A DNA stretch of 60,000 nucleotides from Mobula hypostoma. Taxonomy: Eukaryota. The notes beneath the pieces are model-generated. The model saw only the letters and a list, made by a program, of their open reading frames with translations, did no database searches and was not told where the DNA came from. A program made the translations under genes and the position numbers. Where the stretch lies: assembly GCF_963921235.1 (NCBI RefSeq), contig NC_086097.1, forward strand, positions 69,318,001 through 69,378,000. The letters are read 5' to 3'. This document shows, piece by piece, positions 1 through 60,000 of this stretch (position 1 is its first letter; the number at the start of each line of letters is the position of its first letter).

Positions 1-139
1 TTTAAAAGGGGAAGAATTAGATTGAATAACAAGTTAGTCAATTTGCCATTGAAAGATTCAAATTGCTGAAAAATTTTGCAAGTTACAGCATAAATCAGCA
101 TTTAGAGAAGGATTAGTTAATTACAAACAGTTAATTTCA

Positions 140-1305
140 AAGTTTAAAGTTCAAAGTAAATTTATTATCATAATTCATATACAATATACTGCCCTGAGAT
201 TCATTTTATTCAACATACTACCCTGAGATTCATTTCATGCAACATACTACCCTGAGATTCATTTTCTTGTGGGCATTCACAGTAGAATAAAGAAATACAA
301 TGGAATCAATTAAAAACTGCAAAGAAAGTCTGACAAACAATGTCCAAAAAAAAGACAAACTGTGCAAGTACAAAAATCCGAATAATAATAATAATAAACA
401 AGTAAATAAATAATACTGAGAACATCAGTTGAAGAGCCTTTGAAAGTGAGTCAATAGTTTGTGGAAACAACAGGAATTCTGCAGATGCTGGAAATTCAAG
501 CAACATACATCAAAGTTGCTGGTGAACGCAGCAGGCCAGGCAGCATCTATAGGAAGAGGCGCAGTCGACGTTTCAGGCCGAGACCCTTCGTCAGACGAAG
601 GGTCTCGGCCTGAAACGTCGACTGCGCCTCTTCCTATAGATGCTGCCTGGCCTGCTGCGTTCACCAGCAACTTTGATGTATGTTTCAATAGTTTGTGGAA
701 TCAGTTCAGTGTTGAGATACGTGAAGTTAAACATGTTGGCTTATGAGCCAGACACTTGAAGGATAATAACTGTTCCTGAACCTAGTGGTGTCGGACTTGA
801 GGCTTCAGTACCTCTTTCCTGATGGGAGCAGCATGAAGAGAGCATGGCCTGGACAGTGGGGCCCTTGATGATGGATGCTGCTTTCTTGTGGCAGAGCTCC
901 TTGTAGATGTACTCAATGGTAGAGAAGACTTTTCCTGTGATTGACAGGGAAGTACTCACCAGTTTTCGTAGCCTTTTTCTGTTCTTAGGCATCGGTGTTT
1001 CTGTACCAAGCCATGACACAACCAGTCAAGATACTCTCTACTGTTCACCTATAGAAGTTTGTCAAAGTTTGAGATGACATGCCAACTCTGCCCAAACTTC
1101 TAAGAATGTTGAGACCCTGCCATGCCTTCTTTACAATGGCACTTATGAGCTGGTTCCAGGACAGATCCTCAGAAATGATAACGCCAAGGCATTTAAAGTC
1201 ACTGACCTGCTCCACCTCCAATTCTCTAATGAGGACTGGCTCATGGACCCTCAGCTTCTTCCTCCTGTAGTCAATAATCAGCTCTTTGGTTTTGCTGACA
1301 TTGAT
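140..1305 (-). mobile_element. Rex1/Babar LINE 3' portion (host of the palindromic insertion)
   Basis: KNRKRLRKLV...KAASIIKGP; (aagttc)n-like tail at ~140-160; three short catactaccctgagattcattt repeats at ~186-265. Confidence 0.75.
467..684. mobile_element. Penelope-derived fold-back insertion: perfect palindrome with a 16-bp TSD
   Basis: Arms 502-592 and 594-684 are exact reverse complements around a single A at 593; TSD tcaatagtttgtggaa at 451-466 and 685-700. Confidence 0.92.
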
Positions 1306-1564
1306 TGGCTAGTGGTGATAACAAAGAGGGTCAATGAGGGTAGAGCCTTGATTAGTGTACATGGATTTTGGAAAGTTCAAAGAAAGTAAAAGCTGGTGGG
1401 ATCTAAGAGAAAGTGGAAAGATGTATTAACAATTTCCCTAGTGACAGAAAGTTTAGTGTAACAATCAGTCACTGACGGACTGCGTGCAGGCAGAGATGCT
1501 GTGCAGAGAGAAGTCAGGATTAGCCCCTTGTTTTTGAATGATGTAGATTTAAATGCACAGGCCA

Positions 1565-2027
1565 CAAATTGAATTGAATTGACTTTATTTCTTACATCCT
1601 TCTTACACATGAGGAGTAAAAATCTTTAGGTTACATCTCCATCTAAATGTGCCATGTGCAATCATAGTAATTTATAATAATTTATAATAAATATAACAGT
1701 CAATGTAATATAGAGTACACTCAAATCAGCATGAGTTAATCAGTCTGATGGCCTGGTGGAAGAAGCTGTCCTGAGCCTGTTGGTCCTGGCTTTTATGCTG
1801 CGGTACTGCTTCCCGGATGGTAACAGCTAGAATAGGTTGTGGTTGGGATGACTCAGGTCCCCAGTGATCCTATGGGCCCTTTTTGCACACCTGTCCTTGT
1901 AAATGTCCTGAATCATGGGAAGTTCACAACTACAGATGTGCTGGGCTGTCCGCACCACTCTCTGCAGAGTCCTGCGATTAAGGGAGGTACAGTTCCCATA
2001 TCAGGCAGTGATGCAGCCAGTCAGGAT
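1565..2027 (-). mobile_element. Rex1/Babar LINE 3' fragment
   Basis: (aattg)n tail; same family as 37250-38560 and 22490-22680. Confidence 0.75.
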
Positions 2028-2107
2028 TAAGAAGTATAAGAAGAATGCCAAGATTAGAAGAATGAGTTTGAGTGAACAAAAACTTTTGGGTAAAAGAGAA
2101 TATTAAT

Positions 2108-2284
2108 TTATTTACTTGTTTAGATATACAGCATGGAATAGAGCCTTCTGGCACTTCAAGCCCCGATTTACCCCTAGCTTAATCACGGGACAATTAGCCT
2201 ACTAACTGGTACGTCTTTGGACTGTGAGAGGAAACCGGTGCACCCAGAGAAAACTCACGCATTCCACAGGGAGGACATACAGAT
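2108..2284 (-). repeat. HE1/V-SINE-like SINE fragment
   Basis: Minus strand reads ...tgcaccggtttcctctcacagtccaaagacgtacc... (V-domain-like core) followed by a CR1-like tail. Confidence 0.6.
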
Positions 2285-2286
2285 GA

Positions 2287-3783
2287 TAGAACATAGAACA
2301 TAGAACATAGAACATAGAACAGTACAGCACAGTACAGGCCCTTCAGCCCACATTGCTGTGCCAACCCTCAAACCCTGCCTCCCATATAACCTCCCACCTT
2401 AAATTCCTCCATATACCTGTCTAGTAGTCTCTTAAATTTCACTAGTGTATCTGCCTCCACCACTGACTCAGGCAGTGTATTCCATGCACCAACCACTCTC
2501 TGAGTAAAAAACCTTCCTCTAATATCCCCCTTGAAATTCCCACCCCTTACCTTAAAGCCATATCCCCTTGTACTGAGCAGTGGTGCCCTGGGGAAGAGGC
2601 GCTGGCTATCCACTCTATCTATGCCTTTTAATATCTTGTATATCTCTATCATGTCTCCTCTCATCCTCCTTCTCTCCAAAGAGTAAAGCCCTAGCTCCCT
2701 TAATCTCTGACCATAATGCATACTCTCTAAACCAGGCAGCATCCTGGTAAATCTCCTCTGTACCCTTTCCAATGCTTCCACATCCTTCCTATAGTGAGGC
2801 GACCAGAACTGGACACAGTACTCCAGTTGTGGCCTAACCAGAGTTTTATAGAGCTGCATCATTACCTCGTGACTCTTAAAAACTATCCCTCGACTTATGA
2901 AAGCTAATACCCTATAAGCTTTCTTAACTACCCTATCCACCTGTGAGGCAACTTCCAGGGATCTGTGGACATGTACCCCGAGATCCCTCTGCTCCTCCGC
3001 ACTACCAAGTATCCTGCCATTTACTTTGTACTCTGCCTTGAAGTTTGTCCTTCCAAAGTGTACCACCTCACACTTCTCCGGGTTGAACTCCATCTGCCAC
3101 TTCTCAGCCCACTTCTGCAACCTATCAATGTCTCTTTGCAATCTTCGACAATCCTCTACACTATCTACAATACCACTAACCTTTGTGTCATCTGCAAACT
3201 TTCAAACCCACCCTTCTACCCCCACATCCATGTCGTTAATAAAAATCACGAAAAGTAGGGGTCCCAGAACCGATCCTTGTGGGACACCACTAGTCACAAC
3301 CCTCCAATCCAAATGTTCTCCCTCCACCACGACCCTCTGCCTTCTGCAGGCAAGCCAATTCTGAATCCACCTGGCCAAACTTCCCTGGATCCCATGCCTT
3401 CTGACTTTCTGAATAAGCCTACCATGTGGAACCTTGTCAAATGCCTTACTAAAATCCATATAGATCACATCCACTGCACTACCCTATCTATATGCCTGGT
3501 CACCTCCTCAAAGAACTCTATCAGGCTTGTTAGACATGATCTGCCCTTCACAACGCCATGCTGACTGTCCCTGATCAGACCATGATTCTCTAAATGCCCA
3601 TAGATCCTATCTCTAAGGATCTTTTCCAACAGCTTTCCCACCACAGACGTAAGGCTCACTGGTCTATAATTACCCGGACTATCCCTACTACATTTTTTGA
3701 ACAAGGGGACAACATTCACCTCCCTGCAATCCTCCAGTACCATTCCCGTGGACAACGAGGACATAAAGATCCTAGCCAGAGGA
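2287..3783 (-). mobile_element. CR1 LINE, 5'-truncated and relatively young (RT domain to 3' tail)
   Basis: [38 protein letters not shown], 257-aa C-terminal ORF at 2368-3141; (agaacat)n tail; few frameshifts. Confidence 0.95.
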
Positions 3784-5489
3784 TATGATATCGGAATTTA
3801 ACTCTGAACTCTGACGCCCTGAGCTGTAATAGTGTCAATAGATTTGTTAGATAAAGACAAAATTGTCTCATGAAATTCCATCCAAATAAATGTGAAGAAA
3901 TGCATTGATGTCCTCTAATCAATAGATAGAGTCTTTGAGTCAATATTTTAACATGGAGGTTGATAATAGAAGCAAAAAAAATACAGGGCTGTAGAACATC
4001 TACATCTTCTCCCTATGGCAACCCTAGCTTCACCTTGTCACCGATATTTCCTTTCTCCTGCATTTCCCACACCCTGACTTCACTGAAAGCTGTTTTTCCT
4101 CACTCCCCACCCCCCAGCTCTAATTAAAGGTCTTCAACCGGAAATGTTAAATTTGTCTCTTTCTGCTGATGCTGTTTGACCACTGAATATTCCCAGCATT
4201 CTCTGTTTTTATTTCAGATTTCCAGCATCTGCAGTTTTTTTAAAAAATTGTATTGGCCTTAACCAAATTGTACATCTGGGCAGTAGGCAAATTAGGGATT
4301 TCAGGCTTCTTATTTTAAGGAAGCAACCCATAAGCAAATGTTTGTATTGCCAATTTGTTTAGCAAAACATTCAACAGGAAATCCAATTTCCCTTGTTTGT
4401 ATCCAAACAGAGAGAAATTCTTTATGTTTGATTTGTTTTGAACTGATCACCCAGCCAGCAATCTTCCTGCTTGGAATTCAGCGATCTTCTCTCTAAAACA
4501 TATTTGTTAGAAATTTGGTATCAATTGACTCTATTAACAAAGGTAAGCACGGTCAAATTTTTTGAACACATAGAGGGATTAGGGTGGCCTGATGTGAAAA
4601 TTGATAGAATAACATTATGTGATACAAATGTGATGACATAATGGAATAAGCTCTTAGAAACTGAATTTTCTCCTATATAGTCTCCTTTGATTGAATGGAA
4701 ATTTGTTTAAAATCTCAATATAATATAGTAATGAATTAAATTTTGAATTAATAAATCTATTTTCTTCTTTAAAAACTTTTTTCTGAGTATCAAGTATTGA
4801 ATTCTATCATTTAATTTAACCATTCCTGGCCCATGTAGAAACAGTTCCAAATTTGTATCCCTCACTGTAGTCTTCAATGCCCTCCTTTATACCCTGATAT
4901 GTTCTACTTTATGGAGGCAATCACCATCTTGTGTGAAAACCTATGCAATTAAACTGCAAATTATGCCTCCTGGTGGATTAGATTTCTGATGCGTTTCCAA
5001 GTTGTTTTGGACTTAAGCCTACAATGTGTTCATTGATCTTTTCTCAGCAGAATTTGTAAACATTAAGTATTTTTAATATTACCATTCATACAAATCATTA
5101 TCAAAATGAAGTAAGAAACAGGGATAGAAAAACAGCTGATGTATGTAACAACGTTTGTAGTATATTGACAGCCACACTTAAAAAAATTATCTAATTTCAT
5201 TTTCATATCTAAGGTGCGGTTTGGTGACTAATTATTGAACATAAACATAAAATAATAATAAAAATACAATGCTACAGACAAGAATTTTATCTTTGGCATT
5301 AAAAGAATCAAGCAGTATGTCATGATGACATTCTAACACAACTAAGATAATTTAGCAAACCAGGGGTTATGTCATATATTAAAGAATATTTCAATAAACC
5401 AGGCTATTTGATATCAGTAATCATCACTCAGGGGTATTCCAACTGAAGTATCTTCATTGTTTCAATGTCTTGGCCTACAAGAACAAATA

Positions 5490-6420
5490 AGTAATGTGCA
5501 GTTGAACAACAACCAGTTGACCTTGCGTCCGTCATCACTGTTCAATCTGCGAATCTACACTCATGTCTGTGTAGCTAAGCACAGTTCAAACACCATTCAT
5601 GAATTTGAACTGTTGTGGGTAGAATCTTAGATGCAACAAAGAAGCATACAGGATTTAGGTAGATTGGCTGTTTGAGTGGTGTCACAACAATAACATCAGT
5701 TTCAGTGTAATCAAGACCAAGAAGATGATTGTGAACTTTAGGAAAGAGGAAGTCAGGAGAACACACCAGTCCTAGAGGGGTCAGTGGTAGAAAGGGGGAG
5801 CAGCTTCAATTTCCTGGGCATCAAAATCTCAGTCGATCAATCCTGGGCCCAGCACATTCATGCAATCATGAAGAAGGCACACCAGCAGCTCTAGTTCATT
5901 AGGAGTCTGAGGAGCTTTAGTATGTCACCAAAGACTCTTACAAATTTCTATATACCTATGGTGGAGAGCGTTCTGACTGGCTGCATCACAATCTGGTGTG
6001 TCGTATCCAAAGTACATGATTGAAAGGGGTTGCAGAGGGTTATGAACACAAACAGTTCCACCATGGGCACAACTATCTCCTCCATCGAGACCATCTTCAA
6101 GAGGCGATGCCTCAAGAAGGCAGCGTCCATCATTAAGGACGTTCATCATCTCGGACATGGCCCCTTCTCATTACTACATGAGGGAGCAGGTGCAGGAGCT
6201 TGAAGACCCCACACTCAATGATTCAGGAGGAGCTCCTTTCTCTCCAGCATCAGATTTCTGAACAGTCCATGATCCCATGAACATTACACCATAATTCCTT
6301 TCCTGCATTATTTGTTTATGTAATTTATGTTTTAAAAAGGTGTTTATATCTTTACACTGTACTGCTGCTGCAAAACAACAAACTTCACATCATAAGTCAT
6401 TGATAATAAACCTGATTCTG
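5490..6420 (+). mobile_element. Rex1/Babar LINE 3' portion, decayed
   Basis: Decayed RT C-terminal coding sequence; ends in taataaacctgattctg. Confidence 0.7.
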
Positions 6421-6624
6421 GTCACAAATAATCAAAATATGGATCCGCCATTTCAACTGCAAGAAATGGATTCAAATAGCTACTTTAATTCCCAGTCCTC
6501 TCTACCATCTGCAAGGCAGCAGAGGGTGACGGAATGCTCACACTCATATGAACCGGGTATCCTCATTGCACTGCGGTATCCTCAGCAAAGTTATCTGCAT
6601 GATTGGCAACCTTGTGAAGAGAAA

Positions 6625-8610
6625 CATAAAGGACAGAGAGTAGTTCAGCACAGGAACTGGCCCTTCAACCCATGTTGCACCAAACTAATTAAACTAGTAA
6701 TTAAATGTCAAGCTAAACTAATTCCTTCTGCCGACACAGTGCCCATATCCTTCCATTCCCTGCACATTCAAGTGCCTATCTGAGAACATCTTCAATGCCT
6801 CTCGGAAATTTGATTTCACCAGCATGCCAGGAACCAGGCAACAGTCTCTGTGAAAAAAAAACTTGCACCACTTATTTCATTTGAACTTCTAGTTCAAGTT
6901 CAAACTTATTTTTGATTATCATTCAACCATTCACATGTATATAGCTAACTGAAACGTTCCTCCAGGGCCAATGTGCAAAGCCCCACCTTAAATGCATGCC
7001 TTCCTTCTCACCTTAAATACATACCTTCCAGTTCAGACAGTTTGACTCTGGAAGAAAGATACCGGCTTTCTATTGTACTATAACCTCCCAATCTTATAAA
7101 CCTTTATCATTTCTTCTCTCAGCCTCTGCAGCTCCAGAGAAATTCCAACTTCTCCTTACAACACATGCACTCGCATCCAGGCAGCATCCTGATAAGCCTC
7201 TTCTGCACCCTCTCCAAAGCTTCAACATCCTTCCTATAATGGGGTGACCTAACTAAAGTTTTATAAAGCTGCAATATACTCTGTGACTCTTGAATTTAGT
7301 GCCTGGGTCAACATGCCTCTTTTACCACCCCATTAACCTGTGCACCCGCTTTTAGAGAGCTATGAACTTGAACTCACAGGAACCCTCCATACGTTAATAC
7401 TGTTAAGAATCTTGTCATTGACAGTGCACTGTCCCTTTATATTTGATCTTTTAAAGTGTAACACCTGACATTTGGGTAAATTAAACTCCATCTACCATTT
7501 CTATGCCAATATGTGCAAATGATCTATATCCCACTGTATCCTTTGATAATCTTCTGCACTTTGTATCAGCTGCAAACTTACTAAGCCATCCAATATGCTG
7601 CACGAGTCTACCACAAGGGACCTTGCCAAATGCCGTACTACATCTGCAGCTCTACCTTCATCATCCCTTTGAAAAACTCGTTCAAGTTGATAAACCATGG
7701 TTTGCCCCACACAAAGACATGTTGGTTGTCCCTAACCAGGCCATGGCTTTCCAATGGCTCATAACCTCTATTCCTAAGAATCCTTTCCTGCAGCTTCCCT
7801 ACTACTGATGTGAGATTCACTGGACTATAGCTTCCAGGATTATCCCTATTTATCTTCTTGAATAATTTAAGTTACTCATCAGTCCTTCGGGACTTTGTCT
7901 ATGACAGGAAAGTATACAATGATCTTGATCAATGCACCAGCAATCTCATCTCTTGCTTCTCTCAGTAACATGGGAACTTATTTAGGACCTCACAAAGTAC
8001 AGGACTGAACAAAGTACTCACTTAAGGCCTTGCCTCAATCCAGCACCTCCAAGCACATGTTCCCTTGTTTATTTCTGAGTGGTCCTACCCATTCCCTAGT
8101 TATCCTCTTGTTCTCAATCCATGTATAGAATGTCTTGGTTTTCTCTGTAATCCTACTTGGTAAGGATTTTTCCTGGTGCGTCCTGACTCTCCCAGTTCTT
8201 AATGTGTTCTTTTCTAATTTCTCTGTAACTCTCAAGAGCTCGGTTTGATCTTAGCTTCCTAAACCTGGAATGCACTTCCTTTTTTTTAAATCAAATTCAC
8301 CACTTCTCTCGATATTTACCTTGCCAACCATATCCTTCCTTTATACTGGAATAACATTTGTCCTGTACTCTGTGTGCAGTTGACTTTCAAATACCCTCCA
8401 CATATCAGATATGGACTTGCCCAAAACATATGGACTAGCTATTCCCTAGTTCCCGCCTAATATAATTTTCCTGCCCCAATTTAATAGTCTCTTACACTTT
8501 ATCATTATTTATATCAATCTTAAAACTAAAGGGGTTGTGGTCCCTTAGCTCTTCTTCCACTGAAAGACAAGTAATCTGGCCAGACTGATTTCCCAACATC
8601 AGGTCTAGCA
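6625..8610 (-). mobile_element. CR1 LINE ORF2, heavily decayed
   Basis: NLTSVVGKLQE, ENKRITREWVGPL, LLDLMLGNQSGQI. Confidence 0.8.
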
Positions 8611-9249
8611 GTACCGAGATGTCTGATAAAATGGTGGCACACTTGTCGCATTGGCTCTCTGGATCCAACAAATGGTGCAAATATTTTGTCTTAAACATTT
8701 TTCTTTCGTAGCAAGATTCTGTTGGACATAGATAATACAAAATACTACAAGGCCGGTTCATTGGCAAGACTAATGATGGGAGAGCTGCGTGGCCTCAGTT
8801 GATGAGTGGACCAGGATGTCATGCCACAGCATTGCCTATTACAGTCACCCACGGGAGAAAGTGTGCAGGCAGTATGGGAGAGAACAGGGGTGTGGCTGGC
8901 ATGCTGGAATCTGTGCTGGGTTGGGAGCTGTTCTCAGTGGGTCAGCTTAGCCATTAGTGCTGCCCTCCAGTCTTCATTCCTTGGAAGACAAGCTAAACGA
9001 AACAACATTCATTTGCAGTGGACTCAAATGTAAGATGAGGAACTACTGTGTGCTTGTTCTTGCAAGAACATGGCTATTGGACAATATTCCATGCACCATT
9101 AATCCTCAGGCTATGCCATTTAATAACTTGTGCTATTATTATTTTGTAACTGTACATTCTGTGCTTTGCACCTTGGACCCAGAGGATCGTTGTTTAGTTT
9201 AGTTTAGCTGTATACATGTATATGGTTGAATGACAATTAAATTTGAACT

Positions 9250-10280
9250 CGTATAGCCCCTCCTCTTATTGGACTATCTACATAATAATTTACGAAACCC
9301 TCCTGGACACACCCAACAAAATTCTACCCCTTTTAAAGCTGTTGCAGTAAAGAGGTCCCAGTCTATATTAGGGAAGTTGAAGTCACTCATGACAACCTCA
9401 TTCTGCCTGCAATTCTGTTCCTCAATATCTGTGTGGCTATTCAGTGTATTTGTAGTATAATCCCATCAGAGTGATTGCATTTTTCTTATTTTTGAGTTGT
9501 ACTTTTATAGATTTGGTGGATGAGTCCATTATATCCCCTGAGTGCAGCTGTGATATTGTCCCTGATTAACAGCGCAACTAACACCCCCATCCACACCCCC
9601 TCCCACTTTTACCTCCTTCTCTTTTCTAAAACATCAAAACCCTGCAACATTACGTATCCAATCCTGTCCCCCTCTCAACCACGTCTCTGCAATGGCCACA
9701 ACATATTTCCATGTACTGATTCATGCTCTAAGTTCATTACCCTTACCTTTAATATTCCCAGCATAAAAATAAAACACTTCAATCCATCTGTTCCATCATG
9801 TCTATTACCTTGCTCTTTTTTACACACTTACTGGTCTGGACATCAACTTTCCTCTCGTTTCCTTCACTTTCAGACATGCTGCTCTGGTTCCCAATCCCCT
9901 GCCAAACTAGTTTAAATCCTTTCGACTAGCACTAGCAAACCTCGTAGCCAGTATATTGGTTTCCCTGCAGTTCAGGAGCAGCCCATCTCGTCACCCCTGC
10001 CCCAAAAGAGTTTTTAATGGTCCAAAAACCTGGAACCCTGATCCTAAACCAGTTCCACAGCATGTTCAGCATTTCTGTCTTTCTATTCTTACCCTGACTA
10101 GTACATGGCACCTGGTGTAGTCCAGAGATTACTACCTTCGATGTTCCACTTTTGAGCCTCTTTCCCAACTCACTGCGCTGGTCCTTTTTCCTTGTTCTAT
10201 GTTATTAGTGTTGCCGTTCACCTTCTTACCCTCCCACTTGAGGAAGTTCTGCAGCCACTCGGAGAACTCTTCAATCCTGG
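9250..10280 (-). mobile_element. CR1 LINE 5' part (ORF1 esterase-like region and endonuclease start), decayed
   Basis: RLKSGTSKVVISGLHQVP resembles the SGNH-esterase ORF1 of CR1 elements; endonuclease-like GDFNFPNIDW remnant at ~9355-9390. Confidence 0.65.
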
Positions 10281-10983
10281 CACCTTTGACTGAACTGAAG
10301 ATCAGTGCATCGTGGAAGGAATAATTAGTAATTACAATAGTTTTTATTAATACTAACTCCATCAATCCTTCAACCAAGAATGGGAAGAACAGTTACAATA
10401 CAAGAATAGCTGTACTTACAAACCTTTTTATCAGGTGACACAGCATTCATACTTGAACACATCAGAAACGCCCCTTTACTCTTATTGGATCAAAATCTGT
10501 GAATTGTCTTCTCAATGCTTCTGTACAAGTGGCTCACAAAGAAAGAAGCGAGTCACATATATAGTCTTGTAATGGGGAATTAACTTTGCCATTGTGGTTG
10601 ATATGAAATAAATAAGAGCATTCATTGGAAGAGGATTAGCCCACACATGGTGGGGAATTGAGAATAAATATGAAGGATGAGAGCCAGCACCATTTTGTGA
10701 AAAATAAATTGCTGTTAAAGAGCACATTGCTAAATCATGATGGCTACACATCAGCTGATCACTGGATCCTGATGTAGAAAAGTCCACAATTCACACTACC
10801 CAGGAAAATACACAATTGCATCTTATGAGAGAAGAAATCTAGAAGGTTAGTAAATTGAAATGTGAAATGGTGGAATGAAGGTAATTTCTCATCCACTTCT
10901 CTCCTTTATTATTCTGAAGGAAATTTCTGCATTCTGTACTAACATTTCAAACAGTCACACATACAGTATCTTCAGCAAAAAAA

Positions 10984-11582
10984 GATGAGAAAATCTGCAG
11001 ATGCTGGAAATCCAAGTAACACACACAAAATGCTGGAAGAACTCAGCAGGCCAGGCAGTTCACATTCAGCATGAGGCCACACTCAGGTTGGAGGAGCAAT
11101 ACTATATATTCCGTTTGGGTAATCTCCAGACTGATGGCACGAACAACAATTTCTTAAACATTTCAGTAGCTCCCCCCACCTTCACCATTACCATTCCCAT
11201 TTCCCTCCCTCACTTCATCTCCTTACCTGCCATCAACTGCCTCTGATGCTCTTCCCCATTCCCATTCTTCTATGGTCTTCTACCTTTTCCTATTAGATTC
11301 CCTCTTCTCCAGCCCCTTATCTCTTTCACTTATCAGTTTTCCAGCCCTTTACTTCACCTCCATCCCCTCCCAGTTTCACCTCTCACCTACCACCTTGTAC
11401 TTCTTTCTCCATTCCCCTCCACCTTCTTACTCGAACTTCCCATCTTTTCTTTCTAGTCCTGATGAAGAGTCTCAGCCCAAAATGTTGACTGTTAACTCTT
11501 TTCCATTGATGCTGCCTGGCTTGCTGAGTTCTTCCAGCACTTTGGGTGTTGCTTGGAGTTCCAGCATCTGCAGATTTTCTTC
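10984..11582 (+). mobile_element. Penelope-like element 3' fragment with an inverted 5' pLTR piece
   Basis: EATLRLEEQYYIFRLGNLQTDG (GIY-YIG C-terminus); inverted terminal copies at 10984-11058 and ~11510-11582; degenerate hammerhead at ~11455-11490. Confidence 0.85.
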
Positions 11583-12149
11583 TACTTGTAAATATTCAAT
11601 TTATTAGCTTTAGTCCCTATTTTAGATTTATTACTCAAAGCCACAAAGAAATAGGCTATCAAATAGGTTTCTGTCAAGAACACTAATCTAAACTTAGATG
11701 GTAAAAACAAAGGATTTCTGCAATTTAAAAAACTGCAATGTATGTTTAAAGCATAGTTATTTTTTGAACTTCTAACTGTAAATTTAATTAGTTCATTCCA
11801 GTGCTAATAAAATATACTTCAACCTTCTCACTGAAAGTCCAATTGAACCATCAGGTGAAAATATTGAAGAAGAGCATTTGTGGAACTGGTTGAGGAGGTT
11901 GAAAAACTTCTCCCTTGTACAATTAAATTCCATGAATAATTTTAATGGAGTAGCAGCTATCATTCCACTCAAAAGCATGACAACTTGAAGGGAACATTGA
12001 AGACCACTTTATCATCTGAGCAAATAGAGGTGCAAACATAATTTTGGCGATGAAGGATGGTAGGTGGTTGAAACATACTTAAATGTTTAAAAGGATTAAT
12101 GTCAACCGCTATTTTATTCAAAGGTTTGCCATGGCTCCACTGACTTCAC

Positions 12150-12620
12150 ACTTTGTGTTATTGAGACCAAGAATCACAGTTGGCATTTCTCCTGCTGGAG
12201 AATCAATTCACTGAAACCATTCAAATGGAACAACAATTACATCAGGATAGCTAGGAGGATAAATCAACCAACATCAGTATTCTTCACAAGCCAGCATCCC
12301 CAGCAATGAGGATTTAACTACATATCAACATTTGGCAGGCCATTTTGCTTGAACATCTGACCCCACTTTTCCAAGCAATCACTTTATCCTGATGATCCCT
12401 GGGTCATGACCACAGAAATGAAGGAGGAACTTTTGGAATGGTTTTGGGAATCAACAGTCCATGTCTCTGCATTAAAAAAAAACATTACTTCACAAACTAC
12501 CCAAATGCCAGTCCTGCGAGATAACTTGACTCATTTGTGGAAGAGTTCTTGGAATCTAAAAAAAAATTACTGGAATGGAAACACATTCTCCTTAAACCCA
12601 AGAGATTGCCTAAGAAAAAG
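12150..12620 (+). mobile_element. Old RTE-type LINE 3' coding remnant
   Basis: Reading across frameshifts gives EDKSTNISIL..QASIPSNE...AGHF...PKQSLY, resembling the RTE ORF C-terminus. Confidence 0.5.
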
Positions 12621-13410
12621 CTGATGCAATTACCAGTACAAATTATTCACTTTTCCCCAGAATTTAAAGTTCAAGCTTACATTTCTTTGAATAGTTTTTC
12701 TTGATTCTTATATAGAAAGATTTTTTTTAAGTCTTCATCTTAGAAACCCTATAATTTCACCATAACTTGTTCCTTGGACGAGATATCTCATTCTGTATGC
12801 ATTTATTCAAGGAGGTAAAAGAGATAGAATATTCATGGTAAGTGCCATTTGTTGAAATAACTCATTCCTGCAATGTTTCCTACTGAGTTGTGACACAGCT
12901 ATGAAAATAAGACCAGAAGATATAGGAACAGAATTTGGCGATTTGACCCATTGAGTCTGCTCCACTATTTCATCATGGCTGATCCAATTTGCCTCTCAGC
13001 CTCAGTCTCCTGCCTTCTCCCCGTATCCCTTCATGCCCTAACCAATCAAGAACCTATCAACCTCTGCCTTAAATATACATAAAGACTTGGCCTTCAGAGC
13101 TGCCCGTGACAAAGAATTCTACATTCCCACGGTAGGACATTCAAATTGTGACATTTTATAACCCTAAAACATAAAACTAATTGGAAGAAAAACACGGAGA
13201 GTTCAGAATGAGAGTCTAACTTTGCTTTTACTTTAAGTGAGGCGCACGTGTATCATGTCGCTGTGTAATGATGTTTGCCATTTATGATGTTTGACAATTT
13301 GTGGCTGTGAAAACAATTTCAGGCTCTGGGACCTTCTCTGTGGTCATTGTAGGCGTTGACTCCTGTGACTGCGGGAAATGGTTCTGACAGCTCTGGTCAC
13401 CTTTCTTCTC

Positions 13411-13990
13411 CTTTTCTCTCTCGATCTATTTCGATCCTTGATTCACTTATGATCCCTATCATGATCTCGCTCTTGTTCCTATTGTTTTTCTTTATGTTCC
13501 TTCTCTCTTTCATGGCTTTCTCTTTCTTTTCCTTTTTCTTCTTTCTAGGATGTTCATCTTGATTTTGCGAAGGTCCATTTAGTTCACTGAAGTACTGTAG
13601 TCTATTACAGTATCCCTTTTATTTGTCCCTTTACGCTCTGATCTCTCCTCTTGGTTTCCACATCCACAATATCTCCATTGACTCCTTTTTTTTTTGGCTT
13701 TCCATTCATCCAGCTGGGGTTTGGTCTTTGCCCCTTTTACGAGCAGTTCTTTTGATTCCCACGAAGTTCATGCAATAATTTTAATATACACAACTTCCCT
13801 GAAGCTCCTTGAACTCTTTTCCAGTTTAAAACCAAGCCACATTTCGCAAGTAACTGCCTAATTAACGTATCAGAAGCTTTCTCAGATACCTTACCTGTAA
13901 GATCTGTTTTAGTCAGACCATTGCTTTCATCACTTTCGTGAGTCCTCTGAGCTTGGTCCCATATGTTTTCCAACCCAGAGGCACTAACAC
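13411..13990 (-). pseudogene. RBM25: Processed, internally deleted RBM25 retrocopy fragment (RRM through the RE/RD-rich region)
   Basis: GKVSEKASDTLIRQLLAKCGLVLNWKRVQGASGKL, KTKPQLDEWKAKKKGVNG, ETKRRDQSVKG and SELNGPSQNQDEHPRKKKKEKKE are collinear with recalled RBM25; no introns; frameshifts, stops and deletions present. Confidence 0.9.
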
Positions 13991-14839
13991 CTATTTTCCC
14001 TCAATTGGGCAATAGTTAATGGTGTACAGCATGGAGACAGTTGTGGCAGCATCCATTACCTTTCTTAATTCGTTTTCAGTTGACTCTATTACAGGGGATG
14101 TGGTATGCAAATTGTGAATCAGTCTCCAATCAATTTGTAATTGTCTCAGCTAATCATGTCCTAACAATGCTGGCCCTCTTGCTTTTACCACATACAAGCC
14201 AAATGAGGTATATTGGTTGCTGTATTTCACTGTTATGAGTGTTATTTCCACAAGTTATCTTTTCTCCAGTATAAATTCTTAGTTGGGTATCTACAGATTT
14301 CAGTTCAGCATCTTTAAAGTGCTGTTCAAACTTATTTTGTGGAATTACTGAAACAACTGAGCCAGTGTCCAATTTCATTTTAATTTGCCGTTCACTTCTG
14401 CTGTAAGCCATATTGCTCATCTATTATTTTCACATTGTAAATCTTAAAGCTAATCAGTTCTGAGTCACATTTATCAGTATCAGATTTTTTTTATCAACTT
14501 CATGCAGATTAGCACTCTTTTTGAAATTACAACTTTTCATCTTTTTCTCTTCCCTGTGCAGTCGATTTATTTTTGTCTGCCCAACATGCTCTTTGTATGT
14601 GTCCTACTGTTACATTTTCTGCCAGTCACCTTTAAACCTGTGTTGTTCTGGTGTATGCGAGCCCCTGCCACAGCAGTAACACAATTTGTTTGGCCAGGTT
14701 GGTTTCTGTTCGGACCCAAGTTGTTCATGCTCACTTTTATTTCTGACTACAACTCAATTGTGTCTCTGTGCATTGTTTCCATTGAAACAGCTATTTTGAC
14801 TGCTGTTTTAAATGTCAGTTGTGCTCCAGTTAGGAGCTA

Positions 14840-15279
14840 TTTTTTTTAATCAGAAACAGAATCAGCAGTACAATACATAATAGAGAAAAAGACTTAATTA
14901 CAGTAAATATATAGAAATGAAATAAGTAGTGCAAAAAAAAGTGAGATAGTGTTCATGGGTTCAATGTCTATTCAGATATCAATGGCAGAGGGGAAGAAGT
15001 CGTTCCTGAATTATCAAGTGCGTGTCTTTATGCTCCTGTGTCTCCTTCCTGATGGTAGCAATGAGAACAGTGCACATCCAGAGTGATAGGGGTCCCTTAT
15101 GGTGGATGCCAACCCCTGACCCCCACCCCCCAAACCGGACAGTGATGCAGCCAGTTAGAATGGTCTCCACAGTACATCTGTAGAAATTTGCAAGGCTCTT
15201 TTGGTGACGTACCAAAACTCATCAAACTCCTAATGAAATATAGCCACTGTTGTGCCTTCTTTGTAGCTGCATTGCTATG
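14840..15279 (-). mobile_element. Rex1/Babar-type LINE 3' fragment nested in the Gypsy gag
   Basis: KKAQQWLYFIRSL / LANFYRCTVETILTGCITV and an (aatcag)n tail; interrupts gag between ...LQESIQ and LLTGAQLTFK... Confidence 0.8.
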
Positions 15280-17159
15280 GTTGAATGCTTTCTTGTAAGA
15301 TTCCACAAATTAAATGATCTCTCAGTGGATCATTAAGCTCAGCACTGAACCAACAATGCTCAGACAACTTCTTCAATTCAGCCATGTACACTGAAATGAA
15401 CTCCTCTTCCTTGTGGTTCCACTTATGAAACCTAAAGCATTCTGCAATCAACAATAGTTTTGGTTCTAAATGTTCCTGCATTACTTTTAATATTAGGAAA
15501 GCTCATTTCAGCTTGATTAGTTGGAGCAGTAAAACTTCCAAGTAAACTGTATGCCTTTAAACGCAATGCACTCAACCAAGCTGGCACTCACTTCTCATTG
15601 GTTATTTCATTTGCTTCAAAATACTGCTCAATTAGACTACAAGACATAGGAGCAGAATTAGTATACATGAACCAGTTATCAATGAGCAATCAAATGCATC
15701 TCTTTCTGATGTAGCTGCCCATTTCTGCTTTATTTTTATTCATGATCATTATCACAGTATGAACCCACAAATTTGTCTGTTTTCTACCTTTTTAAAAAAA
15801 ATTCAACCATCTCCTTTTTCAAAGACAAATTGATGCGCTGATTTTTTTTTTAAAAACTTAAACATCTCGCTGTGCTTCAGCAGGTAGGTCATCATCTTGG
15901 GTTCATTAAAAAAAAATCACCACTGTTATGTTTTGTAACTCCAAAACATTAAATTAATTGGAAGGAAAACGGAGTCCAAAATGTGAGTCTAACTTCATTG
16001 AACATTTCCAGCATTTTCTGCTTCGATAATAGTTATCCCCCAGCTGGAGGATATCACAGACTAGCTGGTACACTGCTCTAGTTAAACATACAATTGGCCA
16101 TGTTTCATTTTTAAAAATACAATTTGGAACATAAATTTTACGTAATGAATATGATATCCTTAGAACATACTAATAGAAAAGGGCTGAAATTAATTCCAAA
16201 GCATTCATGCAGACTGTTCCATAAAAGAATTGTCATTAATATCTTGGATTATCCTTATCTCATCTATCACATACATTCCCTCTGTTCTTCTCATTCTTCC
16301 CCCCCCCACCCCCGCACCACAAGTTGTTTTCTCATTTCTGTTCCAATGGAGAATCTGAAATATTAACTCTGTTTCTCCTTCCACCGATGTCACTTGGACT
16401 GTTAAGTGTTACCAGTATTTTCTGGTTTTGTTTCTAAAAACAGCCAGCCAACTAAGGGAGCTGATTAAGAAATGTTTATAATCTCATGCTTACTAACAAT
16501 AGTTTGCCTTAATTTACCACAAGGAACAATGAATAAGTTATTTTTAAAATTACCGGCCACTATCTATTATCTGACTGCTGAAAATATTTCCTGTATAATT
16601 TTTATACTGCACTTCATTAAACTATGGAACAAAAGATAGACAAGTATTCTTAAAATAAACTGGTTATTTAATTTTGTTTGGGTATCGATCTGCTCTAAGG
16701 CAGCCTTGAAGAGGAACCAAACCTTATTTTGAAAGGATACAGTATATTTCCACTGGTTGCTTCCATTGAATGGATTGTCTTTTGAATAGAAAAACAAAAG
16801 AAATGAACCAACTTAATGAATACAGAAAGACAATCTATTGAGAGTTTTGGAAAACCTTGTGACCTTTTGCAAATGTCAAAGAGTCAGACACTTCAAGATC
16901 AACAGCAGAAGGTTTTTAAAAGAACAGATCATGTGCTAAAATAACCAGAAAACAAAAAGATGTGAAAAGATATATAGAACTGACAAAGTTTCAAAATAAA
17001 AGTAAGTATCTTTATCTAGCAGATTTAATTCAAACTAGGATGGTCCGTGAAGATTGTATCGTGAAGTATCATACTCAATGTGCAAAAACTCATCTAACAA
17101 AAACACATGACTCCGATTCTGTTGTTTTCTTTAACATATTAGTGTATAGAGAAAGAAAA

Positions 17160-17765
17160 AGATATTCCCACTTAGGAAAACTTTGTCAAACCTCTATAGA
17201 TGCACAGTGGAGAGTATTCTAACAGGCTACATCTTGGCCTGGATTGGAAACACCAATGACCAGGAACAAAAAGAACACAGAAAGTGGTAGATATGGCCCA
17301 ATCTATTATAAGCAAAACTCTCCCCACCATTGAGCAAACTTCCAGAGCCTGCCACAAGAATGCAGCGTCTATCATCAAAGACCCCATCATCCAGGCCGTG
17401 CTCTCTTCTCACTACTACAATCAAACAGGAGGTACAGGAGCCTTAGCTCCTATACCACCAGTTTCAGGAACAGTTCTTACCCTAGAACCATCATATTCCT
17501 GAACCAGTCTGCACATCTTTACTCACCACAACCCTAAACTGATTTCACAAGCTAGACTCACTTTCAAGGACCTTACAACTATTTTTTTTAATTTGCACAA
17601 TTTGTCTTCTTATACATATTGGTTGTTTGTCAGTCTTTCTTTATGTATAGATTTTGATAAAATTCTATTGAATCTTTATTTTCCTGTAAGTGTCATAAGC
17701 AAATGAATCTCAAGGTAGTATGCTGTAACATACATGTAATTTTATCATGCATTTTATTTTGACAA
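17160..17765 (+). mobile_element. Rex1/Babar LINE 3' fragment
   Basis: VVDMAQSIISKTLPTIE...AASIIKDP. Confidence 0.75.
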
Positions 17766-19457
17766 AATGTTAAGTTTTGCTAAAATATGGTGCCTAGAAC
17801 TCAAAAGTTATTTAAATTGGCTTAACGTCCAGTTTATTGTGAACTCTGCAGCAATTCACAAAACCACAGATAACATGCTTTATTAACATATTCTGTCTTT
17901 TCAAGGATTCTCTGTGAACACCCCAAGGTCTTTTTCTTCTTAACCCAACTTTAAAGTGAAAGTTTAGCCTTCATCGCTTTCCTTGTTCTTCAAACAATTC
18001 ATCACACAGAAACATATGAATTAATAGGAAATAGGCCCTTGCAGCACCCATAACCTCTGCATTTAATAAGATAGTGACTCACCGATTGTAACCACATTTA
18101 AGCATTCCTATCTACTTGAGTAATCTTTCATCCTTATATTTATCAGGAATATTTACCACTGCCTTAACAATATACAGTTCCTACTGACATTTAAAGAAGA
18201 GTTCTGTGAATCACAACCTTCAAAGAAGAAAACAAAATGCCTCATCTGTCTTGAGTGGGCAACCACTTATTTTTAAACACTGAAATTTAGGTCTAGATTT
18301 TCCCTCATCCATCATGTCTAGAATCCTCTGGATCTTACCTGTTTTAATCAAATGACCTCTTACTGTTCTAAACTACAAGAAATTGAAGCCAAGGCTGTCC
18401 ATCTTTCCTCATTAAGCAACTCATCTGTTCCAGGTATTCATTCAATAAATACAATTTAGAAAATTAGTAGACTTCCTTAAGGAGGAAAATACTGTATACA
18501 GTCCCCCTCACCAATACCTGTGCCTATAAAACTAAATACACACTTCCTTGTGATAAATTTCATTGACAATGGATTGCATCCTTCCATGTCCTGAGAATTA
18601 ATCCATCTCCATCTTCTAGGACTTAAAAACATTGCAGGTCATCTTAATTTTTAAAAGATCTTGTTTTATACAGATCTATTCAACTATTTACTGACTTCTA
18701 CCCATTGTCTTAATAGAGACATGATCAATTTCACAAAAATTATCTAAGTTCTTAAACAATGCGACAGGAAAGAGTGACAATTCATTTCTGGGAGTTAGTG
18801 TACATTCAGAAAGGCTTTTTCTGAAGTCCAACTTTTAAAAATATATTAATGTGACTTGAAATACAAGATGTTAAACATGTCAACTCCTTGACACAAGCAA
18901 AGTTGGAGTTGAGAATTTAATTTTTGAACACATACACACTATTTATGTGAGTTATGTGTTTTGGCCTTGTGCTGATATCAACTATCAGCAGAAAAAGACC
19001 TGTAATCTCTAGGCATGAAAATTGGAATAATAGATTGTTGGGGACAGTGCAATGTAAAGAAAGAAAAACAAAAATGATATCAATTGTAAAGAGACAAAGT
19101 CACAAAGGTATAAATATAAAGGAGGAAATTTAAAATAATACCCATTATTCAATGATTTATATTCCAAGTCAGAAAATGCACACTTAATTCTGAAATGCGA
19201 ATTTAAAACTTCTTTATCAAGTCTTCAAAAATAATTATTAGGACATAACTATTAGATAATGTTTATGCAGTCAACAATAAGACCATATTAAGTTGTATAG
19301 AACAACAAAAGGACACGATTTAGTTAAGCAAGTGAACTGAACTTAAGTCGTCTAGCTCCTTTGTTAACTATGGGTAGGAGGGAAAACAAATTTTTGCAAT
19401 ACTTAATTAATTCCTTGTAGAGTTTCTTTGAAAAATAGCACTTTCAATAATGTTATA

Positions 19458-19463
19458 TTTATT
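19458..19463 (-). promoter_or_regulatory. Candidate NUBPL polyadenylation signal (AATAAA)
   Basis: tttatt on the + strand, about 280 nt past the stop codon; supported by position only. Confidence 0.4.
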
Positions 19464-19740
19464 AAGATAACACAATATACACATTTGACTGTAGTCAGTA
19501 GAAGGTGTAATTTCACACTAGAACCAACAATTAAATCTTGATTTTGATAAGAAACCTAATAGCTCCAAGTACATTCATTATAACGTCACAAGATTTTCTG
19601 TTGGCATGATGTGTTCCAGTTTTCATTAACCTGCTAAAATCTGGTCCAGCAGCTGTCTTCACAGCAGGAATTTAACTTGCCTAATTGAGACAAAAAGCAA
19701 TTTCAAACACATTGTGTTGCAGGCTGCAACATCTCACTGT

Positions 19741-19803
19741 TCATCTAAAAGATGTTGGCAGTCTTTTCACCACCTCAGCACTAAGCTTCAGATAGGCACT
19801 AGC
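19741..19803 (-). CDS. NUBPL: NUBPL terminal coding exon 11 (to TGA stop)
   Basis: ttacag|ASAYLKLSAEVVKRLPTSFR*; compare recalled human [20 protein letters not shown]. Confidence 0.94.
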   Translation of the reverse strand, partial: ASAYLKLSAEVVKRLPTSFR

Positions 19804-20390
19804 CTGTAACAGAAAAAGCAGACAAAATTATTTGATTTATTTAGGTATTGAGTATTGATGGTTATTTCTTAAGAGCAGAATTGAAAGTTACATACAGCTA
19901 CACATTCTTCAAAATTTGCCTATGGTTAAGTGAATAATCTAACATCAGCAGTTTGGGCAGAGTAGCTGCTAACACTACCACGGTGTGAGGCAAACTGCAG
20001 GTATGCATTTCTGCTACAAAGAAAATACTCTGAAAAGTAACTCCTTGTGGCAATCATTTGTCATGCTCATCAATTAAAAAGAAAGCAATTCTGGACACAT
20101 CTCAAAATGCAATTCCCCTTAGAAAATTCAGCACCATTGATTCACCAATTGACAAGCTGTATTAGTTATTAATAGGAGGGCAAAGAATAATGAAAATGTT
20201 ATAGTCAAATCACTGGCCATCAGTCACTATGAACTCACTTTAAACAAAGATTCAATGGTCTTAGAATTGGGTCCTTGAGACATCTCCAACAACAACAAAA
20301 AATTAACCCTATATACTTTCACCTTAAAGCACTGATAATTCTAATTTCATGCAGCATGTTTTTTTGATTTTCATTCAAATTATTGTTAAA

Positions 20391-21140
20391 AACACAAGCA
20401 ACATACATCAAAGTTGCTGGTGAACGCAGCAGGCCAAGCAGCATCTATAGGAAGAGGTGCAGTCGACGTTTCAGGCCGAGACCCTTCGTCAGGACTAACT
20501 GAAGGAAGAGTGAGTAAGGGATTTGAAAGTTGGAGGGGGAGGGGGAGATCCAAAATGATAGGAGAAGACAGGAGGGGGAGGGAAGACAGGAGGGGGAGGG
20601 ATAGAGCCGAGAGCTGGACAGGTGATAGGCAAAAGGGGATACGAGAGGATCATGGGACAGGAGGTCCGGGAAGAAAGACAAGGTGGGGGGGAACCCAGAG
20701 GATGGGCAAGAGGTATATTCAGAGGGACAGAGGGAGAAAAAGGAGAGTGAGAGAAAGAATGTGTGCATAAAAATAAGTAACAGATGGGGTACGAGGGGGA
20801 GGTGGGGCATTAGCGGAAGTTAGAGAAATCGATGTTCATGCCATCAGGTTGGAGGCTACCCAGACGGAATATAAGGTGTTGTTCCTCCAACCTGAGTGTG
20901 GCTTCATCTTTACAGTAGAGGAGGCCGTGGATAGACATGTCAGAATGGGAATGGGATGTGGAATTAAAATGTTTGGCCACTGGGAGATCCTGCTTTCTCT
21001 GGCGGACAGAGCGTAGATGTTCAGCAAAGCGGTCTCCCAGTCTGCGTCGGGTCTCACCAATATATAAAAGGCCACATCGGGAGCACCGGACGCAGTATAT
21101 CACCCCAGTCGACTCACAGGTGAAGTGATGCCTCACCTGG
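20391..21140 (-). mobile_element. Penelope-like element 3' end: uninterrupted GIY-YIG endonuclease domain plus pLTR, in NUBPL intron 10
   Basis: ORF 20810-21140: FTCESTGVIYCVRCSRCGLLYIGETRRRLGDRFAEH...VAKHFN...EQHLIFRLGSLQPDGMN. Confidence 0.93.
20461..20496 (-). ncRNA. Minimal type I hammerhead ribozyme in a Penelope pLTR
   Basis: AGUC-CUGACGA-AGG gucucgg CCU-GAAAC-GUC^GACU: stem I AGUC/GACU, intact core, palindromic ACGU stem III. Confidence 0.85.
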
Positions 21141-21169
21141 GGACCCGAGTCACCCCAACCATAATCTAT

Positions 21170-21412
21170 TCCAGCAGCTACCATCCGGGAAATGGTACAG
21201 CAGCATAAAAGCCAGGACCAACAGACTCCGGGACAGCTTCTTCCACCAGGCCATCAGACTGATTAACTCAGGCTGATTTGAGTGTATTTCTATGTTACAT
21301 TGACTGTTCTATTTATTATAAATTATTATAAATTACTATGATTGCACATTTTGCACATGTAAAGATTTTTACTCATGTTATGTGAAGGATGTAAGAAATA
21401 AAATCAATTCAA
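21170..21412 (+). mobile_element. Rex1/Babar LINE 3' tail
   Basis: Reverse complement of the 1565-1830 tail. Confidence 0.7.
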
Positions 21413-21414
21413 TG

Positions 21415-21630
21415 AACACAAACAAAATGCTGGAAGAACTCAGCAGGCCAGGCAACAACTATGCAAAAGAGTACAGCCGATGTTTTGGGTTGAGACTCTT
21501 CAGCAAGACTGGAGAAAAAAAGATGAGGAGTAAATTCAAAAGATGGGGTAAGGGGAGGAAGAAACACAAGATAATAGGTGAAACTGGGAGGGGGAGGTGT
21601 GAAGTAAAGAGTTGGGAAGTAGATTGGTGA
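21415..21630 (-). mobile_element. Penelope pLTR fragment, older subfamily
   Basis: aaaatgctggaagaactcagcaggccaggca...; degenerate hammerhead at ~21475-21510. Confidence 0.7.
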
Positions 21631-22284
21631 ATTCTGACTGAACTGTGAAAGACAATCACCAGTCAATGCTCACATACCCCTAGGATAGCATACAGTACAA
21701 TGCAAAAGTCTTAGACACATTTGTATAGCTAGGACATGTTAATAGTAGCTCCATGTATTGCTGCCACAAAAAAAAATGGCATATGTGAGTGATGATAATC
21801 TGGATTCTGATATGGGTTTCTTTTGTGGACTGAGAGTGGGAAAGGGGCAGGGAGAAGGGAATCATGGTTGAAAAAGGGGAAGGCAGAAGGGAAGAACCAG
21901 AGAGACATTCTGTAATGATCAATAAACTAATTGTTTGGACTCAAATGACCTTGCCTGGTGTCTTAGGGCTGGGTCTATCTGCATCTGTGCCACCATCCCC
22001 CCACCCACCTCTGGCACTCTTAATCTGCCATCTGTGCCACAACCCTCCAGTGGCGCTCCACCCTCACCATTCCCAACAGTGTTTGCTCCCGCCAGATTTA
22101 CAAACTCACTCTCCGCTTCACATTGACAAATACAGTACTATGTATATATACACACACATCTACACATACCCAAGACTTTTGCACATTACTGTAGTTCAAA
22201 AGCAATATGCTGCTGCACAACATGACCACTTTCCAGAGCCATAAGGATTTACCCAACTTTGGCAAGTGGGTGAACCTACACCTC

Positions 22285-22400
22285 GGACCGCAGCGGTTCA
22301 AGAAGGCAGCTCATCACCACCTTCTCAAGGGCAACTAGGGATGGGCAATAAATGCTGGCTTAGTTGGTGACGCCCACATTCCATAAGTGAATTTAAAAAA
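22285..22400 (+). repeat. 3' tail of a CR1/L2-related LINE or SINE
   Basis: cagcggttcaagaaggcagctcatcaccaccttctcaagggcaactagggatgggcaataaatgctgg... ending in an A-run. Confidence 0.55.
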
Positions 22401-23189
22401 ACTAATGATTTGTGAAATGAACAGATCATCAAACTAAACCTACAATCTTTCAAATGTCTTAATCTAAGAAAATTAACCTTGTTTACGCTCAAATCAGTGC
22501 AAATTAATTAGCCTGATGGCCTGGTGGAAGAAGCTGTCCCAGAGCCCATTGGTCCTGGCTTTTATGCTGCGATACTGTTTCCCGGATGGTAGCAGCTGGA
22601 ATAGATTGTGGTTGGGGTGACTCGGATCCCCAATGATCCTTCGGGCCCTTTTTTCACAGCTGTCTTTGTAAGTGTCCTGAATTGTTAATCAATCTATTAT
22701 TTGTCATTATCAAAGCAGCATATGCCTTTAGTCAGAAGTCGCAAACGTCTGTATACTGTATCAATGGTATTCCTTAAGCTTTGAGTATTACTCACTGTTT
22801 TGTTATGTAAGTCTAGAGATGAATGTATCCTGATGATAACAATCAATATTTGACATTTCAGTGATGCTTAACTCAACAAGGACGTCATGAAGAAAGCACA
22901 AGGACATCCATTTTCTATTACAAGCATGGTATTACTGTATAGTCAAACCTGACAGACCCAGCACCTTGTGCGCTCCAGAGCTAGATAGAGATCACCTTAT
23001 GTAGTCTCACTGATAGAGATGAACTTGGCACAAAAATTATGTCTATAGGACCTTTTAACATTCCATGTTTCTTGATTTGATCACAGTCCAGAAGGCCATT
23101 TGGCTCCATACAAGAGCAATCCAACCTATTTCTTTCAGCTACATGTTCCATAGACATCCACCACACTGCTCCCCCCCCCCCCACCACAG

Positions 23190-23239
23190 TCAATCATGTT
23201 CATTCCCCAACCTCTGGTTCTCAATCATGTTCATTTCCC
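23190..23239. repeat. Short tandem duplication (~31-bp unit)
   Basis: caatcatgttcattccccaacctctggttct x2, plus a partial third copy. Confidence 0.8.
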
Positions 23240-23871
23240 CAACCTCTGGTTCTCAATCATTCCACTAACAGAAACATGTTATCTCCATCTAGTTTTCACT
23301 TTTCAGAACCCCTTAAAACTGCTTCAGTTCAATCTCAGAATTTCCAGTCTCTATTCATAAATGAAACCCATCATCTCCAGAATCATTTTAGTAAATCCTT
23401 TCTGTCTTTACCATCTTCCATAAACTGTGGAACCCAGAACTGGACGCAATACTCCAGTTTTACTTGAACTCGTTTTATATAGGTTCATCAAGACTTCCTC
23501 GCTCTTGAGATCTGAGCCTCTATTTACCATATGGTTTTTAACCACTTTTTCAAAATTCTCTGTCCCTTTCAAATCAACTGTGCAAACTGACCCCAGATTT
23601 TTGTTCTGGAAATGTTTTTAGAATAGTCTTCTAGTTTACATTTTGTTTTCTCATTCTTCCTGTCAGTGTATCACTGCATTTCTCAGCATTAAATTTCATC
23701 TGCCTGATCTATATAGAAATGCACAGAATAATTAGCTAGATTTCTCTGAAGTTTAAATGAGATATGCAATACTAAAAACACTACAGTACTATATTAAGTA
23801 TTGAGATTTTGTTGGCACTGATTAAGTGGAGGAAATAAATATTAAAAAGCTCTAACTAAAATGCACCATAC

Positions 23872-23954
23872 CTCTGGACTGTCTGGATGAGATACAACAA
23901 TAGGTTGGCCTTTATCTGACATTTCTCTTATATTTATATGTAGTGGAATATCAC
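23872..23954 (-). CDS. NUBPL: NUBPL coding exon 10 (83 nt)
   Basis: tttcag|(G)[27 protein letters not shown]|gtatgg. Confidence 0.96.
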
Positions 23955-24122
23955 CTGAAAAAAAGATAAATCAGTTTTATTTTCTAGACATGATGAAACA
24001 TAATTCTTAAGACAAAATAATGTTATCTTGTATGGTAAGAAATCAGATGCAAGATCATAACTGCTTTTAGATTCACATTGCGCCTCAATCAACTTAGTAT
24101 GAAAGATACGTTAATTTTGTAC

Positions 24123-24243
24123 CTAGGACATCTAACTGAAGCTTTGCTGCCAGCTCTTTTGCTCCTTCAGCCCCAAATATGTGAGTCTCATGTTTGCACT
24201 TGGGACATTGGAAAACACTCATGTTTTGAACAATACCGAGAAC
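24123..24243 (-). CDS. NUBPL: NUBPL coding exon 9 (121 nt), Fe-S-binding CxxC motif (CPKC)
   Basis: taacag|[41 protein letters not shown]|gtacaa. Confidence 0.97.
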
Positions 24244-24537
24244 CTGTTAAAAGAAAGAGGTGCTAAGTTTTAGAGATGTTGAAGTTCTAATTTATGTATA
24301 TTCATTTATCAAAAGGGTATGGTATTGGATAGACACAAAGCTAAACTTGATCAACTGATCATCGGCAGCCACAATTCACTTCAGTGATTACTGTTCTGAT
24401 TGTGGAGAATTTGTTTATACATCAGCAGGTTCACTATTGATACATAATTAATGATTCAAGACTGCAGTAATTTTCCATTTATATTTAGCACATGCTTGTT
24501 GCTTTATGTGGATTTGTGACCATAATGTATTGTATAA

Positions 24538-24640
24538 GCAACACACATCAAAGTTGCTGGTGAACGCAGCAGGCCAGGCAGCATCTGTAGGAAGAGGTGC
24601 AGTCGACGTTTCAGGCCGAGACCCTTCGTCAGGACTACAT
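24538..24640 (-). mobile_element. ~100-bp Penelope pLTR insertion with an intact hammerhead (24601-24636) and a 12-bp TSD
   Basis: TSD tgtattgtataa at 24526-24537 and 24641-24652; hammerhead identical to 20461-20496. Confidence 0.9.
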
Positions 24641-24899
24641 TGTATTGTATAACTTTAGTTCCAAGCCCATTTACTACCTTTCTCTAAAAAAATATTTCCT
24701 CCCACTTTGCAGAAGGGAACATTAAAAACATTTAAAAAACAGAATTAATTGGACACAGTTTGGACTGCAATTGTCCAAAAAATAATCTTGGCTCTAAAAG
24801 TGGATTTACTTAATTCTGGAACAAAAATTCTCTTTGATAAATGAAGACAATTGTTTAGGATTCAAACTCATTATGGATTCATGGGATAAAGGCCCTCTG

Positions 24900-26390
24900 T
24901 GTCTGTGGTTAGGATTCCATGTTGAAATAAATTTGTGTCACTTCAATACCAACCCTGGTTCTTAGTACTGTCTTAATATTCTGTTTCCCAAATCCACCCA
25001 CTCTTCTGACCTCAATTGCTATGAATTCACAAATGTTTTGGTCTCCAAGTTGAGACTCCATATGCAACAGCTGCCACTACTTCCTTAGGTTCTCCCAGAG
25101 ACCTTCCCACTCATACATTAATCATCCAATTATGAAGCATCTGCTCACAAAGTCAAATGTCCTCTAAATTCACTGCTTAATATTTTAATTTTTTAGTCAT
25201 ACAGTACCTCTTTTCACCTTTATTCTAACAGATTTAATTAATACTTTCTTCCTTAAGGATTGGAATTCTCTTTTCACCCCAACCTACATCATCACAAAAC
25301 TCAACATCAATCCATCCAGATTCACCAACTGTTGCCCAATCTTTGCAAAACTTGCGAAGTATTGCTGTTTCACAGTTCTTTCATCCACTTGGTTAAAATT
25401 CCTTACTCATGGCAATCCTGCTTCTGTCCTAGTCAAAACACTGGTCAAAATTGCAAACTTCATTCCTGGGGATGTCTCTCATAACCAAGGTACGTTGCCG
25501 ATTTTTGATCTTTTTTAAACCCACTGAGACTTTGAAGAAGAGACAAAATGCCATCCTTCTCCATCAAGTACTTATTTAACGTCTGAGAATAACCTTGAAT
25601 TATAACTCTACCACCCCCCCCCCCACAATCCAACTGTGGTGAAAACATCACCAGCAATCTTATTTTCATATTTCACTGGCAACTCCAATTCCCTTCAAGT
25701 TTGTCCAATAAAGATTTATCAATTATATGCTATTTCCTGATCATCTAGAGATACAAGGAGTCAACAGAAACTCTTTATTCGTAGATAACCAGTATTCCAA
25801 TTTGGTCTGTTCATAATTATTCCTAATAACATTCTCTTACCGACCATTCTTTTACACGAAGGTAATTTTCCCACAATTTACTCTGAACATCAGGAGAACT
25901 AAACTCAACTAGGTTTCAACTCTAACCTAGAGGAAGTCAGCTGTATCTGTGACCCGTACATCCTTGTCAACCAGTTACCTTGGGACCCAGAATGCAAAAT
26001 CTCTGCATTCTCTTGAACTGAATAGTTTTGGATCCAATATCCTGCTGAAGGCATACTACTAATTCTACAATATTACATCACTAGACTTGAGACAACAATG
26101 CTCTAAGCCCTTCTTGTCAACATAACAAACTTCAAAACATCTATCCTTCAAAATATTCAGTAATCTGAACCTTGCTCTACGTTGTACAAGGAGCACTTAA
26201 TTTTGTGAGCTCTAAATGCCTACGCGCCATCCCTACTTTTGTTGAAGACTTATTGGCTCCCAATCCTTTGGTTGTGAAAGTCTCAAAGTAAATCAAAGTT
26301 TGGATTTATTTCTTAGTATTTTCTCAACTTCAAAACAAATTTTGACCATATTTAAAATAAGGCTTTTTAACTTCAATGTCACAATGTAGC
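24900..26390 (+). mobile_element. Possible ancient L1/Tx1-type LINE remnant
   Basis: Weak RT-like FIHLVKIPYS...GCLS at 25260-25484; highly decayed. Confidence 0.3.
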
Positions 26391-26399
26391 ATTCTTAGT

Positions 26400-27090
26400 T
26401 ATAGAATCATAGAAAAGTACAGCACAGAAACAGGCCCTTCGGCTCATCTAGTCCATGCCGAACTATTTAAACTGCCTACTCCCTGAGAACTGCACTAGGA
26501 CCATAGCCCTCCATATTCCTACCAGCCACATACCTATCCAAACTTCTCTTAAAATTTGAAATCAAGCTTGCATGCACCACGTGTGCTGGCAGCTCATTCC
26601 ACACTCTCACGATCTTCTGAATGAAGAAGTTTCCCCTCATGTTCCCCTTAAATTTTTAACCTTTCACCCTTAACACATGAACACTGGTTGTAGTCCCACC
26701 CAACCTCAGTGGAAAAAGACTGCATTTACCCTATCTACAACTTTCATAATTTTGTATATCTCTATCAAATCTCCTCTCAGTCTTCTACATTCTAAAGAAT
26801 AAAGTCCTAAGCTATTTAATCTTTCCTTGTAACTCAGGTCCTCCAGACCCAGCAAATTACTTGTAAATTTTCTCTGTACTCTTTGAACCTTTTTTTTCTT
26901 GACTATAGATAGCAACCAAAACTGCACCAATACCAATACTCCAAATTAGGCCTCGCCATGTCTTATACAACGATCATCCGCAAATTTGCTGATCCAGTTA
27001 ACCACATTATCATCCAGATCGTTGATGTAAATGACAAACAACAAAGGACTCAACACTCCACTGAGTCCCTGTGGCACGCTACTAATCACT
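26400..27090 (-). mobile_element. CR1 LINE 3' fragment
   Basis: VQRKFT..LGLEDLSYKERLNSLGLYSLECRRLRGDLIEIYKIM. Confidence 0.85.
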
Positions 27091-27335
27091 AGAAAATAAT
27101 AGTACTGTATTTTTTTTTCTCTTTGAAGGAACCAGAAAAACTTACTTTAATTTATAAAGTTAATACAACGCCCAAATACCAACATATGATGCAGGCATGA
27201 ACATACACCTCAACAGTATCTGGAAACTGAATCTGAAAATCTATTCAACTCTCCTATTCAGAGATACACAAGAAGTGGATAAGTGAAAATATCATACTGT
27301 TGCACTTTTCTCACACTAAGGCATAGATTATCTAC

Positions 27336-28126
27336 TGTCATGTGTGACGCCAAGCAGAGCTACCGGATGGATGATGCTAATGAGGGAGATAACGGAAGAC
27401 AATGGAGAAACATTCAAAATGCTAATGAGAGAAGAGAGAGATTAACGAGAAAGAAACACAATTCAGATATTGACAGACCGTTTGCTTTGAACCTGAACTG
27501 TTTGAAGTTTGATGGACAGGTGATACCCCAGCAGGGGGATAAAAAGAGCAGGTTTGCTAAGGCACAACACACCACGATACCCTGGAAAGAGCAGTGTGCC
27601 CCCACGAGTTAGTGGGAGGACCGGTTCCCAGGAATCTGTCAGAGGCTCACAGGGTGTAAAGGTACGATCGGTGGGAACCTGGGGTGTGCGTCCGCCCTTG
27701 CCTGGGTGCCGGATTCACTGCGGAAGAACGATCGTATCCCGAACGGAGGGGGTCACAGTCGGTGACCACAGCGGGATCAGAAAACATCAAAAGGACTGCC
27801 CGAAACCAACCGTATATCTCTCTCTCCCCTCCCCCAACGGTACAACAACTGCGATTACTTCAAACTGCATAATCTGAACTGAACTCTGCTTTACTTAAGA
27901 CTGATCGTTTTACCCCTGGACTGTGATAGAGCTTGGTTGATTCCTATTACCCTATTTCTGTGTATATGTGTGTATTATCATTGCTAACCTGTTACATTTA
28001 TATCCTTGCAATTAGTGTACTGTATTACTTATTTCTTTAATAAAACTTTTAGTTCCTAGTAATCACAGACTCCAATGAGCGTTCCATTTCTGCGGGTTTG
28101 GCAACCCAGTTACGGGGTACGTAACA
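27336..28126 (+). mobile_element. Solo LTR (791 bp), Gypsy-like
   Basis: Begins TGTCA and ends TAACA; 4-bp TSD ctac at 27332-27335 and 28127-28130; AATAAA at 28039; many CpGs retained. Confidence 0.85.
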
Positions 28127-28165
28127 CTACACATACTCATCCAGTCAGATTCATGTTGAATTATA

Positions 28166-28326
28166 AACAAGAGAAAATCTGCAGATGCTGGACATCCAAG
28201 CAACACACACAAAATGCTGGAGGAACTTAGCAGGCCAGGCAGCATCCATGGAAAAGAGTACAGTCAACATTTCGGGCTCAGACCCTACAGCAGGACTGGC
28301 CTGCCGAATTCCTCCAGCATTTTGTG
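28166..28326. mobile_element. Penelope pLTR fold-back insertion with a 14-bp TSD
   Basis: TSD catgttgaattata at 28152-28165 and 28327-28340; inversion immediately after ...caggact. Confidence 0.85.
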
Positions 28327-28569
28327 CATGTTGAATTATATGCAGCTTCTATATCACATCTTATTGATGTGATTCAGAGTCCAAAGCAAGCTTACCATGA
28401 TGCAGCTCTACTTGGAATAATAATTCTACAATTTAAACAGTTAACGATATCGCCATCCTACATAGTTTGTTTCATTTCATTTGAGTTGGATTTTTCAATT
28501 TTGTATCTATTAATGTAACTATCTTAAATAGATACAACTGTTGTTTTGTTGAATAAGCTTACAGTCATA

Positions 28570-28815
28570 TGGGCAGCATACTGGAATGGCACAGCATTAC
28601 TGACCAGAGTTTCAAACCCAATCTCAGGTGCTGCCTGTTTGTACTTTGCACTTCCTCCCAGTGACCATGTGAGTTTTTTGCCACATCCAAAAAACTAGAG
28701 ATTGATAGGTTAATTTGTCGCTGTAAACATGTACGCGAGTGGCTGAATCTGGAGGGAACTGTAAGAAGTTAGTACTAACTAGGCAGGCTGATGGGCTAGT
28801 TACCTTGCTGTATGC
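28570..28815 (+). repeat. Decayed tRNA-derived V-SINE-like element
   Basis: B-box-like gagtttcaaaccc; core ctcccagtgaccatgtgagttttttgccacatccaaa. Confidence 0.5.
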
Positions 28816-29536
28816 CTCAAAACGGTTGGAAGCCCTACACAAATTTCAGGAACCCAGCAGGTGCTTCCCACATAATCCACTGCTAGTTTCAAATTATAAC
28901 CTTGGATAAAATTTTAAAGCTGCTTTTCTTCTTTCTACTATTAGCCACACAATTGCACAGAAAAATACTCTTGAACTGTATGTTGCAATCTCCAATAACG
29001 ACTAAAATGTTGTAACATTTACAGTAGTGGATTACCCATGGCATTACATTGCCAATCCAGAATTAGTTCCAGTTCAAGAAGTTTACAGGAGTTACAATTC
29101 AAGGTCATAAGTAAATTAAGTTTCCCTCAGACATAGGCTGCATAGAGTCAGACATTAAATTGTAACTGCAGATCATTATCAAATAATTGCTACATCAGCG
29201 CTGACAAGATTAAGATGGGTTACAATGTCCCAACTAGCTGTGTCCTCATTCTTTGTGTCCCAGCTTACAGTATATATCAGGAATTAGTTGCTTATAAAAA
29301 GTCCTTTACAGTTTCTAAGCTGCTATGGAATTGTGCATCATTCAGTAGTTAATTTTTCCTTGAAGAGAAGAAATATAGAAAATTGGTAGAAAAAGAAACT
29401 ATAACAAAATTTGACTTATTCAATTTCATACCAATTGCCTTATCCAGTAAAAGTTTTAGTCCATCAAGTCTCTGTAGTTATTTTCTCTACACATATGCTG
29501 GTTTTCCTTTATTTTACTACTGCTTTCCTACAAATA

Positions 29537-31142
29537 CAGGTTTCCCCCACCATCCGAAGGTAGAGCGTTCCTATGAAACAGTTCATAAGCCAGAAGGTCG
29601 TAAAGCGAAGAAGCAATCACCATTTATTTATATGGGAAAAATTTGTGAGCGTACGCAGACCCAAAAATAACCTACCGAATCATGCCAAATAACACATAAA
29701 ACCTAAAATAACAGTAACATATAATAAAAGCAGGAATGATATGATAAATACACAGCCTATATAAAGTAGAAATACTTCTCTACAATCTTTGCCTGCACTG
29801 TTCTCCGTAGCGAAAGTCTCATGCAAGCGCTCTTGGCAGAAACACGGCGCAAGCACTCTCCAGTAACCTTTAAGCTATGAAGCTGACAAATCATACCAAA
29901 TAACGCATAAAAATACACAGCCTATATAAAGTAGAAATACTGTATGTACAGTGTAGTATTACTTACGGGAATCAGGAAGACAGCGCCAAGCACACTGATG
30001 ATGGCGTGTTAGGCTGAATCGGAGGTTGGGGTGGTGCAGTGGTCCCCACCCTCCGGGCAGCGAACCAATACCGATCCGCGAAGCATGCAGGGGTGCAGCG
30101 GTAGCCGGGAGGCACCCAGCACGTCTTTAAGAAAAAAGCCGAAATAAACAAGCTAATTAATTAGGTGCTGCCCAGCACGTAAATGTCGGCCCAGATCAGA
30201 GGCGACACACCAGCAATTGCCTCTGACCTGGGCCGACATTTACGTGCCGGGCGACACCTAATTAATTAGCTTGTTTATTTCGGCTTTTTTCTTAAAGACG
30301 TGCTGGGTGCCTCCCAGCTACCGCTGCATTTTTCATGGATCGGTATCTGTCCATGGCCCGGGGGTTGGGGTGTCAGGGCACTGGGGTGTCATCAAGTCAA
30401 CTTCTTCTATGTCTGCCTGCCTCGATGTCGAAGGTCGAGGTTTGTCATCTGCTGTGGCTGATGTGGAAGGCTTGAAAAACGACAGTATGCTTGCCTGCTA
30501 GCCTCGCGCATTTGTCTATCATACAGTTCTTTGTAAGCACTCAAACCATCCTGCAAATATACCCTAAACTGACGTACCCTTTCAAAATTAAAGTTGTACT
30601 TTATCATTGCAGCGAAAATCTCATGCAGTTGCTTCATGTGTTCAGTTCCTGGATGACTTCATTTTCGGTCCGTTCGCTACTACATTCGGTTTCGATTGTT
30701 ATCCTTTCCTCTTCCAATTGCATCAGCTCTTCATCTATCAGTTCTTGGTCATGGGATGCCAAACCTCTTCAACATCATCTTCGTCAACTTCCACAAGCCA
30801 AACTCACTTTGTCCTTACTTCGTTCACCACGATCGAAACGCTTAATTATGTCTAGTTTTACGCTAAGTGTAACACCCTTACGAGCTGTTTTAGGCTTTTC
30901 CGATACCTTAGAACTCATCTTGCTAATGGCTGCTCACAGGCACGTGTTTAAGCAATGCCGGCTAGAATGCCGTTCCGAATCCGGGGGACAGCAGCTGCTT
31001 GGGGCGTGTGCTACTTTTTTCTCGCACGCTGCTTTTTTCATAAGTGAAAACACCTCTTGTTAGCGAAAACAGGGAACTAATGTAGGTCTTTCATAACAGT
31101 GAGGTTTCATAAAGCGAATGTTCGAAAAGCAGGGGACACCTG
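29537..31142 (-). mobile_element. Non-autonomous Tigger/pogo DNA transposon (internal-deletion derivative)
   Basis: TA|caggtttcccc...ggggacacctg|TA; N-terminal CENP-B/psq-like MSSKVSEKPKTARKGVTLSVKLDIIKRFDRGE at ~30800-30918 joined directly to the C-terminal remnant (30407-30637); DDE domain absent. Confidence 0.88.
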
Positions 31143-31412
31143 TAACTTAGATAGCAAAATGAAAAAAAATCCATGGATTCCATTTGAAAAATTATTCATA
31201 TCAGAGAATCCCATTTCTAAATACTTCCTCTGCAAACAAATTTTCTTGCAATTAGAAGGTAGAAAGTCCTTCATAACCCAAATTCAACAATGCTATTTTT
31301 AGCTGCTACAGAAATTAAATATCATGCAATAATATGAATAAAATTATGTATTCCCAATACAGTTTTAATCATGAACCTAAAACAAGACATATTTTCCATA
31401 AATTGTACTTAC

Positions 31413-31498
31413 AGGAACATTAACTTTCTGAAACATCTTTGCTGCTCGCTGTGCATCCAACAAAGCAATGTCCTGGGGAGTAGAAACAATAACAGCTC
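31413..31498 (-). CDS. NUBPL: NUBPL coding exon 8 (86 nt)
   Basis: ctttag|(G)[28 protein letters not shown]|gtaagt. Confidence 0.96.
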
Positions 31499-31548
31499 CT
31501 AAAGGCAAGTACAGTAAATTCCATTAGAGTGCCATCTTTCTGAAGTTA

Positions 31549-32712
31549 CAGTGCCTTGTAGAAATATTCAGTCCCCAACCATATGTTCACATAAATGGGC
31601 ATTACAACCAGGGATCTTGATCAATTTAACTGAAATTTTATTTGTAGATCACATGCTCTCCTTTTCACAGCAGATTCCAAAAAAAAGGGTAAAATAGTGA
31701 AGCATGAAAAACTAAAAATTCAAAAACTGAAATGTCAGCAGGTCAAAAGTATTCATCCCCCATTCCCCAGTACTGTACTTAGTTGAACCGCCTCTTATAG
31801 CTATTACGGCCAGTAGTCTTTTTGGAAAAGACTCTATTAGCTTTGCACAACGTGATGGAGCAAAATTTACCCACTCCTCCTTCCAAAATTGCTCAAGCTG
31901 TGCCAGGTTAGTCGGGGAGTGGCAGTGGACAGAAATCTTGAGGTCTTGCCAGAGATGTTCGAACGTGTTAAGGTCAGGGCTCTTACTGGCCACTCTTCTT
32001 TTTCTTCTTCATTTGAAGCCACTCCATGGTTGCTCTGGCAGTGTGTCATTGTCCTGTTGAAAGACAAACTATCTCCATAGTTTAAGCTTTCTAAGAGAGG
32101 CTGGCAGGTTTTTATCCCGGATTTCTATGTATTTAGCAACATTCATTTTCTCATCAATCATGACCAGATTTCCAGCACCATACTTTATAGTTGGGATGGT
32201 TTTCCCGGCTGATGTGCAGTATAAGATTTACATCACACATACTGCTAAAAAAAAACATATCCTTGCCCATCAAGATTTTCCAGTGCCACTTAGAAGATAT
32301 TGTAAAGATCTGGAAGAAATTCCTGTGGTCGGATGAGGCTAAAGTGGAACTTTTTGGTCTCAACACCAAACTGTGCATGTGGCGTAAATCTAAGCAATTT
32401 TCAGCAACGTTGCAAGGCGAAATGGGCAAATTTTGCTCAATCACATTGTGCAAAGCTAATGCAGACTAAACTAAAAAGACTACTGGTTGTCATAGCTGCG
32501 AGAGGTAAGGATAGTGCAAAGGATAGTAGATACTTTTTAACTGCAGACATTTCAGATTTTGAACTGTTATTATTTTTTTTCATGCTTTACAATTTATCCA
32601 AGGAGCATACGATTCACAAATTAAAATCTCAGTTAAATTGATCAAAATCCCTAGTTGTAATACCCATTTATATGAACAAAGGGTTGAGGGCTGATACTTT
32701 TACAAGGCATTA
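31549..32712. mobile_element. Tc1-derived fold-back element made of two opposed transposase 3' ends
   Basis: TA|cagtgccttgta...tacaaggcatta|TA; SPDLNTFEHLW...CAKLIESFPKRLLAVI on (-) and CAKLMQTKLKRLLVVIAARG on (+). Confidence 0.82.
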
Positions 32713-33224
32713 TAAATAAAAGCATTTCAGAAACTGCATAAAATGAATTCTCAATTATGAAGTCTCAAGTATGGGCATTTTTAGCAATGTCATGGTTTAA
32801 AAAATGCTTCTTTTCTATCTAGTCCAGCTATGTAAAGCTACAGCTGAGTACTTTGAAATTGGCTGAAGATCTTGAATCTGTAGCAATAAAATCTGCTGGA
32901 GGAAGCCAGTGGTTTCCTAAGGCAAGGTTTTGACCTGAAGCATCGACAATTCCTCCCTCTCCTCCCCACTATTCCTACTCCCTGATGCTATTTGACTCAC
33001 TGAGTTTCTCTTGCAGGTTGTTTGCTGTTTTAAATATTTTACTTTATTTTTTAGTCAAGGTAATGATACTGATAATTCATATTTCAAGCAGTATTTATTG
33101 AATAGTAAAAATAAGAAAAAACTAAAAATACACAAGAGGCCAGGCTAGCATATATGGAAAGAGAAAAGGAGCTGATATTGTATGTTGATAAGCTTCCATT
33201 GGAATATGGAAATGTTAGAAATCA

Positions 33225-33585
33225 AACAGCTGTGAATGGAGTGCCACAGGGGTCAGAGCAGGGCCTGAAAATACTCACGATCTACGTTAATGCTTTGGAA
33301 GAGAGGACCAAGCATAGTGTTCTCAGGTTGCTGATAACAGTGAACGGAGTGGAAAAGAAAACTGTGCAGAGGATGCAGAGAGATGTAGACAGGTTAAGTG
33401 AGTGGGCAAGGGTCTGGCATATGGAGTACAGCACTGGTAAATGTGAGACCAGCCATTTTGGAAGGAAAAATAGACGACCAGATTGTTTTTTTAAATTGTG
33501 AAAGATTGTACCACACTGTTGTGCAAGGGAACTTGGGAGTGATTGTACGTGAATCGCAAAAGGTTGATTCACAGGTGCATTAGGT
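33225..33585 (+). mobile_element. CR1 LINE RT fragment
   Basis: NGVPQGS...MQRDVDRLSEWARVWHMEYSTGKCE. Confidence 0.8.
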
Positions 33586-33619
33586 TCAAAGTTCAAATAA
33601 ATTTATTATCAAAGTACAT

Positions 33620-34118
33620 TTGAGATGAGCTACAACCTGATTTGTAGCTCAGGTTGTGGATGTTGTTGTTGAGTAGCTCGGAGAGCTGGCTTGTTAACTT
33701 GCAGACGTTTCATTACCCAGCTAGACAACATCATCAATGCAACTTCGAATGAAATGTTGGTGATCGACACCGTTCATCTTTTATGTGTCCTGTGATTGGC
33801 ACGCGCGCATATGTGTGCGTGTGTGTGTGTGTGTGTATATATATATACACACACACACAAAACGACATAACGGTCAACTGGTCGACTAACAGCCAGGATA
33901 ACAATTATCACCTAACCAGATTTTAATGAGCCAATCCCAGATTACATAATCGATAACCCATAGAAATGGCATACACACACACAAATCACAGGAGACATAA
34001 AAATGAACAATGTAGATCACTAACATTTCACTCGAAGTTGCACTGATGATGTTGCCTAGTTGGGTAACGAAATGTCTGCAAGCTAACAAGCCAGCTCGCA
34101 GAGCCACTCAACAACAAC
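33620..34118. mobile_element. Second Penelope-family fold-back insertion (inverted pLTRs) with a 15-bp TSD
   Basis: TSD attatcaaagtacat at 33605-33619 and 34119-34133; diverged inverted arms at ~33660-33797 and ~33983-34120. Confidence 0.85.
34038..34081 (+). ncRNA. Type I hammerhead ribozyme, second family
   Basis: UUGCA-CUGAUGA-uGUUGCCU aguu GGGUAAC-GAAAU-GUC^UGCAA; mirror copy at 33699-33742 (-) has a C3U core change. Confidence 0.75.
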
Positions 34119-34289
34119 ATTATCAAAGTACATATATGCATGTTACCACATACTACCTTGAGATTCAATTTTTTGCAGGCATTTACATGAAAAAAAGAAA
34201 TAAAATAGAAACTATGAAAAACCATACATAAACAAAGACTGACAAACAACCAATATGCAAAACAAGACGAACTATGAAAATTTTAAAAA

Positions 34290-34875
34290 TATAGAAACAT
34301 AGAAACTAGGTGGAGTAGGCCATTCAGCCCTTCAAGTCTGCACTGCCATTCAGTACGATCATGGCTAATCATCCAACTCTGAACCCTGTACCTGCCTTCT
34401 CTCCATACCCGCTGATCCCTTTAGCCACAAGGGCCATATCTAACTCCCTCTTAAATATAGCCAATGAACTGGCCTCAACTGTTTCCTGTGGCAGAGAATT
34501 CCACAGATTCACCACTCTCTGTGTGAAGAAGTTTTTCCTAATCTCGGTCCTAAAAGGCTTCCCCTTTATCCTCAAACTGTGACCCCTCGTTCTGGACTTC
34601 CCCAACATCGGCAACAATCTTTCTGCATCTAGCCTGTCCAATCCCTTTAGGATTTTATACGTTTCAATAAGATCCCCCCTCAATCTTCTACATTCCAACA
34701 AGTATAAGCCTAGTCGATCTAGTCTTTCATCATATGAAAGTCCTGCCATCCCAGGAATCAATCTGGTGAACCTTCTTTGTACTCCCTCTACGGCAAGAAT
34801 GTCTTTCCTCAGATTAGGGGACCAAACTGCACACAATACTCCAGGTGTGGTCTCACCAAGGCCTTGTACAACTGC
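34290..34875 (-). mobile_element. CR1 LINE 3' fragment
   Basis: WSPNLRKDILAVEGVQRRFTRLIPGMAGLSYDERL. Confidence 0.9.
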
Positions 34876-34899
34876 AAAGAATAAGGAGAACATGTAGAT

Positions 34900-36075
34900 G
34901 AGTGTGAGGTCATAAAATCAGTTCAGAGTTGTGGTGAGTGAAAATATCCAGTGGTTCAGGAGCCTTATGGTAAAAGGGTAATAGCCATTCCTGAACCTGG
35001 TGGTTTGGGACTTCAGACTTCTGTACCTCCTGCCCAATGGTAGTAGCGAGAAGAGATCATGGCCTGGATAGTGAGGGACTTGGATGATGGATGCTGGTTT
35101 CTTGTGGCAGCGCACATGTAAATATACTCAGTTATGGAGAGGGCTTTGCCCATGATGGACTGGGGCATCCACCACTTTCTGTAGTCATTTCCATTCCTAG
35201 TCATTGGTGTTTCCATAAGAGGCCATGATGCAACCAGTTAGGAGACTCGCCACTGTGCACCTATAAAAGTTTGTCAGAGCTTTTGGTAACATGCAGAATC
35301 TATGCAAACTTCTAAGTAGAGGAACTGTCGTGCTTTTTTTTTTATGACAGCACTTACATGATGGTACCCGGACAGATCCTCTGATACATTAATGCCAAGG
35401 AATTTAAAGCAACTGACCCTCTTCACCTCCAATCCCTGAATAAAGACTGGCTCCTACTAGCCAATAAGTATCTCTTTAATTTTGCTGATGTTGAGAGAGA
35501 GAGGTTGTTGTGGCACCACTCAACCAGATTTTCAATATTCCTCCAATATGCCAATTTGTCATCACCTTTGATTCAGCCAACAGTGGTGTCATCAGCAATC
35601 TTAATTATGGCGTTGGAGTTGTACTTAACCTCACAGTCACAAGTACTACACAAGTAGAGCAGGAAGCTGAGCACACAGCCTTTTTGTGCACCTGTACTGA
35701 TGGTGATTGTGGAGGACATGTTATTGACAATCTGTACTGACTGGGGTCTGCAAGTGAGGAAATCCAGGATCTACTTACACAAAGAGGTATCAATACCCAG
35801 ATCTTGGAGCTTTGTGATGAGTTTTCAGGAAATGATAGTATTGTGCGCTGAGCTGTAGTCAATGAATAGCTTCCTGATGTATGCATCTTCATTGTCCAGA
35901 ATTGCAGAACCAATGAAGTGGCATCTGCTATTAACTTGTGACAATAAACAAACTGGAGTGAATCCAGGTCGCTCAGGCAGGGGTTGCTATGCTTCATGAC
36001 CAACCGCTCGAAGCACTTTATCACAGTGCATACAAGTGCTACTGGACAATAGTCATTGGGGAAGGTTACCATGTT
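34900..36075 (-). mobile_element. Rex1/Babar LINE RT fragment
   Basis: NDYCPVALVCTVIKCFERLVMKH; KPASIIQVPHYPGHDLFSLLP. Confidence 0.8.
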
Positions 36076-36605
36076 CTTCTCGGTTATTACGGCAAAAGCA
36101 ACGTTGGCCTTCCTTACCAGAGGGGTTCTATTTAAGAGCAGGAAGATCATGTGGCAACTGTACAGGGTACTGGTGAGATGGCACCTGGAGTACTGTCAGC
36201 AGTTCTGGTCTCCTTACTTGAAGGAAAATATACAGGCTTTGGAGACAGGGCAGAAGAGGTTCACCAGGTTGATTCCTCAGATTTGGGGTTTAGCCTATGA
36301 AAGTTGTTTCTGCTGATAAGTAAAACTAGAATTAGGGAACATAGCTTCAAGATTCAGAGGAATAGAATTAGCACAAAAATGAGCAGAACCTGCTTTTCTC
36401 AGAGAATAGTGAATCTGCGGAATTCCCTGCCCAGGGAAGCAGTAGAGACTACCTCATAAAATACATTTAGGACACAGATATATTTTTTGCATAGCAGGAG
36501 AACTTAGGCAGGTAGAGCTGAGCCAACAGCCAGATCAGCCATCTTACTGAATGGCATAGCAGACTTGATGGCCTAATCCTTCTCCTATTTCTTATATCTT
36601 ATGTT
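36076..36605 (+). mobile_element. CR1 LINE 3' fragment
   Basis: LYRVLVRWHLEYCQQFWSPYL. Confidence 0.8.
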
Positions 36606-37249
36606 CTAAAGCAATAATGCTGAAACTGTGAAATACAACACCTTGCAGCTGCAAGAAATTGGAAATAAAGTGAATGCTGAAAGTACAAACAGCACTGTGG
36701 AAGGTAAGCAGAAGACTTAAAATTACAGGCTTATAAACCTTCATCAGGACTGCCTAGTACTGATGAAACCAGAAAGGCTGGTTCTCTGAAATTTTGGAAT
36801 TTGCTGTTGAGGCCTGAGGATTACAACCTGTCCAGATGGAAGGTGAAGCACTTTTTCCTCCTGAATTTTGGTTTACTAACCTTTCTCAGCCAATGTTATC
36901 ATAATTTAGGACCATCGATCTTGGTCTCAATTTCCTTTATTTTATGCACTGGTCTATTTTCCTGCAATATTGATTTCTAACTTTTCCTAGATAAGATGAA
37001 AGATTAAAGACTATCGACCCCAAACATCAATTGTTTCTCAGTCCAGAAATGTTGCTTGAGCATTAAACATTTCCAGTAGTTTCTTTATTGTTTTAAATTT
37101 GCTTATCAATTGACTGAAAAAGAGATGTGATGACAAAGCAGTTCTTTGTATAGTAGCCAGATCGATGCCAGATCAGGCTGAGATGTTGGGAATCACAGAA
37201 CAAAGCAGCACAGTGAAGGAAGGTCATGCAATGACACCTGGTCAGTACC

Positions 37250-38560
37250 AATTGAATTGAATTGACTTTATTACTTACATCCTTCACATACACGAGGAGT
37301 AAAACTCTTAACATTACATCCCCGTGTAAAAGTAATTTGTAATAAATAGCATGTACAATAGGACCGTCAATATAACTTAGAAAGACAACTCTATCAGTGT
37401 GAATTAATCAGTCTGATGGCCTGGTGGAAGAAGCTGTCCCAGAGCCTGATGGTCCTGGCTTTTATGCTGTGGTACAGTTTCCTGGATGGTAGCAGCTGGA
37501 ACAGTTTGTGGTTGGGGTGACTTGGGTCCCCACTATTTCTTCTGGCCCTTTTTACACACTTGTCTTTGTAAGTGTCCTGAATAGTTGGAAGTTCACATCT
37601 ATAGATGTGCTGGGCTGTCCGCACCACTCTCTGCAGAGTCCTGCGATTGACGCAAGTATAGTTCCCCTACCAGGCAGTGATGCAGCCAGTCAGGATGCTC
37701 TCAACTGTGCCCCTGTAGAAAGTTCTTAGGATTTGGGGGCCCACACCAAACTTCTTCAACCATCTGAGGTGAAAGAGGCACTGCTGTGCTTTTTTTAAAC
37801 CACACAGCCAGTATGTACACACCATGTGAGATATTCAGTGATGTGTATCCTCAGGAACTTAAAGCTGCTCACCCTCTCAACCCGAAATCCATTGATGTCA
37901 ATAGGGGTTAGCTTGTCTCCTTTCCTCCTGTAATCCACAACCAGCTCCTTTGATTTTGCGACACTGCGGGAGAGGTTGTTTTCTTGACACCACCATGTGA
38001 GGGTGATGACTTCTTCTCTGTAAGCTGCCTCGTTATTATTTGAGATTTGGCCAATCAATGGAGTATTGTCAGCAAATTTAATTAGCAGATTGGAGCTGTG
38101 GGTGGAAACACAGTCATGGGTATACAGAGAGTAAAGATGGGGGCTTAGGACACAGACCTGAGGGGCACCTGTGTTGAGGGTCAGAGGGGCAGAGATGAGG
38201 GAGCCCACTCTTACCACCTGTCGACGATCTGACAGGAAGTCCAGGATCCAGCTACCCAAGGCAGATTGAAGGCCGAGGTCTCTGAGCTTCTTGTCGAGCC
38301 TGGAGGGAATTCTGATGTTGAATGCGAAACCGTAGTCCGAGAACAGCATTCTCACAGAAGCATCCTTCTTCTCCAGATGTGTAAGGACAGTGTGTAGAGC
38401 TGTGACAATTTGTGTCACCTATCGATCAGTTATGTCGGTAGGCGAATTGTAGGGAGTCCAGTGTGGGTGATAGCAAGCTGCAGATGTAGTCCTTGACCAG
38501 CCTCTCAAAGCATTTGCTTATTATTGAGGTGAGTGCGACAGGATGCCAGTCGTTCAGACA
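37250..38560 (-). mobile_element. Rex1/Babar LINE (RT domain to 3' tail)
   Basis: 207-aa ORF TALHTVLTHLE...TGAPQVCVLSP...IKFADN; (aattg)n tail. Confidence 0.9.
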
Positions 38561-39727
38561 ATTGAGAACATAACTGAGAAAGCCTTACAGCCTTGGGAAA
38601 TATCCTAATATAAACCATCTCACTAAAACTCGGGGGATGAAACAAGCAAATTTGAATGTTTTGGGAACTAACATCTCTTGCAAAGGATGGTTTGTTAAGT
38701 TACAAAAGCTCAAAGAAACATTCTGAAAATCGAAGAACGAAACGGTTGAAGGAATTGTCAAATGGAACTACAAGGAACTTGAATTTAAATAAAGAATTTA
38801 CAGATGAATAAGGATTTGAACTACAGGGTTGTGTAAATGGCAATAACAAAAAACTTGGCATGTTTGGAAGGTAGAGTATGTGAAGAAATGGGGGGGAGAA
38901 AAGGTGCTTTAAGAGATGCAGTTACTTAAGGCCAACTACTGGAAAAGAACTCACCAAAATCAAAACATTGTCAAGTTGATCAAGAGTGGGTAATATTTTA
39001 ATACAAGCAATGAGTTTGAAAGTTGTGAAAGTAAAGAGTTGTAAAACTGATGAATTAATTAATTGTTTTTAAATATATATAAATTTTCAAGTTGACTGAA
39101 CTAATCATGATTAATAAAGTACACCTGCCCGCAAAGACATTCTGCAATATGTTTTATAGTGCCCTATATCTAATTGGTAACAGATGAATGTTGCAAGCCA
39201 ATGAAGACATGGTGGTGTGTGGAGACCAGATTGTTAAGTCTCCTACTTTTCTTCTTCCTTGTTGCAGTGCCTCCAAACCAGATGTATGGTACAAAATACA
39301 GGAAAGTTTCACATTCAATTGGCTTTAATTTGAATTCAAATTTTAGAAAGTGGCATTGTGAAAGGAACAATTACTTTGATTTACAATTGGGAAAAAATAT
39401 TAAGTTATTGAGACCCAAATTATTGAGGAAAGAAACATGAGCGGCCTTATTTCCGTTACATCAAAATAATTTACTTCATGAACATTTTACATATAAAACT
39501 ACTCTGCAATATAGAAACCAAGTAAAAGAAATCTGATCATACAAAACCACACAGCCAAGCCAAAAAAGTTTTCTGGAACTAGTATTTTAAATATTTTGTC
39601 AGTGTTCCATTGTGTGGCTTATAATCATCTGTTTTGCAGAACAGCCAAATTCAGAGGAGAAAACCCAGTTACAAGTACAACTTACTCCATGATATAACAA
39701 TGATAGTTTTGCACTATAAAGAAATTA

Positions 39728-39832
<105 letters not shown>

Positions 39833-40424
39833 CTACAGAATAGAAAATATCTATAGCAAGCAGCTTTGAAAATTTTTAGTCACCCAATAAATGATTTACA
39901 AATTGTAAATTAAATCAATAGCCTATCTGCAAAAGTACTTGACACTAAATTAGAAAGTTCATTAGCAAAATAAACTTTAAAAAAAAGCAAATTGAAAATA
40001 AGGAGAAATTCACAAAATTATTTTTGTTTAAAGACATTGATAGCAAGAAGAAATCAATAACTTAAGAAATAAATCATACATATACCTACATTAACAACTT
40101 CTGAGCACATTTGAAAATATATCATCAAATGAAAGGTCTTGCACTGTTGACATTAACACCAAGCCACTTTACCAATTAGTAAGAGCTTAGCTTTGCACAT
40201 CATGAACTCCTGATTTTTGATTTTGACTAACTCTAATGTTTAGAAAAATCAAGATAAACAGACATTTCAATAAACGTAAAAGAGCAGCTATCATGGAAGA
40301 TTGATGCTTGAATAGGGAATATGGTTATGTGGCAGCAATTTAAAAGATGCTTGGTGATTCATATGATTTATGCAGTGATTATTTTAAGTATTATCAAAGT
40401 ACATCAGAAAAGATTGTTCCTCAC

Positions 40425-40515
40425 TTGTCTCAACAGTTTTTCTATTGCTGACATCACCATTAGACCTCGCCAAACAATTGGTGCTGTTTCCTCCACCAGA
40501 AAACCCATTGACATG
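40425..40515 (-). CDS. NUBPL: NUBPL coding exon 6 (91 nt)
   Basis: ggtag|C ATG TCA ATG GGT... = [30 protein letters not shown]|gtgagg; Mrp/NBP35-family WRG motif. Confidence 0.97.
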
Positions 40516-40640
40516 CTACCGAGGCAAAAATAAGCACAAATTCAGCATGTACTTAAAAGCACTGACAAAAAGCATATTTCATTAAAAACTAATTCATTAA
40601 AACAAAGAAGATGGAATATCATTGAATGAAAATTGCTTAC

Positions 40641-40680
40641 CAGTTAATTCCATAATTCACCAAGGGTATCATCAAGTTGC
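40641..40680 (-). CDS. NUBPL: NUBPL coding exon 5 (40 nt)
   Basis: aaaag|GC AAC TTG ATG ATA CCC TTG GTG AAT TAT GGA ATT AAC TG|gtaagc = (S)NLMIPLVNYGIN(C). Confidence 0.95.
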
Positions 40681-40984
40681 CTTTTAAAAGGGAAAAGGTA
40701 TGATAATTAGACTGTTTATTCTAAACTATGTCTACGACCACATAACCCCATCTACTAAATGCAAACAACATATTCAAGTCTATGCTACAGAGAAGCAGAC
40801 AACTTATTTGCTTGCACAAAAAGGGTGGGACTGGCATTTTTAAAAGCTTTTACAATACATTAGGAAAGTCACAGAGATTTTATTGTTGATTTAAAAAGGG
40901 CTCTCATCAAGATGTCCTTCTGAATGCTTCTTTTCTTTTCAAATGTCTTGTCACAGTGCAATTACAATGAACAACAATGAGACA

Positions 40985-41785
40985 CTGCTCCTAAAGATGT
41001 CCTGGGTTCTTTGTAGGCTAGTGCCCAAGATGGAGCTGACTAGATTTACAACCTTCTGCAGCTTCTTTCGGTCCTGTGCAGTAGCCCCTCCATACCAGAC
41101 AGTGATAGAGCCTGTCAGAATGCTCTCCATGGTACAACTATAGAAGTTTTTGAGTGCATTTAATGACATGTCAAATCTCTTCAAACTCCTAATAAAGTAT
41201 AGCCGCTGTCTTGCCTCCTTTATAACTACATCGATATGTTGGGACCAGATTTGATCCTCAGAGATCTTGACACCCAGGAACTTGAAGCTGCTCACTCTCT
41301 CCACTTCTGATCCCTCTATGAGGATTGGTTTGTGTTCCTTCGTCTTACCCTTCCTGAAGTCCACAATCAGCTCTTTCGTCTTACTGACCTTGAGTGCCAG
41401 GCTGTTGCTACGGCACCACTCCACGAGTTGGCATATCTCATTCCTGTATGCCCTCTTGTCACCACCTAAGATTCTACTAACAACGGTTATATCATCAGCA
41501 AATTTATAGATGGTATTTGAGCAGGCCTAGCCACATAGTCATGAATATAGAGAGAATAGAGCAGTGGGCTAAGCACACACCCCTGAGGTGCACCAGTGTT
41601 GATCGTCAGTGAGGAGGATATGTTATACCAATCTGCACAGATTGTGGTCTTCCGGTTAGGAAGTCAAGGATCCAATTGCAGAGGGAGGTACAGAGGCCCA
41701 GGTTCTGCAACTTCTCAATCAGGACTGTGGGAATGATGATATTAAATGCTGAACTATAGTGGATGAACAGCATCCTGACATAGGT
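40985..41785 (-). mobile_element. Rex1/Babar LINE RT fragment
   Basis: EWCRSNSLALKVSKTKELIVDFRK...RQRLYFIRSLKRF. Confidence 0.88.
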
Positions 41786-42669
41786 GGAGGAAAATACTTC
41801 TCCCTCATCTTGTAGTCAAGATACTCTAATTCAAATCATAAACAAAGCATAAAGTTGCTCTCAGACTACCTTTAAAACCAGAGAAAAAGATATTCTCAGC
41901 ACTATACCCATCTGTGATCATCTTACCAAGTCTTATTTGAGTTCAATGCATTAATCCATAGAATTCAAATACAAGATTTGGTATGGTAGTTAGAGACACT
42001 GACTTTCAAGAAATGGCAATGATTAAAATTACTGGAACTAAAAACTATACAAACAACAACACTCCCCTAAGAACTATAGTACAAGATAAATAAATATTTT
42101 ACACATGAAACCAAATATATAGCAACTACAGGTTTTTAAAGAATTCATTTATCTAACTGACATGAGCATTGCAGACATATGCCCTTGCCTAGTTATCCTC
42201 AAAAGATGATAGCAAGCCATTTTCATGTTGTGAAAATACAAAGATAGTGATAGATGAAAGATTTTGGCCAAGTGGCCAAGGAAAGAATGTTCTCATCTTT
42301 AATTTGGGGAGATGTGTGACTTCAAGTGAAATGTGCCCATCACACTCCTGGGATTGCTTCCAGGTCAAGTAAAAGGTTTATGACATTGGTAGATAAGTAG
42401 TGTACCACAGACAATTCATGTTTTGACCTAGTCGTGTGTTATACATAAACAAGTTAAAATTCTGGTCAGTGGTGAACATGTAGCTGTGGTACGAACCACT
42501 GGAGTATCTGAATCCCACCACTGCTCCCTCCCTGCCCATTGCTTTCCATGTACTTCAGATCTATGACACAAGGGCTCCTGGATTTCACTCAGTTAACTAC
42601 AAACTTGATGTCAATGGCCAATTCTGCCACCAATCTTATCTCTGGAATTCAGCTCATTTGTTCATTTCT

Positions 42670-44420
42670 AAAGAGTTGTATAATACATTGGTGAGATCTA
42701 ATTTGGAGTATTTGTATAGAAAAGAGTGTAAATAAGGTTGAAAGAGTACTGAGAAAATTTACCAGGATATTGCTGGGTCTGGAGGACCCAAGATGTATGG
42801 AAAGATTGGATAGGTTAAGACTTTATCCCTTGGAACGTAGAAGATCAAGAGGAGATTTGGTAGAGGTATACAAAATTTTGAGGGATACAGATACAGTAAA
42901 TGCAAGCAGGTTTTTTCCACTAAGGTCGGGTGGTACTACAACTGGAGGTCATGAGTTAAGGGTGAAAGGTGAAGAGTTTAAAGGGAACATGAGAAGAAAT
43001 TTCTTCACTCAGAGTCATGAAATTTCAATGTATAAGAGAAGTCTGGATAAGACCATAAGACAGAGGAGTAGAATTAGGCCATTTGGCCCGTTGAGTCTGC
43101 TCCGCCATTCAGTCATGGCTGTTCCTCTTTTTTTCCCTCTCCTCAGCCCCACTCCCTGGCCTTCTCCCCGTAACCTTTGATGCCATCTCCAATCAAGAAC
43201 CTATCAAGCTCTGCCTTAAATACACCCAATGACCTGGCCTCCACTACTGCCTCTATCCTGAGGCTGTGCCCCCTTGTCCTAGAGTCCTCCACCATGGGAA
43301 ACATCCTTTCCACATTTACTTTGTCTAGGCCTTTCAACATTAGAAAGGTTTCAATGAGATTCCCATTCCCCCCCCAATCCTTCTAAATTCAAGTGAGTAC
43401 AGACCCAAAGCTATCAAACGTTCCTCGTATACTAATCCCTTCATTCCAGGACTTCTCCGTGGATTGTCACCTTGTCGTGGTGGAAAAGCTTGTGTGGTCC
43501 TGTGATCCCAAGAGCAATGCCGTCTGGAGCTATGCTCCTGGTCGGGTCACCCATGGTGGTAAGGTCGAGGGTGAGGTCCCTGACAAAGAACAATCCAACC
43601 AAGACCTCAACGGTGGAACAGGCGAACGAAGTTACTTCAAACTCAACGGCTGTGAAGGCGGATGAAGGCTGCAACAAATCCATCAGCTCCAATCGTCGTG
43701 GTTTCCATGCCATTGGAATCAGTTGGTTGATTTGTGAAGTATCGTGTGCCTCTTGGAGTGCAACATTAAGTACACGTTAAACAAATACACATACAAGCGT
43801 CTTCACTCTGAGGGCCACTTCTTCAGAACGAAGACCATCATCCTCGACCTCGAGGGATAGCCACGACGACAATGACATTCCCGGAATGATCCTTGTGAAC
43901 CTCCTCTGAAACCTTTTCAATGCCAGCACATCTTTTCTTAGATGAGGAGCCCAGACCTGTTTGCATTACTCAAGGTGAGGCCTCACTCGTGCCTTATAAA
44001 GCCTCAGCATCACATCCCTGCTCTTGTATTCAAGACCTCTTGAAATGAATGCCAAAATTGCACTAGCCTTCCTCATCACTGACTCCACCTGCAAGTTAAC
44101 CTTTAGGGCATTCTGCACAAGGGCTCCGAAGTCCCTTTGCTTCTCAGATCTTTGGATTTTCCCTCTGCTCAGAAAATAGTCCATAAGGCAGTAAGACAAA
44201 GGAGCAGAAGTCGGCCATTCGGAGTCTGCTCCGCCATTCCATCATGAGCTGATCCAGTCTCCCATTTAGTCCCACTCCCCGCCTTCTCACCATAACCTTT
44301 GATGCCCTGGCTACTCAGATACCTATCAATCTCTGCCTTTAATACACCCAATGCATTTGCACATTTATTGGCCCATTGAAAAATAAATGTCTGCACATTT
44401 ATTTCTTCTACCAAAGCGCA
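42670..44420. mobile_element. Cluster of CR1 3' fragments (42670-43015 on +; 43045-44420 on -)
   Basis: RRSRGDLVEVYKIL; AFISRGLEYKSRDVMLRLYKARVRPHLE; several accataaga tails. Confidence 0.8.
43452..43875 (+). mobile_element. Non-autonomous RTE-derived short element with a 5' HDV-like ribozyme fold, nested in CR1
   Basis: TSD cattccagga (43442-43451) / cattcccgga (43876-43885); RTE-like 5' motif ccttgtcgtggtg...ctgacaaa; (gac)n-like 3' tail. Confidence 0.75.
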
Positions 44421-44694
44421 TGATCAGAAATTTTCCAATAGGATAGGTACATGGATGGTAGGGGTATGGATGGTTATGGTCATGGTGCAGATTGATGGGA
44501 ATAGGTAGTTTAAATGGCTCAGCATGGACTAGACAGGCTGAATGGTCTGTTTCTGTCTTTGACTTTTCTTTGACTCTACAACCGGCTTTTTGAGGTCAGA
44601 AATAGAATGGTCATGGAGTGGCACAAATAAGTTGTTACCTTCGATTTTTTTGGTGATGGGTGAGAGTCTACTAGTAAACTGGCAAATTGGAATT

Positions 44695-44835
44695 GTCCTG
44701 ATTGCTTTGGGCAGCAGTGAGCTTGATAGTTTACTGCAAGGTTGAACAAATGCCATTGCAGCTGTGTAATTTTTTTTGGGCAATAGTGAGCTTGACAGTT
44801 TACTGCATGGCTGAACTGATGCCATTGCAGCTGTG
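44695..44835. repeat. Tandem duplication, ~69-bp unit x2
   Basis: tttgggca.agtgagcttga.agtttactgca.gg.tgaac..atgccattgcagctgtgt repeated; also visible as a duplicated peptide in ORF 44529-44858. Confidence 0.8.
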
Positions 44836-47079
44836 TTGGAATAATGTGCCAGAGTCACAGCTCTTGAGGTTTGTCAGTGGGAATTCAGTTGAGCCTGAAG
44901 CTGTAGCAACATCAAATGTGCTCAGTGCTTTATAGGACTGCATGTGGATTAAATTGTTTGAAGGCTTTCATACTTGCACCAGGGTCCACAATCAAATATT
45001 ATGGTCTATCATGTGACACTTGAAGCTGAAAGCTGTTTTGAACTTTTCATTCTTGTTATTAGCACAATGGCAGGCTATCATCAGAGAAAGAGACATTCCA
45101 AAGCTGCCTTTGTATGCAATTGACTGAATGCCTTAGGATAGCCTAGTATTAACTTCATTGTTCAAAATGTCCAGAGCTCTTCCACCTTACCACTGTGCTG
45201 CCATATCTGTCACTGGACACAAATCAAAGAAGAGACTGCTGGCAAGACACAGTGATGCTTTGCAGGCAACAAACAAAACTAACTATTCTATTAATTACAC
45301 TTTTTCTGGATTACTATCACTGCAATGTGTAGTCTTTAATTTCCCTTTGGAAGTTGTACTTTTGAACCGTTCTTTACGACCTGGCATTTTTGTGGTATCC
45401 TGAAGGATTCAGCGAACTGAACTCTCAAAAATGACGGCACGGCTGCAGCAGCCATTGCTGGAGTGGACCGGGCCAGATCGAAGCAGTGGGGCCTAGGTCA
45501 GAGAGCGAAAAATGAACCGAGGTTTAGCTGATTTAAGTGCCAAGCTAGTCTAAAAAGATCAAGCATTGAGGCAGTGGGACAAAATGGTCACTACTCGATA
45601 AGGCTTTACTTTCCTTGGAACTGGATCTGCAAGTATGGCCTGCAACCATCGGCATTCGCCTAATCACTGTGGCCTACATCCATCAGGCTCCTGGACCAGC
45701 TTCAGCACTGAACTGGCTCAGTGGCTGTGGACTCCCTCTCAGGGACTTTGCGGTTTACATTCTGTGTATTATTTGTTTACTTTTTTAATTATTTGCACCA
45801 TTTGTTCTTTTTTTCTGCGCACATCAGGTGTTTGACAGTCTTTGTGTTTTTTTTTAAATGGGCTCTATTGCTGTCAGCAAGGAGACAAATTTCAAGGTTG
45901 TATATGGTATACAATGGTCCTTTTCCTTTTCGCGCCTTGTGGCACATCAGGTGGCATTCTTGCTGTTTCTGTGGCGTTTGACTGTTTTTTTTATGAGGTC
46001 GCGTTGTTAGCTCAATGCTCAACCCAGCAGAGATGGAAAGTGTGCAAGGCCAGATTCGAACTCAGAATATAGTACACATTCTTTGATAATAAATGTACTT
46101 TGAACTTCTTGAACTTTGATGGGATAGGATGCAACAGACAACAGCAGTATGAGAATATGGGGAGTTGATTGATAGGTCTGGTTCATTGATCTTAGGTGTA
46201 TCAGACTATTGCTTCAGATCAGACTATTTGGGGGACTGCATCCTTACTTTGGCATAATTCCTACATTACACAGGAGCAAAGAAACTAGGAGCAGGAACAT
46301 GCAATTTAGCCCTTTCAATACAATCAAGGCTAATCCTATAAACACGCTTTGACATCTTGTGCCCAGAAATACATTCCTCCTCCTCAAATATATTTAGCAA
46401 ATTATTCTCCACAGCTGCCTTCAAAATTGATGTTTCCTCAATGATATTTTGATTGTGAAACTAATTAGAGTGAAAGTCAACACAATGCTATCTTAATAAC
46501 AGAAAACTGTTTATCAAAGCACCTAAACAACCAGAAAATTAAGTTACAAAATTTAAAGGAAAATAAAGCAATTCAAAAGCATTAAAAATGTCTCCTTAAT
46601 CAATGTATGCAGATAAAACTGAACAATGTTACCCCTATCCTTGCCAAACTCCTATAAGCTAGCTATTCCAGTTTTGAAGAACTGCCATGATACATGCCTC
46701 AGTTTCTAGCCAAATATTACCACTTACTTAAATACTTCATCCATGTCCAAACAAATTCAGCATTGTGCATTCCAAAAAGTATTAAAAATTATGTCTATTC
46801 AGGGTTATATTACCCTTAGAAATACCCTTATTTAGACAGCATAATAATCCAAATTAATTCTTCTTTTCCTTCATTACTCAAGTTTTCTTAACACAAATCC
46901 TCTCAAAAATTACAAAATTTAAATAGACATGATAGGGAATTATAAGCATAGCATTTGGATATACTACATATACTAAATGATCATAATACATTTTAACAAT
47001 ATTGTTTATTGATCTTATGGTACAATACAGAATTTTACATTATATGTAGAATTTTTAAATGAACATTTATGAAACTTAC

Positions 47080-47164
47080 TGTCTGTTAAAGCTGGGTTTC
47101 CTTTCAGATTCATCATACGTGGAATAGATGGACCATGCACATCCGCATCTAGCAGTCCCACATG
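47080..47164 (-). CDS. NUBPL: NUBPL coding exon 4 (85 nt using the nearest in-frame AG; 5' boundary uncertain)
   Basis: [28 protein letters not shown]; donor GACA|gtaagt; acceptor tctttaag|CAT lies 6 nt downstream of the position expected from human. Confidence 0.88.
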
Positions 47165-48989
47165 CTTAAAGATCAAAAAAGATACTACATTGCTGTAATA
47201 ATTCAGGTTTACATTCTTTAATATATTCAGTGTTATTACCAATACAACCAAGAGCAGTTTTACAACAAAATGGTTAATTCCTCAATAGATACAACACATC
47301 ATGGAATAAAACAGTTCTATCAATAATATGCTTGATTTTCATGGCATCATGTTCATTTGTAACCTTCGTATCTTTTTATCAGACTTTATTATTTCTGAAT
47401 GCTTCTCTTTGTAGGGTTTCCAATTTGTTTTTTCATTTTTCCTCAGCTCATGCAAATTAACATTTTATAAATTCCCACACTTACATCACTTATTATTCTT
47501 GTCCTTTCCGAAAGGAAACTGGGGAGGCTGTAGCAGTGAAAACAGATCCTAATCGCTACGGTTTAGCAACATTATGACCATTTAGTGCTAAAATGTTCTA
47601 ATTGTTTTCTTTCTTTCTTGTAAGTGGTGTATAATTTATGTTTAATTTTTGCTGCTGATATGATGCTGTGTGCCTGTGATGCTACTATAAGTATGCTTTT
47701 CATTGCACCTGCATAAACCTGATGCATACAATTAACAAACTCAACATTGACTTTATTAAGCATTAACTTCAATGAAGCATTATACTGTAGAAGACCTTAC
47801 AAAAATTCTATAAAATATTCTCATTCTACACCTATCACCCACCCTCAAAAGACCACAGGATGTAGCATACAATACCATAAATAAAATGAAGAGTAGTAAA
47901 TGGACTCGTTTGGCTAAATGTTTAATAGTAATGTGAATAATCTGGCCTTCAAATTTTTTAACAAAGTCTACTGATATATTAAAAAAACTCTATTCAAGTA
48001 CACTGTAGTACCACCTTGCATCTTGTGCAAAGCATTCCAGCATGTCAGAAAAACATTGTAAAAACCAAAATAATAAAATTCTATGTTTTAACATAAATCA
48101 TTAAACATAGAGCAAGATGGTTTTGCTGAGAAACATCTCAAAAGTTATTGTCAACATTTCCTTGCAGATTAATTGGGGCAAATGTTATTTAAGCTTCAGC
48201 TTTTCATGTGCTGAGTGTACAGAATCACAAAATCTGATTAAATAATCTTCTAGAAAACTAAACTTCTGTAGAATTATTACAAAAGCATTTATGTATTTAT
48301 TAGCTTAAGCATCATCTTCATTAAATATTACAGCACTTGAAATATTTTTCATTCTTTTCAGATGCAAAAATTCTGCTTTCATAATTAGCCAATACTGGTT
48401 TGGATTCTGCTGTCAATAGCAAAGTGGTGACACCAGCAGATGTTTACATCATGACGTGAGGTAATCAGTCAAAATAATATAATGCCCTCTGCAGGAATCT
48501 AGGAGCCTTGTGAATAGGATAAATGACCAATCCACAACCACTTTTGAAGAACTCTTAATGTGGCCAAACAATGCAAAGCAGAAGGTACATGTTAGATATG
48601 TTATTCAACAGAAAAATCATGAAGACAAAAAAAAAGAGAAAGAAAATTGGGACTGGCAGACCAAAAGAGACAAGTTAAAAAAATCTAAGTCATATCAAAA
48701 TAAAAATCTGTCAAGAAATGAGAGACTACACATAAAATTAAATTTGTGTAAGGGATTTGTAATAATTAAGACTAATTAAGCAAATAAACGTGTAATTATT
48801 CTTCAAAATAATAGTTCTTTAATCTACCGGTTTAGGGTATGGTGGATCACAGTGTTTATTGGAAGGTGGAGATGGGTTAATTCTTCTATAAAACATTCAT
48901 ATTCAATGTAACTGAACTGTGCCACCTTGGCACTTCCATCACCTGCTTGTAGCTGCAATTTTCTTTGCAAATTAGATTATTCTGGTGAC

Positions 48990-50256
48990 ATTAGTGCTGC
49001 AACAGGGGAGAGTGACCATTGGGTGGGAAATAACCTCATACTTCAAGTAACTCCACAAAAAGGTAATTGAAAAGCATAAATCAGGAGATGGATACAATAA
49101 AATTTCCAAGTCACTGAATATCCACTGGAGTACAGTTACGTCAATAATCAAGAAACAGAGAAAATATGGCACAACTGTAAATCTGCCTACAGCAGGTGAT
49201 CCTCAAAAACTAAGTGACCATGCAAGAAGGGCACTCGTGAGGGAGGCCACCAAGAGACCCATGACAACTCTGGAGGAGTTACAAGCCTCAATGGCTGAGA
49301 TGGGAGAGACTGCGCATACAACAAATGTTGCCCAGGTACTTCACTAGTCGCAGCTTTATGGGAGAGTGGCAAAGAGAAAGCCACTGTTGAAAAAAAAACC
49401 ACATGAAATCTCAGCTAGAGTTTGCCAGAAGGCAGGTGGGAGAATCTGAAGTCAGCTGAAAGAATTATGGTCCGATGAAACAAAATTGAGCTTTTTGGCC
49501 ATCAGACTAAACACCACCTTTGGCAGAAGACAAACTCCGTACATCAAAAACACACCATCCCTACTGTGAAGCATGGTGGTGGCTGCATCATGCTGTGGGA
49601 ATGCTTCACTGCAGCAGGACCTGGAAAGCTTGTGAAGGTAGAGGGTAAAATGAGTGCAGCAAAATTACAGGGATATCCTGGAGAAAAACCTGATGCAGTT
49701 TGCAAAAGAACTGCAACTTGGGTGAAGATTTGTTTTCCAGCAAGACAATGGCCCAAAGCATAAAGCCAAACCTACACAGGAATGGCTTAAAACAACAAAG
49801 TTAATGTCCTGGAGTGACCAAGTCAGCGTCCAGACCTCAATCCAATTGAGAATTTGTGGCTGGACTTGAAAAGGGCTGTTCACCCATGGCCCCCATGCAA
49901 TCTGATAGAACTTGAGCAGATTTGTAAAGAATGGGGGAAAATTGCAGTGTCCAGATATGCAAAGCTGACAGAGACCTATCCACACAGACTCAAGGCTGTA
50001 ATTGCTGCCAAAGGTGCATCTACTAAACACTGACTTGAAGGGGGTAAATACTTATGCAATCAATTATTTTGTGTTTTATATTTGCAACTAATTTAGATCA
50101 CTTTGTAGAGATCTGTTTTCACTTTGACACGAAAGAGTACTGTTGATCAGTGTCAAAAAAGCCAAATTAAATCCACTGTGATTCAATGTTGTAAAACAAT
50201 AAAACATGAAATGAAAATATCTGGGGAGGGGGCTGAATACTTTTTAATAGGCAATG
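48990..50256 (+). mobile_element. Tc1-family DNA transposon, decayed transposase, left end missing
   Basis: WSDETKIELFG, VKHGGGCIMLWECF, FQQDNGPKH, PDLNPIENLW; right TIR tgaatactttttaataggcaatg|TA. Confidence 0.9.
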
Positions 50257-50700
50257 TATATTTGTTTTATGCCTCAAATTTAAATTATTCATAAATATGG
50301 TCATTAGCCCTTGACTAGATGTATAGAGAATAAAAAAAAGCACCTGATTTACAGCTAATCTAGTAAGAAAGGAGAGAGGGATATGCTGAACTCCAAAACT
50401 GATACATGGTGAAAGATCTTGATACTTTTTGAGAATGGAAGAGTGGACATGACCTCATATTTAACTTCACTGTGGTCAATACTTCTTAGTGCTTCAGGGA
50501 GATGTCCATAACTACATCAGGAAAAAGCTGTCCTTTGTTATAGCAGTCAATCTTTATTTTTCTCTGTGAACAGACTAACCATGGTTCACCATTTTCTCAA
50601 GTTCTGCATAATATTTGAAAATGACAGGTTTATTAGTCCTACAAATAATTTTTTGCTGTGACAAATTATTAATACTGAATACATTAGTGTAACTGCTAAC

Positions 50701-51176
50701 AACAGGAATTCTGCAGATGCTGGAAATTTAAGCAACACACATAAAAGTTGCTGGTGAACGCAGCAGGCCAGGCAGCATCTCTAGGAAGAGGTGCAGTCGA
50801 TGTTTCAGGCCGAGACCCTTCATCAGGACTAACTGAAGGAAGAGTGAGTAAGGGATTTGAAAGTTGGAGGGGGAGGGGGAGATCCAAAATAATAGGAGAA
50901 GACAGGAGGGGGAGGGATGGAGCCAAGAGCTGGACAGGTGATAGGCAAAAGGGGATACGAGAGGATCATGGGACAGGAGGTCCGGGAAGAAAGACAAGGG
51001 GGGGGGGGAACCCAGAGGATGGGCAAGGGGTATATTCAGAGGGACAGAGGGAGAAGAAGGAGAGTGAGAGAAAGAATGGGTGTATAAAAATAAGTAATAG
51101 ATGGGGTACGAGGGGGAGGTGGGGCATTAGCGGAAGTTAGAGAAGTCGATGTTCATGCCAGCAGGTTGGAGGCTGC
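50701..51176 (-). mobile_element. Penelope 3' fragment (pLTR with a hammerhead at 50795-50830) and an 11-bp TSD
   Basis: Near-identical to 20391-20860; TSD taactgctaac at 50690-50700 and 51177-51187. Confidence 0.9.
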
Positions 51177-51324
51177 TAACTGCTAACTACATTTTCCCAT
51201 TAAGGACTGCACAAATCGAAATTGTTTTGAAATTTATTTATAATACCAGAAATTTTTACACAAATATTTCATCTTACACAATGCCTCAAAATAAATTATA
51301 CATTCCAAAAGGAAATATACCTAC

Positions 51325-51359
51325 CGATTCGAAGGTTGCTAATCCCAAAGCCAAATTCA
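51325..51359 (-). CDS. NUBPL: NUBPL coding exon 3 (35 nt)
   Basis: tttcag|TG AAT TTG GCT TTG GGA TTA GCA ACC TTC GAA TCG|gtaggt = (V)NLALGLATFES; in phase with exon 2. Confidence 0.93.
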
Positions 51360-52126
51360 CTGAAATTTAGATAAACTTTTGTTAGTATGCCATACTTGTA
51401 TATCAGAATTTCAAAACCAACTGAGCAGCTTGAGAATTTTCAGTTGGCAAACAAATAATAAGCATTCTCTGCATCTCCACAATTCATTTCCATTTAAGAG
51501 GAAAAGAAAAATTTCTAGTCGATAAATTTCAGATGTCTCTTTACTACATTACTTTTCCCCTTTTGCAAGTGATTACAGAGAAATGGAGCATCCACATGGA
51601 TGTGTTTGTAAAGAAGTAGTCTAACAAAGACTGTGCCACAATTCAATGTATTTCCATTATAATACAACAAAACCATTTATATCTGGAATAATGAAATCAC
51701 AGTTCTGGTTGCCTTCAATTTGCTGACCTTTAGAATGGTGGCAGATTTCGAGATGTATTAAAAGGTCTGTTCATCAAACCAATGGAAACACTGACTTCAT
51801 TTATACTAACAGCTTTAAACTGTTGACATTTACTGAAGTGCTTCAGGTACTTTTGTAAAACTTATAAAATTGATTGATATGAATTTTTGAGTTTTGTTGC
51901 TTTATTTCTAACACCATGGGATGTTCCATTTGCATAGTTTTAAAAATAAACACAAGGCAATAATTCATTTTTATTTTTATGATTCAAATACAGAATTGTT
52001 TACTACCATTCCCAAATTTTTCAAGACTAGATCCACGGCAAAAAGAATGCCATTTCCCAAAATATTTTGTAAGCCTTATATTGCATATTATAAAATGAAA
52101 CAGTTGACATTTAGAAAACTATATAC

Positions 52127-52274
52127 CTGCAGTAGTTGATTTTCCAACACCTCCTTTTCCAGAGGCTACAACAATAATATGTTGCACTCCAGGAATTGCT
52201 TTTTGCTTTGGGAGTCCCCGAGCCATCAGTCGTTTTTGCCTCTCCTGTGGTGATTCAGTACTGGATCCTGAAGA
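52127..52274 (-). CDS. NUBPL: NUBPL coding exon 2 (148 nt), contains the deviant Walker A motif GKGGVGKST
   Basis: [49 protein letters not shown]; acceptor ttttaag|TCT, donor GCAG|gtatat; matches recalled human [38 protein letters not shown]. Confidence 0.97.
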
Positions 52275-52390
52275 CTTAAAACAATAATGCACAAAAATAA
52301 GTGGAAATACAAACAAAAGCACACTACCAGTGAACTTCGAAAAACAACAGCAAAAACAATGCTGAAAATACTCAACAGGTTAGTCAACAT

Positions 52391-53167
52391 CATGTTCCCT
52401 TTAAAGTGTGCTCGTGTGCATGCACACACATCTTTCGCTACTAGTGCACAAAGGAATTTAAACAGCACACCAAAAGTTGTCACACTCTATCTCATTGGCA
52501 TGTTAAGTATGTTTCAAGATTGTATACAATCACATTTCCTTTTCTGGTTTTTGATGTGGACAGTGTTTACAATGTGGAGTTTGCGATGATATGTCTGCAG
52601 ACTTTAGAACTGGCTTATTTATAATGTTTTTATTGAAGAAATTATTGCTTCATTATGTCAAATTCCAAAGAAGCAAAAGGGCATGAAGCATAAAGTGCAA
52701 AAGAGTTGCCAATTTGTTTAAAGCAGAATGGCTTAATGAAACAGTAGACACTGCTACACCGAAAACTCATGCGGTCACGAACGTACAATACCGAAACTGG
52801 AGTTACCTGCATGTATTGCTGTGATGTAAAAGTTGCTGGAGAATTTGCAAGTGGGAAGTAGTGGAGTGACATTTGCAAACTTAACTTTTTAAAGCGTCAT
52901 TTAGCAAGCAAATCACAAAAGCTCTGGCAAGCAAATCCTTCATTACCTGCTGCAGGCCTGCTATGTATGTTTTGTGAGAATGCAGATGAACGAGATTGAA
53001 AATGATAAAACCCAGAGGAGATCAAAGTTCTTATTGACAGTATTTTGTTTGCTGTTAAAATGAATACTTTGATATAGAAAATTCAGTGCACACATGTCAC
53101 TGGGCAAAAAATTGCACAGCACAAGATTTTTGCTCACATTGGTCATTACAAATTAGAGGGAACATTG
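52391..53167 (+). mobile_element. Non-autonomous hAT DNA transposon
   Basis: TIRs catgttccctttaa / ttagagggaacattg; 8-bp TSD gtcaacat (52383-52390) / gtcaagat (53168-53175); zinc-finger-like remnant TGVTCMYC...FLKRHLASKSH. Confidence 0.8.
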
Positions 53168-53239
53168 GTCAAGATTTGTGGAGAAATATACATTCATGAT
53201 TATTCATCAGAACTTGGCACGTTCTGATGAAATGTCAAA

Positions 53240-53735
53240 TACAAGAGATTTTGCAGATGAAAACCCAGGGTAAAAAATACAAAATGCTGGAGGAACTCAT
53301 CAGATCAGGTAGCAATGAAAATGAATAAACAGTTGACATTTCAGGGCAAGACCCTTCACCAGGACTGGAAAGGAAGAGAGAAGCTCGAATAAGATGGTGG
53401 GGAAAGGGAAGAAGGTGATAGGTTAAGCCAGGTGGGTGGGGGAGGGGAGATTATGTGAGAACAGGTGGGAGGTGATAGGTGGAAAAGGTAATGAGATAAA
53501 GATGAAGACTCTGATAGGAGGGGAGAGTGGACAATGGGAAGGAGGAGGGCACCAGGGAAGGTGATAAGCAGGTGAGGAGAAGTAAGGGGGGTGCCAGAGT
53601 GGGGGATGGAAGAGGAAAGCAGAGAAGAAAAAATTACAAGTTAGAAAAATAAATGTTCATCAATTTGGAGGCTACCCAGACAGAATATGAGGTCTTGCTT
53701 CTCCAACCTGAGAGTGGCCTCATTATGGCAGTAGA
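53240..53735 (-). mobile_element. Penelope 3' fragment, older subfamily
   Basis: EATLRLEKQDLIFCLGSLQ remnant at 53660-53725; pLTR with a degenerate hammerhead at ~53331-53366. Confidence 0.8.
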
Positions 53736-53839
53736 TGTTACTTAGCTGAAATGGCAGATTGTTCCAAATTTTTCCTGACCTCCTTTAGCCAGACTCATTT
53801 CGTGCAGAAACTACAATAATCTGGAATGCAGAGCAATCT

Positions 53840-56220
53840 TGAGTATAGTATTTGAAAGCGAGAATAACACTACACCTGCGCTAATTCTTGCAGCAACTGG
53901 TGACCCTGTGATGTCTGTCTCAGATGCCAACATCAGAAAATCTTTCAAGAGGGTGAACCTTCACAAGGCATCAGTCCTCAATGGTGTACCTGATAGGGCA
54001 CTGAAACCCTGTGCCAACCATCTGACAGGACTGTTTAAGGTCATCTTCAATCTTTCACTGCCGCAGTCAGCAGTTATCACCTGCTTTAAAAAGGCAACAA
54101 TCATACCAGCGCCAAAGAAGAGCAGGGTGAGTTGCCTCAACAACTATTGCCCAGTTGCACTCACATCTACTGTGATGAAGTGCTTTGAGAGGTTGGCCAT
54201 GGCTAGAATCAACTCCTGCTTAAGCAAGAATCTGGACCTGCTGTAATTTGCCTATCGCCACAGTAGGTGTACAGCAAATGCCATTATACTGGCTCTCCAC
54301 TCAGCCTTTGAGCACCTCAACAATACCTACACCAAACATGAGGAAATCTGCAGATGCTGGCATTTCAAGCAACACACATAAAAGTTGCTGGTGAACGCAG
54401 CAGGCCAGGCAGCATCTCTATGCTGTGCCTCTCCTAGAAATACCTACACCAGGTCACTGTTCGTTACTTACAGCTTAGCTCTTAAAACCATCATGCCTTC
54501 AGTACAACTCAACAAGCTCCAAAACCTGGGCTTCCGTACCTCCCTTTGCAACTGGATTCTTGACTTCCTCATTAAGAGATCACAGTCAGTGCAGATTGGA
54601 AATAACAGCTCCTCCTCGTTGATGGTCAACTCAAGGATTCGTGCTTAGTCCACTGCTATACTCTCAATACACCCACAATTGTATGGCTAGGCACAGTTCA
54701 AATACCATCTATAAATTTGCCAGTGACACAACTACAGTTGGCAGAATTTCAGATGATGACAAGGAGGCACACAGGAGGTGAGACAGGCCAGTTAGTTGAG
54801 TGGTGTCGCAGTAACAAACCTTGCACTCAACGTCAGTAACACCAAGAAATTGATAGCAGATTTCAGGAAGGGGAAGTCAAGGGAATGCACACCAGCCCTC
54901 ATTGATCAGCAGTGGAAAAGGTGAGCAGTTTCAAGTTCCTGGGTGTCAACATCTCTGAAAATCTATCCTGGACCCAGCATATTGCTGAAATTTAGTTCAA
55001 AGTACATTAATTATCAAAGTACGCATACTTTAAACAACCTTGAGATTTATTTCCTTACAGGCAGCCATGAAACAAAGGACCCTATAGAACACATTAAAAA
55101 CAAAGGAAGACCTTCAAATACCCAACGTGCAGAGAGAGAGAAAAAATAAATCATACAAACAATAAAGTAAGCAAACAGCATTCACAACTAAAGTTCACAA
55201 AGCCAATTCAGAAGTCCACAGATGCCGATTCAGAAGGCCTTGGTCCAGCACAGAGTCAAGCCAATCCCACAAGGCAGCAAGCCAAACCAACTCATCTCTT
55301 GCCTCTGACCTCGATCGTTTCAATCTGGCCCGGTGCTTAAATCATCCAAACCACATCACCCTCAAGCTTGGGCTCAGTTGCCTTGATAAGGCCAGTACTC
55401 AACCTTCCCAAATTGGCTTAACTCTTATTGAACAAACCTCGGACCTTTCCACACCTCCGCTCTGCTGCACTGAATTGCCTCCAATTCCGCTCCAGCCCAG
55501 ACATACTGCATCCTTTCTGCCCCAGCAAGACACCAGTCACACCACAAAAATGCTAGATCATACAGGCGATTCCGCTCAACTCCGACAGGAAAGCCACAGG
55601 TCACTGTTTGCAGTGTTCATTTACCAGAAAAAGTGTGAACAATAAAGTATTTAGTTGCTTTTTTTGTTTCATCAGCCACCAGAAAGTTGTCACTCAAACC
55701 AGTAAGTAGCACCATCTTACAAAGAAGGCATGACAGTGGCTATATTTCATCAGGAGTTTGAGGAAACTTAGTATGACACCAAAAACTCACAAAATTCTAC
55801 AGATGTACAATGGAGAGTATTCTAACTGGCTGCATCACCATCTGGCACGGAGAGGTCACAGCACGGGATTGAAAAAAGCTGCAAAAAATTACAAACTCAG
55901 CCAGCTCCATTATGGGCACTGGCCACCATCATTGTGGTTCCCCATCATTCACGATGTGTCCTCTTCTCGTTGCAAGGTGGTGGTACAGGAGCCTGAAGAC
56001 ACACACTCAACACTTTAGGAACAGCTTCTTCCCCACCACCATCAGATCATGTACATTATCTCAATCATTTTTTTCTCTTTTTGCACTACTTATTTAATTT
56101 TTTAAAATATATGTTATTGTAATTTATAGTTTCCTTTATTATGGATTGCAATGCACTGCTGCCGCAATACAAAAAAATTCATGACATATGCCAGTGATAT
56201 TAAACCTGATTCTGATTATC
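53840..56220 (+). mobile_element. Rex1/Babar LINE with nested insertions (Penelope piece at 54335-54438; another repeat at ~54985-55715)
   Basis: CLNNYCPVALTSTVMKCFERL; tail attaaacctgattctgatt; the nested Penelope piece has the TSD aatacctacacca at 54322-54334 and 54439-54451. Confidence 0.85.
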
Positions 56221-58293
56221 GTGCAATTGCCATTACGCCTTCCAAAATAATTAATAGTATTAGAGGAAACTCTTGTTTAAACAGGAATGACTAAAATATT
56301 AACAATTCCCAAGTATTAAAAATGTATCTGTAGTTTGTTCGTAAGTTTGCAGCTAATTGTTTAATCTGAGCAAAATCAAATTCCTCAAAAAAAGATTGTT
56401 CAAAGCATAAACAAGTTGCACCCACACCTCCCTTACATTTACGTACTCACTTTTTTAATACACTACTTGAATTAGTAAAAGATAGTTCCCTGCCAGCACT
56501 CTACACATTGTACTTAACTGTATATCCAGATCAGAAATGCCAGTTTTCACTGTGTGGCTCATTCATTAAGGTTCATCAGATTGCAAATGCCTAGGCATCC
56601 AACACTAACCCATTGACCAGTGAGCAATTAAGAGTTGATTCTACAGAAATCAATTAGCTTCATTTTCTAGTCATTGAAATGCACGATTTGATGCTGTAGT
56701 TCAGCCATCTGTTCAGTAACCAGATGCTCCATGGTACAGCATGATTGCTTCACTTCATGCCAGATTTTTCATACAGCTTCAGCTAAAGGATTTGCATGGC
56801 AAATTCAAGTACAAACCCAACCCAGCAAACCTCACAAAGCACCAGATGCAATTTGCTGATTCAAATCCTGTTGGAAACTGTAGTGCAAGGTACAGCCCAG
56901 TAATGCTGACTACAGCTATGCCCCTGTTTTGTTAAAATCAAATAATTTAATACAATTCAAGTCAATTTCTTCTTTGCTCCTCATAATTTTCATCTCTCCA
57001 TTCTTGACTGACTGAATCTTTCAATATTACAAGGTTTCAGCTGACTTGATATATTTTCTAAACGACAGAGCCACAGCACCCACCCCACTGCCATACCAGA
57101 CACTGAAGTAGCTCTTCAGAATGCTTTGTAGAAGTTTTTGAATGTTTTCGTTGACAAACCAAATCTTCTCGAACTCCTAATGAAATATAGCCACTGTCTT
57201 GTCTTCTTAATAGATGTATCAATATGTTGCCACCAGGCTAGGTCCTCAGAGAAAGACACCCAGAAACCTGAAATTGCTCACTCCCTCCACTTTTGATTCC
57301 TTTGAGGCTTGATTTGTGTACCCTCGTCTTACCCTTCCTGGAGTCCAGAATCTGTTCTTTGGTCACTCAACAATATAAGGAGCAAGAGAAGGCCATATGG
57401 CCCCACGCTCTCCCCCACACCTCCCAGCCTGCTTCAGCTTATTTGTTCACAAACCTGATAAGCTACTTTCTTCAGTGACTCAATTGGTAGGATTGGCCAG
57501 AGTCAAATACTGTGAGCTTTGTGATTCAACCACTCAACTGTATGGAAAGAACAAATATTTATACTGATGCTCCACAATTAAGACACTGCTTAACTGTAAG
57601 AGGACCATCCAGCTAACTGATTTGCAGGGCTATTCTCTCTTCCCCCATTTCTTAAGTTGCTATTTTTTTCTCTTCTAATCAGAGGCAAGTTTTATGATGC
57701 ATGACATTTTGGAAAATGATAACAATATACTCTATTGAAACGCTTGCAGACATGTCCTGAGGAATCATCAGCTTCGAGTCCAAATAATTTCTTCAATACC
57801 CATTTAAAAAGAAATACTGATATCTTCCAGCTTCTTGTTCACTGCAGATTTGCACCACCAGGAAGTTGCTGTGATTTCTTCCAAAAGAAAAGACACAAAT
57901 ATTTGTCTGACTTCTCCATGGTTTCCATAATCTAAATTTTCCTGTGCAAGACTATAAGAAATTCAAATTAGCTTTATCTAATCTATTTTTTAAAAACATA
58001 CTAACTTATCAGATATACTTTAAAGAGGAGAATAACAAAATATAGTTAATGGAATGCAGTAAGACTTTAACTAGATCATAAATGTAATATATATGTAATA
58101 TAAAATATCTCACTGCATGGTAACCCTCAAGTAATGATATACCAAGTGAATTAACTGTGCACAATTTATAATAATGAATCATGAATGAAAAAGAAAGCTA
58201 AAGAAATGCAAGTCATTTGAAATATGATGCTGAAGATGGCAAGACTATTTCTCGATCAGTTTTTTGTCCATATACCTGTCTAACATCCCATTA

Positions 58294-58431
58294 CAAACGA
58301 GAGAAAATCTGCAGATGCTGGAAATCTGAGCAACACAGAGTCCTGCCGTAGGGTTTCGGCCCGAAATATCGACTGTAGTTTTTTCCACAGATACTACTGG
58401 TCTGCTGAGTTCCTCCAGCATTTTGTGTGTG
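58294..58431. mobile_element. Penelope pLTR fold-back fragment
   Basis: Minus-oriented pLTR end joined at ~58339 to a plus-oriented piece starting agtcctgccgtagggtttcggcccgaaatatcgact (degenerate hammerhead). Confidence 0.7.
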
Positions 58432-58559
58432 TAACATCATATTATAAAGATTGGGTCTTGTCCCGCAGACAGATCTTAGCAGCCATATCCCAAGGCTTTG
58501 TCTCTGGAACGCATGGACAGTCTTTGATTTGACTTTTGAACATTTGGTTAAAATGGTTC

Positions 58560-60000
58560 TATAGTCATAGAAAACCTACAACACAATACAGGCCTTTCAG
58601 CCCAAAAAGCTGTGCCAAACATGTCCTTACCTTAGAAATTACTAGACTTCCCTATAGCCCTCTATTTTTCGAAGCTCCATGTACCTATCCAAAGGTATAT
58701 TAAAAGACCCTATCGTATCCGCCTCCACCACCGTTGCCGGCAGCCCATTCCACGCACTTACTACTCTCCGAGTAAAAAAAACTTACCCCTGCCATCACCT
58801 CTGTACCTACTCCTCAGCACTTTAAACCTGTGTCCTCTTGTAGCAGCCACTTCAGCTCTGGAAAAAAGTCTCTGACTATCCACACGATCAATGCCTGTCA
58901 TCATCTTATACACCTCTATCAGGGCACCTCTCATCCTCCATCACTCCAAGGAGAAAAGACCAAGTTCACTCAACCTGTTTTCATAAGGCATGCTCCCCAA
59001 TCCAGGCAACATCCTTGTAAATCTCCTTTGCACCCTTTCTATGGCTTCCACATCCTTCCTGTAGTGAGGCGACCAGAAATGAGCACAGTACTCCAAGTGG
59101 GGTCTGACTAGGGTCCTAAATAGCTGCAATATTACCTCTCAGCTCCTAAATTCAATTCCGCGATTAATGAAGACCCCACGGTATGCCTTCTTAACCACCG
59201 CATCAACCAGCGCAGCTGCTTTGAGCATCCTATAGACTTGGACCCCAAGATCCCTCTGATCCTCCACATTACCAAGAGTCTTACCATTAATACTATATTC
59301 TGCCATCATATTTGACCTACCAAAATGAATCACTTCATACTTACCTGGGTTGAACTCCATTTGCCACTTCTCAGCTCAGTTTTGCATCCTATCAATGTCC
59401 TGCTGTAACCTCTGACAGCCCTCCACACTATCCACAACAGCTCCAACCTTTGTGTCACCAGCAAACTTACTAACCCATCCCTCCACTTCCTTATCCAGGT
59501 CATTTATAAAAATCACAAAGAGTAAAGGTCCCAGAACAGATCCCTGAGGCACACCACTGGTCACCGACCTCCATGCAGAATATGACCCGTTTACAACCAC
59601 TCTTCGCCTTCTGTGGGCAAGTCAGTTCTGGATCCACAAAGCAATATCCCCTTGGATCCCTTACCTCCTTACTTTCTCAATAAGCCTTGCATGGGGTACC
59701 TTATCAGGTGCCTTGCTGAAATACATATGCACTACATCTACTGCTCTTCCTGCATCAATGTGTTTAGTCACATCCTCAAAAAAATCATTCAGGCTCATAA
59801 GGCACGACCTGCCCTTGACAAAGCCATGCTGACTATTCCTAATCATATTATACCTCTCCAAATGTTCATAAATCCTGCCTCTCAGGATCTTCTCCAACAA
59901 CTTACCAACCACTGATGTAAGACTCACTGGTCTATAATATCCCGGGCTATCTCTACTCCCTTTCTTGAATAAAGGAACAACATCCGCAACGCTCCAATCC
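58560..60000 (-). mobile_element. CR1 LINE ORF2 (continues beyond the window)
   Basis: [44 protein letters not shown]. Confidence 0.93.

Follow-up and report, generated by a model that had tools for sequence, protein, structure and literature searches.

Architecture of the insertion site

The locus contains a 218-bp insert (467–684) that splits a decayed LINE-type host element (240–1308, minus strand), recognized from empty-site alignments and a weak ALKBH8_N match. On sequence grounds, the insert is a pair of head-to-head end modules of a Penelope-like element (PLE), one with and one without a tail. Along the plus strand, the left copy of the target-site duplication (TSD), host LINE sequence at 451–466 (plus strand), is followed by the tailed pseudo-LTR (pLTR) arm (467–594, minus strand), which matches other copies in the window (the whole stretch of 60,000 nucleotides, or 60 kb, that was analyzed) and covers element positions +1 to +128, with C3 of the hammerhead core numbered +1. 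The outermost 35 nt of this arm (467–501, minus strand) represent the PLE tail, the outer end of which would be the first start site of reverse transcriptase (RT). The turn (590–596) reads GTC-A-GAC on the plus strand, with the axis at A593 and a 1-nt overlap at G594; beyond it lie the inverted tail-less arm (594–684, plus strand; element +3 to +93), ending at the putative second RT start, and the right TSD copy (685–700, plus strand).

The initial annotation reported exact inverted arms of 91 bp with a 1-nt spacer and a TSD of 16 bp, and both descriptions hold. The segments 502–592 and 594–684 are 100% complementary over 91 nt around the single base A593, and the insert as a whole is asymmetric, with the 35 nt at 467–501 present on the left arm alone and without a mirror. 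The mirror ends at the tail boundary and is followed by the exact 16-bp duplication, from which the host LINE continues. The 16-mers at 451–466 and 685–700 are identical, represent the only two occurrences of this word in the 60-kb window (both strands counted), and would match at a fixed place by chance with a probability of about 5e-10. When the insert and one 16-mer are removed in silico, the resulting empty site aligns unbroken to 17725–17178 (66%, E 1e-65), a paralogous old repeat that contains the duplicated word once, and aligns also to 41093–41346. Given that the paralogue crosses the reconstructed empty site with a single 16-mer, the duplication is genuine.

In the host LINE, the segment 1048–1308 gives a weak Pfam match to ALKBH8_N (E 0.015), and three tandem 29-bp units (179–268) are located at the LINE end. 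The frame 40954–41526 matches both RVT_1 (below the cut-off) and ALKBH8_N in Pfam, and decayed LINE-type RT fragments with RVT_1 matches below the cut-off are found at 2313–3797, 37795–38418, 40951–41526 and 58566–60000, with 72% likeness between 2313–3732 and 58566–60000. A Pfam scan of 43 of the 55 long frames in the window, a search blind to short exons, yields mobile-element domains alone and no host-gene domain. A fragment of a Tc1/Sleeping Beauty-type transposase is present at 49051–49347 (HTH_SB, E 2e-13). Another long palindrome, which has no relation to the PLE, spans 30044–30370; its core arms (30094–30203 and 30219–30328) are 95% complementary around a 15-nt spacer and are accompanied by looser outer arms. 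It resembles a fold-back or miniature inverted-repeat element, with no TSD identified.

Identity of the arms and the family in the window

The left part of the insert, read on the minus strand, shows 94.5–98% identity to the end modules at 50826, 20492 and 24632, and 73–92% to older ones; the tailed arm shares 94.5% over 128 nt with the copy 50826–50699 and 98% over 98 nt with the copy 20492–20395. Upstream of the module at 20492, the frame 20813–21133 matches the GIY-YIG domain (PF01541, E 1.8e-5, 25.3 bits with a cut-off of 22.6), and the copy 20395–21133 accordingly carries this domain together with a module 98% identical to the focal arm. Because the same module follows a GIY-YIG frame, it is the 3' pseudo-LTR of an endonuclease-positive PLE, in agreement with the earlier assignment of the arms to Penelope pLTR sequence. 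No copy found in the 60-kb window reaches the PLE reverse transcriptase. The focal insert displays two traits of endonuclease-positive PLEs, a tail of 30–40 nt at one end (here 35 nt, 467–501) and direct and inverted pLTRs bounded by a TSD. It consists of just the last 128 and 91 nt of the element, has no open reading frame and no coding capacity, and is most likely neutral. As a repeat insertion the locus is ordinary, being of a type that PLEs are known to produce, and the insert is the shortest form of the published two-armed PLE layout.

Three other identities were considered and rejected. A non-LTR retrozyme, as defined in 10.64898/2026.07.22.740005, consists of tandem units arranged head-to-tail, every one of which carries a complete hammerhead; the present units are arranged head-to-head, and both motifs are incomplete. 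A miniature inverted-repeat (fold-back) DNA transposon is contradicted by the 35-nt unpaired tail on one side and by the retroelement origin of the arms. An Rfam match to the microRNA mir-3926 at 558–628 is below the gathering score and reflects the hairpin.

The window contains ten recognizable insertions of this family, five of which are two-armed (a faint relic at 4120–4234 is excluded from these counts). The arm ends form a tailed class at +123 to +129 (seven ends) and a tail-less class at +92 to +102 (six ends, with +86 in one decayed copy), and the focal outer ends, +128 and +93, match these two usual 3' end classes. Apart from the focal insert, the start lies at −5 to −4 in three short copies (24637, 28297 and 58339). 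In two of the two-armed inserts, the arms are nearly non-overlapping, a twin-priming pattern: in 58296–58432, +88 to +129 is inverted beside −4 to +92, and in 54335–54441, +31 to +50 is inverted beside +44 to +129. Duplications of 11–14 bp flank four other window copies; the TSD search gave just a weak candidate at 58k and no duplication around the 11k or 20k copy.

The hammerhead motif

The minus strand at 562–594 carries a minimal hammerhead motif that lacks the 5' strand of stem I; it was recognized by a motif pattern, and its layout is as in PMC4209133. It includes the core (594–588), stem II, GAAA, a palindromic stem III, the cleavage site at 567/566 and the 3' strand of stem I, so that the CUGANGA and GAAA boxes, stem II, the palindromic stem III and the NUH site are all present at 594–567 of the minus strand. 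The core reads CUGACGA, and position 593 is its U4, as initially annotated. The predicted cleavage site, in contrast, lies 26 nt off the axis, and each arm retains it intact; a turn at the cleavage site itself is rejected on these grounds. An intact site in both arms implies that the RNA template would have been either uncleaved or religated. The reported loss of stem I is confirmed: one of the first four stem I pairs is left in the focal tailed arm, compared with at least five pairs in all three intact young copies (20492, 24632 and 50826). The inverted arm has three stem I pairs, yet its core is broken, and neither focal arm combines the 4–5 bp stem I of minimal PLE hammerheads with an intact core.

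An Rfam search at E ≤ 1 returns nine matches, none of them a hammerhead, and the top match is to a miRNA model that falls on the hairpin and scores below threshold; given this lack of a covariance-model match, the ribozyme call is based on the motif and the published description of minimal hammerheads. Folding of a single arm gives z = −0.92, a value that does not support stability of the monomer fold; any RNA transcribed through the whole insert would be predicted to form a hairpin of about −193 kcal/mol. In contigs from metagenomes, viruses and prokaryote genomes, the motif pattern detects no locus. A shorter pattern detects 66 metagenome loci, which are taken as chance matches because all are at most 33 nt long (65 of the 66 match less than 30 nt, and the longest 33 nt).

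The minimal type I hammerheads of metazoan PLEs described by Cervera and De la Pena 2014 (PMC4209133, accessible portion) share with the present sequences the core boxes, an extra base before stem II, the palindromic minimal stem III and, in the intact window copies, a stem I of 4–5 bp; that paper also notes pairs of motifs on opposite strands, 100–700 bp apart. Unlike these, the focal motifs lose stem I or C3 and both share one core. The young subfamily differs further in that a G-U replaces the conserved G10.1-C11.1 pair: U is found at hammerhead position 11.1 in all four young copies (575, 20473, 24613 and 50807), and older copies at 28k and 58k retain C.

Age and subfamily

Over 98 compared positions, the tailed arm and the nearest copy in the window show 2 differences. 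In contigs from four public DNA runs (two samples, one per organism, designated A and B), C560 accounts for 0.33 and 0.34 of the summed depth in the two organism A runs and 0.02 in the two organism B runs, and T506 for 0.19–0.21 in A versus 0.03 in B; summed depth does not equal copy number, and organism A may be the source of the window and thus does not provide independent support. The flank shows no differences in organism A contigs and 2 in 94 in organism B. The contrast in C560 and T506 suggests that one subfamily underwent an expansion in lineage A. Since the arms share variants typical of this subfamily, which is enriched in just one of the two related organisms, a young age of the insertion is probable. 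Together with the identical arms and the two differences from the nearest copy, these observations agree with the recent origin proposed in the initial annotation. No empty-allele joint is present among the joints listed (best 15 of 1057; contigs of the four DNA runs, two samples). A contig starts at 689 in all four runs, which is uninformative with respect to the allele. Four presumed-RNA runs contain 0.07–0.10 of the query words.

The axis and other head-to-head joints

The native sequence at the axis is GTC-CT-GAC, a micro-inverted repeat with 3-bp arms, and the focal turn is this sequence short of one base. The end module contains four micro-inverted repeats, the centres of which occupy 8 of 98 positions, and the focal axis falls on one of them.

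Twelve distinct head-to-head joints formed by other PLE copies were detected in the public contigs among the best 15 of 1057 and the best 12 of 734 rows of two tables (ten from the former, two from the latter). Depth was the criterion for choosing these rows, the sides of which measure 20–28 nt at 90% likeness, so that the joints show variety rather than frequencies, and the arm lengths of the rebuilt joints, symmetric by construction, carry no evidence. Break points vary across the twelve listed joints, three of which are symmetric: two turn at +45/46, about 43 nt from the focal axis, with 1-nt spacers on a native CTATAG, and one turns at +60, off the listed micro-repeats. The joint 550–636 occurs in all four runs. 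In four of the twelve listed joints, one arm reaches the 5' edge of the core, and three of these four turn at most 2 nt from it.

Origin of the palindrome

We consider it reasonably probable that the locus is a recent and very short insertion of an endonuclease-positive PLE in which two primed cDNAs met near the RNA 5' end and were joined at a micro-repeat. The GIY-YIG nuclease would nick both target strands, 16 bp apart, and each target 3' end would prime RT at one of two internal start sites, +128 and +93. Extension of both cDNAs would continue across the uncleaved hammerhead and stop where short copies usually begin, at about −5 to +3, the RNA 5' end presumably lying near −4. The cDNA 3' ends could then join across the native GTC/GAC micro-inverted repeat with the loss of one base, repair filling in the remaining gaps, and the ribozyme would be disabled as a by-product, with stem I or C3 missing. 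Under this scheme, the perfect palindrome at the junction results from the two cDNAs having stopped no more than 2 nt apart.

Joining of two cDNAs is favored given that the target 3' ends abut the two end classes and that a PLE primes on two strands in vitro. Poseidon of Anolis (PAc), the anole PLE for which this mechanism was examined by Frangieh et al. 2024 (PMC11167929, accessible portion), cuts and extends both strands, with two start sites bounding the tail; PAc is a predicted dimer, and hammerhead cleavage is dispensable. In the window, besides the match of the focal ends to both classes, half of the ten insertions are two-armed, and the near non-overlapping arms of 54335–54441 and 58296–58432 are what twin priming yields; the position of the axis on one of four micro-inverted repeats and the varied break points of the twelve listed joints also speak for two cDNAs. 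Several points count against this reading: it presupposes a pair of near-identical RNAs, or else strand displacement on a single RNA; the arms overlap at the turn by just 1 nt, and from the native micro-repeat a spacer of 2 nt would be expected where 1 nt is seen; the +60 axis is off the listed micro-repeats, and the joints come from depth-picked rows with short sides.

The snap-back proposed in the initial annotation offers a different reading, here judged rather unlikely, in which a single cDNA started at the tail end reaches the 5' edge of the hammerhead, folds on the GTC/GAC micro-repeat, copies itself for 91 nt and joins the other target end. A cDNA ending at −3 could form a 3-bp stem with a 2-nt loop, but loops of 1–2 nt make a poor hairpin. 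Copy-back would also leave to chance the stop at +93, where tail-less family copies end, so that a second priming fits this end better than fold-back run-off. The identity of the arms, including a G at +35 that is absent from all three closest window copies, is explained more simply by one self-copying cDNA than by two; however, the arm variants are frequent in organism A contigs (C560 about 33% and T506 about 20% of the summed depth) and are thus subfamily marks that do not prove copying of one arm from the other. Self-priming is, in addition, the published reading of PLE junction palindromes (PMC3846280, accessible text), which counts against two cDNAs. As for the place of the snap-back, the turn lies on a native 3-bp micro-inverted repeat, 26 nt away from the predicted cleavage site, and the turning points of other copies are diverse, some of them symmetric and outside the ribozyme; these observations do not support a snap-back at the ribozyme as initially stated.

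That the ribozyme sets the axis, through either cleavage or stalling of RT on its fold, appears improbable. The coincidence of 593 with U4, the start of short copies at the 5' strand of stem I, and the four listed joints with an arm at the core edge would be accounted for, but the cleavage site is 26 nt distant and uncut in both arms, and the symmetric turns at +45/46 and +60 among the listed joints are outside the motif. Furthermore, inverted insertions are known in PLE clades without canonical hammerheads (PMC8557442), and hammerhead mutants left the in vitro insertion products unchanged (PMC11167929), according to the accessible parts of these papers. An assembly or fold-back read artefact is very improbable. 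The data are contigs, and none of the 32 pieces listed (254,744 more exist) spans 593 plus flank; unique contigs over such an axis would, however, be about 60 nt long, shorter than any of the 32 (at least 71 nt). A fold-back read would be expected to mirror the tail and the left flank too, whereas the focal mirror stops at the tail boundary, and the 11–14 bp duplications at four other window copies likewise argue for real insertions.

Returning to two target-primed cDNAs, a broader proposal is tentative: minimal two-armed inserts might be genomic records of a double target-primed reaction performed by a PLE dimer on short RNA starting at the hammerhead 5' edge, with micro-inverted repeats joining the cDNA ends, and a recently expanded subfamily might still seed spacer-less palindromes, built anew at each insertion. 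If so, new palindromes would be potential fragile sites and sources of double-stranded RNA. The literature searched, which lay largely outside subscription journals, yielded no passage that puts forward a two-primer model for palindromes of PLEs.

Comparison with known systems

In the twin priming of L1 (5' inversion), the second target strand primes a second cDNA, the junction shows microhomology, the TSD lies outside, and the inverted and direct parts are not known to overlap. The focal insert may have formed by an analogous route, save that both of its arms copy the same 91 nt; it also differs in having no poly(A) tail.

Head-to-head insertions of endonuclease-positive PLEs with an inverted pLTR, a one-sided tail and a TSD were described by Arkhipova et al. 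2013 (PMC3846280) and Craig et al. 2021 (PMC8557442), and the tail is defined in PMC3846280 and PMC11167929. The accessible portions of the first two papers describe, as seen here, an inverted 5'-truncated pLTR beside a direct one, a tail of 30–40 nt at one end, a TSD and a junction palindrome. Unlike those elements, the focal insert has neither an open reading frame nor a body and is palindromic in all but the tail, and its TSD is 16 bp long compared with 8–10 bp in the rotifer cases. With PAc, the focal insert would share two RT start sites bounding the tail, cutting and extension of both strands, an AT-rich target and an uncleaved hammerhead RNA; joined two-armed products are not described for PAc in the accessible text of PMC11167929.

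What follows priming in PLEs is, according to PMC11167929 and PMC8557442, not yet defined, which makes the focal locus valuable as a clean specimen. A census of the young two-armed inserts of this family, which has a very high copy number, could discriminate between two-primer joining and snap-back by sequence alone, and if many inserts are polymorphic, they would provide a natural series for the survival time of spacer-less palindromes of about 180 bp in a vertebrate genome.

Sequences preceding the end module

In long copies, a pyrimidine tract ending in YAG, similar to a splice acceptor, is located directly 5' of stem I (20493–20520, 11454–11480, 21510–21530 and 53368–53390). We take the bases before stem I in these copies to fit an initiator consensus as well. 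Both resemblances concern the place, −5 to −4, at which short copies begin. In the PLE of D. virilis, helix I marks the end of an intron (PMC4209133) and the pLTR contains the promoter (PMC2377424), according to the accessible parts of these reports.

Follow-up and report, generated by a model that had tools for sequence, protein, structure and literature searches.

The NUBPL-like gene and the RBM25-bearing Gypsy element of the window

The window, that is, the whole 60,000 nt stretch of Mobula hypostoma DNA analysed here (GCF_963921235.1, NC_086097.1:69318001-69378000), is repeat-rich vertebrate DNA with a GC content of 39.5%, and among its 126 long ORFs, seven matched RVT_1, one GIY-YIG and one a Tc1-type transposase. 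The minus strand carries a NUBPL-like gene whose exons lie near 52160, 47150, 40510, 39800, 31480, 24240 and 23950, the last one probably being at 19803. About 3.7 kb beyond its stop codon and on the same strand lies a Gypsy element. This element, at 13147-15995 (-), belongs to a Gypsy LTR family with an RBM25 cargo; the copy is dead and has no function today. An earlier note on this DNA had described a Gypsy LTR element with RBM25 in place of its RT-integrase region, which was confirmed by the LTR pair, tblastn and the polyprotein alignments. The features, all on the minus strand, are as follows.

15924..15995 (-): 5′ LTR remnant, 3′ portion only, ending in CA; 59 of 72 positions match the 3′ LTR
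15917..15922 (-): TGGTGA, a PBS-like start with a T run after it, read from the sequence, one base past the 5′ LTR end
15281..15722 (-): N-terminal part of gag, with stops and frameshifts (tblastn with full polyproteins; P0142 residues 1-142, E 4e-29)
14846..15280 (-): secondary insertion inside gag, 3′ fragment of a LINE, with gag residue 142 on both sides
14597..14845 (-): C-terminal part of gag (tblastn P0142, residues 142-225, and P0146; homologues carry zf-CCHC)
near 14690-14640 (-): degenerate zinc knuckle, within the C-terminal part of gag
14042..14413 (-): aspartic protease and linker before RT, frameshifted (tblastn; LDTG at ~14375)
14042..14047 (-): 5′ switch region of two codons, Ala and Thr, compatible with element and RBM25 alike
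13411..14041 (-): spliced RBM25 fragment, sense, with several internal deletions, frameshifts and stops
13991..14038 (-): 16-codon RBM25 segment, likely an extra exon, found only in the Heptranchias cluster (3 of 136 RBM25 proteins)
13414..13530 (-): RE/RD-rich RBM25 stretch, kept in the window copy, apparently absent from most copies
13223..13410 (-): element tail, putative end of pol and 3′ internal region; high-copy; four cargo-free contigs leave at 13410
13147..13222 (-): 3′ LTR, the part matching the 5′ remnant, ending in CA

Ty3/Gypsy elements carry TG...CA LTRs, a PBS, a PPT and a TSD of 4-6 bp. Comparison of the two LTR remnants (15924-15995 with 13147-13222) revealed 10 transitions and 3 transversions (K2P 0.21), and their local score of 71 exceeded the maximum of 33 reached in 300 shuffles. 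The remnants had been judged by eye to differ at about one base in five, and the TGGTGA named earlier as the PBS start is indeed present one base past the 5′ LTR end. No outer LTR ends, LTR starts, PPT or TSD of the element were recognisable in the window sequence; the failure to find an element TSD or polypurine tract follows from outer LTR ends that are lost or unrecognisable.

Gag and protease are retained and the remaining pol domains are absent

In tblastn, polyprotein P0142 aligned with residues 1-142 at 15722-15281, residues 142-225 at 14845-14597 and residues 289-416 at 14413-14036. The gag, zinc knuckle and protease read earlier were thereby recovered, but a 435-bp LINE-type piece that splits gag had been overlooked. 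This piece interrupts gag at residue 142, and its part at 15126-15279 is 75% like 41086-41238 in a DNA match, the latter lying within an RVT_1 ORF; comparison of the insert in an uninformative frame yielded only E 6.2. Contigs skipping 14842-15281 numbered five in run X1, six in X5 and four in X22, and because these 15 contigs in three runs skip the LINE piece, it was inserted later.

A phmmer search with the protease piece returned 24 matches, and 8 of the 12 scanned carried aspartyl-protease families, the other four being three unrelated repeat proteins and one protein without a family. With P0142 residues 250-450, 143 of 331 candidates matched, and the domain order PR-RT-RNase H-IN was found in all three full-length homologues scanned. 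The 120 full-length polyproteins listed all aligned through gag and protease only, four alignments beginning past residue 450 likewise fell on gag or protease, and no RT, RNase H or integrase match was obtained in 12000-17500 or elsewhere in the window. The absence of these domains and of a poly(A) tail claimed earlier thus held in the polyprotein alignments and in a scan for A runs. An alignment of P0165 extending past the junction to 13985 at 29.5% identity was read as alignment overrun. Gag and protease of the fish Ty3/Gypsy K02A2.6-like elements (P0161, P0165 and P0168) align with the window copy at 26-68% identity; these elements have a single gag-pol ORF of ~1320 aa in the order PR-RT-RNase H-IN, whereas their residues from ~415 onward (RT, RNase H and integrase) have no counterpart in the window copy. 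The likely Ty3/Gypsy placement of the window copy, which lacks RT, RNase H and integrase, is therefore drawn from gag and protease.

Pfam scanning of the decayed element pieces gave none of eight at the cut-off (RVP E 0.11), a PDB search gave no match, a word-indexed search with the protease-linker piece matched neither of two candidates, and Rfam gave no match in 12000-17500. The 3′ tail (13223-13410) had no polyprotein match, and its position and the cargo-free contigs suggest that it may be the end of pol.

The cargo is a spliced, doubly truncated RBM25 fragment

The cargo comprises ~630 bp of RBM25 coding sequence, longer than the ~580 bp first estimated, since 13991-14041 is also RBM25. 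An 87-aa frame at 13740-14000 was matched by 220 of 302 candidates, the best being an RBM25-like protein of Heptranchias perlo, and the shark RBM25 protein P0001 matched the window in tblastn with E 5e-38. Both this best match and the 16-codon segment confined to the cluster of that shark point to a cartilaginous-fish origin of the DNA. Protein P0122 aligned by residues 8-29 at 14059-13994, 57-109 at 13949-13791, 127-165 at 13784-13671 and 197-223 at 13597-13517, and the RE/RD region of full-length RBM25 at 13544-13401. The C-terminal half of RBM25, including the PWI domain, is missing, so the cargo, in sense orientation, is truncated at both mRNA ends. The 136 RBM25 proteins were also ranked greedily on ungapped scores, but this ranking was discarded as noise, the shark proteins falling outside its top 12.

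The RBM25 identity of the RRM reported earlier stood, but the domain is not intact in the window copy: its alignment stops at 13791, where ~17 codons are missing, and the segment 13890-13901 is altered. In each run 88-117 contigs have further letters at 13791, so the 17-codon loss is not general in the family.

The cargo crosses several exon boundaries, which were placed indirectly, from RBM25 isoforms and one RNA contig. The NCBI RBM25 isoforms X1 and X2 differ at one point, where isoform X1 is four residues longer, and the window agrees with isoform X2 (P0121) at 13991|13990. A contig of run X9 with a depth of 76.7, likely host RBM25 mRNA, aligns over 13791-14038 and departs at 14038, where the window crosses the boundary 14039|14038 and continues as in P0122. 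The window also crosses 13674|13673, a point at which five isoforms diverge, four continuing with Val into an intron and the fifth skipping ahead. At ~13517 it jumps to the RE/RD region with the omission of some 40 or more codons, and this jump follows the segment after which the shark models enter unrelated sequence. Weaker support exists for an A|K boundary at 13845|13844, seen in one of 134 proteins and placed partly by what we take to be the RBM25 exon structure. Together, these comparisons support the reading of the cargo as a piece of spliced mRNA that probably crosses several exon boundaries, and an origin within a single RBM25 exon, named beforehand as a possible objection, did not fit them.

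Another objection raised beforehand, that the RBM25 piece has its own TSD or poly(A), found no support either, neither having been detected abutting the insert. At the cargo there is no poly(A), the sole run of at least six A being internal, at 13695, and no TSD abuts the cargo, its flanks being non-contiguous parts of the element. A 9-mer present at both 14066 and 13407 was considered as a TSD and rejected because it does not abut the cargo, lying 16 bases inside the 5′ flank, and because cargo-free contigs cover both places.

Cargo-free relatives mark both junctions

Cargo-free contigs (85 in run X10, 84 in X12 and 82 in X17) align down to 14042 and then leave. Opposite the window codons at 14047-14033, P0122 reads Ala-Thr-Thr-Val-Ser, so that up to 6 nt at 14047-14042 are compatible with both parents, four of the six letters being fixed by the P0122 amino acids; the chance of such an overlap for two given fourfold codons is 0.004. 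With the parent mRNA letters read back through protein P0122 only, the overlap gives support, not proof, for what may be microhomology at the 5′ junction, the only one with such support. At 14038 the likely host RNA contig differs in its upstream sequence. The protease linker and the start of the cargo share one reading frame, for which the chance is one in three.

On the 3′ side, four contigs in run X9 depart at 13410. The departure of these cargo-free contigs is consistent with the switch at ~13410 proposed earlier, and the 'pol tail' said to follow it has no protein match, its identity being drawn from position. Positions 13411-13413 are present in both a long and a short form of the family, and cargo-free contigs are already gone there; on only three letters, this hints weakly at a single 3′ switch point common to both forms. 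The third objection raised beforehand, that the two flanks derive from different LTR families, is improbable: the LTR remnants match, and either flank reaches about twice the depth of the cargo.

The chimera forms a large, probably non-autonomous family

Part of the stretch was held by 20 of the 24 public contig runs listed, and seven runs were examined in detail. Summed contig depth is not copy number, and only its order of magnitude was used. At 13719, in five DNA-type runs with five species labels, the summed depth reached 14380 (X1), 17838 (X5), 44981 (X10), 15781 (X12) and 26571 (X17), exceeding the depth (maximum or median) of the eight listed pieces of each run by a factor of 907-2991, which gives an estimate of about 10^3 cargo copies per genome, a thousand or more. 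Up to 127 distinct contigs per run cover the cargo positions. Among the 32 pieces listed, 12 extend across 14042 by 56 or more letters on either side, 11 of them at 80-85% identity to the window copy and one at 90%. Cargo depth was 0.43-0.48 of that of the 5′ flank and 0.47-0.59 of that of the 3′ flank, and because it is about half the flank depth, roughly half of the related elements carry the cargo. Beyond 16007 the summed depth falls to 0-36, about single copy. The contig depth and the 12 listed bridging pieces support the RBM25 chimera as a non-autonomous family with a common 5′ switch point, as the earlier note had suspected of the chimera's amplification.

Depth within the cargo is uneven. 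Leaving out 13511-13547 as repeat, it was 3-88 in 13435-13492 vs. 3759-10056 in the bins 13406-13434 and 13551-13579. In four of the 12 contig rows listed, 13413 is followed after 11-36 letters by 13560-13570; by eye these letters resemble 13531-13560, but the three longer of the four rows depart from 13531-13560 at the same places. Most copies thus appear to be without ~13414-13530, and the window copy appears to be a rare long form in which ~117 bp are kept. Removal of 117 bp from the window copy would not by itself yield the short form. A CpG-prone, low-complexity stretch such as this one may also decay faster, which could contribute to the depth dip at 13435-13492.

The insertion is probably old

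The LTR-LTR divergence was 18 ± 4.5%. A piece of run X5 spans 15940-16200 at 98%, which identifies the same locus in organism B, and the closest pieces in organisms C, E and G (94, 93 and 90% alike) are probably orthologous by their similarity. At this LTR divergence, the insertion likely predates the splits from these organisms. For the epaulette shark, a mutation rate of 7e-10 per generation is reported (PMC10587355). An absolute date from the 7e-10 rate and the K2P of 0.21, ~1.5e8 generations, was rejected as not credible.

Discussion

As a whole explanation of this family, we regard capture by an LTR element through two template switches, followed by non-autonomous amplification, as probable, and within it we infer the template-switch step. 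RBM25 mRNA would have been co-packaged with element RNA, and reverse transcriptase, copying the 3′ region of the element, would have switched to the mRNA within the purine-rich RE/RD stretch (~13410) and back to the element where the Ala-Thr codons lie (14047-14042). With both LTRs and the PBS kept, the product would then have integrated; cargo-free relatives would have supplied RT and integrase in trans for amplification; a later internal deletion would have created the shorter majority form; and the long-form window copy would have decayed and taken the LINE insertion. Among the contigs, none represented an intact autonomous element across both flanks.

The order of events may instead have been that a LINE-made, 5′-truncated RBM25 retrocopy landed after the protease and that one deletion preceded amplification, which we consider unlikely. 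Such a single deletion would remove the 3′ end of the retrocopy, its poly(A) and TSD together with RT-RNase H-integrase, that is, all LINE hallmarks; the window holds many LINE RT frames, as the seven RVT_1 matches attest, a LINE piece did land in the window copy's gag, and internal deletions are frequent in the family. However, two rare events are required ahead of amplification, no intermediate was present among the contigs listed, and the two-codon 5′ overlap, the sense orientation and the ORF replacement fit the LTR-mediated pattern set out in PMC5131818. An RBM25 cDNA or RNA may also have patched a break in a genomic Gypsy copy by microhomology-mediated repair outside the particle, before amplification. 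Although the same junction anatomy would result, and the contig data do not separate repair from template switching, free RBM25 cDNA would have to meet an active element's pol by chance, and the recurring partial mRNAs in LTR elements of many animals are better explained by co-packaging, so that we give repair very little credence. Finally, that the copies arose by segmental or tandem duplication or as assembly artefacts, without retrotransposition, is barely tenable, for although depth was summed over contigs and is not copy number, it drops to near single copy immediately beyond the 5′ LTR remnant, the junction-bridging pieces are 15-20% divergent, and the distinct contigs over the cargo reach 127 in a run.

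The capture mechanism favoured here, template switching within an LTR element, is known; the scale of amplification is unusual. Tan et al. (2016, PMC5131818) reported LTR-mediated retrocopies from across the animals, zebrafish among them, in a survey whose species included no cartilaginous fish. In these retrocopies, too, an intron-less mRNA that is partial and truncated at both ends takes the place of part of an internal ORF, with LTR sequence on both sides and no poly(A) or TSD, and they undergo secondary retroposition with common switch points, often in frame; the examples consulted have few copies, whereas ~10^3 copies are estimated for the RBM25 family under each of the five species labels. 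Maize Bs1, as summarised there, is also an LTR element with captured spliced host sequence and switch points common to all copies, but its copies number one to five and its parent genes three, and it is reported functional, in contrast to the one parent gene and ~10^3 copies of the RBM25 family and its dead window copy. LINE-made processed pseudogenes share the intron-less mRNA copy; by the hallmarks given in PMC5131818, the RBM25 cargo differs in having no poly(A), TSD or mRNA 3′ end, and it sits in an LTR element that spread as a unit. No description of an RBM25-carrying family was found in the literature searched, a search outside which lay most subscription papers, Repbase and Dfam.

The cargo may have been more than a passenger, in that an in-frame Gag-protease-RRM polyprotein or the longer frame aided translation and packaging of the chimeric RNA, a proposal that we consider unlikely. 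If the cargo did aid spread, an element without RT and integrase became as numerous as its cargo-free relatives, and this would amount to reverse domestication, with a transposon recruiting an RNA-binding domain of its host. The ~10^3 copies in several species would be enough to test the effect of a cargo on the spread of an LTR element, through frame retention and codon constraint in the cargo compared with gag. For these fishes, the cargo copies can mislead RBM25 annotation, exon-capture probes and read mapping. An old spliced RBM25 isoform, including a segment found only in the shark cluster, is also preserved in the cargo, and in the window copy a rare long form survives that retains the likely original 3′ switch point.

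The extra segment and internal jump of the RBM25 cargo

Within the spliced RBM25 fragment carried by the Gypsy element (minus strand, 13411-14041), the 16-codon segment at 13991-14038 was found in just three of the 136 RBM25 proteins compared, all of them in the cluster that includes the shark Heptranchias perlo, and an alternative 4-codon extension exists. Upstream of this segment, the deep contig of run X9 that likely represents the host mRNA differs in sequence. Further into the cargo, the purine-rich DNA at 13544-13517 reads as KKKKEK in one frame and as EEKGK in another, each resembling a separate part of RBM25, and this two-frame likeness is possibly the homology behind the cargo's internal jump.

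The NUBPL-like gene and other repeats in the window

Beside the element, exons of a NUBPL-like gene (Mrp/NBP35 family) were observed on the minus strand within 52250-19740, with the likely stop codon ~3.7 kb upstream of the Gypsy element. At 502-684 lies a perfect 91-bp inverted repeat with arms 1 nt apart. The inverted arm pairs listed below probably represent either MITE-like elements or members of repeat families lying in inverted orientation, and the GIY-YIG endonuclease ORF is one that we take to be Penelope-like.

Near 52160, 47150, 40670, 40510, 39800, 31480, 24240, 23950 and 19803, minus strand: NUBPL-like exons
20364, 24504, 50698 and 54335: further copies of the 502-684 inverted-repeat family
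10988-11058 and 11512-11580; 31568-31896 and 32400-32694; 30094-30328; 33660-34120: long inverted arm pairs, 87-95% complementary
20813-21253, minus strand: GIY-YIG endonuclease ORF
49051-49344: transposase HTH fragment, Tc1/Sleeping Beauty type
About 5871-6286, 35226-35340, 37669-37796, 41086-41238, 55718-56154 and 57146-57219: pieces related to the LINE fragment at 14846-15280

The gag and leader of the Gypsy element

The gag of the Gypsy element is interrupted at 14846-15280 by this LINE 3′ fragment. The leader and gag start (15634-15915) were poorly covered by other copies of the element, and 25 contigs of sequencing run X1 joined 15633 to 15916-15920; therefore, the leader is different or shorter in many copies.

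What the first reader, a model, noticed from the sequence alone, without database searches (positions are those of the whole stretch)
20391..58431. A family of tiny TSD-flanked Penelope derivatives whose breakpoints cluster at the hammerhead ribozyme
Seen: at least five 100-220 bp insertions of the same pLTR type break at or beside the ribozyme. 24538-24640 ends at the outer edge of stem I; 28166-28326 inverts right after stem I; 58294-58431 restarts at stem I; 54335-54438 inverts just beyond the cleavage site; 467-684 folds on the core. Four have clean 12-16 bp TSDs. Established knowledge: Penelope-like elements carry minimal hammerheads in their pLTRs and often show inverted 5' pLTRs. Inference: ribozyme processing or structure defines a short non-coding RNA unit that is mobilised in trans, a retrozyme/SINE-like parasite of Penelope, rather than the product of random 5' truncation.
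Basis: partly seen in the sequence, partly recalled or inferred. Interest (0 to 1): 0.7.

Follow-up and report, generated by a model that had tools for sequence, protein, structure and literature searches.

The report
Penelope stubs ending at ribozyme edge
These short inserts are real stubs of a Penelope-type jumping gene, and three of them stop at the same letter just in front of its ribozyme motif rather than at the predicted cut site, likely because the element's RNA starts there and the copying enzyme runs off its capped end, which would be a testable clue to how these poorly understood elements move.

Summary
The five inserts exist at the stated coordinates. Four have perfect 12-16 bp TSDs. 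They are 3'-anchored stubs of a Neptune-type Penelope-like element. Three end exactly at the 5' outer edge of hammerhead stem I (-32 from the predicted cut), the 467 hairpin joins at -28/-26, and 54335 ends at +16. The clustering exceeds chance (p 0.001-0.03), and junctions in public contigs of two organisms also favour this edge. A genome-wide loose-end count was confounded or underpowered. The edge is not the cleavage site. The stubs come from two subfamilies about 70% identical (one clade rejected, p 5e-5), so they are not one retrozyme or SINE family. Best reading (0.55): reverse transcription starts at two internal 'tail' sites, from one or both cut target ends, and runs off a capped RNA 5' end at -32. 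An extra G at several junctions fits this. Main rival: the edge is also a splice-acceptor-like site. This scan noted the same pattern before on other DNA of this genome and of one other. I did not find it in the papers searched.

The parts
467..684 (.). Head-to-head stub, young subfamily: left arm +101..-28 (with tail), right arm -26..+65 (no tail), 91-bp perfect palindrome; 16-bp TSD at 451-466 / 685-700
24538..24640 (-). Single-arm stub, young subfamily, -32..+69, plus 4 extra nt; 12-bp TSD at 24526-24537 / 24641-24652
24601..24636 (-). Minimal type I hammerhead motif, intact core; 24636 = position -32
   Evidence: descriptor
28166..28326 (.). Head-to-head stub, older subfamily: main arm +101..-32 (ends 28297), second arm +28..about +58, 4-nt microhomology at the joint; 14-bp TSD; damaged ribozyme core
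58294..58431 (.). Head-to-head stub, older subfamily: tail-only arm +101..+60, one untemplated G (58338), main arm from -32 (58339) to +64; 13-bp TSD with 2 mismatches; damaged ribozyme core
54335..54438 (.). Stub, young subfamily: main arm +101..+16, then a short sense patch weakly matching +3/+8..+19; 13-bp TSD; does not reach stem I edge
20391..21140 (-). Long young copy, +69..-676: end of GIY-YIG ORF, pyrimidine-rich UTR, hammerhead (20461-20496); abuts another repeat at its upstream end
20813..21139 (-). C-terminal GIY-YIG endonuclease (109 aa, CCHH-type), 94% identical to a ray protein that has a Neptune/Nematis-type zinc-finger linker
50700..51176 (-). Long young copy, about +101..-377, 10-bp TSD; hammerhead at 50795-50830
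10981..11584 (.). Long head-to-head older copy: short arm +95..+24, long arm about -443..+95; joint far from the ribozyme; no TSD found
21414..21630 (-). Older copy running to about -150
53240..53760 (-). Oldest clear copy, about +100..-483

Best explanation
The inserts are stubs of a Neptune-type Penelope-like retrotransposon that share two 3' ends and often one 5' end at the outer edge of hammerhead stem I, likely made when the element's enzyme starts reverse transcription inside the 5' pLTR of the RNA and runs off a capped transcript start predicted to lie at that edge. Steps: (1, inferred) Pol II starts at the A at -32, so the ribozyme is the first 36 nt of the RNA. (2, shown here as TSDs; enzyme step known for PAc) the endonuclease cuts both strands of AT-rich DNA 12-16 nt apart. 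(3, shown here as two 3' ends about 30-36 nt apart; enzyme step known for PAc) RT starts at the outer (+95..+101) or inner (+57..+70) tail site. (4, inferred) on a 5' pLTR only 100-135 nt of template remain, so RT runs off the cap and sometimes copies it as an extra G; on a 3' pLTR it continues into the UTR and ORF and gives the long copies. (5, inferred) a second cDNA primed from the other cut end is joined head-to-head, often through a few bases of microhomology or after trimming. Ribozyme cleavage is not needed for these ends.
For: Three stubs from two subfamilies end at -32 and a fourth at -28/-26. In public contigs at 96% likeness, 7 of 12 shown joints (of 22) leave the element at -28..-32: P 2e-8 under uniform, 4e-6 if all 10 unseen lie elsewhere. 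A head-to-tail joint of the exact unit -32..+101 has the most contigs (9 and 5, two organisms) of the 15 joints shown of 104. Cap-like extra base: 58294 has one untemplated G before -32, and 5 of 6 distinct shown joints at -31/-32 begin with C on the cDNA strand (P 0.005 at 25%). An extra G marks full-length L1 5' junctions (PMC11702581, passage). 14 of 15 arm 3' ends fall at two sites, as with the two internal RT starts, both-strand cutting and cleavage-independent insertion shown in vitro for PAc (PMC11167929). An initiator-like YYANWYY (consensus recalled) is centred on -32 in 5 of 5 copies that keep upstream sequence; D. virilis Penelope has an internal TATA-less promoter in its pLTR (PMC2377424).
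Against: No RNA 5' end was observed; contigs cannot show one. The initiator-like motif is weak: it occurs 5 more times in the 316 nt upstream. The same spot is a polypyrimidine tract plus YAG in all five copies, and in D. virilis the intron's 3' end maps to the 5' end of helix I while transcription starts further upstream. The large loose-end peak at -32 (932 and 693 contigs) is confounded, because older subfamilies diverge from the reference at exactly that point. At 96% likeness -32 is not among the 12 loose-end rows shown of 82, with only 56 partly laid contigs in the DNA run. In one search the far sides of the joints cluster at +5/+6 (5 of 12) and -2/-5 (3 of 12), close to the cut site; their orientation is not given, so a role for cleavage or stem I pairing in some joints is open. 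24538 has 4 extra bases and no cap-like G. The extra-base counts are small and come from shown rows only.
Confidence: 0.55

Rival explanations
1. The edge is a 3' splice site. Spliced or lariat-processed RNA, or a protein mark near the junction, ends the cDNA at about -30.
For: Polypyrimidine tract plus YAG at -33..-31 in 5 of 5 copies with upstream sequence; subfamily homology drops upstream of this point; the D. virilis intron ends at the 5' end of helix I (PMC4209133).
Against: 24538 and 58294 keep the AG, so they end at -32, not -30; no shared upstream exon is joined to the stubs; no skip joint from about -30 to an upstream site among the 15 shown of 104 (covering 345 nt upstream); splicing does not itself create a 5' end.
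Confidence: 0.15
2. RT stalls or falls off at the folded or protein-bound hammerhead on a long RNA, and stem I microhomology guides repair.
For: The break coincides with the structure; PAc protein assists hammerhead folding; many joint partners lie at +5/+6, just past the 3' strand of stem I.
Against: A barrier should stop RT at its near (3') foot, about +4, not after the whole motif is copied; stem I is only 4 bp (about -4.6 kcal/mol for the ribozyme fold); does not predict an extra G or tandem units.
Confidence: 0.12
3. One reading: a ribozyme-processed short RNA is a separate retrozyme/SINE-like family mobilised in trans.
For: Discrete unit and tandem joints; 28166 and 58294 share two core changes, which a common master could explain; 54335 has a patch starting near +3; non-autonomous PLE derivatives are known.
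Against: Ends are at -32, not +1; one clade rejected, p-AU 4.7e-5; young stubs are 94-98% identical to long ORF-bearing copies; every insert has a different layout; no tandem array in the window.
Confidence: 0.1
4. The palindromes arise by self-priming (fold-back) on an antisense template, as proposed for rotifer PLEs; this concerns the inverted arms only.
For: 467 arms are 100% identical over 91 bp and share a private variant; model in PMC3846280 (passage).
Against: 467 has a 1-nt loop; second arms stop repeatedly at the inner tail site rather than copying the tail; it does not explain the single-arm 24538 stub.
Confidence: 0.05
5. Ordinary random 5' truncation plus selection by the reader.
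For: Five of 10 copies run far past the ribozyme; the in-window p is only 0.03 under a short-biased null; no clean genome-wide count was obtained here.
Against: Three ends at the same base in two subfamilies; independent joint clustering; exact tandem unit.
Confidence: 0.05

Closest known systems
EN+ Penelope-like elements, Neptune/Nematis type (Craig et al. 2021, PMC8557442; Arkhipova et al. 2013, PMC3846280; passages read)
   Same: C-terminal GIY-YIG, zinc-finger linker in the nearest homologue, 5' truncation, head-to-head inverted second copy, one-sided 30-40 bp tail, TSDs, solo pLTR-like pieces.
   Different: These passages do not describe 5' ends piling at the ribozyme's outer edge or a cap-like extra G; the rotifer paper explains palindromes by antisense self-priming.
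PAc (Poseidon of Anolis) in vitro system (Frangieh et al. 2024, PMC11167929; main text read)
   Same: Two internal RT start sites that bound the tail, both strands cut and extended, AT-rich targets, cleavage not required, no RNA reads ending at the cut site.
   Different: Different clade; its ORF starts in stem II; the main text does not address where cDNAs end or a transcription start at stem I.
[quoted passage not shown]
   Same: 4-bp stem I, no helix III, palindromic centre; mostly single motifs in truncated copies, some in close pairs on opposite strands.
   Different: Proposes cleavage and circles; notes an intron end, not a transcript start, at helix I in D. virilis.
Animal non-LTR retrozymes (PMC7229834, passages; Li et al. 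2026 bioRxiv 10.64898/2026.07.22.740005, parts 1-3 of 5)
   Same: Short, non-coding, hammerhead-bearing, PLE pLTR-related.
   Different: Defined as tandem arrays with a ribozyme in at least two units and circular RNAs; the window's inserts are single or head-to-head, TSD-bounded, and not cut-site-defined.
Minus-strand strong-stop DNA of LTR retroelements (recalled) and L1 twin priming / cap-derived extra G (PMC11702581, passages)
   Same: Works like it: priming near the RNA 5' end and run-off at the cap; a second cDNA primed from the other target end.
   Different: No tRNA primer; the short cDNA is target-primed and integrates; both arms start at fixed tail sites and overlap in sequence.

Membership tests
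EN+ Penelope-like element | GIY-YIG endonuclease at the ORF's C-terminus | tested here: met
   PF01541, 25.3 bits over cutoff 22.6, in the long copy 20813-21139
EN+ Penelope-like element | PLE-type reverse transcriptase in the same ORF | tested here: inconclusive
   Not in the window; homologues 94% and 66% identical over the EN carry an upstream RT-like YIDD region, read by eye
EN+ Penelope-like element | pLTR with minimal hammerhead | tested here: met
   Descriptor hits in 3 copies, 0.05 expected; activity not tested
EN+ Penelope-like element | 30-40 bp optional tail, head-to-head arms, TSD | tested here: met
   14 of 15 arm 3' ends at two sites; 5 inverted inserts; TSDs
Neptune clade | Zinc-finger-like motif in the RT-EN linker | tested here: inconclusive
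   Present in the 94%-identical homologue P0001; the window copy starts after it; motif shared with Nematis
Neptune clade | Placement in the RT phylogeny | not tested
   No RT in the window; no tree against reference clades
Non-LTR retrozyme | Tandem array with a ribozyme in at least two consecutive units | tested here: not met
   None in the window; one tandem joint type seen in 9 and 5 public contigs
Non-LTR retrozyme | Unit ends set by ribozyme cleavage | tested here: not met
   Ends at -32, core retained
Non-LTR retrozyme | Expressed as circular RNA | not testable with these tools
   Only contigs were available for RNA-like runs
SINE-like non-autonomous family | Descent from a shared short master (one clade, fixed structure) | tested here: not met
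   4 stubs held together rejected, p-AU 4.7e-5, 9 rows, 85 columns; layouts differ
SINE-like non-autonomous family | Own promoter active in the short copy | not testable with these tools
   Needs a reporter assay or CAGE

The most novel reading that the evidence does not exclude
The 100-135-nt unit from the cap at stem I to the tail carries its own internal promoter, so stubs are re-transcribed and re-copied in trans; template jumps from the cap back to the tail site make head-to-tail dimers with two hammerheads 133 nt apart, which is how animal non-LTR retrozymes are born from Penelope elements without any cleavage step.
Probability: 0.2. Interest if true: 0.7.

Novelty: new variant of a known kind. 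Interest (0 to 1): 0.45.

Why it matters
How Penelope-like elements finish an insertion and build tandem or inverted pLTRs is still undefined (PMC8557442). If the -32 edge is the capped RNA start, the stubs are integrated run-off intermediates. They would fix the transcript start, show that the 5' pLTR is a template, and give predictions for the existing in vitro system: a cap-dependent extra G, run-off length set by the distance from cap to tail site, and two cDNAs from two cut ends. They would also explain why short hammerhead-bearing monomers are so common and could be mis-filed as retrozymes or SINEs.

Tried and rejected
Rfam: no hammerhead match at E up to 1. Pattern scans of viral and metagenome contigs: 0 matches. 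Raw-read runs X21 and X22 gave 2 and 0 laid reads, no test. The loose-end peak at -32 at 85% likeness was rejected as evidence because its loose letters are older-subfamily UTR (agreement 0.4); the peaks at +4/+5 likewise show older-subfamily sequence. Summed contig depth drops across -32 about 2-3 fold in DNA runs and about 10 fold in the RNA-like run X10, but the tool states that this is no copy number or expression level, so it was not used. The 96% loose-end table showed no -32 or -30 row (12 of 82 shown), so it neither showed the peak nor showed splicing. Folding the 101-nt unit does not give the hammerhead as its minimum-energy structure. Four weak older relatives were not counted. Cleavage-defined ends, a single master, and a tandem retrozyme were considered and rejected as above. 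Not found in print: 8 answered searches gave no paper describing PLE 5' ends at the ribozyme edge; the library lacks most subscription papers, and I read no supplements (Frangieh Figs S1-S2 and Cervera 2014 supplements may bear on this).
Full report
Scope. No assembly is held for this window, so the work rests on the 60-kb window, two layings of public contigs, one protein search and papers. Positions are counted on the ribozyme-sense strand, with the predicted cleaved C as -1 and the first base of stem I as -32.

What the element is. The long copy at 20391-21140 (minus strand) ends an ORF with a GIY-YIG domain, followed by a pyrimidine-rich UTR and a minimal type I hammerhead. Its nearest named homologue is a devil-ray protein, 94% identical over the endonuclease, whose linker has the cysteine motif described for Neptune and Nematis. 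The host is therefore likely a ray (inference), and the element Neptune-type; the clade was not placed on a tree. BLAST and a profile search find 10 clear copies and four weak older relatives; the weak ones were not counted.

Observation. The five inserts are real, with four perfect 12-16 bp TSDs and one with two mismatches. Three main arms end at -32, the 467 palindrome joins at -28/-26, and 54335 ends at +16 with a short patch near +3..+19. Five other copies extend to about -150, -377, -443, -483 and -676; these ends are alignment ends, and the last abuts another repeat. Four of 10 ends within 8 nt has probability 0.0008-0.03 depending on the null. Second arms break at +24, +28 and +60. At the other end, 14 of 15 arms start at one of two sites, +95..+101 or +57..+70, which is the known PLE tail.

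Outside data. Contigs of two organisms hold the family in large numbers (143,835 and 135,725 laid). The most contig-supported joint shown (9 and 5 contigs; 15 of 104 joints shown) is a head-to-tail repeat of exactly -32..+101. At 96% likeness, 7 of the 12 shown joints with extra letters (22 in all) leave the element at -28..-32. Against or neutral: the big loose-end peak at -32 is confounded by subfamily divergence at that point; the 96% loose-end table shows no -32 row among 12 of 82, with only 56 partly laid contigs; and two raw-read runs gave no test. So the genome-wide peak is supported by joints but was not cleanly counted here. The far sides of the joints cluster at +5/+6 and -2/-5. Their orientation is not given, and I cannot say whether this reflects stem I microhomology or jumps onto cleaved RNA.

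Not cleavage, not one family. Cleavage would leave a 5' end at +1 and remove the core, but the stubs keep the whole core. Two stubs ending at -32 share two changes in the catalytic core. For PAc, ribozyme mutants insert normally in vitro and no RNA reads were found at the cut site. The stubs fall into a young and an older subfamily about 70% identical; young stubs are 94-98% identical to long copies, and a single stub clade is rejected (p-AU 4.7e-5, 9 rows; the 467 right arm and 54335 were left out). Each insert has its own layout, which points to assembly during insertion.

Mechanism. The simplest account is run-off. RT starts inside the pLTR at the tail sites, as shown for PAc, which also cuts and extends both strands. 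On the 5' pLTR only 100-135 nt of RNA lie upstream if transcription starts at -32. An untemplated G precedes -32 in 58294, and 5 of 6 distinct shown joints at -31/-32 begin with the complementary C (one contig seen in both calls was counted once; a joint at -33 does not begin with C). An extra G is the cap signature at full-length L1 junctions. An initiator-like motif is centred on -32 in 5 of 5 copies with upstream sequence, but it is common in this UTR. Head-to-head inserts fit a second cDNA primed from the other cut end: in 467, 28166 and 58294 the left arm starts at the outer site and the right arm at the inner site. The start site, the cap and the two-cDNA step are inferred, not shown. 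The strongest rival is a splice acceptor at the same place: polypyrimidine plus YAG in all five copies, and an intron ending at helix I in D. virilis. It does not by itself make a 5' end, and the stubs carry no shared upstream exon.

Earlier notes. My run-off reading was written down before one search returned several unreviewed notes with the same reading for other DNA of this genome, and one for another genome. The two-cut-ends step was not in my written reading. One note's figure, a quarter to a third of about 100,000 copies, I could not check. None is counted as support.

Papers seen. PMC11167929 and PMC4209133, parts 1-2 of 4 each; bioRxiv 10.64898/2026.07.22.740005, parts 1-3 of 5; PMC3846280, PMC8557442, PMC2377424, PMC7229834 and PMC11702581, passages only; no supplements. 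The initiator consensus, splice-site consensus and strong-stop analogy are recalled.

Verdict. A real and non-random feature of a known element class. What remains is a testable clue to PLE transposition, not found in the papers searched. Interest 0.45.

Noticed in passing
window 33620-34118: Head-to-head insert of a second, unrelated hammerhead-bearing repeat (motif at 34039-34080 with an 8-bp stem II, mirror copy near 33680-33740) with a 15-bp TSD (33605-33619 / 34119-34133). Its arms run more than 60 nt upstream of the ribozyme, so its joint is not at the ribozyme edge.
   Followed up: partly
window 36717-36790: Weak old relative (E 0.02) that may be a head-to-head join with both arms meeting near -32; not counted.
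   Followed up: no
window 4110-4239, 16294-16428, 32915-33027: Much older relatives of the same pLTR with decayed ribozyme cores.
   Followed up: no
window 28280-28297 and 58339-58356: Two older stubs share the same two changes in the hammerhead core, suggesting a subfamily that spread with a non-canonical ribozyme.
   Followed up: partly
window 50698 joined to 50795, in public contigs: Opposite-strand joint between the outer 3' end and position +4 in 3 and 4 contigs; unexplained.
   Followed up: no
window 30161-30261: About 100-bp inverted repeat, picked up only as weak microRNA-like Rfam matches; possibly a small MITE or fold-back insert.
   Followed up: no
window 21138-21413 and 22484-22686: Inverted pair of another repeat family (also at 1564-2027 and 37247-37696); one copy abuts the upstream end of the long Penelope copy.
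   Followed up: no
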